Part shown: in pieces, positions 1 to 64,000 of the stretch | How the letters are laid out: the number at the start of each line of letters is the position of its first letter | Numbering within the stretch: the stretch's first letter is position 1 | From: Escherichia coli | Lineage (GTDB): Bacteria > Pseudomonadota > Gammaproteobacteria > Enterobacterales > Enterobacteriaceae | Reading direction: 5' to 3' (one strand) | Assembly: GCA_025544715.1 (NCBI GenBank) | Contig: GCA_025544715.1_4109.3 | DNA length: 64,000 bases | Program-made: the position numbers and the translations under genes | The notes under the pieces: generated by a model | The model's input: the letters and a program-made list of their open reading frames with translations, nothing else | What the model was told of the DNA's origin: nothing | Databases searched by the model: none

Positions 1-2196
1 ACTTGCAGCGTTTGTTACAACACCACGAGTTGTACCAGCAGGTGGATACCATACATAACTAACACTATCACTATATGCATATGTACGCATTGCAATAGTA
101 CTACCAGGAACTGCAACTTCTTCACCATCAACGTTAGTACTTAGACACCAACCCATATACTGAGCAGCATAATCATAAGCAGTTGTACGACCAACTGAAC
201 CGTTACTTGGTGCATTGTTAGCATTAGTAGCCCATTGTTGTACAGCACTACCGTTTCCGGTTGGATTCAAACGTGCTGGAACGTCAGTAACAATAAATGC
301 AGTTTCTTTACGATCAGTGTTTAAAGTTACACATTCATCAAGTGTTTCAACGTAACCAGGTACACAAATTAGGTTAAAATCAATAAATTCAGAACGAATG
401 TCATCATTACCAATAATAACAGCAGCTAGTGCTTCAACTACTAGTTGACGTTGTGCAGCACGACCAAATAGACCAGCACCATCAAGACTTACACCACTAA
501 CAACTTCCCATTGACCATTAACCATTTTCTTAACAACACCTTCAGTGTTACCTAGGTCAACAGCAAGCATACCATTTTGATACAATGCCGCAGCAGGAAC
601 TTGGCTTGGGAAATTAAAGTCTTGGAAAATCATACCATTTAGTGTACTTTGGTCAGTACTGTCAAGTTTAACCCATTCACCATCAACGTTACGATAGAAA
701 TCATAACCATCAATGCCTTGAGATAAAGGACAAACCCAAATTAAACGGTCAGCCGCTGGTTCGTCAACTTGTACATATTTGTTTTCTTCTTGTACTAGAT
801 CCCATTCATCATTAGCAACATCAGCAACATACATAGTTACAGTTAGATTATCGGAGTTCCCGAAATCATACCAGAGAGTTCCTTCTTTTGCTACACTACG
901 TGGTACTGAATAACTAACACGGAAGTTATTAACGTTAATTAGAGAGTAGTTGTTACTATCTACAGTTAGTTTTTGTAGTTCAGATTCAGCAAAAATATCA
1001 TCACCACTTTGTGTGATTTTGAAACTGTAACCTTTTGTATTGGAAACAACTAAACCACCATTAGTTTCACGTTTAAATTTAAAACCATCGTTAATAATTT
1101 CAGCATTTGCATTTAGATTATTGATGATAGTTTGGGTATTAATAACACCGCCTTGTGGAACTGCTAGTACTTTAACTGATTTATTCAAATAAACAAAAGT
1201 CATATAACTATCAGCACCTGCTTGTTCAATAATAGTTTCACCAAGTGGCAAAGCAGGAGCACTAATTGTTGTTAGTTTTGCACTTTGAATATAGAAAGAG
1301 AAACTCTTACTATCTTCATCAAAACGAGATGCGATATAACTATTGTTTAGTACACCACTTTTCGCTTCAATTTCTTGGAATGAATTACCAGTATATGCTG
1401 GTACAATATTCCAAACTTGAGTTAGGGATGCATAACGTTTAATAACAAAACGAGTACCAAAATAGTTTGAACCATTTTGGGTGTAACCATCACGAATCCA
1501 AATGTTACCTTTTTCTACAGTTGAGCCAACTGGAACTTTGTTAATTGGTGATAGGTAAGTTTCCATTTGCACTAGCCCAGAAGCAGAACGTTTATACATT
1601 AGCATCTGACCATTGCTTGGTTTGTAACGTAGAACTAAATCATCAACATTTAAACCTACTAGACTTACATCTTCAACTTCTTCAGCACTTACAATAGTTA
1701 CTGGCTTAAGTTGCCAATCATAAAAACTGCTTGGACTATCTTTCTTCGCTACATACGCTTCTACTTGTGATTGTGCGGTATCAAACCACAAAGTACCATT
1801 GGATACTGGGCCAGTTGGTGCTTCAGCACTTGGTGCTAGTTGTGCTAGATCGATATCAGCACGAATTACATATGCACGGTTAGTAATGCCTAGATAAGAA
1901 TATACTGCATGTAGGCCATATTCGTTTAGTTCATCACCTTGAACAACAGAACCGTTATTCATTTGAAAAATTGGTGTACCATAGGTATCAAGTGAGCTTT
2001 TTTGTGATGTTAGAAGCTGTAGTTTTCCAGCGTTTGATTTAGTAGTTCCCGCAGCTATTGCACTGCTTCCAGGGACAAGTTTGTCTTCAGCAGTAGCGAT
2101 TACAAATAGTGGTACAGTGCCAGGAGCAGCAGCGGTACTCATACTTTCATCAGTTACTGAAATGGAAACGCCAGGTGAGAGTAGATCTCCTGCCAT
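1..2196 (-). CDS. Tail sheath protein, N-terminal ~730 aa; gene continues beyond window start
   Basis: Own translation from ATG at 2196 (GGAGG RBS 8 nt upstream) is open to position 1; N-terminus MAGDLLSPGVSISV resembles T4 gp18 MTLLSPGIELK from memory; not in ORF track because no stop in window. Confidence 0.6.
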   Translation of the reverse strand, partial: MAGDLLSPGVSISVTDESMSTAAAPGTVPLFVIATAEDKLVPGSSAIAAGTTKSNAGKLQLLTSQKSSLDTYGTPIFQMNNGSVVQGDELNEYGLHAVYSYLGITNRAYVIRADIDLAQLAPSAEAPTGPVSNGTLWFDTAQSQVEAYVAKKDSPSSFYDWQLKPVTIVSAEEVEDVSLVGLNVDDLVLRYKPSNGQMLMYKRSASGLVQMETYLSPINKVPVGSTVEKGNIWIRDGYTQNGSNYFGTRFVIKRYASLTQVWNIVPAYTGNSFQEIEAKSGVLNNSYIASRFDEDSKSFSFYIQSAKLTTISAPALPLGETIIEQAGADSYMTFVYLNKSVKVLAVPQGGVINTQTIINNLNANAEIINDGFKFKRETNGGLVVSNTKGYSFKITQSGDDIFAESELQKLTVDSNNYSLINVNNFRVSYSVPRSVAKEGTLWYDFGNSDNLTVTMYVADVANDEWDLVQEENKYVQVDEPAADRLIWVCPLSQGIDGYDFYRNVDGEWVKLDSTDQSTLNGMIFQDFNFPSQVPAAALYQNGMLAVDLGNTEGVVKKMVNGQWEVVSGVSLDGAGLFGRAAQRQLVVEALAAVIIGNDDIRSEFIDFNLICVPGYVETLDECVTLNTDRKETAFIVTDVPARLNPTGNGSAVQQWATNANNAPSNGSVGRTTAYDYAAQYMGWCLSTNVDGEEVAVPGSTIAMRTYAYSDSVSYVWYPPAGTTRGVVTNAAS

Positions 2197-2290
2197 ATTA
2201 AATCCTCCAAAAATAATTGGTTATTCGAAATATATTCGTATAGTCTTATTTATTGAAGGATTTAATTGTCCAGTCCTTATTGTTTATAAT

Positions 2291-2917
2291 TTATGTATTA
2301 GAATAAATAATGTCCATTGCTTTTTTATGTAAATCATCAATCGTACTGTTATTCTGTACAATTATATCAGGATTGTTTATTCCAATCCAAGCCCACTCAG
2401 ATTCGTGTACTGATTCTAGTTCAACTGGTTTAATATTAATATCCCCTTTATTATAAGAGGCAGCCAAACCATACCAATGTGGTAGAACACGTTGAACTTC
2501 AATAATAGTCCCATTATTTGATCTAATCATTTTTAATTCATTTGGAAAACGGCAATCAGTGATGATGATATTTCCATCTATGTCTTGCATTGATTTTTCT
2601 AAACTGAATACCCAAATATCATTATGAAAATACTTACGCAAAATATTAGTACCATAATTCTGCAATACCCATCGAGGGGATACATCATTACGACCTAACT
2701 TATCACACCAGTACTGATCCGGTTCTTCACGAATCTTACGACTTTCCTTAGTTGACCCCTCAAGCATTTCACGGTCCCATCCAAAGATAGCAGCAACTGA
2801 ATCTTTTAGATTGGTTGCGAATGACATTCGTGTGTAACCATTATTAATAAAAGATTCACCAAATGTATCTTTACCACTTCCAATAGTTCCGTTGATTGCA
2901 ATTATTTGTCTTCCCAT
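2291..2917 (-). CDS. Deoxynucleoside monophosphate kinase (T4 gp1-like)
   Basis: P-loop GTIGSGKDT; segments resembling T4 gp1 as recalled. Confidence 0.75.
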   Translation of the reverse strand: MGRQIIAINGTIGSGKDTFGESFINNGYTRMSFATNLKDSVAAIFGWDREMLEGSTKESRKIREEPDQYWCDKLGRNDVSPRWVLQNYGTNILRKYFHNDIWVFSLEKSMQDIDGNIIITDCRFPNELKMIRSNNGTIIEVQRVLPHWYGLAASYNKGDINIKPVELESVHESEWAWIGINNPDIIVQNNSTIDDLHKKAMDIIYSNT

Positions 2918-2935
2918 TATACTACTCCATGTATT

Positions 2936-3205
2936 TTATATAATTTCTATTAAATCCTTTCCTACTAAACTTTCAAGTAATCCAAGAATTGACTCATTAC
3001 CATAATATATAGAAACATAAGTAATAAAAAATGTTTCCCCATCATCATCACGATATATACTCGCCCATGCATTTATTCGATCTCTACCGATAACATCAAT
3101 GATTGAATCTTTGATAAATTTCCAGTACTTTTCAGTTGATTCATAATCAAGCGTTGGTCTACCACAACGATATCTGTTATACGTTACATTTATGTTATTA
3201 TTCAT
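2936..3205 (-). CDS. Hypothetical protein (89 aa)
   Basis: ORF in co-directional array; no motif recognised. Confidence 0.4.
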   Translation of the reverse strand: MNNNINVTYNRYRCGRPTLDYESTEKYWKFIKDSIIDVIGRDRINAWASIYRDDDGETFFITYVSIYYGNESILGLLESLVGKDLIEII

Positions 3206-3250
3206 GACAAGTTCCTTTAGATTAATATTATCATTATATCACATAATATG

Positions 3251-3275
3251 AAAAAAGACTCCATATAGGAGTCCT
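3251..3275 (-). terminator. Rho-independent terminator
   Basis: Hairpin GGACTCC-TATA-TGGAGTC then T6 on minus strand, after stop of 3282-4088. Confidence 0.6.
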
Positions 3276-3281
3276 TTTAAT

Positions 3282-4088
3282 TTAACCAATAATCATACCG
3301 AGTGGTTCAGCACCATCTTGATAACGTTTCAAACGCTCTTTAAGCTGTTCTTGAAGCTGTAAACCTTCATTGCGTAAGGTATCACCATCCATAGAAAACG
3401 TTCCCTGTGGTCCAGGAAGCGATGCAAATTTAGCACGGTTACGACCCAACATTATCATTGCTTCGGATAAAGCCCAATCACGCAACCAAGGATAACTTTG
3501 CTGCCTTTGGAACAACAATGGTTCAGGAATATTATGATACACGTGTAATAGTACTTCTTCAGTACCACGAATATCACGATCTATAATTAATTTTTTGGTC
3601 ATTGGGTTAAATTGAAATATAATATCACGACCAAACATACGACCTACCAGTTCTTGGAACTGAAAACTAAAATCATATGTAGTTAGATCATATCCACCAG
3701 CATTTCGTGCTGAAGTCAATAAGTAAGTGTTGGTGAATGCTAGAGAAAACGGGTCTACTGAGTTCCCACTACCAGAACTTAAGTAACCATTACCATAACG
3801 ATAAATCTTTTTAACAATTTCAACTTCAGTTGGTAGCATATATACAGATTGTGAATCATAAAATTTCATATTTAAAAATGCTTCTTCTTTAGAAGCAGAA
3901 CTCCACGCTCTGTAATTCGATACCGCATTATCAATTGCAATTTCTAATTGACCATCAGTAATTTCTACCTCAACGGCCCCAGCACCCAACATTTGAGTGA
4001 TAACATCTTTCAGTTTTTCACGATGGTCAAAGTTAGGAGCATCAGGGTTTCCACCCATATAATCGTAAGACATAAAAAAGCACCTCAT
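3282..4088 (-). CDS. Hypothetical protein (268 aa), possibly virion or tail-associated
   Basis: ORF followed by terminator hairpin at 3251-3275; position near sheath; no motif recognised. Confidence 0.45.
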   Translation of the reverse strand: MRCFFMSYDYMGGNPDAPNFDHREKLKDVITQMLGAGAVEVEITDGQLEIAIDNAVSNYRAWSSASKEEAFLNMKFYDSQSVYMLPTEVEIVKKIYRYGNGYLSSGSGNSVDPFSLAFTNTYLLTSARNAGGYDLTTYDFSFQFQELVGRMFGRDIIFQFNPMTKKLIIDRDIRGTEEVLLHVYHNIPEPLLFQRQQSYPWLRDWALSEAMIMLGRNRAKFASLPGPQGTFSMDGDTLRNEGLQLQEQLKERLKRYQDGAEPLGMIIG

Positions 4089-4123
4089 TAATGTTTATAT
4101 ACATTATTTAGAGGTGCTAATAG

Positions 4124-4342
4124 TTATTTTGAATTATACAAGCAGTACAGGTATACCAATGGAGTAAAATGTTCGGAATCTATTATATATATTAACTGAG
4201 TAACATATATTCCATATAGATCTCGTGATTTATCTCTGTACATTAACAATGATTTATTTAAGTAAGGATCAACCCAGTACTTAATATCATTGTACTTCAA
4301 CGTGTTGTTACGGTAACCTGATAGTTTTGAATTTTTATTCAA
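4124..4342 (-). CDS. Hypothetical protein (72 aa)
   Basis: ORF in array. Confidence 0.35.
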   Translation of the reverse strand: MNKNSKLSGYRNNTLKYNDIKYWVDPYLNKSLLMYRDKSRDLYGIYVTQLIYIIDSEHFTPLVYLYCLYNSK

Positions 4343-4712
4343 TTTTCTTACAATTACTCAGTAAGTGAATGATATCATCAGCAGTGAATGGTCCCAATAC
4401 CAGAACTTCTTCACCATTACCGAAAATGCTCAATGGTACTGATTGTTGACCAGCTAGATATTCAATTTGTTCCAGTTCGAAAATGTCATCAGCAGCATAA
4501 ACTACCTGCTCCATTTCATTATCTTTAATCCATGACTGCCAATGTTCTTTAAACTTCTTAGCTTCGTATTCTTGAACATAGTTAGGTGATTCAGGGTTAT
4601 ATTGATGTAACATAGTCATCCCAGCCATTACTAATTCTTTAGGGGATGGTGTAGAATCTTTCAGTACTACGATAGCTTGGATAGTTTTTACTTTAACGTC
4701 ATTAGCAGCCAT
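4335..4712 (-). CDS. Hypothetical protein; possible peptidyl-tRNA hydrolase PTH2-like fold
   Basis: C-terminal VLVLGPFTADDI resembles PTH2 VLGIGPxPADLI from memory; weak. Confidence 0.3.
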   Translation of the reverse strand: MAANDVKVKTIQAIVVLKDSTPSPKELVMAGMTMLHQYNPESPNYVQEYEAKKFKEHWQSWIKDNEMEQVVYAADDIFELEQIEYLAGQQSVPLSIFGNGEEVLVLGPFTADDIIHLLSNCKKIE

Positions 4713-4724
4713 TATATACCTCTA

Positions 4725-5042
4725 TTATAGAATGATTTTATTCTCAGGAACGAAAACTTTTGGAGTGTTTTCGATTGCTTTAATAGCATCAACATAAGCA
4801 TCAACTAATGCAGGGTTTGCATCACTAACACTAATAATGTTGGATTTATAAAAAATAACATTTTTCTCCATACTAACAAACTCTAGATAATCACGAAGAA
4901 TGATTTCACCATTTTCGTCAGTCCCTAGTTGTGCTGGGTAGTTAACTACAACAGCTTCAGCAGAATCGGTTTGAAGAACTGCTAGTACTGGGCCAATGTT
5001 ATTGATGTTTAGTAGTTTAACGGTCATAGTCATTTTTGTCAA
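4725..5042 (-). CDS. Hypothetical protein (105 aa)
   Basis: ORF in array. Confidence 0.4.
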   Translation of the reverse strand: MTKMTMTVKLLNINNIGPVLAVLQTDSAEAVVVNYPAQLGTDENGEIILRDYLEFVSMEKNVIFYKSNIISVSDANPALVDAYVDAIKAIENTPKVFVPENKIIL

Positions 5043-5052
5043 GTCCTTTTGT

Positions 5053-5529
5053 TTATTTTAGAATATATAAGTGTTTTTCTGCATTGACCAGACGGTGATC
5101 AATGATTTCTTTGATAACGTTCCAGTTACCGCCGCCCAAATCGGCTCCAATTTTCGGGAAATGTACATGAACATCTCGATCAACTTTACAAAAATAATTT
5201 AGATGTTTGAACACATCGTCGATTGCATCATAACTGACATATTTAGCACCGTCATTACCGTACATTTTTTGGGTAATACAGTTTGCAATAATCAAATTAT
5301 CGTTAATTGCTGAATATGCAATTTGTCCAATTCTAAGAAATCCCATTTCCTTTTCATATGCTTTATAATCATCATATGCCATTGGATAACGATTTCTTAG
5401 TTCTTTTGCAAAACCTGAACCCATTTTACCCTGTGCGTTACAACCATGAGCAATTATATGTATTGCTGTTTTATCATCTGTTACAGTACTGAATAATTCA
5501 AACAGATTACCTCGGTGTTCATGAATCAT
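5053..5529 (-). CDS. Macro-domain-like (ADP-ribose binding/processing) protein
   Basis: Gly-rich loops HGCNAQGKMGSGFA and FPKIGADLGGGNW resemble macro domain signature. Confidence 0.45.
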   Translation of the reverse strand: MIHEHRGNLFELFSTVTDDKTAIHIIAHGCNAQGKMGSGFAKELRNRYPMAYDDYKAYEKEMGFLRIGQIAYSAINDNLIIANCITQKMYGNDGAKYVSYDAIDDVFKHLNYFCKVDRDVHVHFPKIGADLGGGNWNVIKEIIDHRLVNAEKHLYILK

Positions 5530-5540
5530 TATATTCTCCG

Positions 5541-5568
5541 AAAAGAAAGGACTCTGTGGTCAGAGTCC
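5541..5568 (-). terminator. Rho-independent terminator
   Basis: Hairpin GGACTCTG-ACCA-CAGAGTCC then T-rich tract. Confidence 0.6.
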
Positions 5569-5578
5569 TTATTTTAAA

Positions 5579-5836
5579 TTATTCTTCTTCACCGAAACGG
5601 ATTTTCTTTAATTCTTTTCGATGCTTTCTAGCTATTGTACTTTTGTGAAGTCTATTACTGCGTTTTGTGTCTTTTGTAATGTACCATGAATCTTCTGGTG
5701 CATCATAATCACAAAATCCATCTTCCGTAATTGTTCCTAAAAATGCAGATTTTTTAGGAATATTAGTTTGAGCTTTAGCCTGAAATTGACCTTTTGCTAA
5801 TTGTTCACGAAAACTGAGCATAATAGTATCTCCCAA
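5579..5836 (-). CDS. Hypothetical protein (85 aa)
   Basis: ORF in array; terminator just downstream. Confidence 0.4.
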   Translation of the reverse strand: MGDTIMLSFREQLAKGQFQAKAQTNIPKKSAFLGTITEDGFCDYDAPEDSWYITKDTKRSNRLHKSTIARKHRKELKKIRFGEEE

Positions 5837-5867
5837 ATTGTTAAGAAGAACTTTTTGTTCTTCACAT

Positions 5868-6119
5868 TTATTTAGGGTTGCCAGAAACCTTCACATATTT
5901 GATAAATGCCAAAATATCATCTTTACTAAAAGATTTTACAATAAATTCGACAGCGGAATCATACTGTTCTTGTTTAGATAGATATTCTTTCATCTTGTTA
6001 ATTTTAATCTGGGCTTTTTCTTTAGCTATTGAAATATCAGGAATTTTGAACTCTACTCCCAACGTATCAGCTAGTTGTTTTGCACGAGATGATACTTTTT
6101 CAATATCCATTAGTTCCAA
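5868..6119 (-). CDS. Hypothetical protein (83 aa)
   Basis: ORF in array. Confidence 0.4.
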   Translation of the reverse strand: MELMDIEKVSSRAKQLADTLGVEFKIPDISIAKEKAQIKINKMKEYLSKQEQYDSAVEFIVKSFSKDDILAFIKYVKVSGNPK

Positions 6120-6358
6120 CGACCTTCTTTAAGACCTTCAATAAACCCAGTACAACCACCTGGTACATAAATGTCATTTACGAAAATTTGAGGAACTTGA
6201 CGAACTGGTTCACCACAAATTTCAGACAGTTTTGAACCATCGATACCTTCAGCAACAATATCTACAAACTCCATTTCAAATTTATTTTGTTCACATACAG
6301 CTTTTGCAGTGTCGCAAAATTTACAACCAGTCTTGCGACCATAAATTTTAACTTTCAT
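6110..6358 (-). CDS. nrdC: Glutaredoxin/thioredoxin (NrdC-like)
   Basis: CKFC active-site CxxC in ~80 aa thioredoxin-fold sized protein. Confidence 0.7.
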   Translation of the reverse strand: MKVKIYGRKTGCKFCDTAKAVCEQNKFEMEFVDIVAEGIDGSKLSEICGEPVRQVPQIFVNDIYVPGGCTGFIEGLKEGRWN

Positions 6359-6359
6359 G

Positions 6360-6761
6360 TTATTTCCTTCTATTTCTTTGAAAAGCTTTAACAGCTTTAA
6401 TAATACTGTTACACATTCGTTCAGTCAAATACTTTTGACATTCTCGTACATCAATGTACATGAACTTATCCAATTCTGGATGACTCTTACCATATCTATT
6501 AGTGTAAGTACTTTTACAAACTAATTCATCTGGTATTGGTTTGTCTTTGGCAGTATAAAAGAAAAGTACTAACCTTTTTCCCTTTCTATAGGATACATCA
6601 CCAAGAAACAGAAGATCATCTTCATCGATTTCGTATCCTGTCTCTTCGAAACATTCACGTACAGCAGCTTCTTTGAAAGTTTCATTACCCTCAGCTTTCC
6701 CTTTAGGTAAATCCCAATGATTCTGTCCGTGTTGTATGTCCGATAAGTATCTGACCATCAC
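6360..6761 (-). CDS. Nudix hydrolase
   Basis: Canonical Nudix box GKAEGNETFKEAAVRECFEETGY. Confidence 0.75.
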   Translation of the reverse strand: MMVRYLSDIQHGQNHWDLPKGKAEGNETFKEAAVRECFEETGYEIDEDDLLFLGDVSYRKGKRLVLFFYTAKDKPIPDELVCKSTYTNRYGKSHPELDKFMYIDVRECQKYLTERMCNSIIKAVKAFQRNRRK

Positions 6762-6868
6762 GATAAAATATTATACCACAACTATAACGCATATCTTATC
6801 TCTTTGTCATCAATCGATGTTCAGATACTAATAATTATATCAGTTATTGGTTTTTTGTCCCACTATTT

Positions 6869-7981
6869 TTAGAACATTTGTTTGATTGCTTCGTAACGAA
6901 GTTCACAAACAAAATCACGAATTTCTGACGTTTCAAGTTCACCATCTTTAACCATTTGCTGAATATCAGGTAATTCAACATCAGTATAACGATCATAAAC
7001 TTTAATAATTAGATCTTCAAGTTCTAAATCAATTTCTTTTCGCAAAATGAAGTATTCCAAAACTTTATAAAGGAATTCTTCACCTCCGTTATTTTTAATA
7101 TTCATATCCAATAAAATATTACCCATTTCAATTGGGGTCTTTTTACGGAATGTTTTGATATCATCACGGAAACGTTTGATATAATTACTAAATTTAACAT
7201 ACTTAACTGGAACTTTAATAGCACCGTTAAGTACTGAATCATTATTTACTTCTTCATTTTCTAGAAGAATAGACCACAGAAAATATGGTTTATATACATC
7301 AGTACAGTTATCTGAAATATAATCAATAAGGTCTAAATTCTTTTTGGTCAAAGATGTATTAAACACCTTTTCGTAATAACCAAATTTACTTAGCGTCTTA
7401 AGGAACTTTGAAGGCTTTTCTTCAGAAAATGCTTTTTCGAATTCCACAAAAACACGGTCAGGAACAAGATGATTTAGCTCACCACTATTGACCATTCCAA
7501 TAGCGAGTTCCTCAGTGCTTTCATGAATAGTAAAGTCTGAATAACGAGTAGCAAATCGAGCAAGACGTAACACGCGTAATGGATCTTCTTTAAAATGGTC
7601 AGAAACATGACGTAGTACCTTGTTCTTGATATCAGCTTTACCACCGTATGGATCGATGTGAATTTGTAGTACTGGATCATACGCAATTGCATTAATTGTA
7701 AGGTCACGGCGATACAAATCTTGTTCTAGTGTTACGCCTTTTGTATCCACTTCAAAGCCACCATATCCAGTACCAGTTTTACGCTCAGTACGGGCTAATG
7801 CGTGTTCATTACCTTCTGGACTTAGATATACTGGGAAATCCTTACCTACTTGCTTATAGCCAATACTTTGCAAGTACTTAAGATCAGATTCGGATGCACC
7901 AACAATGACATAATCTTTGTCTTTTGCACGAAGACCCATTAAACGGTCACGGACGTAACCGCCAACCAAATACTTTTTCAT
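6869..7981 (-). CDS. cca: tRNA nucleotidyltransferase (CCA-adding enzyme / poly(A) polymerase family)
   Basis: Head-domain motifs GGYVRDRLMG...DKDYV and RRDLTINA. Confidence 0.75.
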   Translation of the reverse strand: MKKYLVGGYVRDRLMGLRAKDKDYVIVGASESDLKYLQSIGYKQVGKDFPVYLSPEGNEHALARTERKTGTGYGGFEVDTKGVTLEQDLYRRDLTINAIAYDPVLQIHIDPYGGKADIKNKVLRHVSDHFKEDPLRVLRLARFATRYSDFTIHESTEELAIGMVNSGELNHLVPDRVFVEFEKAFSEEKPSKFLKTLSKFGYYEKVFNTSLTKKNLDLIDYISDNCTDVYKPYFLWSILLENEEVNNDSVLNGAIKVPVKYVKFSNYIKRFRDDIKTFRKKTPIEMGNILLDMNIKNNGGEEFLYKVLEYFILRKEIDLELEDLIIKVYDRYTDVELPDIQQMVKDGELETSEIRDFVCELRYEAIKQMF

Positions 7982-8116
7982 GTTATTCCCCCATCAACCA
8001 ATCACGTAGACGTTCCCAGAAGCCTTTTGGTTGGTATTCTGGGTATTCATATTCATCAGTGCCTTGCTCGGAAACACCCCAATCTTCTTCTAGCATAGCA
8101 ATCATAATGCCTCCAA

Positions 8117-8539
8117 TTAAATTAATCTGTCACGTAGACGGTCGTAATATTTTTTGTGTATAGCTAGTATACACTGATATGCAGAATAGTCAATACCAAA
8201 TGTATCATCAATGAACATGTACTGATCAAGTGTTTCGGGTCCATTATCATCAACTGGTAATGTCCCTTCTTTTTTTGATAGTGTGTGCCACATCAACTCA
8301 CTTTCAATATGGTGAGTTGCGTATGTCAATTCTATCTTACTTTTTCGTAGTAAAATTAACAATTCATCATTGTCGTCGAGTGCATTACGAAATTTAATAC
8401 GAACTGTACCCTGGAAATTATTAGTGTACATAACACGATGATGATTGTATGAAATCAAACCACGCCTTTCAGTACTGATTTCGTGTTCAGCAAAGTACTT
8501 TAACGTTTCATTAAATTTTGGAATTTTAGTAACGTCCAA
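8117..8539 (-). CDS. Hypothetical protein, tandem paralog A
   Basis: Shares YMFIDDTFGIDYSAYQ-like block with adjacent ORF 8526-8942. Confidence 0.5.
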   Translation of the reverse strand: MDVTKIPKFNETLKYFAEHEISTERRGLISYNHHRVMYTNNFQGTVRIKFRNALDDNDELLILLRKSKIELTYATHHIESELMWHTLSKKEGTLPVDDNGPETLDQYMFIDDTFGIDYSAYQCILAIHKKYYDRLRDRLI

Positions 8540-8942
8540 TCACATAATCCTCATAAAGTTCGTATACCCTCATTATACTCTGATATGTATCAAAGTCAAT
8601 ACCAAAGGTATCCTCAATGAACTGATATTGCAAAAACTCTTCCTCTGTGGCAGCAATAGGAAGAGTCCCGTTTCGTTGTTCTGGGGATTGAACATCCTCA
8701 ATATACATCAACACTATACCTTCATCCAGATTTATATCTATCATAAAAACATCTTCACTATAAAATATGTTATATGTACGGATGAAGAGATTTCCTGTTC
8801 TATCATAACTTGACACGTGTGTTTCATAATACATTTTATCTAAACTAAAGAACAAACCTGTACTATCTGGCTTTTTAGTATTTTTTAATTTAATTTCGAT
8901 AGCATCAATAATAGGTTTAATATCAAACTTTTTCATAGACAA
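8526..8942 (-). CDS. Hypothetical protein, tandem paralog B
   Basis: Shares YQFIEDTFGIDFDTYQ block with 8117-8539. Confidence 0.5.
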   Translation of the reverse strand: MSMKKFDIKPIIDAIEIKLKNTKKPDSTGLFFSLDKMYYETHVSSYDRTGNLFIRTYNIFYSEDVFMIDINLDEGIVLMYIEDVQSPEQRNGTLPIAATEEEFLQYQFIEDTFGIDFDTYQSIMRVYELYEDYVIGRY

Positions 8943-9118
8943 ATCACATACTTATTACTATGTGGGTCGTAACAATATGAATCATTTACCTTAATACCAG
9001 GCTTAAGTTCAATAGTTGTTCCTGTTTCAGTACTGGATTCCGCATCACAGTAAATCATCACACCAACTCCTGCGAGTAATGCTACGATACATACAATTAC
9101 ACCAATGGTATATTCCAT
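8933..9118 (-). CDS. Small membrane protein (61 aa)
   Basis: Hydrophobic N-terminal segment. Confidence 0.4.
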   Translation of the reverse strand: MEYTIGVIVCIVALLAGVGVMIYCDAESSTETGTTIELKPGIKVNDSYCYDPHSNKYVICL

Positions 9119-9131
9119 TTCAATTCCTCGG

Positions 9132-9527
9132 TTATAAAAAGTAATTATACATTTTATTGTACAATATAAAAAGATCTTTCACATTATCATAAGTAATATC
9201 AGATACATCATGAATTAATGATAACTGAAAAAATGAAGCTTCGTCTATTTCTGCTGGAATTATAACATCACCATCGTCTTCGTCCATTTTATTAGTGTAG
9301 TATTTTATGTGATCTACATTCAACTCAATAGAGAACGCAATGTTGGTTTTTGTATAATCTTCAATTAATCCAATATATTGAGATTTTTCATTAATAAAAA
9401 ATCCAATCCCAATACAACGGTTATCTGTATATGGATAGTACCATCTATTAATAACTAGGTGTTCAGGTAAGTCCATATCATGTGTTGATATTAGAGATTT
9501 TACAATTTCCATCCAGGAATAATTCAT
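9132..9527 (-). CDS. Hypothetical protein (131 aa)
   Basis: ORF in array. Confidence 0.45.
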   Translation of the reverse strand: MNYSWMEIVKSLISTHDMDLPEHLVINRWYYPYTDNRCIGIGFFINEKSQYIGLIEDYTKTNIAFSIELNVDHIKYYTNKMDEDDGDVIIPAEIDEASFFQLSLIHDVSDITYDNVKDLFILYNKMYNYFL

Positions 9528-9542
9528 AATTAAAACTCCATA

Positions 9543-9569
9543 AGAAAAGGGACAGAATTAATCTGTCCC
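9543..9569 (-). terminator. Rho-independent terminator after hpf
   Basis: Hairpin GGGACAGA-loop-TCTGTCCC then T-rich tract. Confidence 0.6.
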
Positions 9570-9580
9570 TTTAGTCTATA

Positions 9581-9913
9581 TTACTCTTCGTTTTCTGTCA
9601 AATCATCAAGAACTGGGTGTTCTGGATGGTTTCGGCGGTGTAATTTAATGCTTTTGTCTTTACTGAATACAGTTTCCATCTTATCAAAAGATTCAACAAT
9701 TGCTTTATACAAATCAGCATCATCAGCAGTGACTGATTTACTACCAGCAGTTAAAGTTACAGCATATTGAGTTTTATGCTCTTTCTTAACATGAACACCA
9801 ATGTCTAGTACTGAAGAAGTACGGTACTTATCCAGACTTTTTGCTTCATTGTAAATAGCATCTTGGATTGCTGGAGTGATATCAACGTTGCCTTGAATAT
9901 TTAGATTTAGCAT
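9581..9913 (-). CDS. hpf: Ribosome hibernation promoting factor (HPF/RaiA family)
   Basis: N-terminus MLNLNIQGNVDITPAIQDAI...KSLDKY parallels E. coli HPF MQLNITGNNVEITEALREFV...KLEQY from memory. Confidence 0.7.
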   Translation of the reverse strand: MLNLNIQGNVDITPAIQDAIYNEAKSLDKYRTSSVLDIGVHVKKEHKTQYAVTLTAGSKSVTADDADLYKAIVESFDKMETVFSKDKSIKLHRRNHPEHPVLDDLTENEE

Positions 9914-9929
9914 ATTTCACCTTCCTTTT

Positions 9930-10889
9930 TTAGAGTGAACTTAACAACAAATCTGCTCGGTTTGTAACTTGACGATACCATAAGGAATTCATGATTTCTT
10001 TTTTAAATTTCTTAGGGTTATCATTTTTTACGCTTTTCCAAAGCTTATTAAACGTAGCCAATTTATCGACACCCATTGTATAGGACATTTCAAAAAGAAT
10101 ACGTTGTTGTTCTTTGGTCAGATTTACTGCTTCTTTTTTCTGCATCAACAATAAAAAGTCATTATATGTTCTTTTCATATCTTGCATTAAAAGTTTATTG
10201 GCTTGAGCTTTGGTAATACCGTTTCTGTACTTAATCGCATCAGATTCTTTTCTACCCAAATAATGCCCATAACCTATTGTATAATTACCTTTCATGTCCT
10301 TGTAGGGATGAAATTTAGAATTGTGGAAAGGAACTCCGACTTTCCCACCAAGTAAACGGCGTTTGTTCTTGGACTGAAATTCAATTGAACCTTCAGCTTC
10401 TTTGATGTGATTGACAATTTCTGGATCATTATAATCAAACAGTACAGTCACATCTGGTAACAATACGTTCTTCAAATCCTCTTTTGTTGGGATAAAGATA
10501 CCCTGAGAAGTATGAAGAGTAGCATTTAAATTGATATTTTTCAACAAAATAACATACTCTTCAAGTTGTACATTTTTAGGTTTAAACTTTTTAGCAATAG
10601 AATAATAACTATCACCAGGTTGAACCGTATAATGCTTCTCGCCGCGTGGAACATCCTTTGATATTTCTACCTTTGGTAATTCCTGCTTTTGAATTTGCGT
10701 AACTTGTGGTTTTAAATTGTGTACCTGACTTTCGTCCGATGATGATACACGATCATTTTGAGAAAAACCATAAAATCCAATCGCAGCGACAAGTACTGTG
10801 CAAACTAGAACACCATAAGTAGTCTTAGTTTTCAGTGCTTTTTTCGCTTGTTTCAAAACGCCTCCTTTGTTGATTGTTAAGATGGGCAA
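9930..10889 (-). CDS. Membrane-anchored LysM plus T4-lysozyme-like (GH24-like) protein
   Basis: N-terminal TM segment, LysM-like HYTVQPGDSYYSIAKKF, C-terminal domain aligning to T4 lysozyme (YKDMKGNYTIGYGH); catalytic Glu position appears to be His. Confidence 0.65.
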   Translation of the reverse strand: MPILTINKGGVLKQAKKALKTKTTYGVLVCTVLVAAIGFYGFSQNDRVSSSDESQVHNLKPQVTQIQKQELPKVEISKDVPRGEKHYTVQPGDSYYSIAKKFKPKNVQLEEYVILLKNINLNATLHTSQGIFIPTKEDLKNVLLPDVTVLFDYNDPEIVNHIKEAEGSIEFQSKNKRRLLGGKVGVPFHNSKFHPYKDMKGNYTIGYGHYLGRKESDAIKYRNGITKAQANKLLMQDMKRTYNDFLLLMQKKEAVNLTKEQQRILFEMSYTMGVDKLATFNKLWKSVKNDNPKKFKKEIMNSLWYRQVTNRADLLLSSL

Positions 10890-11024
10890 TCACAAAGATG
10901 GCAAAGAGGCCATTTGCAAAAGCCTCATCGGACTTTCTACAGTACAAAAACGTTCTTTTCAAATGTTTAAGTAGTATAGCATATTTTTATTTTATTACAA
11001 GACATATTTACTGTAAAAACCACA

Positions 11025-11435
11025 TTAATCGTAGTAGGTTCTACCTACAGTTATGTGATATTTAAAGTACTTGGTTGGTAGTCCTAGTTCGTTTCTAATG
11101 TGTGTGATGAAATCATCTTCAAATTCAATGATAAAGAATGAACCTGGATTCTTTTTATCTTTTACTATCTCAATAGAAGGATTGAACTTTATCTTTACTT
11201 TCATTCCATCGTATTTTTTCCAGAACTCTTCATGTGGTGGTACTTCACCACGCACTATACTAACATGTGCTCCCCATTGAGGATCTTTAACATCAATATG
11301 TAAATCAGTTCTGATGAAGTACTGGTAGTATCTAACCAACTGTAATGGAAGTTGTAGTACTAACCAGAAGTCCTTCTTCTTTTTCATAGTGCCACGATCT
11401 GGATCATACACCAGAGTTCCTTCCATTTCAATCAT
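11025..11435 (-). CDS. 2H phosphoesterase superfamily protein (LigT/Acb1-like)
   Basis: Two H-x-[ST]-x motifs (HVSIV and HITVG) with spacing typical of 2H fold. Confidence 0.5.
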   Translation of the reverse strand: MIEMEGTLVYDPDRGTMKKKKDFWLVLQLPLQLVRYYQYFIRTDLHIDVKDPQWGAHVSIVRGEVPPHEEFWKKYDGMKVKIKFNPSIEIVKDKKNPGSFFIIEFEDDFITHIRNELGLPTKYFKYHITVGRTYYD

Positions 11436-11442
11436 ATGTTAC

Positions 11443-11646
11443 CTATAAAATTACATATATGTTTTTATTTTCAATACGAACATATGTTTCCAAAACATCT
11501 TTCGGAATTTTATTACTTGTTTTGAACCATGTAGTATTCTCTACTAAAACAAAAGTTTCACCTTCAGTTTCACCAAATGTACTTAGTGCATAAATGAAGT
11601 AATTGGGTGATGCACTACAATATATATCAGCATTAATTTCAATCAT
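11443..11646 (-). CDS. Hypothetical protein (67 aa)
   Basis: ORF in array. Confidence 0.35.
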   Translation of the reverse strand: MIEINADIYCSASPNYFIYALSTFGETEGETFVLVENTTWFKTSNKIPKDVLETYVRIENKNIYVIL

Positions 11647-11649
11647 ATG

Positions 11650-11781
11650 TTACACCACAATAAAGCTTAATACAACGAGTGTAATAAACACACCCACGAT
11701 GGCAGTCATTTCTGGGTTTGCATCATATGTATAGCGTATACATTTTAGAAAATCTTTACCAAATTTCTTTAGTCCATTCAT
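11650..11781 (-). CDS. Small tail-anchored membrane peptide (43 aa), not in ORF track
   Basis: Own translation MNGLKKFGKDFLKCIRYTYDANPEMTAIVGVFITLVVLSFIVV; AAGGA RBS upstream; abuts next gene start. Confidence 0.3.
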   Translation of the reverse strand: MNGLKKFGKDFLKCIRYTYDANPEMTAIVGVFITLVVLSFIVV

Positions 11782-11792
11782 ATATTTTCCTT

Positions 11793-12149
11793 TTATTTCT
11801 TGTGTAAAGGTTCATCACTTTCATAATAAATTGTATCATTATTTCGCTCTATAGTAAAGCTCTTTTGACACAACTCTTCAGCTAAACCCTTTGCATAGTT
11901 TAATACATCTCGGTTGAGATATACTTCTTCTTTTGGAAAGCGTGGGTACTGAATAATACGAGCACACATCCCACTTTCAAGACCACCCGTGTAGATGTAT
12001 TCACACGGAATCAATTGTACACAAAAACCAAGATTGAATGCAAACTTTCTTGTGTACTCTCTTGCTGTTTGAATATCACCAGCAATATGGATATTCCAGT
12101 ACTGTGTCTCCACTGTACCTTTATCGATGTATTTCATACTCATCTCCAA
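11793..12149 (-). CDS. Hypothetical protein (118 aa)
   Basis: ORF in array. Confidence 0.45.
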   Translation of the reverse strand: MEMSMKYIDKGTVETQYWNIHIAGDIQTAREYTRKFAFNLGFCVQLIPCEYIYTGGLESGMCARIIQYPRFPKEEVYLNRDVLNYAKGLAEELCQKSFTIERNNDTIYYESDEPLHKK

Positions 12150-12166
12150 TTATAGCACTAAAAATC

Positions 12167-12556
12167 TCACTTTCCCAACTCTTCTATGATTCTTTTTATT
12201 GAATCATGATTTTCCAGACATAAAGTACTGTAATTTCTGCCAGTTTTTTCATTGAGGTCGTCGATTTCAATCATAAGATATCCATATGTAATATCTTGAA
12301 CCCTACTTCGTTTTACCCTTGAGTACAGCTTGATTGGTACTGATACACGAGTATTCAAAAACAATTCAGATAAATCATAACGATACACCAGGTATTCATT
12401 CTTGTAACGCTTACGACTGTAAGATTCTAAACACTGCGGATAACGTCTATCAAAAATACTGGTCCTTAGCTGAAGATTCATCGGATCTAACTTATGTGAG
12501 TAATATTTTTTAATTATTTTCTCAAAACGCTTAATGTGACGTTTCTTCCATCTCAT
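12167..12556 (-). CDS. Hypothetical basic protein (129 aa)
   Basis: ORF in array. Confidence 0.45.
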   Translation of the reverse strand: MRWKKRHIKRFEKIIKKYYSHKLDPMNLQLRTSIFDRRYPQCLESYSRKRYKNEYLVYRYDLSELFLNTRVSVPIKLYSRVKRSRVQDITYGYLMIEIDDLNEKTGRNYSTLCLENHDSIKRIIEELGK

Positions 12557-13050
12557 GTTCTAACTCCTTTCAATAATACAATAGGAAAATACTGTGTATC
12601 TGTATCAGAAATACTATTACAGTACTCAATAATTTCTTGATGGAGTGTGTTTATATAAATGCTAGGATATGGAATTGGTGTTTGTATTAGTCCAGAACTA
12701 TAAACACAATCAGTTCTTTGACAATCAATATAGTGTGTTGTCGGTATACCTTTACCACGTTCCTCAACTACAATTGAGTACGTGTCAGCAATAAAAATGA
12801 ACGCATTGTTAATTGATACATATTGGAGGGAATACACATCATCATGAACTTCAATCAAAGGACCATCAAAATTCATCAATACCGAACGGCGATATCCTAA
12901 CACATCACTCATTGCATCGAACTGTTCCTGTGATGAAAGATAACAAAAACACGTATCACGACATACGTCAATAAAACGCTTAAATGTTTCTGTTTCTATA
13001 AGCATATAATTTTCCTTAAAAAAGACCCCACATAGTGAGGTCAAATACAT
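12553..13050 (-). CDS. Hypothetical protein (165 aa)
   Basis: ORF in array; ATGA-type overlap. Confidence 0.45.
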   Translation of the reverse strand: MYLTSLCGVFFKENYMLIETETFKRFIDVCRDTCFCYLSSQEQFDAMSDVLGYRRSVLMNFDGPLIEVHDDVYSLQYVSINNAFIFIADTYSIVVEERGKGIPTTHYIDCQRTDCVYSSGLIQTPIPYPSIYINTLHQEIIEYCNSISDTDTQYFPIVLLKGVRT

Positions 13051-13275
13051 TTAATCGTTATCATCATCCAATGCGTCACGGTAAACATAATAAACATGTG
13101 CACCTAGCAGAGCAATAAGTACAATAAAGACTAACCAGAATGGTACAAAATGCAGTACTAGAGAAAACGCCAGTACTGTAATAACCATTACAACTGAACT
13201 GAAAATAAGACTGACTGCTTTTTCAAATCCAGATAGTAAATTTTTAAAGATTTTTTTCATAAATGAATCAACCAT
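13051..13275 (-). CDS. Small membrane protein (74 aa)
   Basis: Two hydrophobic helices. Confidence 0.45.
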   Translation of the reverse strand: MVDSFMKKIFKNLLSGFEKAVSLIFSSVVMVITVLAFSLVLHFVPFWLVFIVLIALLGAHVYYVYRDALDDDND

Positions 13276-13618
13276 TTTTAATCCTCAAGAAAGTATGCTT
13301 ACATTTTAGTTTATTACCATAGAATGAAATAGGAACATTAAACATTTCAATCTTATCTTCTTTCAACAAACGTAGAATATCAGGATCGTTTTTTGTTTGA
13401 ATACAATGAAGACCATTAACCTGAATTTCTAAACCTTTCTTTAGATATTCATAAATTTTTTGACGACGCATCCCGCCATAACTATCATTATGCACCACAT
13501 CACGTAGTTCTTTATATTCTTGCTTCAATGCTCGGTCTACAAGTGTTCCATCTTTCTTCCTGATCTCTGCAATACATTTATATTGATTTGAACCTCTAAG
13601 AGCCATGCTGTACCTCAT
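13268..13618 (-). CDS. Hypothetical protein (116 aa)
   Basis: ORF in array. Confidence 0.45.
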   Translation of the reverse strand: MRYSMALRGSNQYKCIAEIRKKDGTLVDRALKQEYKELRDVVHNDSYGGMRRQKIYEYLKKGLEIQVNGLHCIQTKNDPDILRLLKEDKIEMFNVPISFYGNKLKCKHTFLRIKNG

Positions 13619-14075
13619 TAGGGTATTTTTTCATCAATTCGTGTAAACGCTGAATCTCTTGTTCTTTTTTTCTATCACTCTCGTATTTTCGAGAAAGTTT
13701 CTTTTTTGTATTTGCTTCTTCTAATCTAATATCAGTACAGAATTTGTCATTTTTTAAAAAATTCTTACGCAATGCATTGTAAACAGCATTGAAATCGTTT
13801 CCTAATTCTTTAGAAGTGTCAGTGTAATTATGAAAATATATGTTATTTGTCATATTTACATGTTCAATTACTGCACCATTATGAGTTACGATAAACATTA
13901 TATCGCCATACTGTTCATGTGGTTCTGTACGATACAGATATATATGTTTACGTAGATAATCTTTTAATTCATGTTCAATGCCACTTTGTTCATAACTTTG
14001 ATATACTAAAACCTCACCATCAGTTGAACTGTTGTCAGATTCATATGGTTCGCGGATAATTATAAGATTATACAT
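13596..14075 (-). CDS. Hypothetical protein (159 aa)
   Basis: ORF in array. Confidence 0.45.
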   Translation of the reverse strand: MYNLIIIREPYESDNSSTDGEVLVYQSYEQSGIEHELKDYLRKHIYLYRTEPHEQYGDIMFIVTHNGAVIEHVNMTNNIYFHNYTDTSKELGNDFNAVYNALRKNFLKNDKFCTDIRLEEANTKKKLSRKYESDRKKEQEIQRLHELMKKYPNEVQHGS

Positions 14076-14083
14076 ATTACTCC

Positions 14084-14365
14084 TTATACCGGAGATACGG
14101 TACTCAACATTAGTAAAGCTGTATTTTCATCAATTTCATGATATTTGTCACACACAAGAGTTTCCAACAAATCAGGATGATAATAATAATGTTCATAATC
14201 AGTATCATTAGGAATATGATGATATACAAATACAATATCAAACACATCATCATCATTTTCACTTTTGAAACGCTTTAATTCATCTACACTTTCAACAAAG
14301 CCATATTCTTCAAAAGCAGTTGTACCATCTGGTAGTTTCATCCATGCACTTGCAACAATTTTCAT
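14084..14365 (-). CDS. Hypothetical protein (93 aa)
   Basis: ORF in array. Confidence 0.4.
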   Translation of the reverse strand: MKIVASAWMKLPDGTTAFEEYGFVESVDELKRFKSENDDDVFDIVFVYHHIPNDTDYEHYYYHPDLLETLVCDKYHEIDENTALLMLSTVSPV

Positions 14366-14382
14366 AAATTTGTGAATCCTTA

Positions 14383-14967
14383 TTATTTTGTAATGTTTAG
14401 TTTAGAAACGAAGTATTCTTTGGCTTCTTCATATGTCATTGAAGTATACATAGGATTCCATTTATCGTCAATATCCATAAGTACTTTAACTTCCATTACA
14501 TCTTCTGGTGTATAGAATTGCCATGTATTGTGATCTGGCTCATAGTTAGGGTCCAGTACAAAAACCGTACCATCCTGACCATAAACTTCTCCATCCTCTA
14601 ATAGCTCACGGAAGAAATCTTCTCCAGTAGTTGGGTCTTCGTATGCATTATAAAAACGAAAAACAACATTCTCAACATCAGTTTGGGTAGTACCATCGTC
14701 TTCATCATATTCCACCAAACGGTCCTGATGAAATACTAGGTCAATAGCACCAATGCGAGGTTTATTATGTGGAGTTTTGATTTCTTGCTGGGAATTCAAA
14801 TCAATACGTTCAGTGCTGATGAATACTCCACTAGGGGTAATTTCAATACCAGACACATTTTCTGGTGAATAGTAAGCGTCACACATGTCATCAATGTGCA
14901 TGTGCTCATGATACACTTCCATTTCAGGATTCTGCATCAACAGTGCTGCTAAGTCTTTTGCTTTCAA
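14383..14967 (-). CDS. Hypothetical protein, paralog of 15337-15999
   Basis: Shared N-terminus (MKxxELAxLL..P) and TPSGVF / DPNTW blocks. Confidence 0.5.
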   Translation of the reverse strand: MKAKDLAALLMQNPEMEVYHEHMHIDDMCDAYYSPENVSGIEITPSGVFISTERIDLNSQQEIKTPHNKPRIGAIDLVFHQDRLVEYDEDDGTTQTDVENVVFRFYNAYEDPTTGEDFFRELLEDGEVYGQDGTVFVLDPNYEPDHNTWQFYTPEDVMEVKVLMDIDDKWNPMYTSMTYEEAKEYFVSKLNITK

Positions 14968-15356
14968 TCTTCAATCTCCATAGAATTATCATCATCATAA
15001 TCATCACTGGTGTACTTAGTTTTTACCTCAATACCATTCTCATGTAGGTATGTGATAAAACCATTACCATAAACGAATTGATTATAATATGTATTTTCTT
15101 CTACATGTGCATCATAATCATCTTCATAATATGTGGGTATTGTAACATCATGACCGACACTTTGCAAGTACTGGAACAATTCTTTCAGTACTACTTCGAT
15201 ATCACCTTCTTCTGTGCCATAACAGTAAGCAGGTTCACCATGAGTGAATTTGAAACCTTTACAGGAAACTGTATAAATATCACTCATTTGTATACCACAA
15301 TCATCACATTCATGTATAGAACAATGCTGGTGGAATTTAATCTTTTTGATTTGCAT
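14964..15356 (-). CDS. Hypothetical Cys/acidic-rich protein (130 aa)
   Basis: ORF in array. Confidence 0.45.
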   Translation of the reverse strand: MQIKKIKFHQHCSIHECDDCGIQMSDIYTVSCKGFKFTHGEPAYCYGTEEGDIEVVLKELFQYLQSVGHDVTIPTYYEDDYDAHVEENTYYNQFVYGNGFITYLHENGIEVKTKYTSDDYDDDNSMEIED

Positions 15357-15999
15357 TTAGAAATTCACCAATTTTGGTAGTTGATGCTTTAACATTGAAT
15401 TCAGAATCAGGAAAATCTTTAGAAAATGATTCATTTTGTTCTTGTGAAAGTTCTTTTTTCGGTGGAAATAACATTTTGGCTAAATTTTTACCACATTCAA
15501 TTGCTTCATCATATGACATATTTTCCCATGTTTCATGCCAAGTATTAGGATCATATTCTGTCAGTACTGAAATGAAATCAATATCATCAGATGTATAACA
15601 AACAGCATGTTGATTAGAGAATTGTGTTGATTGATTTTTACCTAATAAAACAATTGGCTTTTCATAAGGAATGTTAAATACCAACCCATATTCTAAGCTA
15701 AGAACAGTTTGAATATGTGAACCCTCCAATTTTGGAGTAATAGTACCATCCTTAAAAAAAATTTGGACGTGACCCAAGAGTGGTGTATGGTATGGAGTAA
15801 GTACATTTTCATAATCTAATGTGGTTTTTACTGTGGTGAAAATACCAGATGGTGTAACCATTAATCTATTATCAAAATTCTGATAATGCAAGTCACTCTC
15901 TGCATCATAATGAAAAATGTCTAGATTCGGTTGAGACAGTAGTAATTTTGCTAATTCATGCGATTTCATATTATTTCTCCAAAAGAAAAGGAGAGTCAT
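15337..15999 (-). CDS. Hypothetical protein, paralog of 14383-14967
   Basis: See 14383-14967. Confidence 0.5.
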   Translation of the reverse strand: MTLLFFWRNNMKSHELAKLLLSQPNLDIFHYDAESDLHYQNFDNRLMVTPSGIFTTVKTTLDYENVLTPYHTPLLGHVQIFFKDGTITPKLEGSHIQTVLSLEYGLVFNIPYEKPIVLLGKNQSTQFSNQHAVCYTSDDIDFISVLTEYDPNTWHETWENMSYDEAIECGKNLAKMLFPPKKELSQEQNESFSKDFPDSEFNVKASTTKIGEFLNANQKD

Positions 16000-16010
16000 A
16001 GCGACTCTCC
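15981..16010 (-). terminator. Rho-independent terminator
   Basis: Hairpin GGAGAGTC-loop-GACTCTCC then TTTTCTTTT. Confidence 0.6.
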
Positions 16011-16017
16011 ATATAGT

Positions 16018-16458
16018 TTATTGTAAAACTTTAAGTTTGTAAAGTGTTCCTTCAACAAAACTCATAATATCTTCTAATGTGTTTACACTGCCGTAATCAC
16101 CCGATTCTTCAAGCATATCATGAATTGCTCTGCATTGCTCAACATATTCTTCAAGAATTGGTACACAATCTTCAATTGGTGTAAAACGATAACTATTACC
16201 AGTCCCAACTTGTAAAGCACCACGATTATTCATGATACCTTCAACAAATGCGTCTACATATTCTGGTAATTCTTTATATAGTTCATCTAATTGTAAATGC
16301 TTTGTATAAAAATGACATTGTAAGTGCCAGTTATGTGCAGCAGAACTTAAAAACAAACTATTTTCAATAAAAGTTAATAGTACTTCATCATATGAATTAT
16401 CTTCTTCAGTACTTCCGATAAAGTCCATTACGTGTCGTAAATCATTAATATCTTCCAT
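16018..16458 (-). CDS. Hypothetical protein (146 aa); possibly ferritin/Dps-like helical
   Basis: ORF in array; His/Glu-rich helical pattern, weak. Confidence 0.4.
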   Translation of the reverse strand: MEDINDLRHVMDFIGSTEEDNSYDEVLLTFIENSLFLSSAAHNWHLQCHFYTKHLQLDELYKELPEYVDAFVEGIMNNRGALQVGTGNSYRFTPIEDCVPILEEYVEQCRAIHDMLEESGDYGSVNTLEDIMSFVEGTLYKLKVLQ

Positions 16459-16490
16459 AATATCTCTCCTTAGAGTTATTCTCTTATTAT

Positions 16491-16919
16491 TTAGTTAATA
16501 ATAAAGGTAATTTCAGGATTCATTTCCGAAACTGCATTTCGTTTACTTCTATCCCATAGTATTCTGTTATTATACAAAGAAGAATCACATACTACAAGTA
16601 AGCAATGTCTTAATCTACTTACAGTACTTTGATTATTTAAATCAGTTTCTGAAATAAAAAATACATTTTCAGGAACTATTAAAGGAATAGATTTATCAAA
16701 AAACAAAACTACAATAGGTCTTGTTGTATGAACTGATTTAACGAAATCCAAAATACTATTATAAAAATTACTTTCTTTATTAATTACTGACGGATCTTTA
16801 ATTCTTTTCAAATATTGCTGTGGTAATTGATGTTCGTCTTTTATCTGGAACTCAAAATATTCTTTGAATAACATTTGTGTTAATTCAGATTTATCGGATA
16901 TTTTCGTTGTGTTACTCAT
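16491..16919 (-). CDS. Hypothetical protein (142 aa)
   Basis: ORF directly downstream of the non-coding structured region. Confidence 0.45.
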   Translation of the reverse strand: MSNTTKISDKSELTQMLFKEYFEFQIKDEHQLPQQYLKRIKDPSVINKESNFYNSILDFVKSVHTTRPIVVLFFDKSIPLIVPENVFFISETDLNNQSTVSRLRHCLLVVCDSSLYNNRILWDRSKRNAVSEMNPEITFIIN

Positions 16920-17058
16920 TCACTTCGTTCTCTCGTAACTCAAGAAGTCACTGCGTTTACTTCGTAAACTAGTTCCTTCTGAAAATGATAATGTACTTTA
17001 AAAACTTGACGGGATTTGTTGAGGACTATTACATCCCCCCGCAGGGGAATGAAGGTAA

Positions 17059-17082
17059 TAAAAAAGAGACAATTAAGTCTCT
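17059..17082 (-). terminator. Rho-independent terminator at 3' end of ORF-free region
   Basis: Hairpin AGAGAC-TTAATT-GTCTCT then T6. Confidence 0.55.
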
Positions 17083-17122
17083 CTTGACGATGATGGCATC
17101 GGATATTATCGAATTGCGAATT

Positions 17123-17151
17123 TCTCAAATTTTGGACGGATCTTTCTTGTA
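17123..17151. repeat. Direct repeat unit A (TCTCAAATTTTGGACG-N4-TTTCTTGTA) with stem AAATTTTGG/CCAAAATTT
   Basis: 25/29 nt identical to unit B at 17275-17303. Confidence 0.6.
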
Positions 17152-17274
17152 CCAAAATTTAGAGAGCGAAAGCGGGTTGCTCGGTTTCTCTCTATCGCAG
17201 TCATATGCAACGGTCGCTGGTCTTTTCATCAACAGCACTCAGTACTAACTCTATTCGATCAAAGTAGTACCTGT

Positions 17275-17303
17275 TCTCAAATTTTGGACGCAACTTTCTT
17301 GTA
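17275..17303. repeat. Direct repeat unit B with stem GGACGCAA/TTGCGTCC
   Basis: See unit A; similar loop sequence CTTTCTTGTA. Confidence 0.6.
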
Positions 17304-17608
17304 AAATTGCGTCCGCTATTCTTAAACTCCCTTAGCAAATCTGGTAAGGTGCGAACCTTATACATCTATCTAGGAACTCTCTGTATGCTTATCGGAGTTC
17401 TTTATACAGCCGTGTCGCCGTGATTCGTGGTCTTACATCGTGTTTGTTTAAATGCCAGTACTCTAACAGGTTTCTTCTGCTGTTCGCTACAACGGTAAAG
17501 CTCATCTATCCTTTACATTTTCAAGAGAAGTAGGTTCTCAGTGTCCATTTTTCAATGTCCGTTGTCATTTTCTATATACATTATATCATTGGAACATATA
17601 ATGTCCCA

Positions 17609-18082
17609 TTACATGTATACTTTTTTTAAATCCTTAGAACAACGATCAAAAATTGTGTTTATGAATTCAACATCTTCGATAATATTCGAATCGTTAGCAA
17701 CATTTTCATTTCTTGTCGTATTCCTATATGTGTGTTCAGGATGATTGTATACCACCTTGACTACATTATTTAGGTCTATAAAATTTGACGTTTTTTGCGT
17801 ATAGGAAGCCTGAAGCTTGATGAGTTTACCATCATTCTCAAGATTGGTTTTATGAATTAGTTCTTCAATGCCAGTTAAATGGCTATAGCTATCTTTTTCT
17901 TTTACAAAAGTAATAGTAACAAGAACTGCTTTCTCATCTCCCATATCGGAAATGTTTTTTACAGCACTGATAATTTCTAAGTTTGAAAAATCTAATTCTT
18001 TAAGCATTTTACAAATATTTCCACAAAGTTCGATAAGTGATAATTTCTTCTCTGGTAACAGAAACTTCATTGCACTTAACAC
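17609..18082 (-). CDS. Hypothetical protein (157 aa; likely true start at 18007, 132 aa)
   Basis: Internal ATG at 18007 lies 1 nt past the upstream gene stop. Confidence 0.45.
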   Translation of the reverse strand: MLSAMKFLLPEKKLSLIELCGNICKMLKELDFSNLEIISAVKNISDMGDEKAVLVTITFVKEKDSYSHLTGIEELIHKTNLENDGKLIKLQASYTQKTSNFIDLNNVVKVVYNHPEHTYRNTTRNENVANDSNIIEDVEFINTIFDRCSKDLKKVYM

Positions 18083-18365
18083 CGTCAGTTTCAGTACTGA
18101 ATGGTTGTACTAGTCTATCTTCTGTTAAACCTCGTTCATAAGTACAATGATAAAACTTATTTGTGCTCATGTCAAGAAATACGAGATCAAATTCTTCAGT
18201 CCACCTTCTGTGTCCTTTGCTTTCATTGCAGATGATTTTATATTTTACATCTGGTTTAAAAGTTTCAGTACTGTCATCCCATGCACCATAGTCAGTATAT
18301 TCATCATCTTCATCTAACTCTGCTAGATGCCACATTAATTGTGGTAAAAAGATTTTAGATTTCAT
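18009..18365 (-). CDS. Hypothetical protein (118 aa)
   Basis: ORF in array. Confidence 0.45.
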   Translation of the reverse strand: MKSKIFLPQLMWHLAELDEDDEYTDYGAWDDSTETFKPDVKYKIICNESKGHRRWTEEFDLVFLDMSTNKFYHCTYERGLTEDRLVQPFSTETDGVKCNEVSVTREEIITYRTLWKYL

Positions 18366-18376
18366 TTATTTTCTCC

Positions 18377-18404
18377 AAAAAAAAGGACTTGAATACTCAA
18401 GTCC
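18377..18404 (-). terminator. Rho-independent terminator
   Basis: Hairpin GGACTTGA-loop-TCAAGTCC then T8. Confidence 0.65.
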
Positions 18405-18417
18405 CTATAATATCATA

Positions 18418-19074
18418 TCAATCATGTTTATTCAATTTCTTCTGTTCTTTTTTCAAAGCTTTCATATGACGACCAAACTCTCGAACATGCCATAGATGAT
18501 CGGTTTCCCATAATTCTTGACGTAACCTACGTTCTTCTAGTAGTTTCGACTTGTCAATGTTATTTTTCTTTTTTTGTACATTAAAGAAATTATTCATATG
18601 TTCTTGAAGAAGATTACGACCTTTAACTTTCTCAAGAAACTCATCAACTGTTTCAGTTTTATTAGAACGTAGTTGATTGCATTTGGAGCACATAGTATTA
18701 AAGTTTGTTTCTAAATCAGGACCACCCTTAGATGCCAGATGGTTGTGATCAACTGTCATCAACACTTCATAAAGACCACATACAGCATATACATTTAAAT
18801 GTGGTTTACCATATACTGGATCAGAACTAAATGAACGTTCAATGCGTACTTCAGTGGCTTCAATCCCACATGCCACGCATTTTGGATTCTTAACAAAAGT
18901 AAGAACTTTTTGTGGGAAATATCGAAAAGTAATACCATTTAAAGTATAACGTTTCATCTTAGTACTTCGTTGATTTAATTCGTCAAGAAGTGATAATTTT
19001 GTCGTATAGTAAACATGATATTTGTTCATTTTATTCCTTGATATTGATTTTAATATCTTTACCTTGTAAATCAC
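18418..19074 (-). CDS. HNH homing endonuclease (likely start at 19029)
   Basis: HNH motif DHNHLASKGG...N...CSKCN with flanking Cys pairs. Confidence 0.6.
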   Translation of the reverse strand: MIYKVKILKSISRNKMNKYHVYYTTKLSLLDELNQRSTKMKRYTLNGITFRYFPQKVLTFVKNPKCVACGIEATEVRIERSFSSDPVYGKPHLNVYAVCGLYEVLMTVDHNHLASKGGPDLETNFNTMCSKCNQLRSNKTETVDEFLEKVKGRNLLQEHMNNFFNVQKKKNNIDKSKLLEERRLRQELWETDHLWHVREFGRHMKALKKEQKKLNKHD

Positions 19075-19339
19075 GAATAGTTTTAATTAATGCATCATGT
19101 TTTAAAGCACATTCGTTGTATACTGCATCCCAACGAGTAAGTACTTTAAGAATTTCTGCACCATCATAACCTTTAAAACCATTTTTGTCAATCATAATTT
19201 TTTGTGGTAGAGGTGTATCATCATCACATCTTTCTAACAGAATTTCTTGTTTAATTGGTGCAGGGGATTGTAGTTTTACTTGTTCTGCACATCCACTTAT
19301 AATTAAAAAAGAAATAAACGGAACTAATAATTTTTTCAT
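19031..19339 (-). CDS. Outer-membrane lipoprotein, putative o-spanin
   Basis: Signal peptide with lipobox LIISGC; directly downstream of TM plus coiled-coil gene. Confidence 0.45.
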   Translation of the reverse strand: MKKLLVPFISFLIISGCAEQVKLQSPAPIKQEILLERCDDDTPLPQKIMIDKNGFKGYDGAEILKVLTRWDAVYNECALKHDALIKTIRDLQGKDIKINIKE

Positions 19340-19710
19340 TTGAATTTATTCCTCGCAGCTTGAGAATTTTGTTTTAGTTCATTCAGTACTTTTACACCAT
19401 CTTCATCTAAACATACATTCTTATAAACTTCACGTTCTACAATAAAAGGAACTTTTGTTTCAATAACTTTAGCATTATCTTCCATGATTTTTTTAGTTTC
19501 AAGGTAATTTTTTGCATTTTCTTGTTGCATTTTATCCAAGGCGGTATCAACTTTTTTAGCTATTTGTTGCTCTATGCTTTGTTGATAGCCACTGTAATAA
19601 GTATTAGCTTCCCAACCAGCATAAGCTGAACCGCCAATCAATAATACAAAAGAAATTGGTTTCCAAAATGGAATAAGAATTTTCGAAACAATTATTTCTA
19701 ACATACTCAT
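19336..19710 (-). CDS. Putative i-spanin (N-terminal TM, coiled-coil periplasmic domain)
   Basis: N-terminal TM helix, charged helical remainder; overlaps lipoprotein gene. Confidence 0.45.
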   Translation of the reverse strand: MSMLEIIVSKILIPFWKPISFVLLIGGSAYAGWEANTYYSGYQQSIEQQIAKKVDTALDKMQQENAKNYLETKKIMEDNAKVIETKVPFIVEREVYKNVCLDEDGVKVLNELKQNSQAARNKFK

Positions 19711-19763
19711 AATAATATCTCCTATAGTTGATGATATTATTTAGAGTATATAATTGTATAGAT

Positions 19764-20183
19764 TTACAACATTTTTTGAATATGTTCTGCTAGTTCATAC
19801 AGCTTAGTTTCATTATTCTCGAACTTTTCATCAACTTGAACATTGAATTTTTCTTCTAGTTCCATGACCATTTCAATCCAATCAAGCCAATCAAAATTGA
19901 ATTTTTCTTCAACTTCCAATTTAGTAAGATTGAAGTTCGCTAATACATCATTCTCTGATGTATCAGAGTAACGAGTAGTGATGAATTTGACAATTTCTTT
20001 TTCAACATCGTTTAATTCACTAGTTTGATATTCTGGCTGAAGATACCACCATTCTCCCTTATTAATAGATTCCAATTCTTGTTTGATTTCATGCATTACT
20101 TTATAACGGTCAGTACTTTTATGAATAGAATTAACTTCTTGATTCAATACATGTAGTGCATTTTTAATACGTTCATTTAACAT
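19764..20183 (-). CDS. Acyl-carrier-protein-like protein with N-terminal extension; Ser to Trp at pantetheine site
   Basis: FDWLDWIEMVMELEEKFNVQVDEKF aligns with ACP helix II DSLDTVELVMALEEEF; codon TGG at Ser position. Confidence 0.5.
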   Translation of the reverse strand: MLNERIKNALHVLNQEVNSIHKSTDRYKVMHEIKQELESINKGEWWYLQPEYQTSELNDVEKEIVKFITTRYSDTSENDVLANFNLTKLEVEEKFNFDWLDWIEMVMELEEKFNVQVDEKFENNETKLYELAEHIQKML

Positions 20184-20195
20184 TTTATCACCTTA

Positions 20196-20226
20196 TAAAA
20201 AAAGAGAACTCCATATGAAGTTCTCT
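20196..20226 (-). terminator. Rho-independent terminator after 929-aa gene
   Basis: Hairpin AGAGAACT-loop-AGTTCTCT then T-rich tract. Confidence 0.6.
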
Positions 20227-20257
20227 AATTATACATAATTACTTTTTCTATGTCAAG

Positions 20258-23047
20258 TTATAAATCACGGAAACGATTTGGTGTGTTTAAACGGTACATT
20301 GAGTATAACCCCAATCCACGCATAATCTCACCTGCCCAGAAACCAAAAAACATACCATTATCAGTACCTTCTCTAACTGCTGGACTCCATGATCCATTCA
20401 TTGGGGAACTTGGATTTACAATAACATAATTCTTTTGAAGTTCTAAAACTAAGTTATCAGCGAGTGTCGTTAGACCTTCTATTTTACATCCAGCTAATCC
20501 AGCAGCACAAGCCCCAGCTAACCACAACCCACACATATGACCTGTAAAGTCCCAATCTGGTCCTTCAACTGTGCCATCTTTATTGAAGATTGTTGGTGAA
20601 CGACCATCATTATCTTTTTGAAATTGAATTAAAAAGTGAATCCAATTCTCACAAAAATCAACAAGATCTGCTGGTGGTTCGATTCCTCTTTCTGCAAGTT
20701 CTTGCCATGCTCTTGCAGCCCCAAAGAATGCACGAGGTTCATACCCGCTCCATGCTTGATCTCCCCAGTGTAGCATTGTGAACGTGTCTGGTTCACCATA
20801 TTTTAAGTTATCCCAGCGGTTCCAAACATATGCTTGTGCACATGGACCAACAGTACCGAATTGTTGAGTAAACCATGTTTGAGAATCTTTCATAAAGCTT
20901 AACATGTTGCCTAAACGTGTGTTATCTACTGGTTGGTCTTTAAAACAATATATCACTGGATACTGATAACCAGGATAAGGCAATCCACGCCAACCAGAAT
21001 ACTGATTCGCATACGGGTCAGTGATGTTAGAAAATGGTATTGTTCCAGGAGTGTAATGCAATGAGTTTAACAAATAATCTTTGATTACACAATCCCCTAA
21101 CTGTGCAGTATAAGGTGATTCACCTGCAATTGTTATTGAGAATGTCATGGTATAGTCATCACCGTCAGCATCCGTATATAATTCTGGAATGTCATTAATA
21201 CAATACCAATCAATTATTGCAGCAACACCATCTACTGGGGTTGTATCAGGTAAAATAGTAATATCTTCTAGCTCACTATAAACTGGTGCATCTGGTCTTG
21301 GATCAGAACTTGGATGATTTGGCTGATACCCAGATAAACGTAATGTATCAGAACTTAGTGTGATAGTAGTCCATTCCCCGTGTGTTGCAGGAATCATCCA
21401 CCACCATCTCCAACCATTATCATCTACAATTCGTATATTATAATCATCTTCATATGAACGATATGTGAAAGATTTAACTTCAGACTTATTTGTTGCTAAT
21501 AACCAAAATCCAATAACAGCACCATCATCTTCACCACAAACCAACTGATTAATTGTATCGCGTCTTGTGATTAATATATCAGTACTATATAACATTTCTG
21601 ATGTAGCTGCACCATAAGGAACAACAATTCTACTATCAGCAATTATATAAGGGGAACCATCTGCTTTCTTTTCTCTAACAAATGCACTTAAAGGTGTTAA
21701 TGAATGTGTGATATTTTGGTCTTTACTTTCTGGTAAGCCGCAACGATAACGAACAACATCATGGTCATTTTTTGTTTTTGACAATTCCAGTACTGGTTTA
21801 AATGATAACGGTTTACCATCATCGCACACGCCACCATAGTCAACTAGCAATTTTGAATCAGCATTTACCCTGAACCAAATAGCTTGTTGCTCCATCGTAC
21901 TCTGTGCACTTTGGTCTTGTCTGATAGTAATGTATCCTAACGAATTTCTACCAAACTTAGCAATAGCATCACTTGGATAAAAATATTCATAGGAAATACC
22001 ATCAGTGAATGGTGTGGTTACAATTGTACTTTGTCTGAAAAATTTATCTCTGGAGTCGATATCACCATAAGCATAGCATGTGAGTAGTGAACATTTCCAA
22101 CCCAAATAATGTTTTCTTTCTTTAGTTATTTTATATAACAAATACGAAGCATCACTGAACCATAATTCTGCATCTGATGCGTTATCAGCAAATTCTAAAT
22201 TAATTGGAACATGAAGTGGGCGGTTGTGTTGCATTTCATTTCGTTGAATTATTACACCACCATATTCTACTGGTTGACGATTAGCAAAATTTAATTTATA
22301 TACACCATTAATTGTTGTATTCTTTAATTGAACAGTTCCTTTTTCAGATTCGTCAAAACCTTCTGCTAAAATATTACCATCCCAGTCGATTTTTCTACCC
22401 ATGAAATCAATAACCCAGTCAACATCATATTGTTCACCTGGTGTATCCCAATCAACACTACCATCTGGTAATAAAGCTTTTACTGACGCATTTATTTGGT
22501 TCCATGCTAAAGCACCTTTGAATGCAAATGTCACTTTATCCAAGAACTGACCATAATATGGTGCACCATGTGGTATTTTGCATTGACCATTAGTAAATGT
22601 AAATTCTACTCCCTTGAAACCACCATGTGTGGGCCAGCCATCATCAGCTAAAGGCCAGTTAGCCAATATAGGTTCTTTTGCATTAACTATCCAGTTACAT
22701 TGTAGCGGTGTAGGTGGATCTGGTAATTCACGTCCAGCATAAAAGTACTGATGATATGCGTCCCAATACCACTTTGCCTTATCTAAAAACATTGGATCAT
22801 TTGTAGCCAGATATGCATAAATGTATCCTAAAATTAATAGACTTTGACCTTCTGTTGTCCCGTCACCGTTTGGTTGACCTTCCATTGCAGAATAGTTAAT
22901 AAAATGGCGGTTGTTCGCCAAAACACCCTGATTGTTCACCACATAATGCTGTACTGTTGGGTCTATTGTATCACCAGTATTTCTTTCAATAAATTTGTGA
23001 TGCCCATAAAGAAGTTGTACAATATTATCAATATTATTGTTTAACAT
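20258..23047 (-). CDS. Large protein (929 aa), unknown function; possible glycosidase-like or virion-associated
   Basis: Long ORF; Trp/Gly-rich C-terminal region; followed by terminator. Confidence 0.55.
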   Translation of the reverse strand: MLNNNIDNIVQLLYGHHKFIERNTGDTIDPTVQHYVVNNQGVLANNRHFINYSAMEGQPNGDGTTEGQSLLILGYIYAYLATNDPMFLDKAKWYWDAYHQYFYAGRELPDPPTPLQCNWIVNAKEPILANWPLADDGWPTHGGFKGVEFTFTNGQCKIPHGAPYYGQFLDKVTFAFKGALAWNQINASVKALLPDGSVDWDTPGEQYDVDWVIDFMGRKIDWDGNILAEGFDESEKGTVQLKNTTINGVYKLNFANRQPVEYGGVIIQRNEMQHNRPLHVPINLEFADNASDAELWFSDASYLLYKITKERKHYLGWKCSLLTCYAYGDIDSRDKFFRQSTIVTTPFTDGISYEYFYPSDAIAKFGRNSLGYITIRQDQSAQSTMEQQAIWFRVNADSKLLVDYGGVCDDGKPLSFKPVLELSKTKNDHDVVRYRCGLPESKDQNITHSLTPLSAFVREKKADGSPYIIADSRIVVPYGAATSEMLYSTDILITRRDTINQLVCGEDDGAVIGFWLLATNKSEVKSFTYRSYEDDYNIRIVDDNGWRWWWMIPATHGEWTTITLSSDTLRLSGYQPNHPSSDPRPDAPVYSELEDITILPDTTPVDGVAAIIDWYCINDIPELYTDADGDDYTMTFSITIAGESPYTAQLGDCVIKDYLLNSLHYTPGTIPFSNITDPYANQYSGWRGLPYPGYQYPVIYCFKDQPVDNTRLGNMLSFMKDSQTWFTQQFGTVGPCAQAYVWNRWDNLKYGEPDTFTMLHWGDQAWSGYEPRAFFGAARAWQELAERGIEPPADLVDFCENWIHFLIQFQKDNDGRSPTIFNKDGTVEGPDWDFTGHMCGLWLAGACAAGLAGCKIEGLTTLADNLVLELQKNYVIVNPSSPMNGSWSPAVREGTDNGMFFGFWAGEIMRGLGLYSMYRLNTPNRFRDL

Positions 23048-23048
23048 A

Positions 23049-23585
23049 TCATACTCCTGCTCTAATTAATGCACCGTACCATGTAACTCCTTTATCATAT
23101 GTTTCTAATGAAATAATATCTTTTTCACCAATTTCATAAGAAAGAACAACTGGTCTATTATATGACCATTTAACATTTGAACCCCAATTAACGAGGTTAG
23201 ACCCTGTTTGCTGAGTTAATAGGATAGTAATTGAATAAACTTCAGTAGGAGCAGCACCAATAGCAATAGTGGTATTTCTGTCAGATAAATTAATATTAAA
23301 AACTGTATTACCTGATAGGGGATTAATTAAAATATTATTAGAACTCAATACATTATATAACTTGTTACTAGCACTATCATACAATGTTACCCATTCTGTT
23401 TCATGATTCTCATTAGTAGCTTTAGCTTTTATTTTTACATTATTTTCGGAAGAAGTCATTCCAGTCCAGCCAGAAATAATAAAAGAACTGTTTTTATTTG
23501 TTCCAAATGATGCAATTACCGAATCACTAAGAGAACTATCTTCACCGTCAATAGATCCGAGTACTGACAATGTTAAAACCATCAT
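23049..23585 (-). CDS. Hypothetical beta-rich protein (178 aa), possibly fibre-like
   Basis: Ser/Thr/Asn-rich composition. Confidence 0.45.
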   Translation of the reverse strand: MMVLTLSVLGSIDGEDSSLSDSVIASFGTNKNSSFIISGWTGMTSSENNVKIKAKATNENHETEWVTLYDSASNKLYNVLSSNNILINPLSGNTVFNINLSDRNTTIAIGAAPTEVYSITILLTQQTGSNLVNWGSNVKWSYNRPVVLSYEIGEKDIISLETYDKGVTWYGALIRAGV

Positions 23586-23748
23586 TTTTAATGTCTACAC
23601 CAGTTGCACCTGAAAAATTATTTTGAAATTTAATAACTCCGGTAGTGTGGATATCTGTGAAAATTTGTTGTGCCATACTTAATCCTTGCGTTAATTTATA
23701 TTGAGTATTTATCGAGTATAATGGCATTTTTAGTACCATTATACTCAT
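23548..23748 (-). CDS. Hypothetical protein (66 aa); may be joined to 23049-23585 by frameshift
   Basis: 38-nt out-of-frame overlap with downstream ORF. Confidence 0.3.
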   Translation of the reverse strand: MSIMVLKMPLYSINTQYKLTQGLSMAQQIFTDIHTTGVIKFQNNFSGATGVDIKNDGFNIVSTRIY

Positions 23749-23753
23749 GTATA

Positions 23754-24986
23754 TTACTTATACCATTGCATTTCTCTGATATCAATGATAATTTTTGATG
23801 CTAATTTAATGTTTGGTTTTTTGGGAAGTACTGATTTCTTATATAGAACATCACGAATGTATTGTACTTTATCATCGAAATATTCTAATACTTCTTCATA
23901 CTTCCACTTACCATTACGAATATCCATCAACATTTGTGCATCAGGTCGTTTAACTTGAATAATTCCACTCTGTAATGCTTCTTCTGCACTATTCAAAAGT
24001 CTAATTGTGTGCATAGCATGTTTACAATCGTATCCGTGTTGTGATTCTAAAATAGCACGTTTGGCATTACGATTTTCTTTCCATTTATGATAACTTTTCC
24101 TATTCTCACTATTCTCCTGATATTCTTTTTCGTTAAATTTTACAATTAGTTCTGGTTTGGTTTTCAACTCTTCAGTACTACGTTCTTTAGAAAAATAACG
24201 CAATGAACCATCATGGTTAATAGTGCTTTCATTAGGATTCTTAACAATCGCAAAAATGTTTTCTCCGTAATGAATTAGTTCATAACCATTATTAAAATTC
24301 AATAAATTGAAATCACGATCAAGAATTTTTTCAGTAGTGTAGTTATGTACTAATCTTACGAAATGATATTGCTTTAATGGATTTTTCGAAACTAACTGCA
24401 ATGATGTATCACGCATATATTTTTCAAAATCAATCTTTTTAGCATTAAATGGATGTAAGTTGGATGTATCTAAACGTTCAACAAGATACTGTGGGAATGA
24501 ATCATACATCCACGCAAGAACCTCATCGACAGGGTGTTCTTCTAAAATCTCATTTAATCGTTTTTCAGCAATACGCTCTTTATCCATCCAACCGTGATGA
24601 TTTGTCATACGCTTAATCTGATTATATGCATATCCAGTGTATGAAAATGCAATCTTGGAACTAAGAAGTTTTTGGTTAAATGAACGAAGATAGTCATAAA
24701 TTTCAGTACTTTCAACAATGTGTTCAGGTTCAACCCAAAGTGATTCAAGAATATTAGGGTTAGCTTCAGTGTATAATTTTAAATACTGATTCAACTCATA
24801 GAATTTAGTATCTTCTTCGCTTTTATCAGCTACCTCTTTGACCTTATAGAAGGGTGTAAGAATAAATTCTTTATTAGCAAGAAAAATACCACGATAATCA
24901 GTATCACTTTCAGGTGTACTGGTTCCGTAGGCTTGTGACCCAGCCAAGTGTTTCACTATTGTTTGTTCAATATATTGGTTATTCAT
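23754..24986 (-). CDS. Pol-beta-superfamily nucleotidyltransferase
   Basis: N-terminal motif GSQAYGTSTPESDTDYRGIF (GS...DxD). Confidence 0.5.
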   Translation of the reverse strand: MNNQYIEQTIVKHLAGSQAYGTSTPESDTDYRGIFLANKEFILTPFYKVKEVADKSEEDTKFYELNQYLKLYTEANPNILESLWVEPEHIVESTEIYDYLRSFNQKLLSSKIAFSYTGYAYNQIKRMTNHHGWMDKERIAEKRLNEILEEHPVDEVLAWMYDSFPQYLVERLDTSNLHPFNAKKIDFEKYMRDTSLQLVSKNPLKQYHFVRLVHNYTTEKILDRDFNLLNFNNGYELIHYGENIFAIVKNPNESTINHDGSLRYFSKERSTEELKTKPELIVKFNEKEYQENSENRKSYHKWKENRNAKRAILESQHGYDCKHAMHTIRLLNSAEEALQSGIIQVKRPDAQMLMDIRNGKWKYEEVLEYFDDKVQYIRDVLYKKSVLPKKPNIKLASKIIIDIREMQWYK

Positions 24987-25384
24987 AGATAAATTGTTAA
25001 CTCCTTTAAGAAACCATTATAATAACGATTAAAGTCATGTTCTAATGTTTTATAATCATCAAAACTAAAACCTAAATTGATAATTGTATCTTCTTGAAAG
25101 AAAGTTTCTTCATTCATACATTCAATAGGTTCGTAATTAATTCCACCTTTGAAAACTTTTGTAAAAAACATTCCATCATTATTAATTTCAACATACATAA
25201 AATTATTTTCTGGGTCACGAGGACAGACGATATTCAGTGAACTATTTCCACTCGTATTGTACTCATAAGAAATTATATCAAAAGAATCAATACCATAACA
25301 CTTAGATTTTTCTTTATCGCCAAATACTTTTCTATCTGTACTCATATTGCGTATAGTGCTATAGATATCATCAACTGTAGTCAT
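24983..25384 (-). CDS. Hypothetical protein (133 aa)
   Basis: ORF in array. Confidence 0.45.
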   Translation of the reverse strand: MTTVDDIYSTIRNMSTDRKVFGDKEKSKCYGIDSFDIISYEYNTSGNSSLNIVCPRDPENNFMYVEINNDGMFFTKVFKGGINYEPIECMNEETFFQEDTIINLGFSFDDYKTLEHDFNRYYNGFLKELTIYL

Positions 25385-25386
25385 AG

Positions 25387-25896
25387 TTAACCACCATACT
25401 TTGACTTGTATGTTTCAAGTGATAAAGATATACGATTTTGCTTTTTAATTCTTTCATCAATATCCTTTGAATTCTTCACACTTCGGTATACGTCAGCTAA
25501 TAAATTATAATCTTCTTTATTTGAGCTATGCTGTGTCCAACCTATGTCTGTTTTAATACGAACACTTGCTTTATTTGACCAGTAAAAGAAACTGAAACCA
25601 TTTGACCCATCAAAAATATCAAAAGTATCTACCCAATCACCATAAGGAAAACTCGTCGGGACTGACTCGTGGTCGATTGTGATATCCGATAAATTGTTTG
25701 AACAGTACTTCGCAAAGTGATAAACAATTGGATCACATTTAGATAATTCATATTTGTATTCAATGATAGTTTTTCTATTAGCATCATTGATAGCATATTC
25801 TTTCATCAATGGGCTTTTTTTGATGATAAGAGTCCACAGAAACGATTCTAATCCGGTTTCATCAACTTTTTGTTTCTTTTTGAAAAATGAAATCAT
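25387..25896 (-). CDS. Hypothetical protein, member 1 of tandem triplicated family
   Basis: Shared block DxxRKxIIEYKYxLSK with the next two ORFs. Confidence 0.5.
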   Translation of the reverse strand: MISFFKKKQKVDETGLESFLWTLIIKKSPLMKEYAINDANRKTIIEYKYELSKCDPIVYHFAKYCSNNLSDITIDHESVPTSFPYGDWVDTFDIFDGSNGFSFFYWSNKASVRIKTDIGWTQHSSNKEDYNLLADVYRSVKNSKDIDERIKKQNRISLSLETYKSKYGG

Positions 25897-26414
25897 TTAT
25901 ATAAACCCTTAATTTTCTGTCTATTATGTATATCATTTTGCTGGATTTTCAATTTAGTAAGGTTGTTTCTTACACCTTCAACTCCACGCATTATTTGTAA
26001 CATAATTAGTGATTCGTCATATGTTAGTACATTGCTATTATTATCGATATATACTTTCACTCCACTTTCAAGATAATCATTTTCTTTGGAGTTAAAGTTT
26101 CTAATAGCAAACTTAACTTTATTTGTTGTATCACTGAATACATATCGTTCCGCACCGTAGAATGTTTTTCCACGAAATAAACCGCCGTCTTCCCACTTCC
26201 AACGGCTAGATTCATAATCATTAACGTAATCAAGGATTAAAGAAAGTAAAGGATGTTTACTTAATTTATATTTTGCTTCTAACAGGATACGTCTATCATT
26301 ATCTGTGGTGATAATATCCTTTAGTGAGTAGCTTTTAGATATAATTTTAAAGATAATTTCATGCCAAATTAATGTACTGTTTTGTTTTCCAACTGATCCA
26401 AAAAACATATCCAT
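25893..26414 (-). CDS. Hypothetical protein, member 2 of tandem triplicated family
   Basis: DNDRRILLEAKYKLSK and SSRW blocks. Confidence 0.5.
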   Translation of the reverse strand: MDMFFGSVGKQNSTLIWHEIIFKIISKSYSLKDIITTDNDRRILLEAKYKLSKHPLLSLILDYVNDYESSRWKWEDGGLFRGKTFYGAERYVFSDTTNKVKFAIRNFNSKENDYLESGVKVYIDNNSNVLTYDESLIMLQIMRGVEGVRNNLTKLKIQQNDIHNRQKIKGLYK

Positions 26415-26420
26415 TCCTCA

Positions 26421-26987
26421 TTAGTATAAATCAGTAATGTCTTTGTATGCATTAATCTGTTTTTGTTGTAATGAAAGTTCATTGAGTTTAGTTACCATCT
26501 TATCTACACCAACACGTGTATAGAAAATAATTAATGAATCTAAATTGCCTAGAGTAATTCTTGAACTGTAAGTTGAAAGTTTTCTTGCATAAACATAAAT
26601 TTCTTCTTCACTTGGTAAACGTTTCTCAATCAGCAAGTTTTCCACACCATTCGGCTCATAATCAATCTCGAACTCTACGCCTATCACTGTGTCTTGAATG
26701 CGATCCGTATATGAACCACCGTAAAAATACTCTCTTGGTTTGGATCTCCAACGAGAACTAAATGGGTCTGTTGCGTATTCTTTTACAAATTTGTAAAAGG
26801 ACATTTTACTGAGCATATACTTCATCTCAATTAGTGCTTTGCGGTCATCATCAGTTTTAAACTCTGCTTTGAGCGATGGACTTTTACACAGTAACTTAAC
26901 TAAATTGTTGTACATCTTTAATGTACGTTGTTCTTTCATTTCTTTGATTTTGTGACGTTTTGGTGGTGGTAATAAAGATTTGACCAT
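26421..26987 (-). CDS. Hypothetical protein, member 3 of tandem triplicated family
   Basis: DDDRKALIEMKYMLSK and SSRW blocks. Confidence 0.5.
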   Translation of the reverse strand: MVKSLLPPPKRHKIKEMKEQRTLKMYNNLVKLLCKSPSLKAEFKTDDDRKALIEMKYMLSKMSFYKFVKEYATDPFSSRWRSKPREYFYGGSYTDRIQDTVIGVEFEIDYEPNGVENLLIEKRLPSEEEIYVYARKLSTYSSRITLGNLDSLIIFYTRVGVDKMVTKLNELSLQQKQINAYKDITDLY

Positions 26988-27020
26988 AATTTCCTCCTAT
27001 TTTTATTCAATTATACACAT

Positions 27021-27048
27021 AAAAGAAAAGCCCGTCAATAGACGAGCT
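27021..27048 (-). terminator. Probable terminator after fibre-like gene
   Basis: Imperfect hairpin AGCTCGTC-TATT-GACGGGCT then TTTTCTTTT. Confidence 0.45.
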
Positions 27049-27054
27049 TTAAAT

Positions 27055-29784
27055 TTATTTCCAACGTGTACCTGGACCTGATGGTACACCAGTACTGGCA
27101 GGTATCGCTGAACCACGTTTCGTTGTACTTGGGCGATATGTCAAAAAACGAGTCACTTTTTCAGTATCAATCGAAGTAATTCCTGAAGTTCCAGTAACTA
27201 TCTTACCAATGTAAGTGCTAGTTAAAGATTCATCAATAGTTTCAGTACTAATAACATATGACGCTTTCTTAGTATTCCTGTTCATTTGTATATACAAATA
27301 GAACGTAGTATTAGCTGGATTACTTTTTACCGTACTTAAATCTACACTTTGTATAGGTAGTCTGTCGAAAATTCCACCTAAAAACACCGGAACTTCACGT
27401 GTAAAGTACACTGAGAATCCTTGTGCAACGTCTTGTGATACTACCACAATCTTTTCTTTAACGCTACCATTTCCGCTAATTAAACCATCCATTTCAGCAG
27501 ATGTTGTACCAAAAACGCTGAATACAGATTTGGTTTGATAGTCAGAATCTTGAAAATTGTAATATCCAAAACCAACACCAGGAATAACACCATGTTGATA
27601 TGCTGCACCGAGTTGGATGTAACTAGATGACAAAAAACGATTTGATGTTATGACACCATCTACCGTTTTAGCTATCATCATCTTAAATTGTGCATTACCT
27701 GGTTGTGAAAATTGATGAACTGCATCAACACCAATGTAACCGAATCCTGAATATTTAGCAACTGTTAGACCAGTACAACGTTTCATATATGCTTCAGTAA
27801 TAATTCCTGTAACAGAACTAAGTGTCTCATATCTAGTACTTACCAATGAAGCTGAAGTTATGTTAGTTCCAGATAATACAACATCAACTTCGGCATAAAT
27901 TGCATAACCTTGGTTATTGTTAAGATTATATGCTGAAACTACTGCAATGGATTTAGAAAAAGTATTATCAGGTACATAATATAATACAATTTGTCCAGAT
28001 AGTGTACCAACAATGCCAGAGTTTCCTAGATTAGCAAAAATATCTTGTTTTAATGATTCTAATACCGTTGGTTCTATTGTATATGTTTCATCAAATTCTA
28101 AAGTATCTGGGTTTAATAATCCACCACTTGTTTTATATACACCTTCAATGAATGATGTTCCATAGCATCTAACACTACCATCGGTATCAACAAGAGAAAT
28201 CATAGCAGTGTATGTAAAATCATCACCTATTTGTTTACGATTAGATTGTGGTGCAAAACCATTTAATGTAGTATTATTTTGAACTGAGTTATATTGATAT
28301 GTTGGTTGTGAGCCTATTTCAGAAAAAACAGTATTATTATAATTATATGTTACATCATCATACGTACCAGAACATGCTAATAATATTTTTCTATTATCGA
28401 TGAAACGTACACCTAATAGGTTTGCACCAACAGCACTACCAAAAACTGGTAAAACGTTTGCATTTATAACGTTACTTGCGGATCTAGTACTAGCAACCCA
28501 TGAATCAAACGGTGTGCCACTAACCTTATATCGTTGTAGACCATAAAATTCAGTTGAACTCCATCTAAATTTAGATGCAAATACTAAACCATCTTTGGTT
28601 TGACATAAACCACCTGCGTTTCCTAATACACCAGCAGCAGTTGTCCCAGTGAAGTTGACCATATCGATTTCAAATGGGTTAGAAACTTGAAATCCATTAT
28701 TATATGAAACTGTAGCAGGAGCACGAGCAGAACCATCTAGTGACATAGATTTTGAGTTTATATTATAAACAAAACTGATACCAGTACCATACACTGTTGA
28801 AATATATAAAGGTGTAACCATTCTATGTGTTGGGTATAAAGTTACACGTATTTTGGATAAATCAGTACTAACGTTTGCTTGTATATTAAAGTCTGTATAA
28901 TCCGAAAATTCTACACGTGAGACTGGTGATGTAACTTCGAATAATGAATCCGAGCTAGTACCAACACTATATAATCTATCAAACACTCTTATGTTATTAG
29001 ATGCAGAATAACTTGTATTTCTAACAGTTTGCCCTGATAATCCAGTAACTTTTGTTAATGATGCCATTGAGCTTGCTTTCACATCACTTAGCTCTACTGT
29101 ATAAATTGAAAGTGCTAATCCTAAATTAGAAACACTTTTATCTTTACACCAAATATATACTTTTGTTCCAACAATATGAGTATATATAGGCATATCATTA
29201 CCAAAAGAAGTACTTGGTACTTTAGCATGAATATGTGATACTTCGTTGAATGTACCATTAGTTATAGTAAAAATATAATTATCTTCTGTACTTAAACATC
29301 CAAGCATTTCATAACCATTAGAGCCAATAAAATACTTAATATTCTCTGTACTACTCATAATTGAAGGTTTATACATTGAATTGGTTGAAATAACACTTTC
29401 TTGTGAAATCATGGTTATATTTCTGATTTCTCGTATAAATGAATAATAAAAACCTTTAGTACTGCCATTCGTCCCACTACGTAGAACAACAGCAGTACCA
29501 TCATCTTCAATAATAGTCGGTTGAACAACTTGATCACTTGACATAGGTGTAGCACCTTCATACGACCCACTTACGTTTAATGGTAAGTAATCCATTTCTC
29601 CTACACGTGATATAGGCAACATATCTAAAATACTTTGAACTTCAGAACGCTTGTATATTGGATATTGAACAATTCCAGTATTTGCATTCGGTGAGGTTCC
29701 ATTGAAAGTACGCATAGCGTACCTTCCTCCAATTGCTAAGTTCCCAAGGATCTCGGCACTTCCTATAATTCGTTTTGATGACAT
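27055..29784 (-). CDS. Tail-fibre-like large protein (909 aa from ATG 29784), paralog of 30400-33096
   Basis: Start MSSKRIIG parallels paralog MSKKIYGG; track start 29874 would overlap upstream gene; shared C-terminal module incl. KSNPANTTFY. Confidence 0.5.
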   Translation of the reverse strand: MSSKRIIGSAEILGNLAIGGRYAMRTFNGTSPNANTGIVQYPIYKRSEVQSILDMLPISRVGEMDYLPLNVSGSYEGATPMSSDQVVQPTIIEDDGTAVVLRSGTNGSTKGFYYSFIREIRNITMISQESVISTNSMYKPSIMSSTENIKYFIGSNGYEMLGCLSTEDNYIFTITNGTFNEVSHIHAKVPSTSFGNDMPIYTHIVGTKVYIWCKDKSVSNLGLALSIYTVELSDVKASSMASLTKVTGLSGQTVRNTSYSASNNIRVFDRLYSVGTSSDSLFEVTSPVSRVEFSDYTDFNIQANVSTDLSKIRVTLYPTHRMVTPLYISTVYGTGISFVYNINSKSMSLDGSARAPATVSYNNGFQVSNPFEIDMVNFTGTTAAGVLGNAGGLCQTKDGLVFASKFRWSSTEFYGLQRYKVSGTPFDSWVASTRSASNVINANVLPVFGSAVGANLLGVRFIDNRKILLACSGTYDDVTYNYNNTVFSEIGSQPTYQYNSVQNNTTLNGFAPQSNRKQIGDDFTYTAMISLVDTDGSVRCYGTSFIEGVYKTSGGLLNPDTLEFDETYTIEPTVLESLKQDIFANLGNSGIVGTLSGQIVLYYVPDNTFSKSIAVVSAYNLNNNQGYAIYAEVDVVLSGTNITSASLVSTRYETLSSVTGIITEAYMKRCTGLTVAKYSGFGYIGVDAVHQFSQPGNAQFKMMIAKTVDGVITSNRFLSSSYIQLGAAYQHGVIPGVGFGYYNFQDSDYQTKSVFSVFGTTSAEMDGLISGNGSVKEKIVVVSQDVAQGFSVYFTREVPVFLGGIFDRLPIQSVDLSTVKSNPANTTFYLYIQMNRNTKKASYVISTETIDESLTSTYIGKIVTGTSGITSIDTEKVTRFLTYRPSTTKRGSAIPASTGVPSGPGTRWK

Positions 29785-29800
29785 CTTTCTTTTCCTTAAT

Positions 29801-30388
29801 TTACCAACCAATTGTACCAGTTTCTGATGGTTTCCCAGTACTGACTGGGAATGAAGAACCTTTTTGTGTAACACTAGGTCTATATGTACTAAATCTGGAT
29901 ACTTTATTAATGTTTATATTTGTAATGCCACTTGTACCAACGGTAAGAGTTCCAATAAACATTATAATTTCAGATTCTTGTATTTGTGTTGGTGATACTT
30001 TATATATTGGTTCACCGAGAACTAACGTTGCATATACATATTGTGTTTGTGTCCCAGATGAAACTGTTGAAGCAAAAATAGAAACTGCTGGAAATTTATA
30101 AAGATAACCACCAATAAATGATGGTATTTCTCTATTAAATGTAAGACTATAACCAGACGAAGTAATATTTAGACTTGCATCATCATACAATTCACCGTAT
30201 TGTGTGAGTGGTAATCCATTTACAATAAAATTAACTTCATCTTTAGTAATAGAGGGGAATGTACATTCCCCATTTGAATTTGTTGGGTAATAAGTCATAT
30301 TATTACCTAATACACCAAGTCCAGTACTTTTACCCTGTACTGTAACTTGTTGCATTGCCTTAAGGTCTGCTCTTATTTTATATGCCAT
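29801..30388 (-). CDS. Short fibre-like protein (195 aa) carrying the shared C-terminal module
   Basis: C-terminus SSFPVSTGKPSETGTIGW parallels large paralogs. Confidence 0.5.
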   Translation of the reverse strand: MAYKIRADLKAMQQVTVQGKSTGLGVLGNNMTYYPTNSNGECTFPSITKDEVNFIVNGLPLTQYGELYDDASLNITSSGYSLTFNREIPSFIGGYLYKFPAVSIFASTVSSGTQTQYVYATLVLGEPIYKVSPTQIQESEIIMFIGTLTVGTSGITNININKVSRFSTYRPSVTQKGSSFPVSTGKPSETGTIGW

Positions 30389-30399
30389 TATGTAATCCT

Positions 30400-33096
30400 T
30401 TACCAGTTTATGGTTCCTGTTTGTGATGGTAGACCGTAGCTAACTGGGAACGATGAACCTGCTGATTCAAGTGAAGCACCAAATATATCTAAACGTGAAC
30501 GTTTTTGTATATTAATTGTTTCGATTTGAATTGCATTAGTTTGAATTGTACCTATCCAAAAAATATTATATGCAGTTGTTCCTGTTTCAGAAATAACATC
30601 AGTAGTTATGTAATAGTTTGCCAATCCTTGGTCCAATTTAACATATACATAAAATGTTGTATTTGCTGGATTAGACTTAATAGTTCTCAAATCAATATTT
30701 GAAACTGGTAGTGAAAATGACTTACCTGAAAGAATAACTGGTGTTTCTTCTGTAAAATATACAATAAACCCTTGAGCAACGTCCTGTGATACTACGTTAA
30801 TTGGGCTACCTTGTGCAGTCCAGTTATTATAGTCTGTAATCGTTGTCCCATATTTTTTGAATGTCATTTTATTTGAGTAATCCATTGGTTCAAAAATTCC
30901 AAAACCAATACCAGGTAACGCTGCTGGTTGACTTCCCTGTTCATAACTGGCATGAGAACCAGTAATTATAAAACTTGTAAATTGTGCAGTTGATTTAGTT
31001 ACATATGCTCTAAATTGATGAGTTGCAGTATTACCTATTGTTGGATGTGATAATGGGTCAGAACCACCAATGAAGTAGAATGAACCTCCATCATATATTG
31101 TCAAACCAACAGAAGAAGATGCAATCGAACCATTTCCAGTTGGTGTAAAGTTATCACCATACGTATTCTCAAGTACTAAACGCTTGAATGTAATAGATGT
31201 AATATTACCAACTCTAGTATTGACGTTAACTTCAGCAATTCTAATATAGTTTCTATAATCATTAGTAATTGTACTCAACATAACAAAAGCTGGAATGTCT
31301 GTTTGTTGTGGAACAAATAGTGTCATATCACGGTATGCTTGTGGTGATAAATTCCAATCACTTAGAACTTTAGCATATTCAGTATTTCTAAAATTGTCCA
31401 GTACTGATTGTGTAACACTTATAATGCCTGTACCATTTAAGTTTTTATCATAGGATAATGATTGTGAATAACGTTGCCCAACCATAAAAATACCACCATT
31501 GGTTGTAACAGTTGACCCAGAAATACTACTAATGAAAATTCTATTATTTGCATTATCATCAACGTTAGCACGTTCAACTGTAGGTTCATAACCTTGTATT
31601 GTTCCTAAAGATAATGATTTAAATGTAAAATTAGGAGTACTTTTATGAACTGCATATGATGGTCTAAATCCACCACTACCTGATGCACGTGAATATTGTT
31701 TAGTACTGTTATCTGGTAGTAATTCTACACCATTAATAAATGAACCAACCGCTGAACCAAAAGACGGGCGAACTATACCACCTTTGAAGTCAGTAGAAAG
31801 TACAGCACGCACATTCAGCATACTATAAACTATTTGAATAGGAAACTTAGCTTTTTGCATAAGCAATGGTTCTGCTAAGTTTGGACATGCAGTACAAAAT
31901 GCTTCACCTGAATTTAAATAAAAATATGAACTGTAAATATTCCTTGCATTTGCATGGTTATACAATGGATCGTTATTTAAAACGTTTCCAGTAGGAACTA
32001 ATGCTGAACCGGTATCAGTAATAACTAATGGTGCTTGGTATGAACCAATATCATTACCTGCATCTAATGTACATTGTTTAGTACTCATGTTGAATACAAA
32101 ACTGTAACTATGTTGTGGTCGTGTATTATAAGTTGCCATTGTGAACCAAGCATCACCATTCATTCTAAAGCGGAAGTTCTGTGTACCTGGCTGCTGTGCA
32201 ACACATAAATCGATTGATGTCATGTAAATCCCAATACCACGTAGATTTTTTGGAACATACACATAAGGTTTATCAGCGATATTTGTTGATGTTACCTGAT
32301 TAGTTATAACCATATTATTTTGTGCAGAATAAGTTGTGTTATAAAATGTTTTAGTAGTCCATCCAGTAACACGAGTTGCGGTATAAGTACCATTACTGAT
32401 ATTATAAACCACTTTAACTACAACTAATTGTAATTGGTTATTTGCATTAAGTACGTTAAAAACATATATAGAACCATCTTCTGCCATCATAGCATATTCA
32501 ATACCACCTTCAGGTGATATATCTGCTTGGTTAACGAAAAAACCAGTATGCAATTTATCATCTAATGTACCATTAGTAATTGATATGAACAAACCATTAG
32601 TACTGTTAGAAGTGTCTACATATCTACCGAGTAAAATATTTGGATCAGTATTGTATAAGCCAATTGCGACTCGATTAGAACCGAAAAAACCAGGCTTGTA
32701 TTGACGACTGGTGTTAATTGTACGGCTCATGTCATCAACTGATAATGCGTTAGCCAAATATGAATAAAATAATCCCTCAACACTACCGTTTGTTCCACTA
32801 CGTAAAAGTACTAGTGTACCATCGTTTTCTAATAAAATTTTATTTCTACGTTGGGTCTGGTTTTCGGATGCACCATTGAAATCTCCAGAAACACCAGCAG
32901 GTAGATAGTTTTGTGAACCATAATGGGAGATTGGCATCATGCTTACTATATCTAGTACTTCATCTCTGGAATACGTGTCTAATTCCATGTTACCATTTGA
33001 ATCAAACACTTGTTCATTTATTCCTTGAATTGTTCTTTTACCATTAACTGTCACATTATGTGTGACATCTAAGCCACCATATATTTTCTTTGACAT
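30400..33096 (-). CDS. Tail-fibre-like large protein (898 aa)
   Basis: Paralog of 27055-29784; TATAAATA-like box upstream; Ser/Thr/Asn/Gly-rich. Confidence 0.5.
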   Translation of the reverse strand: MSKKIYGGLDVTHNVTVNGKRTIQGINEQVFDSNGNMELDTYSRDEVLDIVSMMPISHYGSQNYLPAGVSGDFNGASENQTQRRNKILLENDGTLVLLRSGTNGSVEGLFYSYLANALSVDDMSRTINTSRQYKPGFFGSNRVAIGLYNTDPNILLGRYVDTSNSTNGLFISITNGTLDDKLHTGFFVNQADISPEGGIEYAMMAEDGSIYVFNVLNANNQLQLVVVKVVYNISNGTYTATRVTGWTTKTFYNTTYSAQNNMVITNQVTSTNIADKPYVYVPKNLRGIGIYMTSIDLCVAQQPGTQNFRFRMNGDAWFTMATYNTRPQHSYSFVFNMSTKQCTLDAGNDIGSYQAPLVITDTGSALVPTGNVLNNDPLYNHANARNIYSSYFYLNSGEAFCTACPNLAEPLLMQKAKFPIQIVYSMLNVRAVLSTDFKGGIVRPSFGSAVGSFINGVELLPDNSTKQYSRASGSGGFRPSYAVHKSTPNFTFKSLSLGTIQGYEPTVERANVDDNANNRIFISSISGSTVTTNGGIFMVGQRYSQSLSYDKNLNGTGIISVTQSVLDNFRNTEYAKVLSDWNLSPQAYRDMTLFVPQQTDIPAFVMLSTITNDYRNYIRIAEVNVNTRVGNITSITFKRLVLENTYGDNFTPTGNGSIASSSVGLTIYDGGSFYFIGGSDPLSHPTIGNTATHQFRAYVTKSTAQFTSFIITGSHASYEQGSQPAALPGIGFGIFEPMDYSNKMTFKKYGTTITDYNNWTAQGSPINVVSQDVAQGFIVYFTEETPVILSGKSFSLPVSNIDLRTIKSNPANTTFYVYVKLDQGLANYYITTDVISETGTTAYNIFWIGTIQTNAIQIETINIQKRSRLDIFGASLESAGSSFPVSYGLPSQTGTINW

Positions 33097-33130
33097 TGTA
33101 TATCCCTTATAAATTAGATATTAGTTAATG

Positions 33131-33138
33131 TATTTATA
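33131..33138 (-). promoter_or_regulatory. T4-late-promoter-like box TATAAATA (minus strand)
   Basis: Exact octamer ~35 nt upstream of start codon 33096. Confidence 0.3.
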
Positions 33139-33145
33139 TACATAA

Positions 33146-33168
33146 CAAAAAAGCACCCAACGGGTGCT
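33146..33168 (-). terminator. Rho-independent terminator after nrdG
   Basis: Hairpin GCACCC-loop-GGGTGC then T6. Confidence 0.6.
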
Positions 33169-33172
33169 TATG

Positions 33173-33643
33173 TTAAAAATCTTTATTTTTATATAGTATT
33201 CTTTGATTATTTGAACCACGGAAAGGTAATTTTAAATTCTTTTCGGACTCGATAAACTTACCATCAACTAATACATCTAAGTACTGAAGTATATCTTTAG
33301 AATGATTTTTCATAATCTCATCTAAAGTATACCCACTCCAGCACCAAATAGTTTTACTAGGATAAGTTTCTTTAACTACTTTGCATAGATTTAAAACTTC
33401 ATCTATATTCTTTTTCATTAATGGATCGCCGCCTAGAAGTGATAAACCACTAACATATGGTTTTTTTAGTTCCTGTAGTATAATCTCAACTGTTTCAGTA
33501 CTGAACTCTTGACCACTTCTGTAGTCCCATGCTTCTTCATTGAAGCAACCATCACATCCGTGCGAACACCCACTAACAAATAAAGAGCAGCGAACACCCT
33601 CTCCATTTACTAAATCATCCTTGATTATCGTCTGGTAATTCAT
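33173..33643 (-). CDS. nrdG: Anaerobic ribonucleotide reductase activating protein (radical SAM)
   Basis: CxxxCxxC cluster GCSHGCDGC near N-terminus; adjacent to nrdD. Confidence 0.85.
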   Translation of the reverse strand: MNYQTIIKDDLVNGEGVRCSLFVSGCSHGCDGCFNEEAWDYRSGQEFSTETVEIILQELKKPYVSGLSLLGGDPLMKKNIDEVLNLCKVVKETYPSKTIWCWSGYTLDEIMKNHSKDILQYLDVLVDGKFIESEKNLKLPFRGSNNQRILYKNKDF

Positions 33644-33947
33644 CTAATATTGCACTCACTATTTCGACAAGAACATCGCCGTGACATGATTTGGGTTTAC
33701 AGAAACAACCAAGGCGTTTCCCTGCGAGTTCAAGTAATTCATCAATCTTAACTTCTCCACAAGAAATACGTTCAATAATGTATTCTCTGAATTTTTCAAT
33801 TGATTCTTCTCTTGTACTAACAATGAATTCGGCTTTGGTTTGTTTATCTTTAATATGGGTAAATGGGTTTCCCCATTTAGACCCACGCCCAATATACACA
33901 TCATACGGTTCTTTGTATTTGTTAACCACAATTGGCTTTAAATCCAT
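33615..33947 (-). CDS. Conserved hypothetical protein between nrdD and nrdG (possibly DUF4326-like)
   Basis: YIGRGSKWGNPF motif; family name from memory. Confidence 0.4.
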   Translation of the reverse strand: MDLKPIVVNKYKEPYDVYIGRGSKWGNPFTHIKDKQTKAEFIVSTREESIEKFREYIIERISCGEVKIDELLELAGKRLGCFCKPKSCHGDVLVEIVSAILDELPDDNQG

Positions 33948-33955
33948 AATTTACC

Positions 33956-35824
33956 TTATTTGTGCTGAATACGCTCACAACACTCTTGTTGTTTGCCTTT
34001 ATTGAATCCACGCGAAGAAGGATTACCCAAGTAACCAGAAACACGACGAATCACTGAGATTGTCTTCTCATTACGATTATCACATACCGGACAGTGGAAA
34101 CCATGTTTATCTACACTGAACTCACCCTGGAAGCCACATTCATAACAATGGTCAACGGGTTGGTTAATACCAAAATATGGTATCTTCGTGTAAGCATAGT
34201 TAACTAATGTTTCAAGTGCTTGAATGTTGTTTGCTAAGTTTGGAGATTCAACATAACTGATGTTTCCACCGTTACTTAGGTAAGCAAAGCCTTCTTCATA
34301 ACTCCATTTATCAAATGGAGAACTTTCTACCCATACTGGTTGATGAAAGGAATTTGTGATGTAATCACGTTTTAGTACTGACGGATATTTTGCTTCAATA
34401 CAACGTGCAAATTTATAACAAAGTGACTCTGCTGGAGTTCCATATAGACTAAAAGCTATATTACTCTCTTTTTTGAACTCATCACATTTTACTTTCATAT
34501 AATTCAGTACTGACATACAAAACTCCTTACTGATAGAACCAGTGAGGATTTCTGAACATTCAACAAGTCCAACATAACCAATACTAATACTAGCATAACC
34601 ATTGTAAAATAGCTTGTCAATGGTTTCTTCTGCACCTAAACGTGCTAATGCACCTTCCATGAACAAAATTGGATTTTGCTTTGCTTTAGTGCCTTTTAAA
34701 CGCTCTACGCGGTTCATCTGAGCACGATATGCAATATTCATATGCTCGTCTATCTTATCAAAAAACTCTCCGTCAGAAGCACTCTCAAGAGCAATTAGAG
34801 GTAAATTGATAGAAACCACACCTAAATTGAAACGACCGTTGTATTGTTCATTTCCATTAGAATCTTCCCATTTTCCTAAGAATGAACGACAGCCCATCGG
34901 TGTTACCGCAGTACTACTACTTCCAGTCACTTTGTGATTTAATGGTACGGAAACAAAGTCAGGGTAGATTCGTTTTGATGCACAACGCATAGCTAACTGT
35001 TTAAGGTCATAATTACTATCATTGGTATTCATGTTTATACCATCTTGTAAAAAGAAAATTACTTTAGGAAACACTGGAGTAATCTTATCTTTACCTAAAC
35101 CATTCTCATGAACTTTTAAGTACTGTTCAGTGATTAATTTACCAAATTTAGAAGTGTTAAGACCTAAACTAAGAGAAATAAATGCAGCTTGACCATTAGT
35201 ACTAATCATTGAATTAGTTTGGTAAAGTAATGTTTGGCAGCCATCGTATACTTCTTTTCGTAGTTCTTCTTCAATGAATTCATCACTTAGATTATATTTC
35301 TTTTGTTTTTCTAACAGCTTATCCCATGACTTTTGAACGTAAGGTTCTAATCCGACATCAATGTGAGCCAAAGATTGACCACCATACTGGGAACTGGCAA
35401 CAGCTTGGACAATTTGTGTCAGTACTGTACATGCTACACTAAAACTCTTTGGTTCTTCAATTTTAGCACAACCAATGGTGAATCCATTTTTTAGCATATC
35501 TGGGTAGTTAACTAAGCAACAGTTGGTTAATGGGCTGATATAGTAGTCTAAATCATGGATATGACCATAACCATCATTATGCCACTGCATTAGCTCATTT
35601 GGAATAACATCTTGTGAATAATGCTTAGATAGGATACCTGCAAGTAAATCCCTGTGTGTATTGACGCATTTCGCATCTTTGTTCGCATTTTCGTTTGTAA
35701 GATCAGTATTGCTCTGATTGAGGAAATTCGTTACGTCAGTATATAATTTATCTAATTGCATTGTACATTCCTTGTATTTTGAAATCATCTGGGGGTGAAG
35801 ATATTTAATATCACCAGACAACAT
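33956..35824 (-). CDS. nrdD: Anaerobic ribonucleoside-triphosphate reductase
   Basis: C-terminal zinc ribbon CYECG...CPVC and glycyl-radical motif RRVSGYLG; uninterrupted 622 aa. Confidence 0.9.
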   Translation of the reverse strand: MLSGDIKYLHPQMISKYKECTMQLDKLYTDVTNFLNQSNTDLTNENANKDAKCVNTHRDLLAGILSKHYSQDVIPNELMQWHNDGYGHIHDLDYYISPLTNCCLVNYPDMLKNGFTIGCAKIEEPKSFSVACTVLTQIVQAVASSQYGGQSLAHIDVGLEPYVQKSWDKLLEKQKKYNLSDEFIEEELRKEVYDGCQTLLYQTNSMISTNGQAAFISLSLGLNTSKFGKLITEQYLKVHENGLGKDKITPVFPKVIFFLQDGINMNTNDSNYDLKQLAMRCASKRIYPDFVSVPLNHKVTGSSSTAVTPMGCRSFLGKWEDSNGNEQYNGRFNLGVVSINLPLIALESASDGEFFDKIDEHMNIAYRAQMNRVERLKGTKAKQNPILFMEGALARLGAEETIDKLFYNGYASISIGYVGLVECSEILTGSISKEFCMSVLNYMKVKCDEFKKESNIAFSLYGTPAESLCYKFARCIEAKYPSVLKRDYITNSFHQPVWVESSPFDKWSYEEGFAYLSNGGNISYVESPNLANNIQALETLVNYAYTKIPYFGINQPVDHCYECGFQGEFSVDKHGFHCPVCDNRNEKTISVIRRVSGYLGNPSSRGFNKGKQQECCERIQHK

Positions 35825-35898
35825 TATAGCGTCAGAACAGGTTATTTCTCTTGACCTATATCAAGGAAAAGTCACATTGGTTTTTATTTGCACAAATA

Positions 35899-35920
35899 GA
35901 AAAAGCACCACTAGGGTGCT
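35899..35920 (-). terminator. Rho-independent terminator upstream of nrdD
   Basis: Hairpin GCACC-loop-GGTGC then T5. Confidence 0.55.
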
Positions 35921-36037
35921 TTAAAGTACTGCTAATATAACAACTGCCCAAATTAACAGTAATACATTGGTTGGGGCTGAAAAAATCATATATGCAGCAA
36001 TTGCACTACAACCTATGACAAGTTTAGCTAGTCTCAT
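35921..36037 (-). CDS. Small hydrophobic peptide (38 aa), not in ORF track
   Basis: Own translation MRLAKLVIGCSAIAAYMIFSAPTNVLLLIWAVVILAVL; GGAG RBS; terminator immediately after. Confidence 0.3.
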   Translation of the reverse strand: MRLAKLVIGCSAIAAYMIFSAPTNVLLLIWAVVILAVL

Positions 36038-36209
36038 CTGGACTCCATGTAATAGTCACTGTGAACGTCCCTTCCTGAAAACCAAACTCATCTTGTGGGA
36101 TTTGTTCAGCTAATGGGTTAAATCTTGAATCGAAGGCTTCATGTACGTCTCTTTGAATATCATAGAGACTTTCACCATCATATTCTTTTTTAAATATTAC
36201 ACTTCCCAT
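36024..36209 (-). CDS. Hypothetical protein (61 aa)
   Basis: ORF in array. Confidence 0.35.
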   Translation of the reverse strand: MGSVIFKKEYDGESLYDIQRDVHEAFDSRFNPLAEQIPQDEFGFQEGTFTVTITWSPDETS

Positions 36210-36222
36210 AATATAACTCCTA

Positions 36223-36438
36223 CTACAAAACGTTACAGTAGAACTGAATGATGTAAGGAAATAAAGGATTATTTACGTATGTTGCAAAATTAGCTATTGT
36301 AACTTTTTTATAGTACGAGTTGTGAATTGTTATAATAGTGTGAGGATCTATTGATTCTCTATTAGAGAGTTCAACAAAACGCCCACACTTCATATAAGCC
36401 TTACCATAATAATCGTAAATTATATCGTATTTTTCCAT
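36223..36438 (-). CDS. Hypothetical protein (71 aa)
   Basis: ORF in array. Confidence 0.35.
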   Translation of the reverse strand: MEKYDIIYDYYGKAYMKCGRFVELSNRESIDPHTIITIHNSYYKKVTIANFATYVNNPLFPYIIQFYCNVL

Positions 36439-36798
36439 TTATTCAGGATCTTTGTTTTTATCAACTGTGTTGTTTTTATTCAAATCAATTTGTAAAGCCA
36501 TTGCAGCTTCAGCATTTTCTTCATGTGTGCCATTGAATTTATACCCATTCTTAATGAGATTCACTGTGTAGTACTTATTATAAAGAAATGCCCAAACGAT
36601 CATCGCAATAGTACCTACAATCCAAAAAGACACTGCGTTTAGGATGAAGTAAATTACAAATGCACCAATGAACGTAATAAAGTCACCACGGAACAATGCA
36701 GGGAAAGGTCCAAAAAATAATGTAGTCCAAGAAAAACCAAAGAAACCATCTTTGCGTTGTCCTACATTTTCATTTTTTAAAGAAATTGTTTTAGCCAT
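36439..36798 (-). CDS. Membrane protein (start likely MAKTISL at 36798)
   Basis: Two TM helices; motif GFSWTTLFFGPFPALFRG. Confidence 0.45.
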   Translation of the reverse strand: MAKTISLKNENVGQRKDGFFGFSWTTLFFGPFPALFRGDFITFIGAFVIYFILNAVSFWIVGTIAMIVWAFLYNKYYTVNLIKNGYKFNGTHEENAEAAMALQIDLNKNNTVDKNKDPE

Positions 36799-36808
36799 TT
36801 TTAATCTC

Positions 36809-37030
36809 CTACTTTTTATTTGGGTTTGGTATGCAGTACACAAATACTAAATGATTAAAATGTTCTGTATTCGCATACTTTGCTAAGTCGGTTATGATGA
36901 AGTTTGTATCTTTAAATCTGCCATCATTGAATGTTGTGATTTGAAAACGTAGTTCAGGTGCAAAAATATAATAATAGAATATATCATTTACACACCCAAC
37001 AGTATGTTTAGCATATCTTTCAATTTTCAT
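36809..37030 (-). CDS. Hypothetical protein (73 aa)
   Basis: ORF in array. Confidence 0.35.
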   Translation of the reverse strand: MKIERYAKHTVGCVNDIFYYYIFAPELRFQITTFNDGRFKDTNFIITDLAKYANTEHFNHLVFVYCIPNPNKK

Positions 37031-37395
37031 GTGTGGATGATCTCTTTTACCCCGTATTCATAGATTGCCAATGAGCAAATCTCACAAGGTTTTGCTGGAA
37101 CTGGAATTCCATCTTTACTTACACGAGCAATCAGAAGAGTATGAACTTCAGCACGTGCAGCAAGTAAACATGAAATTTCAGCATGAAGAAACTCACCTTG
37201 TGGTCGCCCAGCACGAATTGCGAAACCCTTCTGTACTGGGTGAGTCTGTGTATAAGAATTTGTGCGAGTTGCTAGTACTCTACCTTTTTTATCAAGTGCA
37301 CGAGCAATAACACGATACCGTTTGTAATTTCCTACTTGTTCAATAGGCGGCATCTGGCGTAATTCTTCGATTAGTTTCTCCAATTTACTATTCAT
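37027..37395 (-). CDS. Compact cytidine/dCMP-deaminase-fold zinc-binding protein
   Basis: HAE...PCEIC zinc-binding motifs with ~24 aa spacing. Confidence 0.55.
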   Translation of the reverse strand: MNSKLEKLIEELRQMPPIEQVGNYKRYRVIARALDKKGRVLATRTNSYTQTHPVQKGFAIRAGRPQGEFLHAEISCLLAARAEVHTLLIARVSKDGIPVPAKPCEICSLAIYEYGVKEIIHT

Positions 37396-38018
37396 AAGTC
37401 TAAGTCTATACCTTTTTCAATAGATTTCTCTAGAACCCAAAGTTTACATTCTTCACTCTCCAAATGTATCTTTGCCTCTTTCTGTTGTTCTATTGTACAA
37501 GACTTTATGAATTCACGCAAGGCTTCTATCGTATTTTTTAAATTTTTTATATCATCGATAATTTTTTCTTTGGTTTCTTCATCGATTACACATGAACTCC
37601 AACTGTGTCGTTCCTCCCAAACAGTTTTAGTAGGATTATAAATTGATGGAGTAGATTTGAATGCATGGATCTTATTAAAGGTATCGTCCGCTTCTTGTTG
37701 GGTGTAATCACCATATGTTCTTAGCACATTTTTGTATAATTCATCAATGGCCTCTTCATACGTATCACCACCACAATCCAATTGATAATCATGTGCTTGT
37801 ACCCATTCGTCGTCTTGCTCAATATACATTGGTGAAAGAAATTCTACCCAAAATTGATTCTTTGTATTCAATGCTTTGAAATCTTCAATTCGATTTGTCA
37901 TTGGACACACATCATGAGGTTCAATATCAATCCTAGCTGGAACCATATCTTTGTTTATGAATTTAGGATGACCCAAAATCCACCAGTACTTTTCCGATGT
38001 AGTCATAATAATCTCCAA
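37392..38018 (-). CDS. Hypothetical protein (208 aa)
   Basis: ORF in array. Confidence 0.45.
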   Translation of the reverse strand: MEIIMTTSEKYWWILGHPKFINKDMVPARIDIEPHDVCPMTNRIEDFKALNTKNQFWVEFLSPMYIEQDDEWVQAHDYQLDCGGDTYEEAIDELYKNVLRTYGDYTQQEADDTFNKIHAFKSTPSIYNPTKTVWEERHSWSSCVIDEETKEKIIDDIKNLKNTIEALREFIKSCTIEQQKEAKIHLESEECKLWVLEKSIEKGIDLDL

Positions 38019-38052
38019 TTAAAAAGTACTGCCCGTGATGGCAGTACTGATG

Positions 38053-38412
38053 TTAAACGTAACGTTTCTTTTTATAATCATACCCTACTGCTTTGTAAAA
38101 GTCAAACAAAGAAGCATGTTCAAATGTAGGTAATAGATCATATGGGTGCTGATAGTTCGCAATACCAACAATAGCCATCATTGATTCAGCAGTTCTTACG
38201 TTCTCACTATCCCATTCATCTAAACGCCAAAGTGAGCAAAGTACCTCTCGTTCATGTTGCTTACCCAGAAAGAATCCAGCTTCACGGTCACGAAATGCAC
38301 CTACACTGACAGTACTTTTGTACCAGTCTTTTTCACCATATAATGGCATACGGATAATATGTTTTTCTTTAGCTTCTCCAAAGCGATGAAGAAATGCTAC
38401 ATAATCACTCAT
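38053..38412 (-). CDS. Hypothetical protein (119 aa)
   Basis: ORF in array. Confidence 0.45.
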   Translation of the reverse strand: MSDYVAFLHRFGEAKEKHIIRMPLYGEKDWYKSTVSVGAFRDREAGFFLGKQHEREVLCSLWRLDEWDSENVRTAESMMAIVGIANYQHPYDLLPTFEHASLFDFYKAVGYDYKKKRYV

Positions 38413-38579
38413 AATTTATAACCCATTACAGGTTTGTTATGATCCGGTTCGTAAGACTTTTCAGTACTGAACCCTCTGAAATTACCACGTCCTGGATTTG
38501 GACAAGCCATCCCTTGTATTGAATGCTTACCCTTATCTTTGCCACAATTTTTACATTTGTAGCCAATTACTTCTTTCAT
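38409..38579 (-). CDS. Small zinc-ribbon protein (56 aa), not in ORF track
   Basis: Own translation MKEVIGYKCKNCGKDKGKHSIQGMACPNPGRG...; ATGA overlaps on both sides. Confidence 0.35.
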   Translation of the reverse strand: MKEVIGYKCKNCGKDKGKHSIQGMACPNPGRGNFRGFSTEKSYEPDHNKPVMGYKL

Positions 38580-38806
38580 TGTGCATCCTTCGGAACAGTA
38601 TTAAGACGTTTGCGATTCACAATCTTCCTGCACATGAGATTAAGATCTTGCCCATGACGCATAGTATGACATGCATATAGTGTTCCTTGATGATTTAGTT
38701 TTGTTAAACCTTGACGGATGATTTCAGCATCCATCTCATCAACTTTAGGAGCACAGCCACTGAGAAATACAATAGAAGAAATAATAAAAATATATAATAA
38801 TTTCAT
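38576..38806 (-). CDS. Small lipoprotein (76 aa)
   Basis: Signal peptide with lipobox FLSGC. Confidence 0.4.
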   Translation of the reverse strand: MKLLYIFIISSIVFLSGCAPKVDEMDAEIIRQGLTKLNHQGTLYACHTMRHGQDLNLMCRKIVNRKRLNTVPKDAQ

Positions 38807-38809
38807 AAT

Positions 38810-38989
38810 TTAATCACCTATACATAAGTACTCGATTGATGGTTTACCATTAACTAACACAATTCCAGTGTGAGTTAATACACAGTTGTCGGGAGCTTCT
38901 TCAAACACTGATACGTAAATGTATGAACCATTACTAACTGAACAAGATAATACCATAATAACTGCGATTAGTACAAGTAAAATTTTCAT
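38810..38989 (-). CDS. Small lipoprotein (59 aa), not in ORF track
   Basis: Own translation MKILLVLIAVIMVLSCSVSNG...; lipobox VLSC; ATGA overlap with upstream gene. Confidence 0.3.
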   Translation of the reverse strand: MKILLVLIAVIMVLSCSVSNGSYIYVSVFEEAPDNCVLTHTGIVLVNGKPSIEYLCIGD

Positions 38990-39645
38990 ATAAACCTACT
39001 TTTTGATTTATGTAATGCAATTTGTACTCGTGTAATGAACTCACGCTGTACTTCTTCAGCACTGTATCCTTCATATTGTGTCTTGAAAAGTTCCATTGCT
39101 TTTAGTGCCATCTGTACAGAAATGTCTGTAATACTTTCTGTACTGGTGCTTTCAAATACGTTTTTGAGAGTTAGTTCACCATCACAAACATCATCAACTA
39201 CAACTGGGGTATTGTTTTGTTCATCAATGTAACGTAAAGCTTTGTACTCTGCTTTTGTTAGATTTTCATACCAACGTGGGTGGTGGAACAAATCATGCAT
39301 TGTAACTTTTGCTGCTTCCATGAGAAGTAATAGCTCTTCATTTCTGCGAATATGTTTTTCTTCACCTTTATGATTTTTGTAAGTATATGCACAACGCATA
39401 ATGGCTAATCGAACTTCACCTGCTTTGGTGATAGTGTATGAATGTATTGCATTATCATAATCACTTTCCCATTTCTGACCAGCATATTCGTACCAAAGTT
39501 CATTAGTTTCCCATTTAATGAAATCAAATTCTAACAAACTGTCAATCAACTTAGCCAAATTACCACTGTACTCACGGCTAATGATATTGAAACCACCATT
39601 GTACTTTGCAAGGTACAGAATCTTTTCTTGAGTTACATTTTTCAT
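38986..39645 (-). CDS. Hypothetical protein (219 aa)
   Basis: ORF in array. Confidence 0.45.
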   Translation of the reverse strand: MKNVTQEKILYLAKYNGGFNIISREYSGNLAKLIDSLLEFDFIKWETNELWYEYAGQKWESDYDNAIHSYTITKAGEVRLAIMRCAYTYKNHKGEEKHIRRNEELLLLMEAAKVTMHDLFHHPRWYENLTKAEYKALRYIDEQNNTPVVVDDVCDGELTLKNVFESTSTESITDISVQMALKAMELFKTQYEGYSAEEVQREFITRVQIALHKSKSRFI

Positions 39646-39983
39646 TACATGTAATCCTTGATGTATTTTAGCAGTTTAGATTTCTCTTCGGTACTTAATG
39701 ATTTCTTGTTCATTAAATGTTTCATTTCTTGACGTTCAATTTCTTCACATCTTTTAGATTCAGCTTCAATTCGTGTATTATATTCTTCGTCAGTTTCTTC
39801 TCTGGTCCAAATTACATTGTATCCATGAAAACCGCCATAACCACTGTCTGGTGAAAGACTAATGTGACCGTTATATTCAGCACGATACTTATTAAGAGTG
39901 TCAATAAAGGTATCAATGCCACACGGTTCAATTTCAATATAACCAATCACTACAGTAACGTCAATTTTGTTCATAAAGTTCAC
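39645..39983 (-). CDS. Hypothetical protein (112 aa)
   Basis: ORF in array. Confidence 0.45.
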   Translation of the reverse strand: MNFMNKIDVTVVIGYIEIEPCGIDTFIDTLNKYRAEYNGHISLSPDSGYGGFHGYNVIWTREETDEEYNTRIEAESKRCEEIERQEMKHLMNKKSLSTEEKSKLLKYIKDYM

Positions 39984-40001
39984 CTATAAAATTAGGGAGC
40001 A

Positions 40002-40559
40002 TTAGCTCCCTTTGTATTGATGTTTACGTTTAGTACTGTATTTCCAGCCAGTACTGTGTCTTGTTCTGATATCGTCCCAATACGATGGTAATGAACGCAT
40101 CTTACGTCTTCCACGTATATCAGGTTCCCCCTCATCCTTCAGTACTGCACAAGCCATACGACGCTCTTGTTGAGTCTTAGGACGCTTGTATCGGGAGTGG
40201 TTATGTTTGTACATATACGAACGCTTATGTCGCCATTCCGTATCACGAGCTTTGCGTTTATGTTCCCAGTACTCATTATAGAGTATCATGTATTCACCCA
40301 TAAGTAAATCAGGAGATACAAGTAATCCTTTTTCAGTACAAAGATAATAACCCACAAACTCTTCTGGGAACATTTCGTAATAGAAACGGTTCTTCCAAAA
40401 AGTTTCACGATTCTTTTTGTTGAATTCTGCTAAATCAAATTTCATCTTACTGTGGAAACGATCTATCCCTTGATGGTCAGCAATGTATTGAAGTAGATCG
40501 TCTACAATCTCAACTTTACCAGAATCGTGATACAACGTAAATGTTTGGTCAAAAAACAT
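40002..40559 (-). CDS. Hypothetical protein with basic C-terminus (185 aa)
   Basis: ORF in array. Confidence 0.45.
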   Translation of the reverse strand: MFFDQTFTLYHDSGKVEIVDDLLQYIADHQGIDRFHSKMKFDLAEFNKKNRETFWKNRFYYEMFPEEFVGYYLCTEKGLLVSPDLLMGEYMILYNEYWEHKRKARDTEWRHKRSYMYKHNHSRYKRPKTQQERRMACAVLKDEGEPDIRGRRKMRSLPSYWDDIRTRHSTGWKYSTKRKHQYKGS

Positions 40560-40654
40560 ATGAAATCTCCTTTAAGTTAAAATAACCTAATGGAAAGTCA
40601 TTCTTCCTTTAATACATGTTCTCATGATTTGTTCCTTTTGTCAAGATATAGATA

Positions 40655-40681
40655 TAAAAAATCCCTGCCAAAAGACAGGGA
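40655..40681 (-). terminator. Rho-independent terminator
   Basis: Hairpin TCCCTG-loop-CAGGGA then T6. Confidence 0.55.
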
Positions 40682-40785
40682 CGAAAAACTGAAATAACAC
40701 ATGGAGTTCTTTTTAATTTAATAAAAAGTATTATTATTCTTATAAAAGTATTTATTAAGAACTCCACAATATGGCTTCAAATGAA

Positions 40786-40974
40786 TCAAAAACCTTTCTG
40801 AGCTACTAGTTCACGGTACTGTGCACGAGTTAGTACACCTTGTTTGCGTAGAGCTTGTAGACCGGATAGGGTTTCACTCTTACGTTGTTCGTACATACGT
40901 TGTTCTTTGGATTGAATAACTTTCTCTTTCTTAACTTTTGCTACTGGTTCTTGTTTCTTAGGTTGTTTAGCCAT
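40786..40974 (-). CDS. Small basic protein (62 aa)
   Basis: Lys-rich N-terminus; ORF. Confidence 0.4.
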   Translation of the reverse strand: MAKQPKKQEPVAKVKKEKVIQSKEQRMYEQRKSETLSGLQALRKQGVLTRAQYRELVAQKGF

Positions 40975-41042
40975 TTTATATCTCCTTCTGTATTATGATA
41001 ACAACATTATATCATGTATGGGACATAATGTCCCATACAATA

Positions 41043-42482
41043 TTACATATTTTCTTCAGCAAATTCAGCCAGTGGTGAACGAACAACACCTTCTAGTTCG
41101 ATGACACGACAACCTGCCCAGTCTTTAAACTTCTCAGTTACATAAGTCAAACCACTGTTAACTGGACTAATAAACTTACTGTCAATCTGACTCAAGTTAC
41201 CCATAATTACTACTTTACAGTTTAACCCTGCTCGTGTCAAGATGGTTTTTGCTTGTGCAGGTGTAATGTTTTGGAATTCATCAACTACTAGAATAGTGTT
41301 GGTGAATGAACGTCCACGTACAAAGTTTAGTGCTTTAAATTGAATAACATTACGTTTCATAATCTCTTCAATACTACCTTGTGGGTTAGCATCATCTTTA
41401 TGAAGAAACTCTAACGCATCAATCGCGGCTCCACAGAATGGAATCACTTTTTCTGCTTCTGAACCTGGCAAGAAACCAATATCTTCAAACTGTGAGTCTT
41501 GAGTTTTAGAGAAGATGATTCGGTCGTATTTACGTTTTTCCAGTACTAATTCCAATGCAGTAGCAATCGTAATTAGTGTTTTACCAGTACCAGCAGAACC
41601 TAGCAGTACTGTTAGATGTACATCAGGATCGAGAATACTGTTGATAGCGAGTGCTTGTTGGATATTCTTTGCTTTAATATCCCATACTTTAGCACGTAAA
41701 GCCACTGATTGTCCAATGTCTTGGAATACCAAAATATCTTCTGGTGTTAGTGTTCCATCATCTTCCTCAATTGCTGATTGTCCTTCGTACACAAATAATA
41801 CGTCAGCATCATCATATAGGTAATCACCGATGCATAGATTTTGTGGAAGCAGATGTTCAATCAAGCTTTTAGAAATGTAATGATACAAACGACGACCAAC
41901 TTGTTCGGATTGAATATTAGTATTGGTTAAGTTGCTGTATACTTCCCAAAAATTGATTTCCAGATGGTGTTGACCAATGTGAATCAAATCACTATCACCA
42001 ATAACAATATCATGGCGATAATCTTGTACCTCGACACCATAACTTAGTGCTTTGATACGCATGTTGATATCACGAGTTACCAGTACTGATTCTGTTGCTA
42101 AAGCTACCAGAATGATTTTATCATCAGGTACAGTACTTTTGAGAAGGGTTTGAACTTTCTCTTCTGTACCTTTAGTACGAATTAGTGCCTCAGCTTCTTC
42201 GTTTGTAATAACAAACAATTTGCTATCAGGATTCATATTGGTATGAACATCAGCAATATTAACACCAGTACTACTAATCTCGTCATGTGATGCATCTGCA
42301 ATAATTGCTTCAATGTTACGAATAGCAACACGTGCATCGCGTGAAACATCTACATTACGACTCTTAATCGAATCTAATTCTTCCAGTACTGTAAATGGTA
42401 GAATGATTGCAGCACCATCAAAAGCAATAGATGCATTAGGGTCAGATAGTAGTACGTTTGTGTCAATTGTATATTTTTTCAT
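41043..42482 (-). CDS. phoH: PhoH-family ATPase with N-terminal PIN domain (PhoH2-type)
   Basis: Walker A GSAGTGKT; N-terminal PIN-like YTIDTNVLLSDP. Confidence 0.7.
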   Translation of the reverse strand: MKKYTIDTNVLLSDPNASIAFDGAAIILPFTVLEELDSIKSRNVDVSRDARVAIRNIEAIIADASHDEISSTGVNIADVHTNMNPDSKLFVITNEEAEALIRTKGTEEKVQTLLKSTVPDDKIILVALATESVLVTRDINMRIKALSYGVEVQDYRHDIVIGDSDLIHIGQHHLEINFWEVYSNLTNTNIQSEQVGRRLYHYISKSLIEHLLPQNLCIGDYLYDDADVLFVYEGQSAIEEDDGTLTPEDILVFQDIGQSVALRAKVWDIKAKNIQQALAINSILDPDVHLTVLLGSAGTGKTLITIATALELVLEKRKYDRIIFSKTQDSQFEDIGFLPGSEAEKVIPFCGAAIDALEFLHKDDANPQGSIEEIMKRNVIQFKALNFVRGRSFTNTILVVDEFQNITPAQAKTILTRAGLNCKVVIMGNLSQIDSKFISPVNSGLTYVTEKFKDWAGCRVIELEGVVRSPLAEFAEENM

Positions 42483-42542
42483 AAAACATCCTTGAGTTAT
42501 GAGTACATCCTTGTACTCGACTAATGTTATTGACTCGGATTA

Positions 42543-42845
42543 TTACATATTTGGTTCGTATTCAACATAGCAACGTGAACCTCGAACCTTTTCTTCCCAG
42601 CACTCCTGGTAAACAAGTTGACCAATTGAAACTGGTTCTCTTGATAGTCCATTACGTACTTCACCACTTTGGGTTTTATACATGAATGAACATTTGGACT
42701 CGCTACATTGTCCTAAACTAACAACTTCTGCGGTATTGTAGTGAATGTTGGTACGCTTAGTGTTCTCGTGATACTGTCCGAACCAAAGAACTCCTGCACC
42801 TAACAGAACAGTACAAATAAGACTTTTAATGTGTGTTTGAATCAT
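42543..42845 (-). CDS. Membrane-anchored small protein (100 aa)
   Basis: N-terminal TM helix; Cys-rich. Confidence 0.4.
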   Translation of the reverse strand: MIQTHIKSLICTVLLGAGVLWFGQYHENTKRTNIHYNTAEVVSLGQCSESKCSFMYKTQSGEVRNGLSREPVSIGQLVYQECWEEKVRGSRCYVEYEPNM

Positions 42846-43162
42846 AATGCGTTAAATCCATTGTTTAAGTATGTTTCAATATTAATTTTACCAACAGGAT
42901 TACTACTGTGAACAAAGTACTCAAACGGTTCTTTAATATTATTATCAAACATATAATCAATAAGAAACTTAGCAAAAGAATATCCAGTCTTTTCGTCTTC
43001 GCTCACATCACCCAAGTCATGGTCGAATGATACAAATGCTGGAATTCCATTTTCAATAACATATTCACATGCACTTTTAAAGTCACGACATACCACCATA
43101 TCTTGGTTTGGATAATATAGATTTGCATCACGAATATCATCCAAAAACATTGAGTAAGACAT
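42842..43162 (-). CDS. Cyclic-phosphate processing receiver (CPR) domain protein
   Basis: Pattern FLDDIR...VSFDHDLG...TGYSFAKFL matches CPR signature as recalled. Confidence 0.55.
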   Translation of the reverse strand: MSYSMFLDDIRDANLYYPNQDMVVCRDFKSACEYVIENGIPAFVSFDHDLGDVSEDEKTGYSFAKFLIDYMFDNNIKEPFEYFVHSSNPVGKINIETYLNNGFNAL

Positions 43163-43171
43163 GTTAAACTC

Positions 43172-43723
43172 CTATAGATAACTAATTAGTAAGTTTTCTT
43201 TTTGAACCAGATACTCCAATTCTTGTTTTGCTGTACCGATGAAGTTCTGTGTCATAAGATTATTATATCCCGCTTCTCGATTTTGTCCCTTAGAATAACG
43301 AGAAATATGACATAAATTTACACCAGCAACTTCAGCACTCGCATGTTTAGCATTAGTGTATCCATCTCTAATGTGTTTCAACTCGTCATAGCTTACTTCA
43401 TAGCTAAAACTATGACTGTTTGCACCTGGGTAAATTTCAAAAGTTTTGAGTGGTCGGAGATGGGAAACAAAAATATTGTAATCCATTTCTTCTTGAACTT
43501 CACGACGCAATGCATCTTCTAATGAGATATCAGTACTTTCTACGGTTCCACCACATCCACCAAGAAGACCATCCCATCGTAATTGTAGTAAAACTAAATT
43601 TACTTCTGGTATATCATTCAACTCATAGTTTTTGTAAGGGTTGCATTTTCTTGCAAAGAAATAACAAAATACAAAATTTGCACGTGAGCCATATTCACCA
43701 AAGGGAACTTCTTTAACACTCAT
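43172..43723 (-). CDS. Nudix-like hydrolase (second copy)
   Basis: Degenerate Nudix box ...RREVQEEMDY; operon with Sir2 and CPR. Confidence 0.5.
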   Translation of the reverse strand: MSVKEVPFGEYGSRANFVFCYFFARKCNPYKNYELNDIPEVNLVLLQLRWDGLLGGCGGTVESTDISLEDALRREVQEEMDYNIFVSHLRPLKTFEIYPGANSHSFSYEVSYDELKHIRDGYTNAKHASAEVAGVNLCHISRYSKGQNREAGYNNLMTQNFIGTAKQELEYLVQKENLLISYL

Positions 43724-44478
43724 TTCATACGTTCCTTAATTATAGTCTCTAGATGTGGTATTGCTTTGGTTGCTGGCTTGATAACTTTTTCATTAAACAA
43801 AAAATCATTATCATTTTTACGAATGTTAACATTAACACTATAACATGGCAATGCTGCTGCTAATCTCGACCATACCAGTACTGTATCGCTACTACCAATT
43901 ACAATAACTGTATCATTTTCATTAAGAGATTTCAACACATTATTTCGTTCTTCGTAAATTGGTAAGCGAATACCATCAACATAACGATGATATTCTCCAA
44001 TCATTACTACATTTGGTTTAGCAAAAACATCATGCTTTGGTATGTATGGTTCGTATCCGCAGTTAATAACATTATAATCATCGGAATTAATACTATAATT
44101 TTCAATAACTTCGCACAAGTTTCCATGAAGTTTAAGCTCATGACCACCAATACGAGTATAAAGATCATCCATGTTAGAAGTCATATGAAGGAAGCAATCA
44201 CCATATTGATCTTCTAACGATTTTATAAAATAATGCATTGCATTGGGTTCGCATTGTCCCAATTTTACACGTAATGTATTATAGAAGGAATGAACAACGT
44301 GATATTTTGTAGTTAAACTAGCAATGTTACATACATCATTAATTTTAAATGTATCCCACAAACCATCATCAAATCGAAAAGGTTCCATACCACTTTCAAC
44401 GGAAAGTCCTGCACCTGATATAATCAGTAATCGTTTTTTACCTTCATTGCTTATAAATTTTTCTGATATCATATTCAA
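43720..44478 (-). CDS. Sir2-family (sirtuin/CobB-like) NAD-dependent enzyme
   Basis: GAGLSVESGMEPFR, PNAMH, TSNMDDLYTRIG, HGNL align with CobB GAGISAESGIRTFR, PNAAH, TQNIDNLHERAG, HGEL. Confidence 0.75.
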   Translation of the reverse strand: MNMISEKFISNEGKKRLLIISGAGLSVESGMEPFRFDDGLWDTFKINDVCNIASLTTKYHVVHSFYNTLRVKLGQCEPNAMHYFIKSLEDQYGDCFLHMTSNMDDLYTRIGGHELKLHGNLCEVIENYSINSDDYNVINCGYEPYIPKHDVFAKPNVVMIGEYHRYVDGIRLPIYEERNNVLKSLNENDTVIVIGSSDTVLVWSRLAAALPCYSVNVNIRKNDNDFLFNEKVIKPATKAIPHLETIIKERMK

Positions 44479-44481
44479 TCC

Positions 44482-44676
44482 TTATAAAAAACCAATTAAA
44501 TATATTGATAATAACAGAATGATTCCAATATGATAGGCATACATAAAATTATTATCTTTGTGATAACCTTTGGATGTCAAGTCCCTATATAAGCATTTAG
44601 CATTGTTATAAATTACAACAATAGAAAAAACTATAAAAAAACTCAAAACCCATTCATAAATTGTGTATGCCATCAT
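44482..44676 (-). CDS. Small membrane protein (64 aa)
   Basis: Two hydrophobic helices. Confidence 0.35.
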   Translation of the reverse strand: MMAYTIYEWVLSFFIVFSIVVIYNNAKCLYRDLTSKGYHKDNNFMYAYHIGIILLLSIYLIGFL

Positions 44677-44694
44677 CTATTCTCTCTTATAATT

Positions 44695-45291
44695 TTAATA
44701 CTTTAAAACATCAAACTCTGCACTTACACTAGTTACATTATCACTGACAATTTTAAAAATTGATTTGATGCGTTCATGTAGTGGTACTTTTGATTCATTC
44801 TCAACTTCAATATATGCTTGCATTGCTGCAATAGCATGATATGTCCCGCTACCTACGGCTGTGATTCGTGTTTTCGGTTGAAGAACTGAAAAATCTTCTT
44901 GAACTTCATAAATTGTATGATTGTGGAGAATGATGAACTGACCACCACCTACTTCTTGTGAAGGATCACGAGAACCCCATTCCTCTTTGAACATTTGACG
45001 AATAATAGGAATAACTTTCAGTACTAAGTACTGTGGGAACGTCTCATTGGCATCTTGCTGTGGTAGATTCAAACTGTAAGTAAGAAGTTGACCCATACGG
45101 AATGATGTGGTGTAACCAATCGCCATAATTTCTTTTGTACGGGTCAAACCAGCATCATCATTGATTTTAATGAATTCTTTCTCAAATACTTTAGGCTCAG
45201 TTTGAACTGATTTTGTGAAACCATTACTTCCTAGTTTGTCCCCTGCAATAAAAGAAGTTACACCATCAGTGTGTGCAATGATACATGTCAT
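44695..45291 (-). CDS. HslV/proteasome-beta-like Ntn-hydrolase (start MTCIIA at 45291)
   Basis: N-terminal Met-Thr, IAGD and GSGTYHAIAA blocks parallel HslV; ATGA overlap with upstream gene. Confidence 0.5.
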   Translation of the reverse strand: MTCIIAHTDGVTSFIAGDKLGSNGFTKSVQTEPKVFEKEFIKINDDAGLTRTKEIMAIGYTTSFRMGQLLTYSLNLPQQDANETFPQYLVLKVIPIIRQMFKEEWGSRDPSQEVGGGQFIILHNHTIYEVQEDFSVLQPKTRITAVGSGTYHAIAAMQAYIEVENESKVPLHERIKSIFKIVSDNVTSVSAEFDVLKY

Positions 45292-45548
45292 AAAATAGCT
45301 CCAATTGCAAATAAAGTTGTATATAAAATATAAATCAATGTACCTAATAACATTAGACACACCAAATATGATGTTGCCAGAACATAATAAATTATTGCTT
45401 CAAACTTTGAATTGAACTTCATTGTTGTGTTATCAATAAAGCCATTTTTGTAATCTTTGTAAATGAAAACTGTTAGGAAAAGTACAGTAATATACATCAC
45501 TACTGTAGCATAAAAAATAATAGATGTCAAATTTTGGATGTTTGTCAT
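45288..45548 (-). CDS. Membrane protein (86 aa)
   Basis: Hydrophobic helices. Confidence 0.4.
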   Translation of the reverse strand: MTNIQNLTSIIFYATVVMYITVLFLTVFIYKDYKNGFIDNTTMKFNSKFEAIIYYVLATSYLVCLMLLGTLIYILYTTLFAIGAIL

Positions 45549-45618
45549 AGTTATATAATCTCAATATAATTAATAACAAAGGAAGTACAACATAATCATC
45601 CTGTTATTTTAATTATTT

Positions 45619-46227
45619 TTATTGGTTTACTGATCCATATCGGATTAGTTCAGTTTTTGTCAAGATAACAACATCTTCACCACGAGAACGGCTAACTTTA
45701 TATAGAACGTCTGGTGGAATTCCATTTGCAGAATATAGTGTAAATAGAAAACCTACTTTAGTTGCCATTTCTTCAGTAAAAGTTGATAGCTGCCTAACTG
45801 ATACAAAAGAATTATCACCGTCTTTAACATTACTTTTAATAGAAATGTTATGAAGTCCCAGTACTGAGCGATTTATCATGTATCGCTTTTCAAAAGCTAC
45901 ACTAAAGAATACCACAGTACATGCTGAGTTGCAATACCTAGAAACAATTAAATTTATACCATTGTCTCTAACGAAGTTTGCCATTTTAATTCCAGCATCA
46001 AAATCACCACCTGGTGATGTGATTGTAATGGTATCATAGTGTTCTTTATCATACAACTCCATCATACGCTTGAGTGATCCATCTGTAATATCTGAGATGA
46101 AATATACATTACGTGTTTCTGGATTGTACTTTATCACATTTTTACGTTCAACACCAGCACTGGCTGGAAAATTTATCAACATCAGAAGCATTACTGCTTG
46201 TACTACCTCAAGCCATAGTCTTTTCAT
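45619..46227 (-). CDS. Secreted ClpP/S49-fold serine peptidase-like protein
   Basis: Signal-peptide-like N-terminus; ITSPGGDFDAG motif. Confidence 0.5.
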   Translation of the reverse strand: MKRLWLEVVQAVMLLMLINFPASAGVERKNVIKYNPETRNVYFISDITDGSLKRMMELYDKEHYDTITITSPGGDFDAGIKMANFVRDNGINLIVSRYCNSACTVVFFSVAFEKRYMINRSVLGLHNISIKSNVKDGDNSFVSVRQLSTFTEEMATKVGFLFTLYSANGIPPDVLYKVSRSRGEDVVILTKTELIRYGSVNQ

Positions 46228-46255
46228 AACAAATCCTTAATTTTGGTTAGGAAGA

Positions 46256-46263
46256 TATAAATA
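46256..46263 (+). promoter_or_regulatory. T4-late-promoter-like box TATAAATA (plus strand)
   Basis: Exact octamer ~150 nt upstream of plus-strand gene start. Confidence 0.25.
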
Positions 46264-46409
46264 ATATAGTACTTAAACACTTAAGTCAAACTTTTTCTGT
46301 ACTTAACTCAAATTTCCCTCATCAGATAATCCCCTTAGTACAATCACTGTGAAGATTCTATCACAAACCCATACCAAATGTAAAGCTTTTTTTATAAGGA
46401 GTGCCCTTC

Positions 46410-48335
46410 ATGGGAAAACCAATTGCAGGACAAGACCAATTTCCATTCACTATAGGTGGATATTTAGTTGATGGTGCAAACATAAAAGGTACAACATATG
46501 TAAAATCGTTGTACATCTACAAACAGCGTTCCTCTGATTTGTATGATTTAATGGATTCAAATGGAACAATATATCGTTTTATTCGTATTGTTGGATATGG
46601 TCAAGATGGTAACAGATTAAATTATTTTACACCAGCAGAAGAAATTGTACCAAATCTGGCGACCAATACATTTTTTATAAAAGTTCAAGATGCTGAAAGA
46701 AATATATTTTCATTTGTTAGATTGTACCAATTAAATAAAATAATAACATTCGATGGTGATTATATTTTTAGAAAAATAGATAAAGATCGTTATCTAAGTG
46801 GTGTGTTAATTCAACCATCATTAACTACATTACAAGTTGGTAAAACCAGTTCACTGCATTGTGTATTCTACCCTAATGATTACTATGATACTGATGGAAC
46901 TTGGTACATAAACGACCATTCTGATATAAATCCAGAAATACCTAGTAAGTATGCTAAAATCATAGAATATAATAAAAATGAAGTATCTATTGAAGGAACA
47001 TCGGTGGGTATGTCAATACTTTCATTTGTTCCTAAAAATAATAAATCCATAATTTCACATTCTCTTATTAACATTGTTAATGAAAATGTAGATATAGAAT
47101 ACATGGTTGCCGAAAGAAGTTCTCCATTTTTTAATCATTATATTGGCAATGAATGGACTATTCAAATAGTCACATATCCGTATGACGCGACTATACAATA
47201 CCCTCTTGAAATCGTAATCGATGCGGAAGTAGATCCTTATATGAAAATTGCCACTACCGAGTTAGTTGGAGTCTCTGAAAATAATAAAATATATACATTT
47301 AAATCAACACTTGAGCCAGATTTAGAATATTATATAGATTATTATCCACAAATCACCTTCACTATGAATGAACCTTACAAATTTAGTGCATTGTTTGAAA
47401 ATAAAATTTGTTTGTCTGGTTGGGAAAGATATTGTGAAAAAATTACCAGTCCTGGAAAGTTATTTTCTATTGATGAATATGTACGTCCAAACACGACTAA
47501 AACATTAAAATATTGGTTAATGAATGATTATGACCAACATATGTATCCAATACGTTCAACTGATGATGAAATTGCCACAATTGATGTAACAACTGGTATA
47601 TTGAGAACTTACGATAAAAGAGGAACAGTATCTTTCTATACAAATTATACTGATATAACTACTGGGGCCATTAGTCAAGATGAATATTTAGTTGGGAAAC
47701 TAACCGTTACAGACGATGTGTACGATTTAATCGAGGTAGAACCATCAAATATACAATATATGTTCCCAAATCAATCACAACAATTCACGTTAACTGGTTA
47801 TAGAGAAGGTTATCCAAATACATCTTTTAATGTTAATGTAAGTATGTTGAACAATTATGCAACTTCTTCAAACAATATCGTCACTATTAACGAAAATACA
47901 TCTAATAACTCTAGATTTAAGATAGTATCAGATTTCAATGGTAATTATAAAAACTTTAGTAGTATATATTCTAATCAAACACCATCTATTATAGTAAAAA
48001 CAAATCCAAATGATTTAACTCCAATACAAAGTATTGATGTTTCTGAAAATGAAATTTTATCTATAAGAATGGCTGAAGAAAATGAAATAGATGATTATAA
48101 AGTTAGTTTTTATCCAAAACCAAATTATTGTGTTAATTATGAACTTGAAATTGTATCATATGATAATACTATAATTGAAATATATGATAAAGAAAATGCA
48201 TTAAAAAACGGGCTAAATTATTATGGTAATATTATGTTATACATAACACCAAAAAGTCCTGGAAGTACCGAGATTGTTGTTAGATCTGTTCATTACCCAG
48301 ATGTACAACAATCTGTAAAAGTAGTTGTTTATTAA
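46410..48335 (+). CDS. Plus-strand large protein (641 aa from ATG 46410), possible virion decoration/adhesin
   Basis: AGGAG RBS 9 nt upstream; N-terminal ~110 aa paralogous to next gene; Asn/Ser/Thr/Tyr-rich. Confidence 0.55.
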   Translation: MGKPIAGQDQFPFTIGGYLVDGANIKGTTYVKSLYIYKQRSSDLYDLMDSNGTIYRFIRIVGYGQDGNRLNYFTPAEEIVPNLATNTFFIKVQDAERNIFSFVRLYQLNKIITFDGDYIFRKIDKDRYLSGVLIQPSLTTLQVGKTSSLHCVFYPNDYYDTDGTWYINDHSDINPEIPSKYAKIIEYNKNEVSIEGTSVGMSILSFVPKNNKSIISHSLINIVNENVDIEYMVAERSSPFFNHYIGNEWTIQIVTYPYDATIQYPLEIVIDAEVDPYMKIATTELVGVSENNKIYTFKSTLEPDLEYYIDYYPQITFTMNEPYKFSALFENKICLSGWERYCEKITSPGKLFSIDEYVRPNTTKTLKYWLMNDYDQHMYPIRSTDDEIATIDVTTGILRTYDKRGTVSFYTNYTDITTGAISQDEYLVGKLTVTDDVYDLIEVEPSNIQYMFPNQSQQFTLTGYREGYPNTSFNVNVSMLNNYATSSNNIVTINENTSNNSRFKIVSDFNGNYKNFSSIYSNQTPSIIVKTNPNDLTPIQSIDVSENEILSIRMAEENEIDDYKVSFYPKPNYCVNYELEIVSYDNTIIEIYDKENALKNGLNYYGNIMLYITPKSPGSTEIVVRSVHYPDVQQSVKVVVY

Positions 48336-48351
48336 TAAGAGGAAATAAAAT

Positions 48352-48729
48352 ATGAAAGCTATAGCAGCACAAGGTAAATTACCATTCAATATCGGCGGCT
48401 TTTGTGTAACCGCAGCTAATATAAACGGTGAATTGAAATATAACTTGAACATCTTTAATCAACGTTCTAGTTGTGTTTACGATCTTATCGACACTGATTT
48501 TAATGTTTATCGTTTTGTAACTATAACAAGTTTTGATAAAGATAAAATCAGATTAGACGCATCTAAAACTGCACTAGAGATTGCACCAACTTTAGCAAAA
48601 AATACTTTTTGTATTAAGATTGATGATAGTGCATTTGCCGAATCATTCCAGTTTCATAAAATTAAATTGAGTACTGGAGAAATGAAATATCACCCTTGGG
48701 ATTTGTATTATTGTAACATCCCTGGTTAA
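48352..48729 (+). CDS. Plus-strand protein (125 aa), paralog of N-terminal domain of 46410-48335
   Basis: AAGAGGA RBS; shared blocks PFxIGG..., RSSxxYDL, YRFxxI. Confidence 0.55.
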   Translation: MKAIAAQGKLPFNIGGFCVTAANINGELKYNLNIFNQRSSCVYDLIDTDFNVYRFVTITSFDKDKIRLDASKTALEIAPTLAKNTFCIKIDDSAFAESFQFHKIKLSTGEMKYHPWDLYYCNIPG

Positions 48730-48730
48730 C

Positions 48731-48760
48731 AAAAAAGGAGCCACAAGGCTCCTTTTTTTT
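48731..48760. terminator. Bidirectional terminator between convergent plus and minus genes
   Basis: Hairpin GGAGCC-ACAA-GGCTCC flanked by A6 and T8. Confidence 0.7.
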
Positions 48761-49016
48761 ATTCTACAGTATTAAGCTTCTGACAAATCATGTCAGCTTC
48801 TACTCGGTCTTTATAATAAATGGTAAATCCAAATCTACTTGTTACCCTTTTCTCACTACGGTGTATACAGTTTACAATATAGTACTTATTATTTTGTGCA
48901 GAAAAACGAACTTCATAATTTCGAAAATAAGTATTAGGTTCATCTATAGCAACTATATATAACATAAAAATGAAAAGCACTATTATTAGAAAAGCAATAA
49001 TAATTATTACTGTCAT
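48759..49016 (-). CDS. Small membrane protein (85 aa)
   Basis: N-terminal hydrophobic helix. Confidence 0.4.
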   Translation of the reverse strand: MTVIIIIAFLIIVLFIFMLYIVAIDEPNTYFRNYEVRFSAQNNKYYIVNCIHRSEKRVTSRFGFTIYYKDRVEADMICQKLNTVE

Positions 49017-49504
49017 TTATCAAGACCCTTATCATAAATGCAATTAACAATAATTCCAGCATCTTCCAGTACTTTAATAGCTTCTGGTGGTGTACGAGGA
49101 TAATTTTTGAGATAAATTACACGTGAAATACCACTACCCGCAATCAACTTAGAACAAGTATAACATGGTTGTAGTGTTGTGTAAAGAGTAGCACCTTGAC
49201 GTTCAGTAGGAGAACTATAGAGTAAAGCGTTCATTTCGGCATGGATTTCATGAATATTACTCCACTCATGATGTTGATGCTTTGCTTCATCACTAACCCA
49301 GTCTTGAAAAGACCCATCATTTACTAAGTGTTGATTCACGTCACAGCAATTTGGTTGTTTTGATGGAGTACCATTGTATCCAGTACTCAATACTCGATTA
49401 TTTTTAACAATAACACAACCAACTTTTTGTGAAATACATTTACTTTCCTCAGCAACTACTTCTGCTATCTTCAACCAAGTCGTATGTTTCATTATAAGCT
49501 CCAA
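49013..49504 (-). CDS. cd: dCMP deaminase
   Basis: HAEMNAL...PCYTCSKLIAGSGISRVIY and N-terminal VGCVIVKNNRVLSTGYNG. Confidence 0.8.
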   Translation of the reverse strand: MELIMKHTTWLKIAEVVAEESKCISQKVGCVIVKNNRVLSTGYNGTPSKQPNCCDVNQHLVNDGSFQDWVSDEAKHQHHEWSNIHEIHAEMNALLYSSPTERQGATLYTTLQPCYTCSKLIAGSGISRVIYLKNYPRTPPEAIKVLEDAGIIVNCIYDKGLDK

Positions 49505-49973
49505 TACTTAACAATGCGTTTTTACACAAATCATGAATTTTCATAACTCGAATATAGTTTAACACATCTGTTTCATTAATTTCAAATGGTTTATCTGCAT
49601 ATGTAGACCACGTTTGATTTAATTCAATAACAAATGTAATTTTATCTGTATCCATAATATTATCACAAAATCTACGAAAATCTTGCTCTTCATCGGAAAG
49701 TCTGAAATTTAAATCATTTTTTAAACCATTAACTGTGAAGCAAATACCAGTACTGTAACCTATGCAAATATCTTCAATATCATATAATCCATAAATTAAT
49801 TTAGAGATAAACGTGCTATATTTGTTTCTATGATAATAGTTTAATATTTCTTTTTTAATATTATTTTCAATATCAGTAGTTTTTTGTAATGTAAGTTTAA
49901 TTAATTCTAATGTCTTGATTATGTTATCTAACCAGATATTAGTATCATCTATACTTAGGTGTGTGTATTTCAT
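49449..49973 (-). CDS. Hypothetical protein (174 aa)
   Basis: ORF in array. Confidence 0.4.
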   Translation of the reverse strand: MKYTHLSIDDTNIWLDNIIKTLELIKLTLQKTTDIENNIKKEILNYYHRNKYSTFISKLIYGLYDIEDICIGYSTGICFTVNGLKNDLNFRLSDEEQDFRRFCDNIMDTDKITFVIELNQTWSTYADKPFEINETDVLNYIRVMKIHDLCKNALLSIGAYNETYDLVEDSRSSC

Positions 49974-50499
49974 TATGTCCCTCTAGATTCCAATCATCAA
50001 CGAGTTTAGAACAAACTTCCATATGATTATAGTACTTTTCATTCAATACATAAGGTTTATTATGATATTGTCGTACATCAGTGAATATATCATAATTTCT
50101 ATATATGAATGACATATTTTTGTGCATGAATTCTATAGTTTTCCAAATCTTTTCTATATCATATAAAATTGTTTTTAATGATAAACCTGTAAGCTTTGAA
50201 ATTCTTTCAACTTTAAAACCGGATAACATCATAGTATTATTGTGTTTAGTCAAATAACTATATCCAATTGAACTATGTATCATTTCTACACTATCAACTT
50301 GTGTTATTGTTTTTAAAAATGACTTTAAATTTCTATTAAACCAATACCACTTTTTGTTTTTATTATAACATGAATACCATTTCTTCAATATATCAATTGC
50401 TTCAGAATTAATTTTCAAAGCAAACTCATCAATTAAAAACATATGATGATAAAAAATATCACTTTGTTCTTCAGTTAAATTATATTGCTGCATATTCAC
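49945..50499 (-). CDS. Hypothetical protein (184 aa)
   Basis: ORF in array. Confidence 0.4.
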   Translation of the reverse strand: MNMQQYNLTEEQSDIFYHHMFLIDEFALKINSEAIDILKKWYSCYNKNKKWYWFNRNLKSFLKTITQVDSVEMIHSSIGYSYLTKHNNTMMLSGFKVERISKLTGLSLKTILYDIEKIWKTIEFMHKNMSFIYRNYDIFTDVRQYHNKPYVLNEKYYNHMEVCSKLVDDWNLEGHNEIHTPKYR

Positions 50500-50576
50500 C
50501 TACCCTAGTAACAATGATTCCTTGGGTATTTAGCTTATATAGATCATTTTTTGATCGATGAAAATTGATATACAGC

Positions 50577-50606
50577 AATAAAAAGAGGAATCCAGTACTG
50601 GATTCC
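50577..50606 (-). terminator. Terminator formed by 20-nt perfect palindrome GGAATCCAGTACTGGATTCC
   Basis: Perfect palindrome centred on CAGTACTG; T-rich tract follows on minus strand. Confidence 0.55.
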
Positions 50607-50617
50607 TATTTGTAATA

Positions 50618-51064
50618 TTATTTTTGATATGGGGTGTACTGATATTTTTCACAATCAGAAACAGTTAGGACACCTTCATCATAACCATATTGAAGTACAA
50701 GGTCAAATGCTTTATCAACCATAGCAACAACATCTTTATAACGAACAATCTTATGAGATTGATTCTCAACTGCTTTCATAATCCCCATTAGCAACCAGCG
50801 ACCTTCATCGGTGTGTAATTTAGCAAAACGTGGACGCTTTGTTGCTGCCATAATATCAGTCCATTCAGCTTTAAAAATGTGTGGACGTTTTGGAATATCA
50901 TATAGTGTAGTAGGGAAAGTTACATTATTTTTCTTCATTGCTTCTGCTTGTGCTGCACGATAGCCCTGACGATATAATGGATGCTGCATTTTTAGCTGTT
51001 CAGCACTTAGAACTACTTTTGCTTTGTATGCGTCATAACCATCTTTATATTGTGCATTGGACAT
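50618..51064 (-). CDS. Hypothetical protein (148 aa)
   Basis: ORF followed by palindromic terminator. Confidence 0.45.
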   Translation of the reverse strand: MSNAQYKDGYDAYKAKVVLSAEQLKMQHPLYRQGYRAAQAEAMKKNNVTFPTTLYDIPKRPHIFKAEWTDIMAATKRPRFAKLHTDEGRWLLMGIMKAVENQSHKIVRYKDVVAMVDKAFDLVLQYGYDEGVLTVSDCEKYQYTPYQK

Positions 51065-51065
51065 A

Positions 51066-51383
51066 TTATTCTTTTACCTCATCAGTTTGAATGTATTTTT
51101 TGTCAGAGAATGTACCGTGTTCTTTACGCACAGCTTCTGCATGTTGAACCGCATCAACTGGATTAATGTTCTTTTTAATTAGTACTTCTTTCATTAATTC
51201 AAGTACAATTGCAAAACCATTTAGTACACGCTCAGATTCATCCACATTTTTTAACTCAAGTGCTACTGCACTAATTTGATCGAACGCAACATTAATAAAA
51301 TCGGAATCTTCTAATACATTTGCTACTTCCGTATTATTACGTACTAGTACTTTCATATAATCTCCACAAAGATGATGCCCCAA
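51066..51383 (-). CDS. Hypothetical protein (105 aa)
   Basis: ORF in array. Confidence 0.45.
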   Translation of the reverse strand: MGHHLCGDYMKVLVRNNTEVANVLEDSDFINVAFDQISAVALELKNVDESERVLNGFAIVLELMKEVLIKKNINPVDAVQHAEAVRKEHGTFSDKKYIQTDEVKE

Positions 51384-51404
51384 ATTGAGGCATCAAAATC
51401 TATC

Positions 51405-52100
51405 TTACACCCACTCTTCCACACCACCGCGACGCTTAACTAAGTACTTGCCTTCTTCGTTACGTGGTCCAAGAATAATACCATCAATGAAACCATGTTC
51501 ACCATATTCAAGTGCTTCTTCTGCATTTAACCACAAATCTCGGTCAGCATCTTTTAGTAATTGTTCATGTGATACACCTACTGCTTCTGCAATTTCTTTG
51601 GTCAACAATGTATTCAGTGCATCAGAATGTTGTAGTGAAATCTTCTGGTCTGTAATTAGACCTTGTGTACCAGAACTTACTTGGTGACACATGAAGTATG
51701 AGCGTTTACCACCTAAACGGAAACCTTTAGTTCCAATAACAGATTGTGTATAGCAACCCATTGATGCTGCATAACCCATAACTACAGTGCGAATTGGGGA
51801 AATACAAGACTTAGCAACGTCTGCAATACCCAAACCTGCGTGTACTGAACCACCTGGTGAACTAATGTAGAATGTAATAGGGGAATCACCTTGTGAGTCT
51901 AACCACACCAATTGTTGTTTGATGATATGTGCCATTTGATCATTGAAATCAGTATCAAGGAAAATGATACGGTCTTGCATCATACGAGATGCTAGATCAT
52001 ATGTACGTTCTGAACCATTAACTTTCTCAACTACGTAAGGAATAGAAATGTTACGTACTTCGCCATTAGCATAACCACCAAACATGAATTGTTCAACCAT
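51405..52100 (-). CDS. clpP: ATP-dependent Clp protease proteolytic subunit
   Basis: ISSPGGSVHAG, GYAASMG (Ser) and MCHQ (His) in ClpP order. Confidence 0.8.
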   Translation of the reverse strand: MVEQFMFGGYANGEVRNISIPYVVEKVNGSERTYDLASRMMQDRIIFLDTDFNDQMAHIIKQQLVWLDSQGDSPITFYISSPGGSVHAGLGIADVAKSCISPIRTVVMGYAASMGCYTQSVIGTKGFRLGGKRSYFMCHQVSSGTQGLITDQKISLQHSDALNTLLTKEIAEAVGVSHEQLLKDADRDLWLNAEEALEYGEHGFIDGIILGPRNEEGKYLVKRRGGVEEWV

Positions 52101-52164
52101 TGTTAATTTCCTCTATTATTTCGTTGTTGTGAGTATTATATCACTAAGATTTAAAATGTCCAAA

Positions 52165-52587
52165 CTATTTTACTGGAATATTTGAAAAGAAATCAGTCAT
52201 CCAATACGCCGTTTCTTTGTTGAATAATACTGGATCAAACTTAAGTAACTCAACATGACTTGTATCATACACGCTTGTATCGGTAATGTCAAACAAAGTT
52301 TTAGTACTGAATAGTGGGTTACTCACTAGAAAGTAGTAATCAGCAGTACTGCTAATGTCATCATAAAACACACCGTCATACCATCCATCATCATATACAA
52401 AAACAGAATCGTCTTGAAGATAGTAAACTTCTATATGTAAACTCAAGATCTTCATGGTTTCAATCATTTTTGCCGTATGAGGATTTAACTTATTGACATT
52501 TTCAAACACATAAGAGTGTTTTTCATTCATATCAACAAATGAAAATATTCGTACTGCACGTATATTCATATTACTCCAAATAAACAA
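52165..52587 (-). CDS. Hypothetical protein (140 aa)
   Basis: ORF in array. Confidence 0.45.
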   Translation of the reverse strand: MFIWSNMNIRAVRIFSFVDMNEKHSYVFENVNKLNPHTAKMIETMKILSLHIEVYYLQDDSVFVYDDGWYDGVFYDDISSTADYYFLVSNPLFSTKTLFDITDTSVYDTSHVELLKFDPVLFNKETAYWMTDFFSNIPVK

Positions 52588-52954
52588 GTGAATTAATGAA
52601 ATCGTATTTCAATTTATCATCCACATCATTTAAATCAACTTTAATCATCGGAGAATGGGAACGTATAGACAGTGTTTCCATAAAGTACTGATTAAGTTTG
52701 TATGTATGGAAAAGATGAGTATCACCTTTCATCACCACCAACACTTCCCCGAACAGATCACTGAGTTCAACTTCAGTACCACTTGAGTTAAACCCATAAC
52801 GATTCTTTAATGTACGTGGTTCTTTATTTCGATAATAATGCACAGCTTTATTACTATTCACTAACAAGTGATGATATGCATTACTATAAACTGAGCAAAT
52901 AACTCGGCTTGGATAATTGGTATATTCTGGTAGTTCAAAATAAATCAATGACAC
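52571..52954 (-). CDS. Hypothetical protein (127 aa)
   Basis: ORF in array. Confidence 0.45.
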   Translation of the reverse strand: MSLIYFELPEYTNYPSRVICSVYSNAYHHLLVNSNKAVHYYRNKEPRTLKNRYGFNSSGTEVELSDLFGEVLVVMKGDTHLFHTYKLNQYFMETLSIRSHSPMIKVDLNDVDDKLKYDFINSLVYLE

Positions 52955-52966
52955 TGTATCCTCACA

Positions 52967-53770
52967 TTAAATTTCAAATACAAATTTAGGATTGTAATCA
53001 AAATTCTCACAAGCTCCACTATACGATTCATAGCCTCGTGGATTACAAATGATACGTGTCTTACCAATGTGGTAGTCAAAGCTACTATGAACATGACCAT
53101 GAATCCAAACATCAGCACCCAAATCTTCAATGTACTGATCCATATCGGAACAGTAACAACCATTCAGTGAATCATTTTTATATTTTGGTGAAACACTTTG
53201 ATAACTTGGTGCGTGATGAGTAACCACGATGACCTTGAAATCATTATCATGCATAAAGCGAACTGTGTCAATAGAATTTTTGATAAATTGTTTATCTTTG
53301 TGATGCATAAACTCAGTATCATCAGGTGTCAGTTTCTTACGCCAAGGCTCGGTTGTTGTTCCATGACGGATATGTTTGTAATCGTTCATCTTCTGACGAG
53401 CATCAAACTTCGTCAAAGAATTACCTTTATCGAAGTCTGTCCACAGAGTACTACCAACAAGCAGTACTCCATCCAGCCATACAAATTTGTTTTGCAAAAA
53501 GATGAAATTTGGAATCTCATCTTGCATATCGGACAGTACTTTATGCGTTTTGATGATATTGGAACCATAATATTCATGATTGCCAGGAACCAGTACTACA
53601 TTTTTGAACTGCTTACACAGTGATTCGATACCAGTACGGTAACGACTGCGTTTAACTTCATCGAAGTCCCCAGCAATGATCAGTACTGTATCACTGTAAT
53701 CACCACTATGGAGGTAATCAGTGCCACCGTGTACATCAGATGTTACAACAAATTTCATAATTACCTCCAA
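52967..53770 (-). CDS. Calcineurin-like metallophosphoesterase
   Basis: Motifs DVHG, GDFD, GNHE, GHVH. Confidence 0.7.
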   Translation of the reverse strand: MEVIMKFVVTSDVHGGTDYLHSGDYSDTVLIIAGDFDEVKRSRYRTGIESLCKQFKNVVLVPGNHEYYGSNIIKTHKVLSDMQDEIPNFIFLQNKFVWLDGVLLVGSTLWTDFDKGNSLTKFDARQKMNDYKHIRHGTTTEPWRKKLTPDDTEFMHHKDKQFIKNSIDTVRFMHDNDFKVIVVTHHAPSYQSVSPKYKNDSLNGCYCSDMDQYIEDLGADVWIHGHVHSSFDYHIGKTRIICNPRGYESYSGACENFDYNPKFVFEI

Positions 53771-53777
53771 TAAATGG

Positions 53778-55196
53778 TTAACCTAATGATTCAATAATAC
53801 TGTTTGAGAACACTTCAACCGCACTCTCACGAATTTCTAAGATACGAGTATAATCGTCACAAGTGTTTTTGTCAAATCTAAATTCAATAAACACAGGTAA
53901 GAACAGTGATGGTTCACCAGTACGCTTGTCGAATACAATGTCATTACACTCAACAGTAACCACTTTACCAATAAGTTCTTGCATTCTTTCCCAAATGGTT
54001 TTAAATGTCCATTCAGCATCTTTTTCGCGGATGCCTGTTCCTACGCTTACTTTTAGTGTACCACAAGCACTTTCCAGTTGTAAAGAACCAAGCATACCTT
54101 TACGTTTACCTTCACCTTTATTGAAACCAACAATACGCAAGTCCAGTTGCATTTTCAATTTCATTTTCAACTGCTTAGGAGAAGTATGAGATTTCCAGAT
54201 ACCATCTTCACATTTCAGTACTGAACCTTCTTCACCTTCAGCCATGAGTTCGCTATTGTACTCAAATGCTTCTTTGATATTTTGGACTTTACGATAACCT
54301 ACCATACGAACAAATTCACTACCCAATGCATTGATTGCACCTTCAAGAATCTCTCGGCGTTCTTTACGTTTTACATTCCATACACCTTCACAGAAAGCAT
54401 CATATGGCACGACATCCCATAGAACGAATACTGTACGCATTGCTTCGCTTTGGTTAATGGTATCCTTACCTGCTTTCTGAATGATCCCGTTGCCAGTTGT
54501 ACGTGGTAGAATAGTTTCCCCATCAGTATCAAGTACCAACCCTTCCCCCATAAAGACTACACCACTACTGAAACGTTCATCTTTACTTTGGATGATGTGA
54601 GCAAGACCTGCCATCTCACCATCACGACAACCCAGGAAGTCGTACAGTTTGCCATTACGGGATGTAGAAGTTAATGAACCATTAATGACAACGTGGTTCA
54701 AGTACTGACCATCCATTTTCACTTCTGATATAGCGTAACCATAATCTTTGAAGTTGATGTTCTTTGCAGTCTTTTTGTCAATCAAAGAACAACGCATATA
54801 TGGTTCGTCTTTGATGAATCCTTTACCAAACACATCATTGCAGTTCTTCTCCTGAATACCACAATCAAGGTTCTTAGTGAGCATTTTACGGAGAACTTCC
54901 TGATCATCTTCAGATACAGAACCCAGTACTGAAGCAATGAAATCACGCCCCGCATTTCCTGTCACATCACGCTTGTAAATGCATTCCAGCTTATCAATTG
55001 CTTCATCTAACGTCATATGTTGATATACGTCATCAGCGACTGGTAGCTTCTTATAGCCACTTACGATAGAAGGGTCGAGAGTATATTTCAGAACTTTTTG
55101 TAAAGTTACATTATCTTTATTTTGTTCAAGAATAGCCTTTTTGCCCAGAGTACTGCTAGTATTTTTAATGCTTTCAAGAATTGCTAAAATGCTCAT
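53778..55196 (-). CDS. ATP-dependent DNA ligase
   Basis: Adenylation motif EVKMDG; size and organisation like T4 gp30. Confidence 0.8.
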   Translation of the reverse strand: MSILAILESIKNTSSTLGKKAILEQNKDNVTLQKVLKYTLDPSIVSGYKKLPVADDVYQHMTLDEAIDKLECIYKRDVTGNAGRDFIASVLGSVSEDDQEVLRKMLTKNLDCGIQEKNCNDVFGKGFIKDEPYMRCSLIDKKTAKNINFKDYGYAISEVKMDGQYLNHVVINGSLTSTSRNGKLYDFLGCRDGEMAGLAHIIQSKDERFSSGVVFMGEGLVLDTDGETILPRTTGNGIIQKAGKDTINQSEAMRTVFVLWDVVPYDAFCEGVWNVKRKERREILEGAINALGSEFVRMVGYRKVQNIKEAFEYNSELMAEGEEGSVLKCEDGIWKSHTSPKQLKMKLKMQLDLRIVGFNKGEGKRKGMLGSLQLESACGTLKVSVGTGIREKDAEWTFKTIWERMQELIGKVVTVECNDIVFDKRTGEPSLFLPVFIEFRFDKNTCDDYTRILEIRESAVEVFSNSIIESLG

Positions 55197-55207
55197 TGTA
55201 TATTCCT

Positions 55208-56410
55208 TTATAGATAATACTTTCCAATATAAAGTGGATTACTAATTGATAGTTGAACGTGACACGGCTTATCTTGGTAGTAACGAGAACTTGATGTTTT
55301 GCGTTCATTTGGTGGGAAGAATGGTGAACGATAACCGTTCCATGTACTAAATGATGTGTGCTCATTAATATCAACATCCATTGACATAATTCCATTATCA
55401 TCAATTTGAACTGGGTATGCACTAAAGCGTTCAAATTTATCATTATAATGAATATTATAATCCCCGCTACGTCCATAATAACTACGTGTTGTATTATTAC
55501 TTACACCAAAAAATACGCGATAAGATTGTTCATTATCTTTAGTCATAAATGGTACGTTCTCGTTGAAACGTCCATTATTCATAAGATCATCAACATTTAT
55601 TTCTTCATATTTAATTTTTAGGTCTTTTGCTTTAAATGATTTATTGTGTACCAGTACTGGAATGTTAGATTCACCTAATGGGTTATGTCTGTTTGTTCTA
55701 TAGCTTTGCCAAAATTCATTAGCAAGTTTAATTTCTTCATCTGCCGTAGTCTTCTTATTCAAGAGTGCACGAGGTTCCAGATTGTAATTATCCAAACGTT
55801 GATTCAATGCATAAGTTCCACGAGTACTGTTATAAAGTAAATGATAAACAGAACTTTTGTCGGGGTATGCAAATTCTTTAGTTTTCTTTATACAAATTGC
55901 ATGTACTTTACCGCAGTAATAGTAATCTTCTTTGAGATACGTGAAGCCATCACCAACTTTAAGACCTGCTACAGTTTCTTTTTGTTGTTCTTTTTTATTT
56001 TCTTTTTCAACTAACTTAGCAAATGTTTTTGTTTTACCATTAATTAATTCTAAGTTATTGTTGAAAAACATTGGGTCTACAAAAACACCTTTGATTATAT
56101 CGTTATTGATAATTAAATCATTCATGTTTTTGGCACTAATCATAAATTCAAATCCTTCTGGGTGACGGATTGTGAAATATGTTTCTCGTGCATGAATTGT
56201 TAATTTATCAACTACACAAAATCCAGTAGTTGGAACGTTGTCAATATATAACGATGGAAGATTGTTCTTCTTTGCCCAGTACTCTGCTCTCTCTTTCTTT
56301 GTTTCAAACGCTTTTGTATGTGATTTTGTTGCATCGATAATAAAACCATCAACTTGGTTGTGGTTTACATAGGAACGTGCAACAAATAACTTCTCTGGAA
56401 AATCCATCAA
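55208..56410 (-). CDS. Hypothetical protein (400 aa)
   Basis: ORF in array. Confidence 0.5.
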   Translation of the reverse strand: MMDFPEKLFVARSYVNHNQVDGFIIDATKSHTKAFETKKERAEYWAKKNNLPSLYIDNVPTTGFCVVDKLTIHARETYFTIRHPEGFEFMISAKNMNDLIINNDIIKGVFVDPMFFNNNLELINGKTKTFAKLVEKENKKEQQKETVAGLKVGDGFTYLKEDYYYCGKVHAICIKKTKEFAYPDKSSVYHLLYNSTRGTYALNQRLDNYNLEPRALLNKKTTADEEIKLANEFWQSYRTNRHNPLGESNIPVLVHNKSFKAKDLKIKYEEINVDDLMNNGRFNENVPFMTKDNEQSYRVFFGVSNNTTRSYYGRSGDYNIHYNDKFERFSAYPVQIDDNGIMSMDVDINEHTSFSTWNGYRSPFFPPNERKTSSSRYYQDKPCHVQLSISNPLYIGKYYL

Positions 56411-56826
56411 ATAGTCCTCATTGTACTGATTGCTTTTAGTGTGTCAAACAATGCACCATATTTTACTTGCATTAGTTGATCACCCGCAGGAAGATTCATA
56501 CGCATAACAGCCATGTCTTCAATCATTTCAGACGTACACAGTACTGCTACACAGGTAATAGCATCATTTAATCCAGCTTCATTGAATTTGGCAAAAGGAA
56601 CTTTTCCCTGTTTGCTAAGGTTGTTATAATAAGAATTTAATTTATCATGTCCACCAGCATTTAGTACTACAATAGTTTCGTGTTCATAGTACCATTCATC
56701 AATAATAGTACTGAAAGCAGTACCTTCATATTCTTTAATTAGTTTAACACCAGCATGGAATGCTTGAATACCAGCTTGGACACCTTGACAGTACATATTA
56801 GTTAAGCAATACAATTTCATTTCCAT
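56407..56826 (-). CDS. Hypothetical protein (139 aa)
   Basis: ORF in array. Confidence 0.45.
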   Translation of the reverse strand: MEMKLYCLTNMYCQGVQAGIQAFHAGVKLIKEYEGTAFSTIIDEWYYEHETIVVLNAGGHDKLNSYYNNLSKQGKVPFAKFNEAGLNDAITCVAVLCTSEMIEDMAVMRMNLPAGDQLMQVKYGALFDTLKAISTMRTI

Positions 56827-57044
56827 ACCTCTTGTTTTTCTACATAGCCTTTCCCATCACAGTGTGGACAAGCAAAAAAGCTGCGGTAATCTTCTGACGG
56901 TACTTGTTGTGTTCCATTACATGTAGGACACACTTTACGTGCACCCGAAATAATACGTTCATGGTGTTCAGCTTGTTTAGCTGAATCAAAAATACGACCA
57001 TCTTCAGTTTGGTATTTTTCTACCATAACTTGAATTACTTTCAT
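56817..57044 (-). CDS. Zinc-ribbon protein (75 aa)
   Basis: CPTC...CPHC. Confidence 0.45.
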   Translation of the reverse strand: MKVIQVMVEKYQTEDGRIFDSAKQAEHHERIISGARKVCPTCNGTQQVPSEDYRSFFACPHCDGKGYVEKQEVWK

Positions 57045-57054
57045 TTCTATTTCC

Positions 57055-57324
57055 TTATAAAAATGTTAAATCTTCAGTACTTAATTGTGATAATTTACCA
57101 TCATATTCAATTTCAACATATACATTTTGGTCATAAACAGCAACTACACGTTTAATAACTCCAATCTTCACTACATTCTTTTTGTAGTAGAACTCAACTG
57201 AACAACCAATAAGTTTATTTGATAGAATCTCACGTATTTGATTAGCATGATCTTTTAGGATAGAATTAATAGATTTTTTCATAATATATCTATCATTCAA
57301 ATATTTTTTAACTACATCATGCAT
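57055..57324 (-). CDS. Hypothetical protein (89 aa)
   Basis: ORF in array. Confidence 0.4.
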   Translation of the reverse strand: MHDVVKKYLNDRYIMKKSINSILKDHANQIREILSNKLIGCSVEFYYKKNVVKIGVIKRVVAVYDQNVYVEIEYDGKLSQLSTEDLTFL

Positions 57325-57329
57325 AATTA

Positions 57330-58088
57330 TTACCTTTTGAAACGATTGAATGAGTACTCATCTTTTTCTTTACGTAAGTATCTCATCCCACCACTTTGTG
57401 GAGTAGCAAGAGTTAAGTCACCCGTCAAGAACTGACTATCAATCCAAATGCGATTACCATAAATGAGTGGTTCAGTAACGGCTGTATGTCCACTAAAGAC
57501 ACAATGCACTCCATCTAACTTAGGTGCATAATAGGTATTATTCATTCTACAATAATCGAATGTTTTCCTATCCCACAAGCACTTATCAATTATATCAGCA
57601 CTAAGTGATTTTGTCCCATTAACAAATCGTTCCCATGTTGTATATTCCAACGGAACTCCAGCATGAACTAACCCAATCTTCAATCCTCGGTGATTGATTT
57701 GGATAATCATGGGTAAATCTTTTAAGTACTGACGAAAGAATTGAATGCCTGTTCCTCCAACTTCATCAAGGAATTTATCACCACCATTACTTATCCAACA
57801 ATGATACCAATCTCGAAGTGTTTCCGAATCAACGCACATCATCTCATGATTACCCGCAATCATGTAACGATTTTCTCCGAACAAAAATTCAAAAAGGAGC
57901 TTTGAATTTTGTTCTCCACGGTCGATAATATCACCTACACTGAAAACATAATCATTGTGTGTAATACCAAATTCTTTCACTGTAGCATCCCATAGTTTAC
58001 CATTACCATGCAAATCACCTACAATGTATAAATCTTTATCATCAGGTACGGTTACTTCTAAGAAATGTTTCATTATTACTCCAACCAT
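57330..58088 (-). CDS. Ser/Thr protein phosphatase (PPP-family metallophosphatase)
   Basis: GDLHG, GDIIDRG, GNHE motifs. Confidence 0.7.
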   Translation of the reverse strand: MVGVIMKHFLEVTVPDDKDLYIVGDLHGNGKLWDATVKEFGITHNDYVFSVGDIIDRGEQNSKLLFEFLFGENRYMIAGNHEMMCVDSETLRDWYHCWISNGGDKFLDEVGGTGIQFFRQYLKDLPMIIQINHRGLKIGLVHAGVPLEYTTWERFVNGTKSLSADIIDKCLWDRKTFDYCRMNNTYYAPKLDGVHCVFSGHTAVTEPLIYGNRIWIDSQFLTGDLTLATPQSGGMRYLRKEKDEYSFNRFKR

Positions 58089-58327
58089 ATAATATTAGTG
58101 TGTTTAGTAACTTGTGTTCCAGCAAAAGAACCATCTTTAAGATAAGTATTAATTTTAAAACGCCATTCACCACCACTAATATACATATCAGTAATAATAT
58201 ACTTTCCATACCCTCTAGAGTTTATTAATCGTACTTCTTGACCAATATATTTTGGCTTCAGATCATTTATAAAATCATCAGCCAAAGACATAAGATATCG
58301 CAAATGTGATAAGTCGTGGTTGAACAT
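58076..58327 (-). CDS. Hypothetical protein (83 aa)
   Basis: ORF in array. Confidence 0.4.
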   Translation of the reverse strand: MFNHDLSHLRYLMSLADDFINDLKPKYIGQEVRLINSRGYGKYIITDMYISGGEWRFKINTYLKDGSFAGTQVTKHTNIIWLE

Positions 58328-58542
58328 TATTTCTTTCTCTTATATTTGTTAATAATATCTTGGGTAAGTGAAATAAAAATATATACTAACGTTACAGGCC
58401 AAATAATAGCCATCAGTGCTGCTGTTTGGAGATTCATGATAATCATGAATTCATCTTTAAAACAACCCCAATTAAGTACTAGAAAGTTGGTTATAAATGT
58501 AACAAATGCTACAAATCCATATATTGCAAAAAATGTTATCAT
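58327..58542 (-). CDS. Small membrane protein (71 aa)
   Basis: Two hydrophobic helices. Confidence 0.4.
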   Translation of the reverse strand: MITFFAIYGFVAFVTFITNFLVLNWGCFKDEFMIIMNLQTAALMAIIWPVTLVYIFISLTQDIINKYKRKK

Positions 58543-58544
58543 AA

Positions 58545-58874
58545 TTATTCCTCATCATCCACTAAAACAAGATAATCCAAACTCAACTCTGTATCTATGT
58601 AACAATCACAATTCAAGTACTCAATTTCAGCACCTATAGTTCTCCCATTCTTAAATATCTCAATGATTTTCATTCTAGTATTGGGATTAATGTGTTCAAT
58701 GTCGTATTCGTATTCAGGGTCAATATACTGACTTGTAATACGTTTGATGTATTGTTCCGAATATCGTACAGTTTTACCTATAAGATCATTACTCAACGTC
58801 TGATAAAAATCATCTTGAATTTTGAATAATGACCTATAAAAAATATTATGTTGAATTAGTGGTTTCATAGACAT
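58545..58874 (-). CDS. Hypothetical protein (109 aa)
   Basis: ORF in array. Confidence 0.45.
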   Translation of the reverse strand: MSMKPLIQHNIFYRSLFKIQDDFYQTLSNDLIGKTVRYSEQYIKRITSQYIDPEYEYDIEHINPNTRMKIIEIFKNGRTIGAEIEYLNCDCYIDTELSLDYLVLVDDEE

Positions 58875-59503
58875 TAATCACAACTTCCAGAAGATGAACT
58901 TGAATCAGAACTAGAGCTATCATAGGAACAAGAATCAGAGGAAGAACTGCTGTGACGGCTATAATCACTGTAATCATCATTGTTGTAGATTGGTGATGTT
59001 ACGATTGCTGCTGCGGTCGCTGCCGTTGCAATTTGTGCAGTATGGTCATGAACACCTAGTTGTGGTTCATCCTTAGATTTACCTTTGTTCTTACCTTTAG
59101 TGTAACGAGCTTTCTTTGCAGTTTTAGTATTTTTCTGTGCTTTAGGAGCTTTTGGTTTCACATCTTCAACGACTGGAACTACATTCACTACAACTTTAGG
59201 GTCAGTTTCTTCAAGTGTATTATACACTTTAACTTGCATTTGCACTTCAACTTCTTTAACTTCTTCTTTAACTTCTGGAATAACTGTTTCTGGTGCTGGG
59301 GTGATTTTATCAAGTTCTTCAGTAATAAAGAAGCTTGTATTTTTCTCACCTAGCATAACAAGAAGACCAATAGCAATCACTGGACTTAGTACTGTACCAA
59401 GTACTACATAACCTAGAACACTTCTGTTATAGTTATATGCAAGCATACCAGAAATAATAATACCGATTACATATGCACTGCTAAGAATAATTGGGGTTAA
59501 CAT
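58874..59503 (-). CDS. Membrane protein with Lys-rich linker and Ser-rich C-terminal tail
   Basis: Two N-terminal TM helices; C-terminal low-complexity Ser/Asp/Cys tail. Confidence 0.45.
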   Translation of the reverse strand: MLTPIILSSAYVIGIIISGMLAYNYNRSVLGYVVLGTVLSPVIAIGLLVMLGEKNTSFFITEELDKITPAPETVIPEVKEEVKEVEVQMQVKVYNTLEETDPKVVVNVVPVVEDVKPKAPKAQKNTKTAKKARYTKGKNKGKSKDEPQLGVHDHTAQIATAATAAAIVTSPIYNNDDYSDYSRHSSSSSDSCSYDSSSSDSSSSSGSCD

Positions 59504-59807
59504 ATTCTACTCCTTTGTATATAAATTTACTAACTTCTTCGATGTATAAAGACGTCCCTAAACGTTCATTTAGAACTAACCAAGCACCAAAACCACATCG
59601 AATCTCGGATATATGAAACTCTTCTACACTGTAATTTGAATACGCCTTAAATGGACATATTTCATCAGATATACTTACCACATAGTTATTACTAATTGAA
59701 TCTAACACTTGGGTATTGTATAAATTATTAGTACTGAAAATGTGCATTAACGAACTAGAAAGCATCTCGAATGTCTTTTCTAAAATTGTTAAAAACGAAC
59801 CATTCAC
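59481..59807 (-). CDS. Hypothetical protein (108 aa)
   Basis: ORF in array. Confidence 0.4.
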   Translation of the reverse strand: MNGSFLTILEKTFEMLSSSLMHIFSTNNLYNTQVLDSISNNYVVSISDEICPFKAYSNYSVEEFHISEIRCGFGAWLVLNERLGTSLYIEEVSKFIYKGVEYVNPNYS

Positions 59808-59864
59808 TTCAACTTCTCCACATTGGTGATGTAATCAAATTATATCACCGAATTCTGATACGTC

Positions 59865-60170
59865 TCATGATATTCGCATTTCATCTATATATAATGAACA
59901 TGATTCAGAATTATCGTCTAAACTTAAACCTAAATCAACCATTAAACCACAATGAGTTCCCCAGAATTTCTTTATGTATAGTTTTTTCCTACTATTACCT
60001 AAATCATAAACATATTCATTTTTAAACATACTTTTTAATTCTTCACATATACATTTTACTATCTTCATTAATTGATTATGATATTCGTATGGTATCCCAT
60101 CAAGTTCGTTAATTATTAATGCAAAACCATTATCATAGTACTTTAGCTTATTGAATGTTTGTATATCCAT
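59865..60170 (-). CDS. Hypothetical protein (101 aa)
   Basis: ORF in array. Confidence 0.4.
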   Translation of the reverse strand: MDIQTFNKLKYYDNGFALIINELDGIPYEYHNQLMKIVKCICEELKSMFKNEYVYDLGNSRKKLYIKKFWGTHCGLMVDLGLSLDDNSESCSLYIDEMRIS

Positions 60171-60467
60171 TTAATATATAATCTCACTAGCTTCTATTGT
60201 GTAGACACCATCATCAGTCATTAATCTTACTGCAACTTTAATATTACTAGACAATCGTGTAACTATCAATCCAATAATTATACCATCCTTTAAAGTACCA
60301 TTATGGTATCTTACTTGTACTTTAGTTTTGTTATCAATTAGGTATCTTCGAATATAATGAATTTCAGTTCTAAACAGTTCTAAGTAAACTTCACTATATT
60401 CCTTATCTGAACCGTCTGAACACCAGTACAATAAATTTACTTGTTCAAATAATTTTTTTATATTCAT
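60171..60467 (-). CDS. Hypothetical protein (98 aa)
   Basis: ORF in array. Confidence 0.4.
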   Translation of the reverse strand: MNIKKLFEQVNLLYWCSDGSDKEYSEVYLELFRTEIHYIRRYLIDNKTKVQVRYHNGTLKDGIIIGLIVTRLSSNIKVAVRLMTDDGVYTIEASEIIY

Positions 60468-60766
60468 AAAAATCTCACAGATTTAATATTACTAGTTACA
60501 TGATTAACCCAAGTGTTATCGAACTTGTAAACAATTGTATTAAGTGATTTATGAAAATTAACCTCAGACACCACAGCCTTGGAACCATTGATTACACAGA
60601 CGGTTGACGGTAAATTATTTGCTAATATCTCTTTTTCATCTAAAGATAGTGAACTAATACAATCATAATAGAGAGGTTCAAGAACTTGTTCAGTACTGAG
60701 AAATTCAAAAGAAAGATCATCTATTAGTTTTATGTAATCGAATAAATTATGATAATATTCATTCAT
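60464..60766 (-). CDS. Hypothetical protein (start likely MNEYYHN at 60766)
   Basis: Internal ATG avoids 65-nt overlap with upstream gene. Confidence 0.4.
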   Translation of the reverse strand: MNEYYHNLFDYIKLIDDLSFEFLSTEQVLEPLYYDCISSLSLDEKEILANNLPSTVCVINGSKAVVSEVNFHKSLNTIVYKFDNTWVNHVTSNIKSVRFL

Positions 60767-61013
60767 TGCAGATCCTTTTAAATTTAGCATTATTAGAATA
60801 TGTATATGAATGACCAAAATCATTTACGCCATGTACATTTAGTACACCGTCACTGAAATAAATTCGTTCAATAGTGAGTTCACGTTTATAATCCCAATCA
60901 TCATACCAGCACAGAACACGAATACCTTTGTACTTTGTAGTTAAATCATTTTCTAATATAGTCAAGTAATCAATATGACTTTTGAATATCTCTAAGTCCT
61001 GCTCAAACATCAT
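60759..61013 (-). CDS. Hypothetical protein (84 aa)
   Basis: ORF in array. Confidence 0.4.
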   Translation of the reverse strand: MMFEQDLEIFKSHIDYLTILENDLTTKYKGIRVLCWYDDWDYKRELTIERIYFSDGVLNVHGVNDFGHSYTYSNNAKFKRICNE

Positions 61014-61270
61014 TGTTCCTCGTATAATTCTATATCATCAACTCCAACTTGGCGAATTGCAGTACTTCTGTTGAATGTATTTTTTTCAAACAAACATACT
61101 GTTAAACGTATTTCACACTTCAATGCACTGTAATAAATCATATCAATAACACCATATGTTTCATACATTTCTACGTATACATTTCGACCTAAATACTTTT
61201 CTTCTAAATCAGTAATTAGACTATTGATAAGATTACCTATCTGTGTTATATCTGTGTGAAATTTATCCAT
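61010..61270 (-). CDS. Hypothetical protein (86 aa)
   Basis: ORF in array. Confidence 0.4.
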   Translation of the reverse strand: MDKFHTDITQIGNLINSLITDLEEKYLGRNVYVEMYETYGVIDMIYYSALKCEIRLTVCLFEKNTFNRSTAIRQVGVDDIELYEEQ

Positions 61271-61515
61271 TATAATAAACCTCTCACATAAAACATTGAT
61301 GAAAATAGATAATCATTAGTACTTGTGTTTAGTTGTTTAGAAAAGTTATATTTTTTATCTTTATTTTCGTATAAAGACAATCTATAGAACATTTCTATAT
61401 TTTCTAAGTATTCTTTTTGTAACAACATCTGTGTTTTTACATTCATTACAATATACCTTAAAAGAAAAAGGGACCAACATATGATCCCTTTTGTATTAGA
61501 AATTTCCTTCTGCAA
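61270..61515 (-). CDS. Hypothetical protein (81 aa)
   Basis: ORF in array. Confidence 0.35.
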   Translation of the reverse strand: MQKEISNTKGIICWSLFLLRYIVMNVKTQMLLQKEYLENIEMFYRLSLYENKDKKYNFSKQLNTSTNDYLFSSMFYVRGLL

Positions 61516-62428
61516 CTTGAAAAACTTTCAAGCCAAGTAGTTTACGCCACATGAATACAACTTGATCGCGGTCATCATAAACCTTTTTAACATCGTAATG
61601 ATCAACCACATTTTTCATGTACAGGTCGAATTTTACAACATCATCGGGACGTTTATCATCGATGTCTCGCATAAACAATGCATCGTAAGGAACACCCCAA
61701 TTCTTAAGCCACTGTTCGGTATCAGCACGACACCCTTCAGTACGCCCACTCATGACGATAATCTTGCGTTTATGAAAAACTGCTTCAGCGATAATAGACA
61801 AAATAACTTCTTCATCTGGTGTATCCTGAAGAACAGTACTTTCATCGTAAGGATTACGACCCCATTTATGAGCAAGAGTACCGTCAATATCAACGATAAC
61901 AGCAGCTTCTCGTGAATTACCATAGTAACCAATGTGCATGGCCTTACTATAATAGTACGTATCTGCCATAGTGTCAATGATATTATCTTGTACAGAACGC
62001 TCACGCATGAGGTTACGTTTCTTACAAAGTTTTACGAACTCTTTAATCTTAAAGAAAACATGAACATCTGCACCACGATCTTCATTCGGTACAAAATCTT
62101 CGTAGAAGTTCTTTTCTTTGTAGTCGTATTCATTATCTTTAGCCCAACGTTTCCATTCATCACGGAAATGTTGTTTAAGGTTCGTATCGGACACAATGAT
62201 GTTCCAACCATTCTCTGCTGCTGAATTTGCTGCACTGAACTGCATTTTAGTTACGTACTGCTCATTAGCGTCGTTGAATTTGTATGCATCATGTGACCCA
62301 GCCATAGATTCACGAATATCATCACGGTTGATGTTGATAGTCTTTGATTTGGCATTTTTAATTTCTTGAACTGCCCATGTAGTTTTACCACAACCAGGCA
62401 ACCCAACTGTTAGTGTAATAGTTGGCAT
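61496..62428 (-). CDS. pseT: Polynucleotide 5'-kinase/3'-phosphatase (T4 PseT-like)
   Basis: P-loop GLPGCGKTT; HAD motif VIVDIDGTL; C-terminus DDRDQVVFMWRKLLGLKVFQVAEGNF parallels T4 Pnk from memory. Confidence 0.85.
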   Translation of the reverse strand: MPTITLTVGLPGCGKTTWAVQEIKNAKSKTININRDDIRESMAGSHDAYKFNDANEQYVTKMQFSAANSAAENGWNIIVSDTNLKQHFRDEWKRWAKDNEYDYKEKNFYEDFVPNEDRGADVHVFFKIKEFVKLCKKRNLMRERSVQDNIIDTMADTYYYSKAMHIGYYGNSREAAVIVDIDGTLAHKWGRNPYDESTVLQDTPDEEVILSIIAEAVFHKRKIIVMSGRTEGCRADTEQWLKNWGVPYDALFMRDIDDKRPDDVVKFDLYMKNVVDHYDVKKVYDDRDQVVFMWRKLLGLKVFQVAEGNF

Positions 62429-62440
62429 TATTACTCCTTG

Positions 62441-62755
62441 TTACTCAATGAATTCAACATCTTCGAGTTTGTGCCATCCTCTTGAAAGGTTTCTTGTTCC
62501 GTTATTGTATTCAGTGTATACAAAGCATTCACCATTTACTAAATTACCAATAGCAGTACGCGATACTTTAACATCAAGAATTATAGTACTGAACCATTCT
62601 CTGATTGTATGATCCCAGCATTTAACTTTACATCCAATCAATGTTTTCTTAAAATCGAAAACGTAATCTTCGACCATTGATTCGACAGATTCTATTAGTT
62701 CCTTTTCAATGTACTTTAACTTTTCGATCCTCTCAAATGCAAGTTCTTTATTCAT
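62441..62755 (-). CDS. Hypothetical protein (104 aa)
   Basis: ORF in array. Confidence 0.4.
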   Translation of the reverse strand: MNKELAFERIEKLKYIEKELIESVESMVEDYVFDFKKTLIGCKVKCWDHTIREWFSTIILDVKVSRTAIGNLVNGECFVYTEYNNGTRNLSRGWHKLEDVEFIE

Positions 62756-62761
62756 ATGTCC

Positions 62762-63016
62762 TCAATTATCTAGAACATCCACTATCAAACAAGCTTCAAT
62801 AACGAAACAATCATCTAATTCAAAGAGTAATTGATAGTCATCAGAAAACTTCACTTTAGTAATGTAAGCACTTTCAATTCCACCACTATGATAAGAACTA
62901 TATAAAATACATTTACCTGTATATTCCTTACGGATACGACTAAATTCTTCATATAAATGAGTAATAAACGTATCCGCAGTTTTGTTGTAGTATTTTAGGT
63001 CACTTACTGTGCTCAT
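62762..63016 (-). CDS. Hypothetical protein (84 aa)
   Basis: ORF in array. Confidence 0.4.
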   Translation of the reverse strand: MSTVSDLKYYNKTADTFITHLYEEFSRIRKEYTGKCILYSSYHSGGIESAYITKVKFSDDYQLLFELDDCFVIEACLIVDVLDN

Positions 63017-63230
63017 TAACTTTTCCTACTCCAAATCGTTTGGAGATTTTCACAAGTACAGATTCATCACAACGAATACTAGCTGTATCATTGGATGAAC
63101 TGTACTTTAATGGGGTCCACTGTAATTGAGATTCTTCTAGGAACTTGATACATCTGAAGTAATCTTTCAGAGAAAGAAATTTAACTACTGACATATCCTG
63201 AACAATACTATGCTGAACTTCAACTTTCAT
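63000..63230 (-). CDS. Hypothetical protein (76 aa)
   Basis: ORF in array. Confidence 0.4.
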   Translation of the reverse strand: MKVEVQHSIVQDMSVVKFLSLKDYFRCIKFLEESQLQWTPLKYSSSNDTASIRCDESVLVKISKRFGVGKVNEHSK

Positions 63231-63239
63231 ATGAACTCC

Positions 63240-63497
63240 TTATAGTGGATCAAATTTATTTTCACGTTTCGATGTATAGCGAGTTACATCATGTATTCTC
63301 GGCTTAACACCTTTTGGTTTCCTTTTCTTCTTGTATTCAGTACTACTACATCCGAAGGTATTCTCGATTCGTTTCTTACTTATCTTCACACCTTTCATTG
63401 AGCGTTTGTGCTGTAATTCATCGATTTCTTCTTGTATTTTCCTGAACTCAGTCGGAGAAAGGGAACCGTCATTTTTATACTTAGGTTTAGCCATCAC
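63240..63497 (-). CDS. Small basic protein (85 aa; GTG start)
   Basis: Lys/Arg-rich. Confidence 0.4.
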   Translation of the reverse strand: MMAKPKYKNDGSLSPTEFRKIQEEIDELQHKRSMKGVKISKKRIENTFGCSSTEYKKKRKPKGVKPRIHDVTRYTSKRENKFDPL

Positions 63498-63524
63498 TTC
63501 TCCTTGTGCTTAGGCTAGATAGTA

Positions 63525-63974
63525 CTAAAAATCCTTTAGTACAATTTTCATGTATTTTATAAGAGTCTCTTTGTAATCAACTTTCTTATTGTTATACATT
63601 GCAAAGGCCAAGCCCTGACGATTCAGTTCATTAGTTAAACACTCCTGAACCTTCATTGCGAATTCCTTTCGCTCCAAGTGCTTGTGTTCCTTGACGAAGC
63701 TTTCTACTTCATCTTGTAATGCATTATAGCACGAAAATACCAATTGTTCCATTCTTAATATCTTTTGCATAGCATATTCATCAGTACTGAACAATTGTTT
63801 TAAATCATCACTTGAACCATTTAATACGGCTTCATATAAATGAGAATCAATAATAATACTATCTTTTGTAAGATGTAATGAACTGTACCAGTCAGTCTTT
63901 ATTTTACACATTGTTCCATTATTTAGGATGCACACAAAACCCTCAATATCAAGCATTTTATGAACTTCCTCCAC
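63525..63974 (-). CDS. Hypothetical protein (149 aa)
   Basis: ORF near window end. Confidence 0.4.
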   Translation of the reverse strand: MEEVHKMLDIEGFVCILNNGTMCKIKTDWYSSLHLTKDSIIIDSHLYEAVLNGSSDDLKQLFSTDEYAMQKILRMEQLVFSCYNALQDEVESFVKEHKHLERKEFAMKVQECLTNELNRQGLAFAMYNNKKVDYKETLIKYMKIVLKDF

Positions 63975-64000
63975 GCTTTCACGGAAGGTATTTCGTACCG

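Follow-up and report, generated by a model that had tools for sequence, protein, structure and literature searches.

The hexamer AGTACT is strongly over-represented throughout this DNA, and its conservation argues firmly for maintenance by selection at the DNA level. The longer near-palindromes that contain it are very probably chance by-products of its abundance. The explanation that we consider rather likely for the whole is that AGTACT belongs with the highly iterated palindromes typified by HIP1, under selection as duplex DNA, with long variants arising as by-products and a protein as the likely reader.

The window, by which we mean the entire 64-kb stretch analyzed, belongs to an Asteriusvirus jumbo coliphage, 95–97% identical to 121Q. 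AGTACT occurs 148 times in the window (17.4 expected) and 903 times in the 348.5 kb of 121Q (100 expected), with 11–65 copies per 10-kb bin in every bin. It is the top 6-mer and the sole palindrome with an observed-to-expected ratio above 2, lying 8.5-fold above the first-order Markov (dinucleotide) expectation, and the 8-mer CAGTACTG is found 36 times in the window compared with 0.79 expected. The distribution, based on ORF calls made with a simple heuristic, is as follows.

1–64000, unstranded: 148 AGTACT hexamers scattered throughout, 36 of which are CAGTACTG; 136 in ORFs and 12 intergenic
46274–48669, + strand: longest AGTACT-free stretch, 2.4 kb, GC 0.29

At the mean density of the window the AGTACT-free stretch would be expected to hold about 5.6 sites. 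It carries two of the window's four plus-strand ORFs (641 and 125 aa, the remaining two being small, 87 and 56 aa), and no Pfam family match was found for the ORFs that it carries. Little of the stretch is present in 121Q, UE-S1, Ec-M-J, and Turkey5 (aligned fraction 0–0.25), so it is probably a recently gained piece of cargo, still without the motif.

Enrichment of 8–12-fold is observed in four jumbo-phage genera of Enterobacterales, namely Asteriusvirus, Alcyoneusvirus, Eneladusvirus, and Mimasvirus. Per 50 kb, the numbers found and expected are 3 and 14 for PA5oct, 3 and 6.7 for Atu_ph07, 0 and 15 for PHB05, 12 and 8.8 for T4, and 3 and 4.8 for E. coli K-12. That PHB05 purges AGTACT and other coliphages make no use of the motif argues against a general host benefit. 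Unrelated lambda-like prophages of 31–34 kb contain 140 AGTACT (8.6 expected) and 59 CAGTACTG (0.5 expected), with sites in all three codon phases and a flank bias like that of 121Q (0.57 of half-sites have C at −1, and 0.42–0.44 have T at −3/−4). The host flanks, colinear with E. coli trhO–solA at 72% identity, hold 0–2 sites. A lysozyme is the sole protein common to this prophage family and 121Q, and no recognizable methyltransferase or DNA-binding domain was found in the prophage early region. An unrelated Enterobacterales prophage family has converged on both AGTACT and its flank bias. Because no candidate reader gene is common to the prophages and 121Q, the reader may be host-encoded; variation of the ±1 preference among phage genera is awkward for one conserved host reader, and we regard a host-encoded and a phage-encoded reader as about evenly balanced. 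A tentative extension, which we would not put forward as the probable one, is that high AGTACT density is a convergent self signature, loaded independently, together with the same weak flank bias, in RaK2-like jumbo myoviruses and ~33-kb temperate siphoviruses in answer to one AGTACT-reading host factor that determines what becomes of DNA as it enters or replicates. If this holds, the factor could act as a nuclease in defense, as a protein of silencing or of the nucleoid, or as an enzyme that modifies DNA, and the motif would correspond, as a palindrome of viruses, to Chi or HIP1, in a host open to genetic dissection.

Several observations support selection on the hexamer. Sites within ORFs of the window occupy all codon phases: 56 (Ser-Thr), 51 (x-Val-Leu), and 29 (Gln/Lys/Glu-Tyr-x). 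The 136 in-gene sites compare with 30.2 ± 5.1 under synonymous-codon shuffling, and the ORFs of 121Q contain 736 compared with 177 in the same kind of shuffle (z = 54), an enrichment of 4.2–4.5-fold in window and 121Q. AGTACT hexamers are kept more often than control hexamers (66% versus 39% in a comparison at 83% identity, 58% versus 24% at 76%). Third-codon positions within sites are conserved at 0.87–0.89 compared with 0.57–0.71 elsewhere in the three more diverged comparisons, and at 0.86 compared with 0.82 for the closest relative UE-S1; no consistent excess was found at first and second codon positions in these comparisons. One-mismatch neighbors of AGTACT reach only 0.7–1.6-fold, showing that the specificity is sharp. 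The sites are mostly solitary, and outside the early region the short-range spacing is roughly exponential. The dipeptides that AGTACT encodes are inflated (ST 113 versus 83, VL 154 versus 103, QY 58 versus 37) and the reversed ones are not. Selection on the DNA duplex would sustain this density in every frame and between genes, freeze synonymous positions, and raise the encoded dipeptides.

A biased repair or mutational drive tied to a methyltransferase, as in Elhai's HIP model or like very-short-patch repair at Dcm sites, would correct near-cognate mismatches to AGTACT and let the motif accumulate without a use of its own. Such a drive in its simple form is disfavored, and we judge it improbable. 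The cyanobacterial HIPs co-occur with methyltransferases of matching specificity (PMC4390886), and the phage codes for C5-cytosine and Dam-type methyltransferases (in 121Q, one annotated C5-cytosine enzyme and one phage Dam). However, the methylation reported for RaK2 DNA is at CpG (PMC3622015; data not shown there), a specificity inconsistent with AGTACT, and no methyltransferase was detected in the converging prophages. PHB05 has a C5 methyltransferase 51% identical, yet 0 AGTACT. The transition neighbor AATACT/AGTATT is the most significantly depleted (0.83-fold, z = −4.8), from which biased repair may contribute somewhat, but the neighbor deficits total about 100, too few to supply an excess of about 560, and other neighbors are enriched. 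Among 113 sites lost or gained, the differences from AGTACT are of many types, transversions among them (AGAACT 29, TGTACT 23, for instance). The lack of the motif in recently acquired cargo is what gradual accumulation predicts. Site positions are conserved and synonymous positions constrained, the same conservation reasoning from which Xu et al. argued for selection on HIP1 (PMC5861425). A restoring drive could nonetheless imitate conservation.

We lean toward a site-specific symmetric protein, rather than repair drive, as the agent. Most likely, AGTACT would be read by a strictly hexamer-specific protein with two-fold symmetry, either an enzyme of the restriction-modification type or a small dimeric DNA binder; a dimeric binding protein at the motif, as the initial annotation had suggested, is possible. 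With a site every ~400 bp, such a protein would mark or coat the phage chromosome, on which sites are about 40 times denser than in host DNA. If AGTACT has a protein reader, a protein in infected or uninfected cells should distinguish CAGTACTG from CAGTTCTG, or AGTACT in virion or replicating DNA should be modified or cut site-specifically. No Enterobacterales protein with AGTACT specificity was identified in this analysis, SlmA sharing the core and requiring different flanks.

The initial annotation had drawn attention to identical long versions of the motif in unrelated genes, and all of these sequences are present at the positions that it gave, with the gene contexts likewise confirmed. TTTCAGTACTGAAC has exactly three copies in the window, all on the plus strand (0.00 in shuffles), and CCAGTACTGG has four, at 21787, 27089, 50592, and 55651 (0.03 expected). 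The copies outside the hairpin described below are as follows.

33493–33506, + strand: TTTCAGTACTGAAC copy 1, in the nrdG homologue (ORF 33173–33643), gene strand ..EFSTET..
38459–38472, + strand: TTTCAGTACTGAAC copy 2, in a 56-aa hypothetical ORF (38409–38579), ..GFSTEK..
54213–54226, + strand: TTTCAGTACTGAAC copy 3, in DNA ligase (53778–55196), in another phase, ..GSVLKC..
21787–21796, unstranded: CCAGTACTGG, in the gene for a 929-aa tail protein
27089–27098, unstranded: CCAGTACTGG, in a 909-aa hypothetical gene
55651–55660, unstranded: CCAGTACTGG, in a 399-aa hypothetical gene

Comparison of the three 14-mers revealed no similarity outside the 14 bases and two codon phases (FSTE twice, SVLK once), indicating neither duplications nor a peptide motif. 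The claim that identical 14-mers are not expected by chance holds relative to a plain shuffle and is largely lost once the abundance of the motif is conditioned on. Given 36 CAGTACTG and 148 AGTACT, the triple 14-mer in the window is only nominally unusual (P = 0.02–0.03), and the 10-mers and 12-mers are as expected under the same conditioning (P = 0.15–0.48). For the whole of 121Q, the same statistic, calculated for the 164 CAGTACTG sites outside the early region with independent flank columns as the null, gives a largest multiplicity of 3 compared with 3.7 and 27 identical pairs compared with 28.6. With so many AGTACT sites, a few will match over 10–14 bases by chance. The long variants would represent the upper tail of a very large AGTACT population in which a preceding C and a following G are favored about two-fold, with a faint T/A-rich bias beyond.

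From the existence of the three 14-mers and four 10-mers, the initial annotation had proposed a dyad-symmetric operator of 12–14 bp or longer, for example TTTCAGTACTGAAA/C, bound by a dimeric protein and with the 6–8-mers as degenerate copies. The dyad symmetry is supported: the motif is two-fold symmetric and read at the DNA level, with equal preferences for C at −1 (74/148) and G at +1 (68/148) in the window although strand composition is skewed. A functional site longer than 8 bp is not borne out by flank information, synonymous constraint, or 14-mer recurrence, and the longer operator is very doubtful and close to refuted. The annotation had itself named flanks carrying no information beyond the core as the result that would speak against it, and the aligned sites hold nothing informative past ±1. 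Information amounts to 0.33–0.39 bit at ±1, and no position further out exceeds 0.03 bit (296 half-sites in the window, 1806 in 121Q), with a total of only ~0.15 bit per half-site in all flanks past ±1 in 121Q. Positions −2 to −4 lean toward T and positions −7 to −9 toward A, biases that are statistically real but faint (0.02–0.03 bit each, n = 1806), and AGTACT with 3–4-nt flanks shows slightly non-independent columns (547 identical pairs versus 433). The nominal significance within the window favors the operator, but genome-wide the 14-mer statistic of 121Q is at expectation. The half-sites are independent (51 complementary ±1 pairs observed, 49.7 expected), and palindromic extension past the hexamer equals that of randomly re-paired flanks, with one exception, a terminator hairpin. 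Synonymous constraint is confined to the six-base core, with conservation of 0.875 in the core compared with a background of 0.655 and values of 0.69, 0.72, 0.67, 0.71, and 0.61 at ±1 to ±5.

The flanks also drift at orthologous positions. Around copy 1 they vary in relatives (TTA.. in Ec-M-J, a 3-nt deletion in the left flank in Turkey5), with the core kept in most. Copy 2 is identical in the three closest aligned relatives (121Q, UE-S1, and Ec-M-J), more distant ones being unaligned here. A flank substitution at copy 3 leaves 121Q with only two of the three 14-mers. The 27089 copy of CCAGTACTGG retains AGTACT in Ec-M-J, EJP2, and the Erwinia phage, but with T or C in place of the +1 G. The ±1 preference itself switches between genera, being C in E. 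coli and Klebsiella phages and A in Erwinia and Cronobacter phages (A and C in GAP32); it is therefore the hexamer, and not even the 8-mer, that stays constant from genus to genus.

Some copies of the motif lie in predicted promoters and terminators, listed below.

50586–50607, − strand: 22-nt perfect palindrome AGGAATCCAGTACTGGATTCCT with AGTACT at the hairpin apex and the fourth CCAGTACTGG inside, from terminator scan and fold
38025–38048, − strand: second terminator-like hairpin, its stem formed by the AGTACT copies at 38025–38030 and 38043–38048
46261–46289, − strand: σ70-like promoter TTGACT-N17-TATTAT with AGTACT (46268–46273) in the spacer, one base upstream of the −10 element

The first of these had been described as a 20-nt perfect palindrome at 50587–50606 doubling as a terminator; it is a perfect palindrome and a predicted terminator, and its length is 22 nt. 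On the gene (−) strand AGGAATCCAGTACTGGATTCCT is followed by CTTTTTATT, and the scan gives a 9-bp stem, a 4-nt loop, and the tail CTTTTTATTG. The hairpin lies 11 nt past the stop of ORF 50618–51064 on the minus strand, with a CUUUUUAUU tail, and its RNA fold has a predicted energy of −12.5 kcal/mol (z = −3.4). Most of the stem is retained in UE-S1, Ec-M-J, and Turkey5, where the apex is not AGTACT; the terminator hairpin predates the motif at its apex. The second hairpin has the form AGUACUGCC-loop-GGCAGUACU followed by UUUUU (−15.0 kcal/mol, z = −4.2). Early promoters of 121Q have AGTACT in the same placement as the promoter in the window, with AGTACTGNATAAT found 19 times forward and 4 times reverse and TTGACA-N8–11-AGTACT 21 times forward and 2 times reverse. 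AGTACT in early-promoter spacers may be used locally, where occupancy would block RNA polymerase.

Such copies, together with the frequent Ser-Thr and Val-Leu dipeptides, are what would favor action at the level of RNA, peptide, or gene signal (through preferred codon pairs or dipeptides, as part of promoters or terminators, or as a target of RNases or RNA-binding proteins), which we consider highly unlikely. Most sites, ~1 per 400 bp, are deep within genes, where promoters and terminators are unexpected, and the three codon phases and intergenic DNA have similar densities (8.1% of sites in the 7.4% of non-coding sequence). The flank preferences are strand-symmetric despite the unlike composition of the strands and the location of nearly all genes on one of them. 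The dipeptide excess is directional (ST, not TS), which fits DNA driving protein and not the reverse.

Hardly any weight can be given to the sites being targets of the host nucleoid-occlusion factor SlmA (consensus GTGAGTACTCAC), by which the phage would block host division or titrate SlmA. AGTACT is at the center of the SlmA site (PMC3020112), and among the phages sampled enrichment is found only in those of Enterobacterales and not in the Pseudomonas and Agrobacterium relatives. SlmA requires G1, T2, A4, G5, and a purine at position 3, flanking AGYRCT (PMC3020112). In the phage, however, −1 is C in 46–57% and G is rarest at 3–8%, −3 is mostly T, GTNAGTACTNAC is present at 2 of 903 sites in 121Q, about the level for independent flanks, and GTGAGTACTCAC occurs 0 times. 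Identity with the SlmA-binding sequence was rejected, as the needed flanks (G1, T2, purine 3) are unenriched and position 3 is mostly C; were it correct, SlmA would bind TTCAGTACTGAA oligonucleotides. That duplication or gene conversion has spread copies of a small mobile or repetitive element can practically be dismissed, for although the early region of 121Q has repeated promoter/terminator cassettes with AGTACT (44 pairs in 14-mer sharing versus 2 in the null), sharing equals the null outside it, and the 14-mers and 10-mers of the window are alike only over the listed bases, in unrelated genes and different codon phases.

Several known systems resemble a hexamer maintained in this way. The phi29 protein p6 coats the phage genome, also represses early promoters, and reads DNA bendability rather than a word. 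MetJ is a small ribbon-helix-helix repressor of the 8-bp palindromic metbox AGACGTCT, and metboxes act in tandem arrays. The likeness to p6 and MetJ would be a functional analogy only: AGTACT sites are distributed along the whole phage genome and also occupy the spacers and −35 flanks of early promoters, and their size suits one small dimer. In contrast to tandem metboxes AGTACT sites are mostly solitary, and no p6/MetJ-like protein was identified in this analysis. Chi, KOPS, and uptake sequences are likewise short words kept at high density by selection, read by a DNA-processing machine, and possibly a self signature; these are asymmetric and orientation-skewed, whereas AGTACT is palindromic and without polarity. 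The SlmA site is a 12-bp palindrome with a central AGTACT, scattered over the chromosome and bound by a symmetric TetR-family dimer, in a range overlapping the hosts of AGTACT-rich phages, but E. coli has ~50 such sites compared with 903 AGTACT in 121Q.

AGTACT is also the recognition site of ScaI. It resembles a type IIP restriction-modification target in being an exact 6-bp palindrome of sharp specificity, nearly independent of flanks, and in being purged by other phages of the same or related hosts (PHB05 0 versus 15, PA5oct 3 versus 14), the usual signature of a restriction target. The difference is that the word is enriched here and not avoided, and neither a methyltransferase gene nor an endonuclease gene specific for AGTACT was identified, the only methyltransferases seen belonging to two generic families.

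The closest analogue is cyanobacterial HIP1 (GCGATCGC). The two differ in that AGTACT is AT-rich and HIP1 GC-rich, that AGTACT is iterated in viruses, both lytic (jumbo phages) and temperate (a siphovirus family), but not in the hosts of these, that its enrichment is 8–16-fold for the hexamer and 45–110-fold for the 8-mer compared with 15–300-fold for HIP1, and that a methyltransferase matching AGTACT was not identified. Both are short perfect palindromes, hyperabundant genome-wide, in genes in all frames as well as between genes, with an inner 6-bp core and weaker outer positions. HIP1 sites in related genomes are conserved past neutral expectation, indicating selection (PMC5861425), and the same kind of test gives the same result for AGTACT. 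AGTACT displays three features of HIP-type sequences: genome-wide over-representation, occurrence in all frames and intergenic DNA beyond codon usage, and conservation above neutral.

Slices of 6 and 24 kb from the window matched the Asteriusvirus jumbo coliphages (121Q, PBECO4, phAPEC6, E9.1, and others) at 95–97% identity. The window has a GC content of 0.31–0.36, and the simple heuristic used to call ORFs gave 109 of them, covering 92% of the sequence, with 105 of the 109 on the minus strand. The hexamer AGTACT is the most over-represented 6-mer in the window (148 observed, 17.4 expected) and the sole palindrome with an observed-to-expected ratio above 2, the next reaching 1.7; its 8-mer form, CAGTACTG, occurs 36 times against an expectation of 0.8. 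AGTACT is equally dense between and within genes, and within genes it is read in three codon phases, as Ser-Thr (56 sites), x-Val-Leu (51), and Gln/Lys/Glu-Tyr-x (29). Under a synonymous-codon shuffle with protein sequences and codon usage held fixed, the 136 sites in window genes compare with 30 ± 5, and the 736 counted across 121Q, a complete relative with a 348.5-kb genome, compare with 177 (z = 54). One-mismatch neighbors of AGTACT lie at 0.7–1.6-fold under the same type of null, indicating sharp specificity. The dipeptides ST, VL, and QY are 1.4–1.6-fold above expectation, with TS, LV, and YQ not raised, and the pressure for AGTACT has altered the proteins. An origin in peptides or codon pairs is rejected because AGTACT falls in every codon phase and each dipeptide is in excess in one order only, and an RNA-level explanation is likewise rejected. 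Host E. coli DNA carries about one AGTACT per 17 kb (3 in 50 kb, 4.8 expected), compared with one per 385–430 bp in phage DNA. AGT makes up 34% of the Ser codons in the window, a share inflated by the motif, and a tRNA-Ser with anticodon ACT, which would read AGT, is annotated in 121Q (75464–75555); the supply of this tRNA may be linked to the motif load.

AGTACT sites are retained more often than control hexamers, at 66% against 39% in a comparison at 83% identity, 58% against 24% at 76% identity, and 45% against 16% at 72% identity. This excess conservation is located at synonymous positions, with no consistent excess over the remaining gene sequence at the first and second codon positions of the sites. 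Individual sites turn over while the total density stays constant, and the variants at lost or gained sites are of many kinds, transversions included. Beyond the early region, short-range spacing between sites is roughly exponential, so cooperative arrays and periodicity at that range are rejected.

The initial annotation had proposed, from verbatim repeats of longer near-palindromes, that the functional site exceeds 8 bp. The repeats themselves are present as described, the 14-mer variant TTTCAGTACTGAAC at 33493, 38459, and 54213, within an nrdG homologue, a hypothetical 56-aa ORF, and a DNA ligase, and the 10-mer variant CCAGTACTGG at 21787, 27089, 50592, and 55651. Similarity among the three 14-mer copies stops at 14 bases and the copies stand in two different codon phases, which rejects duplication or a mobile element as their source. 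With the core count taken as given, the triple 14-mer in the window is nominally unusual (P = 0.02–0.03), and 10-mers and 12-mers there show no excess. The claim that such 14-mers exceed chance fails, however, in 121Q, where a test with five times more data, on the 164 CAGTACTG sites outside the early region, gave a largest 14-mer multiplicity of 3 against a null mean of 3.7 and 27 identical 14-mer pairs against 28.6. Just two of the three 14-mers occur in 121Q, where the ligase copy is substituted in its flank, and the flanks of the nrdG copy differ between relatives, with the hexamer kept.

Alignment of the 148 window sites and then of the 903 sites in the complete 121Q genome gave 0.33–0.39 bit at position ±1 (C before and G after the hexamer, positions being counted outward from it) and at most 0.03 bit at every position beyond. 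Left and right half-sites are statistically independent, and palindromic extension past the hexamer amounts to random re-pairing of flanks, with a terminator hairpin as the sole outlier. At third-codon positions with the first two codon bases conserved, pooled over three relatives at 72–83% identity, synonymous identity is 0.875 in the hexamer against a background of 0.655, and 0.69, 0.72, 0.67, 0.71, and 0.61 at distances 1 to 5. The ±1 preference is itself not universal. C is preferred at −1 in the E. coli and Klebsiella phages, A and C are about equally preferred there in Cronobacter phage GAP32, and the favored flanking base is A/T (AAGTACTT) instead of C/G in Erwinia phage pEa_SNUABM_12; the hexamer is conserved across phages and the 8-mer is not. 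Taken together, the flank information, the half-site independence, the 14-mer null, the drift of the flanks, and the synonymous comparison speak against a site longer than 8 bp, and with all sites aligned the flanks show next to no information past ±1, the outcome that had been named as refuting such a site. The observation of the repeats is confirmed, but reading them as an extended site is not supported, the synonymous constraint being limited to the hexamer; the dyad symmetry also proposed does stand, as the constraint on the DNA is two-fold symmetric. Verbatim repeats of 10–14 bases are easily over-read around a strongly enriched core.

The highest AGTACT density in 121Q is found in the early-gene region (130–150 kb, 65 sites per 10 kb), and the hexamer takes up fixed positions in the sigma-70-like early promoters of this phage. 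In one placement it abuts the −10 element (TTGACA-spacer-AGTACTGTATAAT) and in a second the −35 element (AAAAGTACTTGCAA). Some of these promoters carry two copies, 22 bp apart, bracketing −35. The window contains one such promoter, two terminators that incorporate AGTACT, and one long stretch free of it.

Window features with or without AGTACT
46261–46289: sigma-70-like promoter with AGTACT, the sole such promoter in the window
50586–50607, gene strand: 22-nt perfect palindrome, terminator-like hairpin with U-run
38025–38048, minus strand: terminator-like hairpin, 9-bp stem followed by UUUUU (−15 kcal/mol, z = −4.2)
46274–48669: longest AGTACT-free stretch, 2.4 kb, GC 0.29, an opposite-strand insertion

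The palindrome near 50592 had been given as 20 nt long; its role as a terminator hairpin holds, and the perfect palindrome extends to 22 nt. In the further relatives UE-S1, Ec-M-J, and Turkey5 the stem is retained and the apex AGTACT is absent, indicating that this terminator is older than its motif copy. The stem at 38025–38048 consists of two AGTACT copies, 18 bp apart, that pair together. The AGTACT-free stretch holds two of the four plus-strand ORFs in the window (641 and 125 aa, neither with a Pfam match) and most of it is missing from 121Q, UE-S1, Ec-M-J, and Turkey5. It resembles cargo gained at a variable locus, consistent with an arrival too recent for the motif to have built up.

AGTACT is enriched 8–12-fold in each of the four Enterobacterales-infecting RaK2-like genera sampled, Asteriusvirus (six genomes), Alcyoneusvirus (K64-1), Eneladusvirus (pEa_SNUABM_12), and Mimasvirus (GAP32). 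It is depleted in the Pseudomonas relative PA5oct (3 against 14.3 expected in 100001–150000), low in Agrobacterium phage Atu_ph07 (3 against 6.7), and normal in T4 (12 against 8.8). In coliphage PHB05 (1–50000) it is missing altogether (0 against 15.1), as are HindIII, PvuII, and PstI sites, which looks like ordinary restriction avoidance of the same word. The purging of AGTACT in PHB05 and PA5oct suggests that these hosts often have restriction specific for this word. In the window, 26 six-base palindromes, mostly GC-rich, are wholly absent, including CAGCTG, CTGCAG, CCATGG, GCATGC, GGATCC, GGTACC, and TGGCCA (each 0 against 5–8 expected), and TGATCA and ACATGT lie far below expectation, a classical pattern of restriction avoidance beside one hyperabundant palindrome.

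A scan of IMG/VR for two nearby CAGTACTG copies returned, besides jumbo-phage records, many 25–34-kb contigs with 4–5 AGTACT per kb and a GC content of 0.37–0.45. These represent a family of 31–34-kb lambda-like temperate siphoviruses (GC about 0.42) integrated in Enterobacterales-like genomes.

Examples of the prophage family
IMGVR_UViG_2927261028_000001 and 3300011647_000020: IMG/VR contigs
DALZZJ010000001 and DDPH01000003: NCBI MAG contigs
Ga0122312_100040: contig of JGI metagenome 3300011236

The prophages encode a large serine recombinase, a gpA-type large terminase, a lambda-like tail tube, a tape measure protein, and a tail-tip fiber, and the host genes on their flanks follow the order of E. 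coli trhO-yceI-yceJ-yceO-solA, with 72% identity. A 31-kb representative contains 140 AGTACT against 8.6 expected, in all three codon phases, and 59 CAGTACTG against 0.5; it also avoids largely the same set of palindromes as the window. The flanking host DNA (GC 0.55–0.56) contains 0–2 sites, so host composition is rejected as the source of the motif. In pooled prophage half-sites the frequency of C at −1 is 0.57, that of G at −1 is 0.07, and that of T at −3/−4 is 0.42–0.44, a flank bias that matches the jumbo coliphages. Among cultured phages the closest relative, a siphovirus-like part of the Escherichia phage DCP80 record, has normal AGTACT; at 36–40% amino-acid identity and apparently chimeric, it was of no use for subtraction. 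That record (PQ671644.1, 1–50000) has lambda-like terminase, tape measure, and tail genes in its first ~26 kb and a T4-like remainder with motA, ndd, and rIIA, the last present twice in opposite orientations. A scan of genome contigs for triple CAGTACTG gave no AGTACT-rich host genome among the matches listed. Those matches include triple copies within ~54 bp, often repeated per genome, in Paraprevotella, Tannerellaceae, and Parabacteroides (Bacteroidales), Rhodococcus, and Nocardia; these arrays are probably dispersed repeat elements or operators unrelated to the phage motif.

The hyperabundance of AGTACT is real, clade-wide, and convergent. The underlying constraint acts on DNA, is two-fold symmetric and strictly hexamer-specific, favors high density, and is upheld by selection, unless a restoring process imitates selection. 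A symmetric site-specific protein would be expected to read AGTACT, and having many sites along its chromosome could benefit the phage by marking the DNA as its own or by coating it; repression at early promoters would be a local use. Whether this putative reader is encoded by the host or by the phage is about evenly balanced. Even at E < 1, a lysozyme is the only protein detectably common to the prophage family and 121Q, which rejects a shared reader gene, and no methyltransferase or recognizable DNA-binding domain was found with Pfam in the small prophage early region; convergence of an unrelated prophage family with no common candidate gene favors a reader encoded by the host. Two observations weigh against this, namely that the ±1 preference differs by genus and that other coliphages make no use of AGTACT.

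We give some weight, as a minor alternative, to a methyltransferase-coupled repair drive that pushes sequences to AGTACT, as in Elhai's model for HIP1, the highly iterated palindrome of cyanobacteria (PMC4390886). The transition neighbor AGTATT/AATACT is mildly depleted and the phage encodes two methyltransferases, but this neighbor deficit is insufficient, the sites are positionally conserved, their loss and gain follow heterogeneous substitution paths, and no methyltransferase was found in the prophage family. A VSP-like single-transition form of such a drive is rejected, since one-mismatch neighbors are not broadly depleted and the variants are heterogeneous, and is kept only within this minor alternative. 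Methylation in RaK2 has been reported at CpG (PMC3622015), which weighs against the repair drive and also bears on the C5 methyltransferase gp91 as reader; gp91 is rejected because homologues occur in PHB05-like phages with zero AGTACT, though not decisively, since target-recognition domains differ. SlmA binding is rejected on the flanks, because SlmA needs G, T, and purine at three positions that are T, T/C, and C in the phage, and only 2 of the 903 sites in 121Q fit.

Jumbo phages that are therapeutic candidates carry ~900 ScaI-type sites each, which should mean either unusual vulnerability to AGTACT-cutting restriction systems or specific protection from them. No description of the motif in jumbo phages was found in the searchable literature, itself incomplete, and the hyperabundance appears to be previously undescribed. 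Hyperabundant palindromes have been a puzzle without solution ever since HIP1 was described, and a HIP-like motif is now seen in culturable coliphages, among them 121Q, PBECO4, and phAPEC6. Culturable phages, clear selection, a sharp phylogenetic boundary, and a convergent small prophage make the question of the reader and of the density of HIP-like motifs testable in E. coli. HIP1, a hyperabundant palindrome that occurs in every frame, is stronger in its 6-bp core, and is conserved by selection (PMC4390886, PMC5861425), is the closest known phenomenon. Phage AGTACT shares the three defining features compared, hyperabundance, frame-independence, and conservation; unlike HIP1, it has another sequence, is carried by viruses and not by their hosts, and arose twice.

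Follow-up and report, generated by a model that had tools for sequence, protein, structure and literature searches.

The window, the whole 64,000-nucleotide stretch of DNA analysed here, derives from an Asteriusvirus, a jumbo coliphage of the 121Q/PBECO4 type, and is 96.8% identical to SHEFM2K over the 3.9-kb region searched. It carries five small open reading frames (ORFs), all on the minus strand and each preceded by a Shine-Dalgarno motif 5′ of its start: A38, C56, D76, E59 and F43, where the number is the length in amino acids. Sequence comparison makes it very probable that all five are genuine, conserved protein-coding genes, the predicted products being a zinc finger, a pair of outer-membrane lipoproteins and two very small membrane peptides. 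A preliminary description had proposed just these ORFs, and all of them are present where it placed them.

Small genes and their neighbourhood

The five ORFs fall in two regions of small genes, mostly without known function. The main region is flanked by genes of nucleotide metabolism (dCMP deaminase and NrdD, with PhoH in relatives) and includes a transcription unit in the order 112aa-219aa-E59-D76-C56-119aa, in which E59, D76, C56 and the 119-aa gene are joined through overlapping or near-abutting stop and start codons. The stop codon of one gene overlaps the start of the next at three junctions: from the 219-aa gene to E59 (38986-38989), from D76 to C56 (38576-38579) and from C56 to the 119-aa gene (38409-38412); the ATGA overlaps reported earlier on both sides of C56 are thus real. 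A terminator-like hairpin (38025..38048, minus strand) follows the 119-aa gene and closes the unit. All five small ORFs overlap their neighbours or lie close against them, and terminators mark the ends of the units.

IMG/VR scans with the neighbouring proteins returned 121Q alone, and comparisons were therefore made on GenBank phage records. 121Q (KM507819) and PBECO4-like phages carry orthologues of these genes in unchanged order, at 95-100% amino-acid identity. Unlike 121Q, the window phage has no homologue of the 411-nt gp494 gene nearby. The preliminary description called the five ORFs unannotated, which holds in part. C56, D76, E59 and F43 are coding sequences in 121Q (gp487, gp486, gp485 and gp529), labelled only 'hypothetical protein', and C56, E59 and F43 also belong to PHROG families 10623, 22308 and 37784, of unknown function. 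A38 is indeed uncalled in 121Q, PBECO4, SP27 and Ecwhy_1, as it is in EC.P1 and UE-S1, and is called in six other records. Overall, the five ORFs have been independently called as genes in many public phage records.

The preliminary description had named conservation of the reading frames in related genomes as its own test, and the frames are conserved and under purifying selection. Codon-level comparison with 8-12 relatives (A38 was checked in 15) gave summed pN/pS values in the proposed frame of 0.29 for A38, 0.19 for C56, 0.30 for D76, 0.43 for E59 and 0.09 for F43, with no stop codons. For each ORF, stops interrupt four of the five other frames, whose pN/pS exceeds 1, and the antisense -1 frame is second lowest throughout (0.27-0.47). 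Accepted neighbour genes fall in the same dN/dS range as the five small ORFs. No Rfam family or tRNA overlaps them, and NCBIfam and Pfam searches with all five yielded no match above threshold. A search of the Asteriusvirus literature found no transcriptome or infected-cell proteome, only mass spectrometry of the phAPEC6 virion. Hydropathy also agrees with the earlier reading: the 38-mer is hydrophobic throughout, the 43-mer has a C-terminal anchor, and the 76- and 59-mers have N-terminal signal peptides.

Two hydrophobic membrane peptides

A38 (35921..36037, minus strand) is a fully hydrophobic, two-segment membrane peptide by its sequence, MRLAKLVIGCSAIAAYMIFSAPTNVLLLIWAVVILAVL. It comes last in its transcription unit and shares its first 14 nt with the end of a 61-aa gene, and GGAG lies 5 nt upstream of its ATG. 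An intrinsic terminator hairpin (35902..35922, minus strand; AAAGCACCctagtGGTGCTTT followed by a T-run) begins at the A38 stop codon, is mostly conserved across seven phages and is annotated as a terminator in UE-S1. The ORF is intact, with 38 codons, in 13 of 15 relatives; a 25-nt deletion disrupts it in A4, and it is also broken in the UNVERIFIED CMSTMSU record. The exact A38 sequence occurs in no protein database, and a PHROG search found no significant match (best E 0.056). The string VIGC10 was weighed as a lipobox and dismissed, since its h-region would be too short and has a Lys inside, and Cys10 is Leu in Turkey5.

It is improbable that A38 is not a gene at all, and is instead a frame left open by chance in the 3′ untranslated part of the operon, close to the terminator, that has stayed open through DNA conserved for other reasons or through hydrophobic codons that rarely mutate to stops. 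In favour of this, A38 is only 38 codons long and has the weakest statistics of the five, its ATG lies within conserved Asp-Glu codons of the 61-aa gene, and it is truncated in A4. The lack of calls in the six records named above and of a significant PHROG match is also in keeping with it, and in close relatives the chance of the frame staying open is as high as 36-57%. The antisense -1 frame is likewise free of stops, but its pN/pS is 0.47 against 0.29 for A38, and the other four frames exceed 1. The distant relative Turkey5 (67% nucleotide identity) weighs further against a chance frame, as it keeps the exact 38-codon length and the hydrophobicity despite 37 substitutions, for which the probability that the frame stayed open by chance is about 0.04. 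The GGAG before the ATG, the terminator adjoining the stop codon and the intact ORF in most genomes argue in the same direction, that is, for A38 as a real gene.

F43 (11650..11781, minus strand) is the same gene as 121Q gp529 and matches the phrog_37784 HMM over its full length (E 9.7e-35). Its N-terminal 25 residues are basic and hydrophilic, and residues 23-43 of 43, hydrophobic on the Kyte-Doolittle scale, form a predicted transmembrane segment that closes the peptide; with no N-terminal signal peptide, this is the predicted topology of a tail-anchored membrane peptide. F43 is 100% identical at the amino-acid level in 31 records, and comparison with WPEC3 and EC.P1 shows eight synonymous and no non-synonymous changes.

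The composition of A38 and F43 is that of small, hydrophobic membrane peptides, which would insert into the inner membrane. Like other small phage and bacterial membrane peptides, they are shorter than 50 aa and dominated by one or two hydrophobic segments of transmembrane length. They have no sequence relatives outside Asteriusvirus, and A38 belongs to no family.

A stand-alone CCHC zinc finger

C56 (38409..38579, minus strand), the same gene as 121Q gp487, encodes a basic protein (pI 9.5) with the motif C9-x2-C12-x6-H19-x6-C26-P. These two Cys, the His and the final Cys are the sole invariant columns across 40 homologues of 26-54% identity. Every one of them matches phrog_10623, as does C56 itself over residues 1-56 of 56 (E 1.2e-27). 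The family includes phi92 gp033, annotated as a 'predicted zinc finger-containing protein'; its members share with C56 the C-x2-C-x6-H-x6-C-P core and GRGxF and YxP motifs, although C56 is only 38-44% identical to the phi92 and phAPEC8 group. Homologues of C56 occur in 173 phage records. The module is found alone, in tandem or fused to larger proteins. One such fusion joins it to a NUDIX domain plus an NrtR winged-helix regulator. A distant metagenomic phage retains the synteny around C56.

The exact C56 sequence is deposited as WP_262845352.1 / MCU6292784.1, and an exact-match contig look-up found no match. A word-indexed protein search with C56 alone returned only its own cluster, and rerunning with alignments helped. 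A single-sequence AF2 model reached a pLDDT of 52 and was discarded. No Pfam family covers phrog_10623.

The preliminary description called C56 a zinc-ribbon protein with a CxxC...C motif. The CxxC and the later Cys are there, and the full metal site as read from the alignment comprises Cys9, Cys12, His19 and Cys26, so that with three Cys and one CxxC the protein is a CCHC zinc finger instead. A classical four-Cys zinc ribbon or a C2H2-type finger is very unlikely. Either would account for the CxxC knuckle, for the profile matches to PDB C2H2 fingers and eukaryotic poly-zinc-finger proteins through 'YKCxxCGK', and perhaps for the IMG label 'uncharacterized OB-fold protein' on one member. However, His19 takes the fourth invariant place, neither a second CxxC nor an HxxxH is present, and no Pfam zinc-ribbon or C2H2 model reaches threshold. 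The PDB and poly-zinc-finger matches span only profile positions 5-20, with no single domain significant, and the poly-C2H2 matches from the exhaustive profile search are artefacts of repeated matches to the knuckle. On its sequence, C56 belongs to a phage family that is widespread and uncharacterised, and consists of the CCHC module alone. It would bind zinc through the four invariant residues and, given its strongly basic character, is probably a small regulator that contacts nucleic acid or a host protein.

Two lipoprotein precursors and their possible roles

D76 (38576..38806, minus strand; 121Q gp486) and E59 (38810..38989, minus strand; 121Q gp485) are, by their N-termini, precursors with lipoprotein signal peptides. 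Such precursors were recognised by an N-terminal basic residue, an h-region and a lipobox [LVI][ASTVI][GAS]C in roughly the first 35 residues, features that both display. D76 begins with MK, 13 hydrophobic residues and L-S-G-C18 (lipobox LSG|C18), and E59 with MK, 11 hydrophobic residues and V-L-S-C16 (VLS|C16). The Leu at -2 in E59 is non-canonical, yet within the broader lipobox pattern used, which only four ORFs of at least 30 aa match in the 64-kb window. The lipobox Cys is invariant in all five E59-family sequences and present in all full-length D76-family sequences, even though at least four unrelated signal-peptide versions of D76 exist. In E. coli, a residue other than Asp at +2 directs a lipoprotein to the outer membrane. 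With Ala (D76) and Ser (E59) at this position, both proteins are predicted to be sorted there. The preliminary description placed the two lipoproteins in tandem, which is true of their position and does not extend to descent: no BLASTP match links them, the idea that they are paralogues was dropped, and their sequences mark them as unrelated.

Each family has two further invariant Cys besides that of the lipobox. The 59-aa mature domain of D76 is basic, with invariant C46, H47 and C59. Its homologues form 25 clusters, all of 52-82 aa; one member is already named 'Lipoprotein' in UniRef, and the match to Pfam LPAM_1 is weak (E 0.086). An AF2 model of D76 (pLDDT 77.7) is a four-stranded beta-meander with C29 and C42 (mature numbering) on adjacent antiparallel strands and in register. 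A fold search with this model against PDB and BFVD gave no match with E below 0.08 and no significant structural neighbour; the best PDB match had E 0.41 and TM 0.52, and T5 Llp was not among the top 50. The mature domain of E59 is acidic and 44 aa long, with invariant C36 and C56 and an FEEAP motif, and the full-length protein matches the phrog_22308 HMM with E 6.1e-29.

E59 is conserved in some lineages and lost or decayed in others, and comparison of the sequences identifies it as an accessory gene in a variable slot. PBECO4, UE-S1 and EC.P1 have a WGR-domain gene there, and ph0011 retains a pseudogene remnant; the window phage thus holds 121Q-type rather than PBECO4-type cargo. This could be a recombination slot that swaps cargo (a lipoprotein, a WGR-domain gene or nothing), with a breakpoint that seems to fall within the part of D76 coding for the signal peptide. 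E59 was probably left uncalled in the source record, since its exact sequence is in ENA only and a single accession number lies between those of C56 and the 219-aa gene.

Proteins of this kind would bind host envelope proteins during infection. Their most likely role would be to block a receptor or an envelope function, as the T5 Llp and Cor proteins do, with E59 as an exchangeable accessory version of the same function. Llp, a small lipoprotein of the outer membrane that is made early and has a single intramolecular disulfide, jams the receptor FhuA from its periplasmic side, and known exclusion lipoprotein genes adjoin the gene for the receptor-binding protein (PMC9586334). D76 and E59 share the format of Llp and Cor: each is made as a phage lipoprotein precursor, has some 45-60 aa in its mature domain and is predicted to be sorted to the outer membrane. 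Their two conserved Cys would be compatible with one intramolecular disulfide. A role of the superinfection-exclusion type is suggested by this analogy only. Neither protein matched Llp, Cor or superinfection-exclusion PHROGs at E <= 0.1, and profile searches of the PDB, which holds Llp, returned nothing relevant for either family at E <= 10. Unlike the genes of Llp and Cor, those of D76 and E59 are not beside any gene annotated as a receptor-binding protein; the locus sits between PhoH and dCMP deaminase/NrdD, with the 219-aa and 119-aa proteins as neighbours.

Absence of such an adjoining gene and of homology to Llp or Cor would suit proteins whose action on the host envelope serves something other than exclusion, for instance outer-membrane permeability, protection from envelope attack by the host or competitors, or support of a persistent carrier state. 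A persistent carrier state of Asteriusvirus has been reported in E. coli isolates. Its genomes are found repeatedly within E. coli assemblies (PMC12768965); this recurrence suggests long-term association with the cell, and the proteins here do carry E. coli labels. Such a purpose is nonetheless doubtful, if of appreciable probability: no positive evidence points to any specific alternative, and an arms-race function would explain the turnover of the E59 slot no less well. It is hardly credible that one or both proteins are the o-spanins of a lysis cassette. The o-spanins, such as lambda Rz1 and T4 PseT.3, are in general small outer-membrane lipoproteins with conserved Cys, a format that D76 and E59, with 44-59 mature residues, would share. 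However, no PHROG spanin family matches them at E <= 0.1, and their mature domains are not proline-rich. The adjoining 219-aa and 119-aa proteins lack an N-terminal hydrophobic segment and thus offer no i-spanin candidate, no endolysin or holin is annotated at the locus in any annotated relative, and E59 is dispensable in many relatives. Blocking of a receptor or envelope function stays the preferred role. A bolder proposal, which we regard as unlikely, is that D76 and E59 found new jumbo-phage families of envelope-targeting lipoproteins, acting for example in receptor masking or exclusion and unrelated to Llp and Cor, and that phrog_10623, present in unrelated myoviruses, fused to an NrtR-type regulator and of no solved structure, is a widespread regulatory CCHC finger.

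The finding of these small genes is correct but ordinary, as nearly all of them already stand as 'hypothetical protein' in public phage records. A threshold on ORF length hides real phage genes, and public annotation had mostly caught them. What is gained is a codon-level case for A38, absent from the 121Q and PBECO4 reference annotations, as a real gene. The 56-aa protein, moreover, is now precisely defined as a CCHC finger family that has four invariant ligands and lacks a Pfam model. In Asteriusvirus, for which no envelope-acting or exclusion factor has been characterised so far, two orphan jumbo-phage lipoprotein families, one of them accessory, now stand as candidate factors of this kind.

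Coding evidence for five small genes of an Asteriusvirus phage

Over the 3.9 kb around the small genes, identity to Escherichia phage SHEFM2K is 96.8%, and it is 83-97% for about 35 further Asteriusvirus jumbo phages of the 121Q/PBECO4 group. The window's 11.6-kb region has the same pattern of similarity to these relatives, and all genes in both regions lie on the minus strand. The exact sequence of C56, a 56-aa protein encoded at 38409-38579, is deposited as WP_262845352.1 / MCU6292784.1 on a 68,122-bp contig under the label 'hypothetical protein [Escherichia coli]', so the window is probably a lytic-phage contig within a bacterial assembly. The window's proteins are deposited under Escherichia coli, in agreement with lytic Asteriusvirus genomes in E. 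coli isolate assemblies; 189 Asteriusvirus genomes have been documented inside bacterial assemblies (PMC12768965).

The five ORFs are present exactly as the preliminary description gave them, all on the minus strand: C56, the lipoprotein precursors D76 (76 aa, 38576-38806) and E59 (59 aa, 38810-38989), the hydrophobic peptide A38 (38 aa, 35921-36037) and the tail-anchored peptide F43 (43 aa, 11650-11781). The ATGA overlaps of C56 with both neighbors are likewise found, with D76 at 38576-38579 and with a 119-aa gene at 38409-38412. An overlap of the same type joins a 219-aa gene to E59 (38986-38989), and the E59-D76 junction reads TAA-TT-ATG. Purine-rich Shine-Dalgarno sequences (GGAG, AAGGA, AGGTGA, TAGGT and AAGGA) stand 5-8 nt upstream of all five ORFs. 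Units are bounded by terminator-like hairpins on the minus strand at 40011-39994 and 38048-38025, the first running 112aa-219aa-E59-D76-C56-119aa. The second unit leads from a 208-aa gene through dCMP deaminase to a 61-aa gene and A38; a third hairpin, at 35922-35902 on the minus strand, adjoins the A38 stop codon. Seven phages largely conserve this hairpin, and the UE-S1 record annotates it. Neither Rfam families nor tRNAs were found anywhere in the window.

Codon alignments of orthologous ORFs from 8-12 relatives per gene contain no stops in the proposed frames and give summed pN/pS values of 0.09 for F43, 0.19 for C56, 0.29 for A38, 0.30 for D76 and 0.43 for E59. Accepted neighbor genes have dN/dS in the same range. 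Of the five other frames, four contain many stops and have pN/pS of 1.1-9. The antisense -1 frame has wobble positions in common with the proposed one; its value is always the second lowest (0.27-0.47), and for A38 it too is free of stops. The reading frames are thus kept in related genomes, and the earlier proposal that these are real genes holds, with near certainty for C56, D76, E59 and F43. The evidence is strongest for F43: its sequence shows 100% identity across 31 records, differs from WPEC3 and EC.P1 by eight synonymous and no non-synonymous changes, and retains a dN of 0.08-0.09 against JNE01 and Turkey5, where dS is saturated. The 136-aa neighbor of the F43 cluster (11025-11435, minus strand) matches the 2H phosphoesterase 'Swiss Army Knife' domain in Pfam, but below threshold (25.6 bits where the cut-off is 27; E 1.6e-5).

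A38 and the nrdD upstream region

A38 is the weakest coding case of the five. It is intact at 38 codons in 13 of 15 genomes, and in Turkey5 its length and hydrophobic character are kept through 37 substitutions (67% nucleotide identity), while its start, stop and open frame survive in only about 4% of simulations of random substitution for this phage. The ORF is broken by a 25-nt deletion in A4 and is also broken in CMSTMSU (MH494197.1), an UNVERIFIED record in which neighbor genes are frameshifted as well; broken ORFs in that record are not to be taken for gene loss. Frameshifts are widespread across the locus in it and affect, among others, C56 and the genes for the 61-aa, 71-aa, 119-aa and 219-aa proteins. 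A38 is very probably a real gene. It comprises two hydrophobic segments separated by SAPTN (GRAVY 1.93), and F43 has a basic 25-residue head followed by a C-terminal transmembrane segment. No relatives of either peptide were found outside Asteriusvirus, and membrane insertion is the only function that their sequences allow to be predicted.

Several further features lie close to A38. A 31-aa TTG ORF (35856-35951, minus strand) is called as a CDS for SHEFM2K and WPEC3; it overlaps both the A38 3′ end and the terminator hairpin and is most likely an overcall. At 36209-36223 the window phage lacks 121Q gp494, a 411-nt gene found in most relatives sampled, where it separates the 61-aa gene from the 71-aa gene. 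The altered protein ends at this junction are consistent with a deletion: the 61-aa protein begins MGSV rather than MQNE, and the 71-aa protein ends CNVL* rather than CRVIK*.

Upstream of nrdD (region 35823-35864) lies an FNR/CRP-type palindrome, TTGATATAGGTCAA (35864->35851, minus strand); a perfect -10 TATAAT (35828->35823, minus strand) comes 22 nt after it. Relative to the implied start point the palindrome center lies 41.5 nt upstream, the spacing of class II FNR promoters. In all phages aligned the half-sites are kept and the spacer varies, and in TH47 the consensus is perfect. Taken alone, the pattern shows no enrichment in the window, where 13 one-mismatch sites compare with an expected 9.1. 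The putative site suggests that host FNR may control the phage anaerobic ribonucleotide reductase. The longest nrdD ORF (622 aa, ATG 35824; region 35761-35824) begins within the putative -10 box, and the true start is more likely that of the 601-aa version used in 121Q and SHEFM2K, which is preceded by AAGGA.

The C56 finger family and two lipoprotein families

Homologs of C56 occur in 173 phage records (tblastn), including unrelated myoviruses of about 150 kb such as the phAPEC8 group (42-44% identity) and phi92, whose gp033 is annotated as a 'predicted zinc finger-containing protein'. An exhaustive profile search with a cut-off of E <= 0.001 returned 276 proteins. The top 150 include about 45 clusters of genuine full-length relatives (41-70 aa), and many of the others are spurious poly-C2H2 proteins that repeatedly match the 'YKCxxCGK' knuckle only. 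When 40 genuine members with 26-54% identity to C56 are aligned, C9, C12, H19 and C26 alone are invariant. The family is therefore defined by a C-x2-C-x6-H-x6-C(P) finger and not by a four-Cys ribbon. All 40 members match phrog_10623, and no Pfam model covers them.

The module is also found at the C-terminus of Munch gp154, at the N-terminus of A4_484 and in tandem in P0096, and in P0158 it is fused to a NUDIX + NrtR winged-helix regulator. Among P0158, P0096 and P0190 it is also joined to a second Cys-rich domain, and it occurs on phage proteins of 169 aa and 267 aa with no other known feature (L013:4121-4924, L025:1653-2162). Such arrangements may offer a way to its function. In a distant metagenomic jumbo phage, a C56 homolog and a D76-type lipoprotein are retained in the same neighborhood, from PhoH to dCMP deaminase. 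A single-sequence structure model of C56 was unusable; the protein is strongly basic (pI 9.5) and is predicted to be a small zinc-stabilized protein that would bind either nucleic acid or a host protein.

D76 and E59 both open with MK, a hydrophobic stretch and a lipobox (LSG before the Cys in D76, VLS in E59), with Ala and Ser, respectively, at position +2. Another ORF with a canonical lipoprotein signal encodes 102 aa at 19031-19339 on the minus strand (MKKLLVPFISFLIISGC, then AEQ...). The D76 family carries its signal peptide in at least four unrelated versions, yet the lipobox Cys is invariant, as is a mature core of Y44, C46, H47, L55, L57, M58, C59, R60 and K61. This invariance extends to relatives of 35-40% identity in phage EJP2, Erwinia phage Hallingskeid and metagenomes. 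In an AF2 model (pLDDT 77.7), the D76 mature domain folds as an antiparallel meander of four strands. The model has no significant neighbor in PDB or BFVD; in it C29 and C42 (mature numbering) lie in register on neighboring strands, compatible with a possible disulfide. In E59 the lipobox Cys, C36, C56 and an FEEAP motif are invariant, and no homology between D76 and E59 was found.

E59 is an accessory gene, present in only 14 records. In PBECO4, UE-S1 and EC.P1 it is replaced by a WGR-domain gene (323-aa protein), with or without a 126-aa gene, and in ph0011 a remnant survives that has lost 78 nt internally and in which TGT has become TGA. Different Asteriusvirus genomes thus carry alternative cargo between the 219-aa gene and D76 (window 38807-38989; L008, L010, L011, L012). 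The D76 signal-peptide version co-varies with this cargo; the implied recombination breakpoint lies immediately 5′ of the lipobox, inside the sequence that codes for the signal peptide.

The best guess from these features is that both proteins would be periplasm-facing outer-membrane lipoproteins acting on host envelope proteins. Among proteins of known function, their closest analogs are T5 Llp and the Cor proteins. Those are small lipoproteins of the outer membrane with a single disulfide; they are produced early in infection and block the receptor from its periplasmic side (PMC9586334). However, no sequence similarity to Llp or Cor was detected, nor fold similarity for the D76 model, and no adjacent gene is annotated here as a receptor-binding protein; membership of that group is not supported. 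By analogy D76 and E59 might be exclusion factors, a tentative and rather doubtful assignment. A spanin role is unlikely because both an i-spanin partner and a lysis context are missing.

Annotation status and significance

The five genes had been described as unannotated, which is true of A38 in some records and does not apply to E59, D76, C56 and F43, which are gp485, gp486, gp487 and gp529 of 121Q (2014) and are called in essentially every annotated relative. C56, E59 and F43 correspond to phrog_10623, phrog_22308 and phrog_37784, each without an assigned function. A38 is called in SHEFM2K, WPEC3, vB_Ec-M-J, ph0011 and fEgEco12, and a CDS covers it in several other records; the call is absent from the 121Q, PBECO4, EC.P1, UE-S1, Ecwhy_1 and SP27 records. 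By exact-sequence look-up, A38 is in no protein database and E59 is in ENA only. E59 is probably uncalled in the source record, since a single accession number separates C56 from the 219-aa protein.

Little of this is new, since these hypothetical genes were already known, as was the phage genus that carries them. What the analysis usefully adds is the argument that A38 is a gene, a definition of phrog_10623 as a CCHC family and an account of two orphan lipoprotein families, of which one occupies a cargo-swapping slot.

Follow-up and report, generated by a model that had tools for sequence, protein, structure and literature searches.

Results

The DNA analysed here (64,000 nucleotides, referred to as the window) belongs to a 121Q/PBECO4-like (121Q/RaK2-type) jumbo coliphage with a GC content of 33.5%. 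On its minus strand, at positions 37027..37395, it carries a real and conserved zinc deaminase gene, the HAE/PCxxC motif pair of which is not a chance occurrence. The encoded protein represents a distinct, phage-specific and structurally minimal clade, which by its clade features is neither a true dCMP deaminase nor TadA. We estimate a probability of about 0.4 that it acts as an unregulated cytosine-nucleotide deaminase.

A minimal zinc deaminase in addition to a canonical dCMP deaminase

The open reading frame starts with ATG, ends with TGA and, upon translation, yields 122 amino acids; it is the orthologue of 121Q gp490, in the RaK2-group and phiKZ gp260 family. The earlier note on this DNA had described a 122-residue protein with H-A-E and P-C-x-x-C motifs, without giving its strand, which is minus. 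Both motifs were located in the sequence. H71-A72-E73 (37177..37185, minus strand) lies where helix 2 begins and supplies the zinc-ligand His and the catalytic Glu, and P103-C104-E-I-C107 (37075..37089, minus strand) lies where helix 3 begins and supplies the two zinc-ligand Cys. All conservation and motif counts given here were made on 158 diverse family members, in which H71 was found in 157, A72 in 152, P103 in 157, and E73, C104 and C107 in every sequence. The gene is under strong purifying selection, with a pN/pS of 0.08 versus the 121Q orthologue.

[quoted passage not shown] PHROG 174, named ‘dCMP deaminase’, also matched the protein (8.5e-13). The other profiles suggested in the earlier note stayed far below their cutoffs, i.e., 13.6 bits versus 27 for MafB19-like and at most 21 bits versus 150 for NCBIfam TadA. 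The protein shows the three-layer alpha/beta/alpha fold with the strand order 2-1-3-4(-5), as well as the zinc site of the CDA fold ([HC]xE on helix 2 and PCxxC on helix 3). In the model, HAE and PCxxC each occupy the N-terminus of their helix (2 and 3, respectively); thus, the spacing of the motifs, named beforehand as the point on which the assignment could fail, is compatible with the fold. The word ‘minimal’ was also accurate, as the chain stops right past strand 4, 15 residues after PCxxC, with a terminal I-H-T. An artefactual absence of strand 5 was considered and rejected: in-frame readthrough yields no strand, the next ORF is separate and conserved, and dozens of clusters end identically.

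A six-frame scan revealed exactly two ORFs with the CDA fold in the window, in agreement with the earlier separation of the small protein from a full dCMP deaminase. The second ORF (49013..49504, minus strand) is a canonical dCMP deaminase of the ComEB/T4 Cd type, with 78 bits for PF00383 and ComEB as the best NCBIfam match (71.6 bits). It encodes 163 amino acids when read from TTG, its homologues being annotated from an ATG located four codons in, and it displays all five of the dCMP-deaminase clade synapomorphies. The possibility that the small protein is a recent duplicate of this enzyme was rejected (24% identity, E-value of 7e-4, misaligned motifs). Existing records label both genes ‘dCMP deaminase’, and two dCMP deaminases had already been noted in the CBB paper, while the automated JGI label for many relatives is TadA. 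The routine database label of the small deaminase is probably wrong.

The small deaminase defines a phage-only family

The 122-residue protein has 4253 representative homologues at E ≤ 1e-3. At 50% identity, the family splits into more than 1000 clusters; its members are single-domain proteins of 96-166 amino acids and are restricted to phages (195 viral loci versus two MAG contigs among approximately 185,000 species genomes). It has its own signature, N46-S-Y-T-Q-T51-H52-P53-V-Q55 in the window protein (37231..37260, minus strand), with N conserved in 155, H in 149, P in 148 and Q in 139 of the 158 members. The corresponding regular expression, N-x(3-6)-[TS]-H-P-x-[QM], matched the window protein and 139/158 family members, versus none of three canonical dCMP deaminases; the region forms an extra helix in the AF2 model. 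A near-invariant Arg, R91 (37123..37125, minus strand; 155/158 by conservation and regular expression), ends strand 3, and an insert of 11 residues connects it to PCxxC. Strand 2 ends with Asn46, which is conserved (155/158) beside the catalytic residues and occupies the position of the sugar/base contact in nucleoside, nucleotide and tRNA deaminases. Conserved basic positions (K/R26, K/R28, K50, R91 and K102) lie around the predicted active-site entrance. The window protein thus belongs to the family by its signature, R91, single domain, very basic character (pI of 9.54) and phage origin.

The family core ends after strand 4, whereas the long-form relatives are predicted to gain an antiparallel strand 5. 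For one of these, P0048, a strand 4-5 hairpin, absent from the window protein, was predicted from the AF2 model only. Strand 5 has been gained or lost often (at least 31 parsimony changes among the 158 members), and the short forms occur in many clusters and phage groups. Tyr is frequent at position 121 (104/158), and helix 4 is never present in the family. Domain fusions, including those with targeting or RNA-binding domains, were absent from 449 profile hits and from the longer representatives. In the literature on phiKZ gp260, jumbo-phage, phage anti-defence and phage tRNA deaminases, we found no characterisation of, and no biochemical data for, any member.

The family is also marked by a strong positive charge. 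The median pI was 9.57 with a net charge of approximately +9, in comparison to a median pI of 6.8 for neighbouring proteins of the same size, and pI values above 9 were found in 90-97% of the family members versus approximately 30% of such neighbours. The canonical enzymes encoded beside family members were not comparably basic, and genome composition does not account for the family-wide charge.

Genomic neighbourhood

The deaminase gene overlaps both of its neighbours by ATGA junctions. The TGA of the upstream 208-residue ORF (37392..38018, minus strand; phrog_16370, function not assigned) overlaps the deaminase ATG, and the ATG of the downstream 73-residue ORF (36809..37030, minus strand), which encodes no missing strand 5, overlaps the deaminase TGA. 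Only the RaK2-like clade keeps the 208-residue ORF beside the deaminase. NrdD, the class III ribonucleotide reductase, is encoded 1.2 kb downstream (33956..35824, minus strand), as given by the 121Q and E9.1 annotation and used here as context only, and the deaminase lies within a block co-directional with nrdD/nrdG. Terminator-like hairpins, assigned by consensus match only, were found upstream of the six-gene cassette holding the deaminase (38025..38048, minus strand) and between the small-ORF cassette and nrdD (35902..35922, minus strand); three such hairpins were found in the region versus 1.0 ± 1.0 expected. A common operon with nrdD was considered and is weakened by the hairpin at 35902-35922.

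Across the family, RNR genes (NrdA/B, NrdD, glutaredoxin) occurred within 5 kb of family genes in at least five of 23 lineages. The canonical dCMP deaminase adjoins the small one, with overlapping stop and start codons, in L027-L030 and lies approximately 1 kb off in L034. In a complete phiKZ-like genome, the family member is the sole deaminase with the CDA fold, and thymidylate synthase, DHFR, RNR and dTMP kinase are also present. The carrier loci are AT-rich (median of 38% GC, with 74/80 below 45%). No conserved partner or immunity gene was found across lineages, the neighbours being PHROGs without assigned function.

The association with tRNA genes depended on the sampling. Of the 80 loci with the closest relatives of the window protein, 16% had a tRNA gene within 100 bp and 25% had one within 1 kb, the corresponding values for loci of canonical dCMP deaminases being 1% and 2%. 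Several family genes sit within tRNA arrays, e.g., in the L040 and L061 lineages, with flanking genes for Trp, Pro, Cys and Met tRNAs and long ‘Ile-UAU’ genes, and 215/217 neighbouring tRNAs share the orientation of the deaminase gene. When 120 loci were sampled without bias, by means of the signature pattern, the values were 2% (within 100 bp), 5% (1 kb) and 15% (5 kb), versus 1%, 2% and 10% in the control, and the contrast at the level of lineages was modest (31/101 versus 6/52). A family-wide tRNA linkage, seemingly strong in the first 80 loci, was rejected, as it was lost in the unbiased 120 and weaker by lineage. No tRNA genes were found in the 64-kb window or near any of 14 RaK2-like loci. 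An A34 was present in 5/217 neighbouring tRNAs and in none of the seven tRNAs of the complete phiKZ-like carrier genome, none of which is for Arg. The host tRNA-Arg(ACG) is a possible substrate for a TadA-type enzyme.

Discussion

The preferred reading and its rivals

The earlier note had offered three options without choosing among them: a nucleotide deaminase, a TadA-like tRNA-editing enzyme and a nucleic-acid-editing enzyme. The first and the last have become the two leading explanations. The TadA-like option fails by clade membership and is weak as a function. The note had not foreseen that a canonical dCMP deaminase would be ruled out as well, that the small protein would fall into a huge clade confined to phages and uniformly very basic, or that some branches lie within tRNA arrays.

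From the combined evidence we infer that the small deaminase is catalytically active, together with its substrate class and physiological role; our preferred, tentative reading is a cytosine-nucleotide deaminase free of allosteric control. In the CDA-fold mechanism, a His and two Cys hold a zinc-bound water and a Glu shuttles the proton. His71, Cys104 and Cys107 would hold this water and Glu73 would serve as the shuttle in a hydrolytic deamination that turns a cytosine nucleotide in free form, be it dCMP, dCTP or a ribonucleotide, into its uracil counterpart. The enzyme would lack the control by dCTP/dTTP to which the hexameric canonical enzyme is subject, and the extra C-to-U/T flux might help a phage of 33.5% GC to replicate its genome in a host richer in GC. 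This reading is favoured by the invariant catalytic residues and Asn46, by the profile matches to dCMP deaminases and PHROG 174, and by a weak CDA match. The genomic context also points to it, namely the nrdD/nrdG block, the recurrence of RNR genes, the adjacent canonical enzymes, the phiKZ-like phage with a sole deaminase and the AT-rich carriers, as does the action of characterised phage PF00383 enzymes on mononucleotides. Against it stand the lack of all five dCMP-deaminase synapomorphies, the predicted hairpin of the long-form relatives, the branches in tRNA arrays and the terminator-like hairpin before nrdD. The proximity to RNR could reflect shared early or middle gene regions, and a mononucleotide enzyme would not need the strong basicity of the whole family. 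Since a canonical dCMP deaminase coexists in the window phage, a plain dCMP deaminase would be redundant.

That coexistence points to a different substrate and, together with the charge, it makes a polynucleotide deaminase a serious possibility, though still short of an even chance. Such a very small, basic enzyme would edit C (or A) in ssDNA or in RNA, tRNA being the most plausible RNA target, and would serve translation takeover, phage tRNA processing or an attack on host nucleic acid. The family-wide positive charge, the basic positions ringing the predicted active-site entrance and the open core devoid of strand 5, helix 4 and C-terminal elements are consistent with it. Elsewhere in the superfamily, the hairpin and the truncation occur in toxin clades that target nucleic acids (Iyer et al. 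2011, Table 1), and a related phage PF00383 enzyme acts on ssDNA. The proximity to tRNA in the 80 closest loci, the embedding in tRNA arrays and the co-orientation argue in the same direction, but the association is near control in the unbiased loci and modest by lineage, and neither the window nor the RaK2-like loci hold a nearby tRNA. Moreover, no toxin-clade Pfam model matched, the relatives show no targeting or RNA-binding fusion, and a mutator that attacks DNA or RNA without targeting would put the phage at risk. It is conceivable, if rather doubtful, that the family members, built on a four-stranded zinc core of approximately 100-122 residues, are polynucleotide deaminases smaller than any other known in nature, with which the phages edit tRNA, other RNA or host ssDNA. 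This would explain the charge, the open core, the coexistence with the canonical enzyme and the embedding in tRNA arrays.

The remaining explanations are considerably less probable. The protein is unlikely to deaminate another small molecule, such as a nucleotide of host immune signalling (e.g., a cyclic one with cytosine or adenine), a modified-base precursor, a pterin or a purine; this would make it an anti-defence or modification enzyme rather than a contributor to dTTP supply, but no partner gene is conserved across lineages and the profile matches point to deaminases of pyrimidine nucleotides or nucleosides. We consider it very improbable that the gene is a decaying or non-catalytic remnant whose truncated product only binds or is functionless: the canonical fifth strand is missing and strand 5 is often gained or lost, but the zinc and catalytic residues are near-invariant, selection is purifying, the four-stranded core is modelled confidently, short forms are widespread and truncated active clades exist in the superfamily. 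A TadA-type adenosine-34 deaminase producing the wobble inosine in tRNA is largely refuted by the lack of EPC.MC (0/158), of strand 5 and of the two anticodon-loop-binding C-terminal helices, by the low NCBIfam TadA score, by the rarity of A34 among neighbouring tRNAs and by the lack of tRNA genes in the window.

The ‘dCMP deaminase’ and ‘TadA’ labels fail the clade tests, and reconstructions of jumbo-phage nucleotide metabolism that count ‘two dCMP deaminases’ may therefore be wrong. The family is very large and phage-restricted, and it includes gp260 of the model phage phiKZ. If its members act on nucleotides, they would give AT-rich phages a pared-down and probably unregulated way of making dUMP/dTTP; if they act on RNA or DNA, they would represent a new class of viral editing enzymes and an unusually compact base-editor candidate or scaffold.

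Comparison with known deaminases

The clade comparisons follow Table 1 of Iyer et al. 2011. The small protein shows none of the five synapomorphies of dCMP deaminases. The zinc-supported bihelical cap, recognised by regular expression in the large enzyme and in 0/158 family members, is replaced by a single-helix insert without Cys. The NxxP that ends strand 2, found in the large enzyme, in 3/3 canonical enzymes and in 5/158 members, corresponds to N46-x6-P53. HxExNA reads HAEISC in the small protein and HAEMNA in the large one (2/158 in the family), and TxxxT in strand 3 (3/3 canonical, 0/158 in the family) reads HTLLIAR. In dCMP deaminases, helix 4 and a strand 5 in parallel orientation follow the Tyr; both are absent from the small protein, and P0048 is predicted with the hairpin instead. 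The small protein shares the superfamily and the HAE/PCxxC zinc site with T4 Cd (1VQ2), S-TIM5 dCD (4P9C) and S. mutans dCD (2HVV), which were its best profile matches among solved structures (4.9e-5, 2.3e-6 and 3.8e-5, respectively). The dCMP deaminase/ComEB clade, likewise phage-encoded and acting in nucleotide metabolism, is the source of the database label of the small gene. The small protein is strongly basic and approximately 40-70 residues shorter than dCMP deaminases; thus, no allosteric dCTP/dTTP site is expected.

[quoted passage not shown] It has PCEICS instead of PCxxCR (16/158 members), lacks the strand 5 that ends with Glu in CDA, and carries a 17-residue helical insert before HAE. 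The CDA model TIGR01354 gave 14.8 bits versus a cutoff of 113.65, and a cyanophage family member weakly matched tetrameric cytidine deaminase (1.5e-5); overall, matches to the NCBIfam/Pfam subfamily models (CDA, ComEB, TadA) were weak and mutually inconsistent, and every CDA score fell well short of its family cutoff. TadA/ADAT2 proteins have EPClMC where the small protein has AKPCEIC, and their helix 4, strand 5 and two C-terminal RNA-binding helices with conserved E and F are all absent from it.

The hairpin topology and the truncation after strand 4 occur in toxin clades that target nucleic acids, among them YwqJ and BURPS668_1122 (Iyer et al. 2011, Table 1). Together with Bd3614 and XOO_2897, these clades provide a precedent for a fold tolerating the loss of strand 5. 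The Bd3614 clade shares this loss and a basic residue before strand 1 with the small protein, but its HAExN occurs in only 2/158 members and Pfam Bd3614-deam gave 13.4 bits versus a cutoff of 38.5. YwqJ shares three architectural features, but its Gx[CH]xE motif was found in 0/158 members and the Pfam YwqJ model did not match the small protein even at E ≤ 10. The MafB19 pattern, as tested ([KR]xxCxxC), was also absent (0/158). The clades devoid of strand 5 comprise toxins of bacteria or proteins from Bdellovibrio and algae; the small family, in contrast, is phage-only and stand-alone.

The PF00383 enzymes PBCV-1 bi-DCD (7FH4) and the 5mC-selective mSCD-B5 act on non-canonical substrates and have thymidylate-synthase homologues within 3 kb; compared by neighbourhood, the small family lacks such homologues among its top 25 recurrent neighbour clusters. 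The phage PF00383 enzymes characterised so far all act on mononucleotides, and some of them also act on ssDNA (preprint 10.1101/2024.12.05.627091).

The two deaminase genes of the window

The gene of the small deaminase was located on the minus strand (37395 to 37027), with an ATG start, 122 codons and a TGA stop, and the sequence encodes the zinc motifs H71-A-E73 (37177-37185, minus) and P103-C-E-I-C107 (37075-37089, minus). This agrees with the earlier note, which had read the ORF as a minimal deaminase with HAE and PCxxC motifs. Among the profiles named there, dCMP_cyt_deam_1 (PF00383) matched at 30.2 bits, above its gathering cutoff of 25, whereas the MafB19-like and TadA profiles scored far below theirs, as did the Bd3614-deam Pfam model. 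PHROG 174, 'dCMP deaminase', was matched at 8.5e-13. The separate full dCMP deaminase claimed at 49013-49504 (minus) was confirmed as well, with 78 bits for PF00383 and ComEB as the best NCBIfam match. A six-frame motif and HMM scan of the 64-kb window found exactly these two ORFs of the cytidine-deaminase (CDA) fold; aligned pairwise, they shared 24% identity (E 7e-4) with their motifs misaligned. Comparison with the 121Q orthologue of the small deaminase gave a pS of 0.45, a pN of 0.036 and a pN/pS of 0.08, and the gene is therefore under purifying selection. We consider it highly probable (about 0.9) that the protein is a zinc deaminase under selection with its catalytic site intact, and that its minimal clade, confined to phages, is neither dCMP deaminase nor TadA.

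The window was 96% identical to Asteriusvirus-type jumbo coliphages, e.g., SHEFM2K, PBECO4 and 121Q, in which the small deaminase is 121Q gp490, labelled 'dCMP deaminase' in the record. Both deaminase genes carry that label in the phage E9.1 record, and many other records name the small protein hypothetical. One dCMP deaminase is given in the RaK2 paper and one in that on phAPEC6, two are noted in the CBB paper, and the paper on phage Sharanji, which is ~93% identical to the window region, names one tRNA-specific adenosine deaminase (PMC11895373). Judged by the distance of its gene from nrdD, that protein is probably the homologue of the large, canonical dCMP deaminase, so the label is likely a mis-annotation. 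A second deaminase in the 121Q-type group is not a new observation; the gene and a 'two deaminases' remark are already public. The literature search found no experimental work on the small deaminase or phiKZ gp260. Absent from the searchable literature are the failure of the 'dCMP deaminase' label in clade comparison, the membership of the protein in a very large family that is restricted to phages and has a signature of its own, the four-stranded core with an optional hairpin strand, the uniform basicity and the location of some branches inside tRNA arrays.

A large family of minimal phage deaminases

When 1.84 billion representative proteins were searched exhaustively with an HMM, 4253 passed E<=1e-3, of which 1008 also passed E<=1e-10; all of the best 150 of the 4253 matches were 96-166 aa long. 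A second profile search gave 449 matches, and the 120 listed were all single-domain proteins of 99-143 aa, automatically named in part 'TadA' and in part 'deoxycytidylate deaminase'. Longer members were few, their extra sequence being confined to low-complexity N-terminal extensions. Pattern and tblastn scans, with somewhat different search patterns for the two collections, located 195 family loci in IMG/VR versus only two in ~185,000 species genomes, both on MAG contigs. Cultured carriers included RaK2-like jumbo phages, phiKZ-like phages, T4-like cyanophages, Aeromonas Plateaulakevirus and Ralstonia RP13. In phiKZ gp260 (3998-4357 of locus L002), HSE replaces HAE and the protein ends just past strand 4.

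Across 158 diverse members, the conserved residues were N46, K50, T51, H52, P53, Q55, A59, H71-A-E73, R91, G96, K102-P-C104, C107 and Y/H121-T122. The small deaminase and 139/158 members carry the signature N-x(3-6)-[TS]HPx[QM], which all three canonical dCMP deaminases compared lack. The number of residues after PCxxC was bimodal, either 15-17, ending at strand 4 as in the window protein, or 25-29. In the predicted model of P0048, a long-form relative (pLDDT 84.7), strands 4 (119-124) and 5 (127-132) are modelled as an antiparallel hairpin joined by a turn of two residues. Short and long forms were intermixed in a rough NJ tree, which requires at least 31 changes by parsimony. Strand 5 therefore appears dispensable, though gene calling could have misplaced some of the metagenomic termini.

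Genomic neighbourhood

The small deaminase gene belongs to an extended run of minus-strand genes, in which nrdD and nrdG follow 1.2 kb downstream. Terminator-like hairpins at 38025-38048 and 35902-35922, identified by consensus match only, flank the six-gene cassette that includes it, and all the other genes of the cassette are without known function. One of them, a 134-aa ORF with long hydrophobic stretches (36439-36843, minus; phrog_4915), is suggestive of a two-pass membrane protein. The NrdD ORF (33956-35824, minus) spans 622 aa from the upstream ATG, versus 601 aa (1806 nt) in annotated orthologues; the true start is probably an internal Met. Between the two deaminases (~39600-49000, by homology to the 121Q and E9.1 loci, L001 and L090) lies a block of co-directional genes, which in these annotated relatives encodes PhoH-like, Nudix, Sir2-like, HslV-like and ClpP-like proteins; its Sir2 and Nudix pairing recalls NAD/ADP-ribose metabolism modules.

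No partner gene was conserved across lineages in 82 related loci. Ribonucleotide reductase (RNR) genes (NrdA/B, NrdD, glutaredoxin) recurred in at least 5/23 lineages. About four lineages shared a set made up of Amidoligase_2, a phiEco32-like COOH-NH2 ligase, Peptidase_C26/GATase-I and a class-II GATase, no more than 5 kb from the small deaminase (L022 8116-9186; L073 8251-9021; L018 3700-4332; L084 6084-7304; also L023 and L024/L031). In L027-L030, the stop codon of the small deaminase overlaps the start of a canonical ComEB-type dCMP deaminase immediately behind it (L027 4995-5737), and in L034 (3886-5761) the two are ~1 kb apart; this tandem is independent of the RaK2-like phages. A complete phiKZ-like genome (276 kb) carries the small deaminase as its sole CDA-fold deaminase, together with thymidylate synthase, DHFR, RNR, dTMP kinase and a dUTPase-fold dCTP deaminase. 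In HUST_1, a genome related to phiKZ, the gp260 orthologue is the only CDA-fold deaminase. Carrier loci were AT-rich (window 33.5% GC, median 38%, 74/80 below 45%); hosts of the cultured carriers have 50-67% GC.

Association with tRNA genes

Among the 80 IMG/VR loci closest to the window protein, a tRNA gene lay within 100 bp, 1 kb and 5 kb in 16%, 25% and 42%, respectively, compared with 1%, 2% and 10% for control canonical dCMP deaminase loci (same collection and flank) and 0%, 0% and 1% for a low-diversity set of NrdB loci. The small deaminase was inside a tRNA array in L040, L043, L045-49, L061-66 and L071; in L040 (4303-5420), the order on one strand is Arg, Ser, Gly, Thr, Trp, Pro, deaminase, Cys, with gaps of 0-11 bp. 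The effect shrank at lineage level, to 12/26 versus 4/20 at 60% identity (p=0.12) and 15/41 versus 6/52 at 80% identity (p=0.006), and to 2%, 5% and 15% at the same distances in an unbiased sample of 120 loci, drawn by a signature DNA pattern with the Lys codon fixed as AAA, HMM-confirmed throughout and not gene-centred. The linkage is therefore real in some branches and not general; none of the 14 RaK2-like loci had a tRNA gene nearby, and the window has none at all. Only 5/217 neighbouring tRNAs had an A34 anticodon, with none in the complete phiKZ-like genome, so classical wobble-inosine formation is not supported.

ARAGORN called 'tRNA-Ile(UAU)' genes of unusual length (91-94 nt), in many cases right beside the small deaminase and next to tRNA-Met(CAU) genes (L018 867-960; L020; L022 3111-3204; L061-L065 ~4866-4956 and ~5344-5435; L071 4870-4963), which may be class-II-like or intron-containing tRNAs decoding AUA. 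Odd anticodons in phage tRNA arrays near the deaminase were CUA (amber-reading, called 'Pyl'), Val(AAC), Ser(ACU) and Arg(ACG) (L057 2713-2788; L033 1307-1382; L046-L048 ~4112-4201; L081 4087-4163). Phage tmRNA genes were found in L027 (8064-8435) and L062 (5453-5796), with tag peptides ANDEVFALAA and ANENFALAA; the L027 gene adjoins a 17-tRNA array ~1.5 kb downstream of the small and canonical deaminase pair.

Charge and candidate substrates

The family was strongly basic, with a median pI of 9.57 (IQR 9.32-9.81), 97% of members above pI 8 and a median net charge of +9; the window protein has a pI of 9.54. For ORFs of 90-150 aa in these loci that do not encode deaminases, the median pI was 6.8 (~30% above 9), and three canonical dCMP deaminases had values of 6.4, 7.6 and 8.7. 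Basicity is a conserved family property that a plain mononucleotide enzyme would not need.

Our leading candidate substrate, a tentative one, is a free cytosine nucleotide, because of the nearest characterised relatives and the RNR and dCMP deaminase neighbourhoods, the role of sole CDA-fold deaminase in a thymidylate-synthesising phage, the AT-rich carriers, and how often phage PF00383 enzymes characterised to date have such an activity. The charge, the open core, the redundancy that a second canonical activity would bring and the tRNA arrays of some branches instead point to RNA or ssDNA, a possible although doubtful substrate. The two are not mutually exclusive, since specificity for triphosphates, and activity on ssDNA as well, have been shown for phage 'dCMP deaminases' in an NEB preprint (10.1101/2024.12.05.627091). 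A triphosphate preference, if true, would fit the basic active-site surroundings together with a metabolic role. Another small molecule is an improbable substrate, and a non-catalytic role is very unlikely for the selected gene. TadA-type activity, the tRNA-editing option of the earlier note, is the least credible, given the rarity of A34 tRNAs, the lack of EPC.MC in all 158 members and of the two C-terminal helices, which also exclude TadA membership.

Comparison with known deaminase clades

Sequence profiles placed dCMP deaminases nearest among solved structures, weakly (4P9C 2.3e-6, 2HVV 3.8e-5, 1VQ2 4.9e-5). A cyanophage member weakly matched tetrameric CDA (1.5e-5) and another member TadA (2e-4), both far under cutoff. 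In the clade definitions of Iyer et al. 2011 (PMC3239186, Table 1), the dCMP deaminase/ComE synapomorphies are a zinc-supported bihelical cap, NxxP, HxExNA, TxxxT and a Tyr followed by helix 4. All five were present in the large deaminase and none in the small one, which rules out membership of the latter; across the family, each occurred in 0-5/158 members. The PCxxCR motif of CDA is absent from the window protein and found in 16/158 members, and the motifs of Bd3614 (HAExN), YwqJ (Gx[CH]xE) and MafB19 ([KR]xxCxxC in the form tested) are also absent. The small deaminases are a distinct clade. Loss of strand 5 has precedent only in the Bd3614, XOO_2897, YwqJ and BURPS668_1122 clades (PMC3239186), and the family, with a predicted hairpin-type or four-stranded topology, resembles the nucleotide and tRNA enzymes in its HAE motif and strand-2 Asn.
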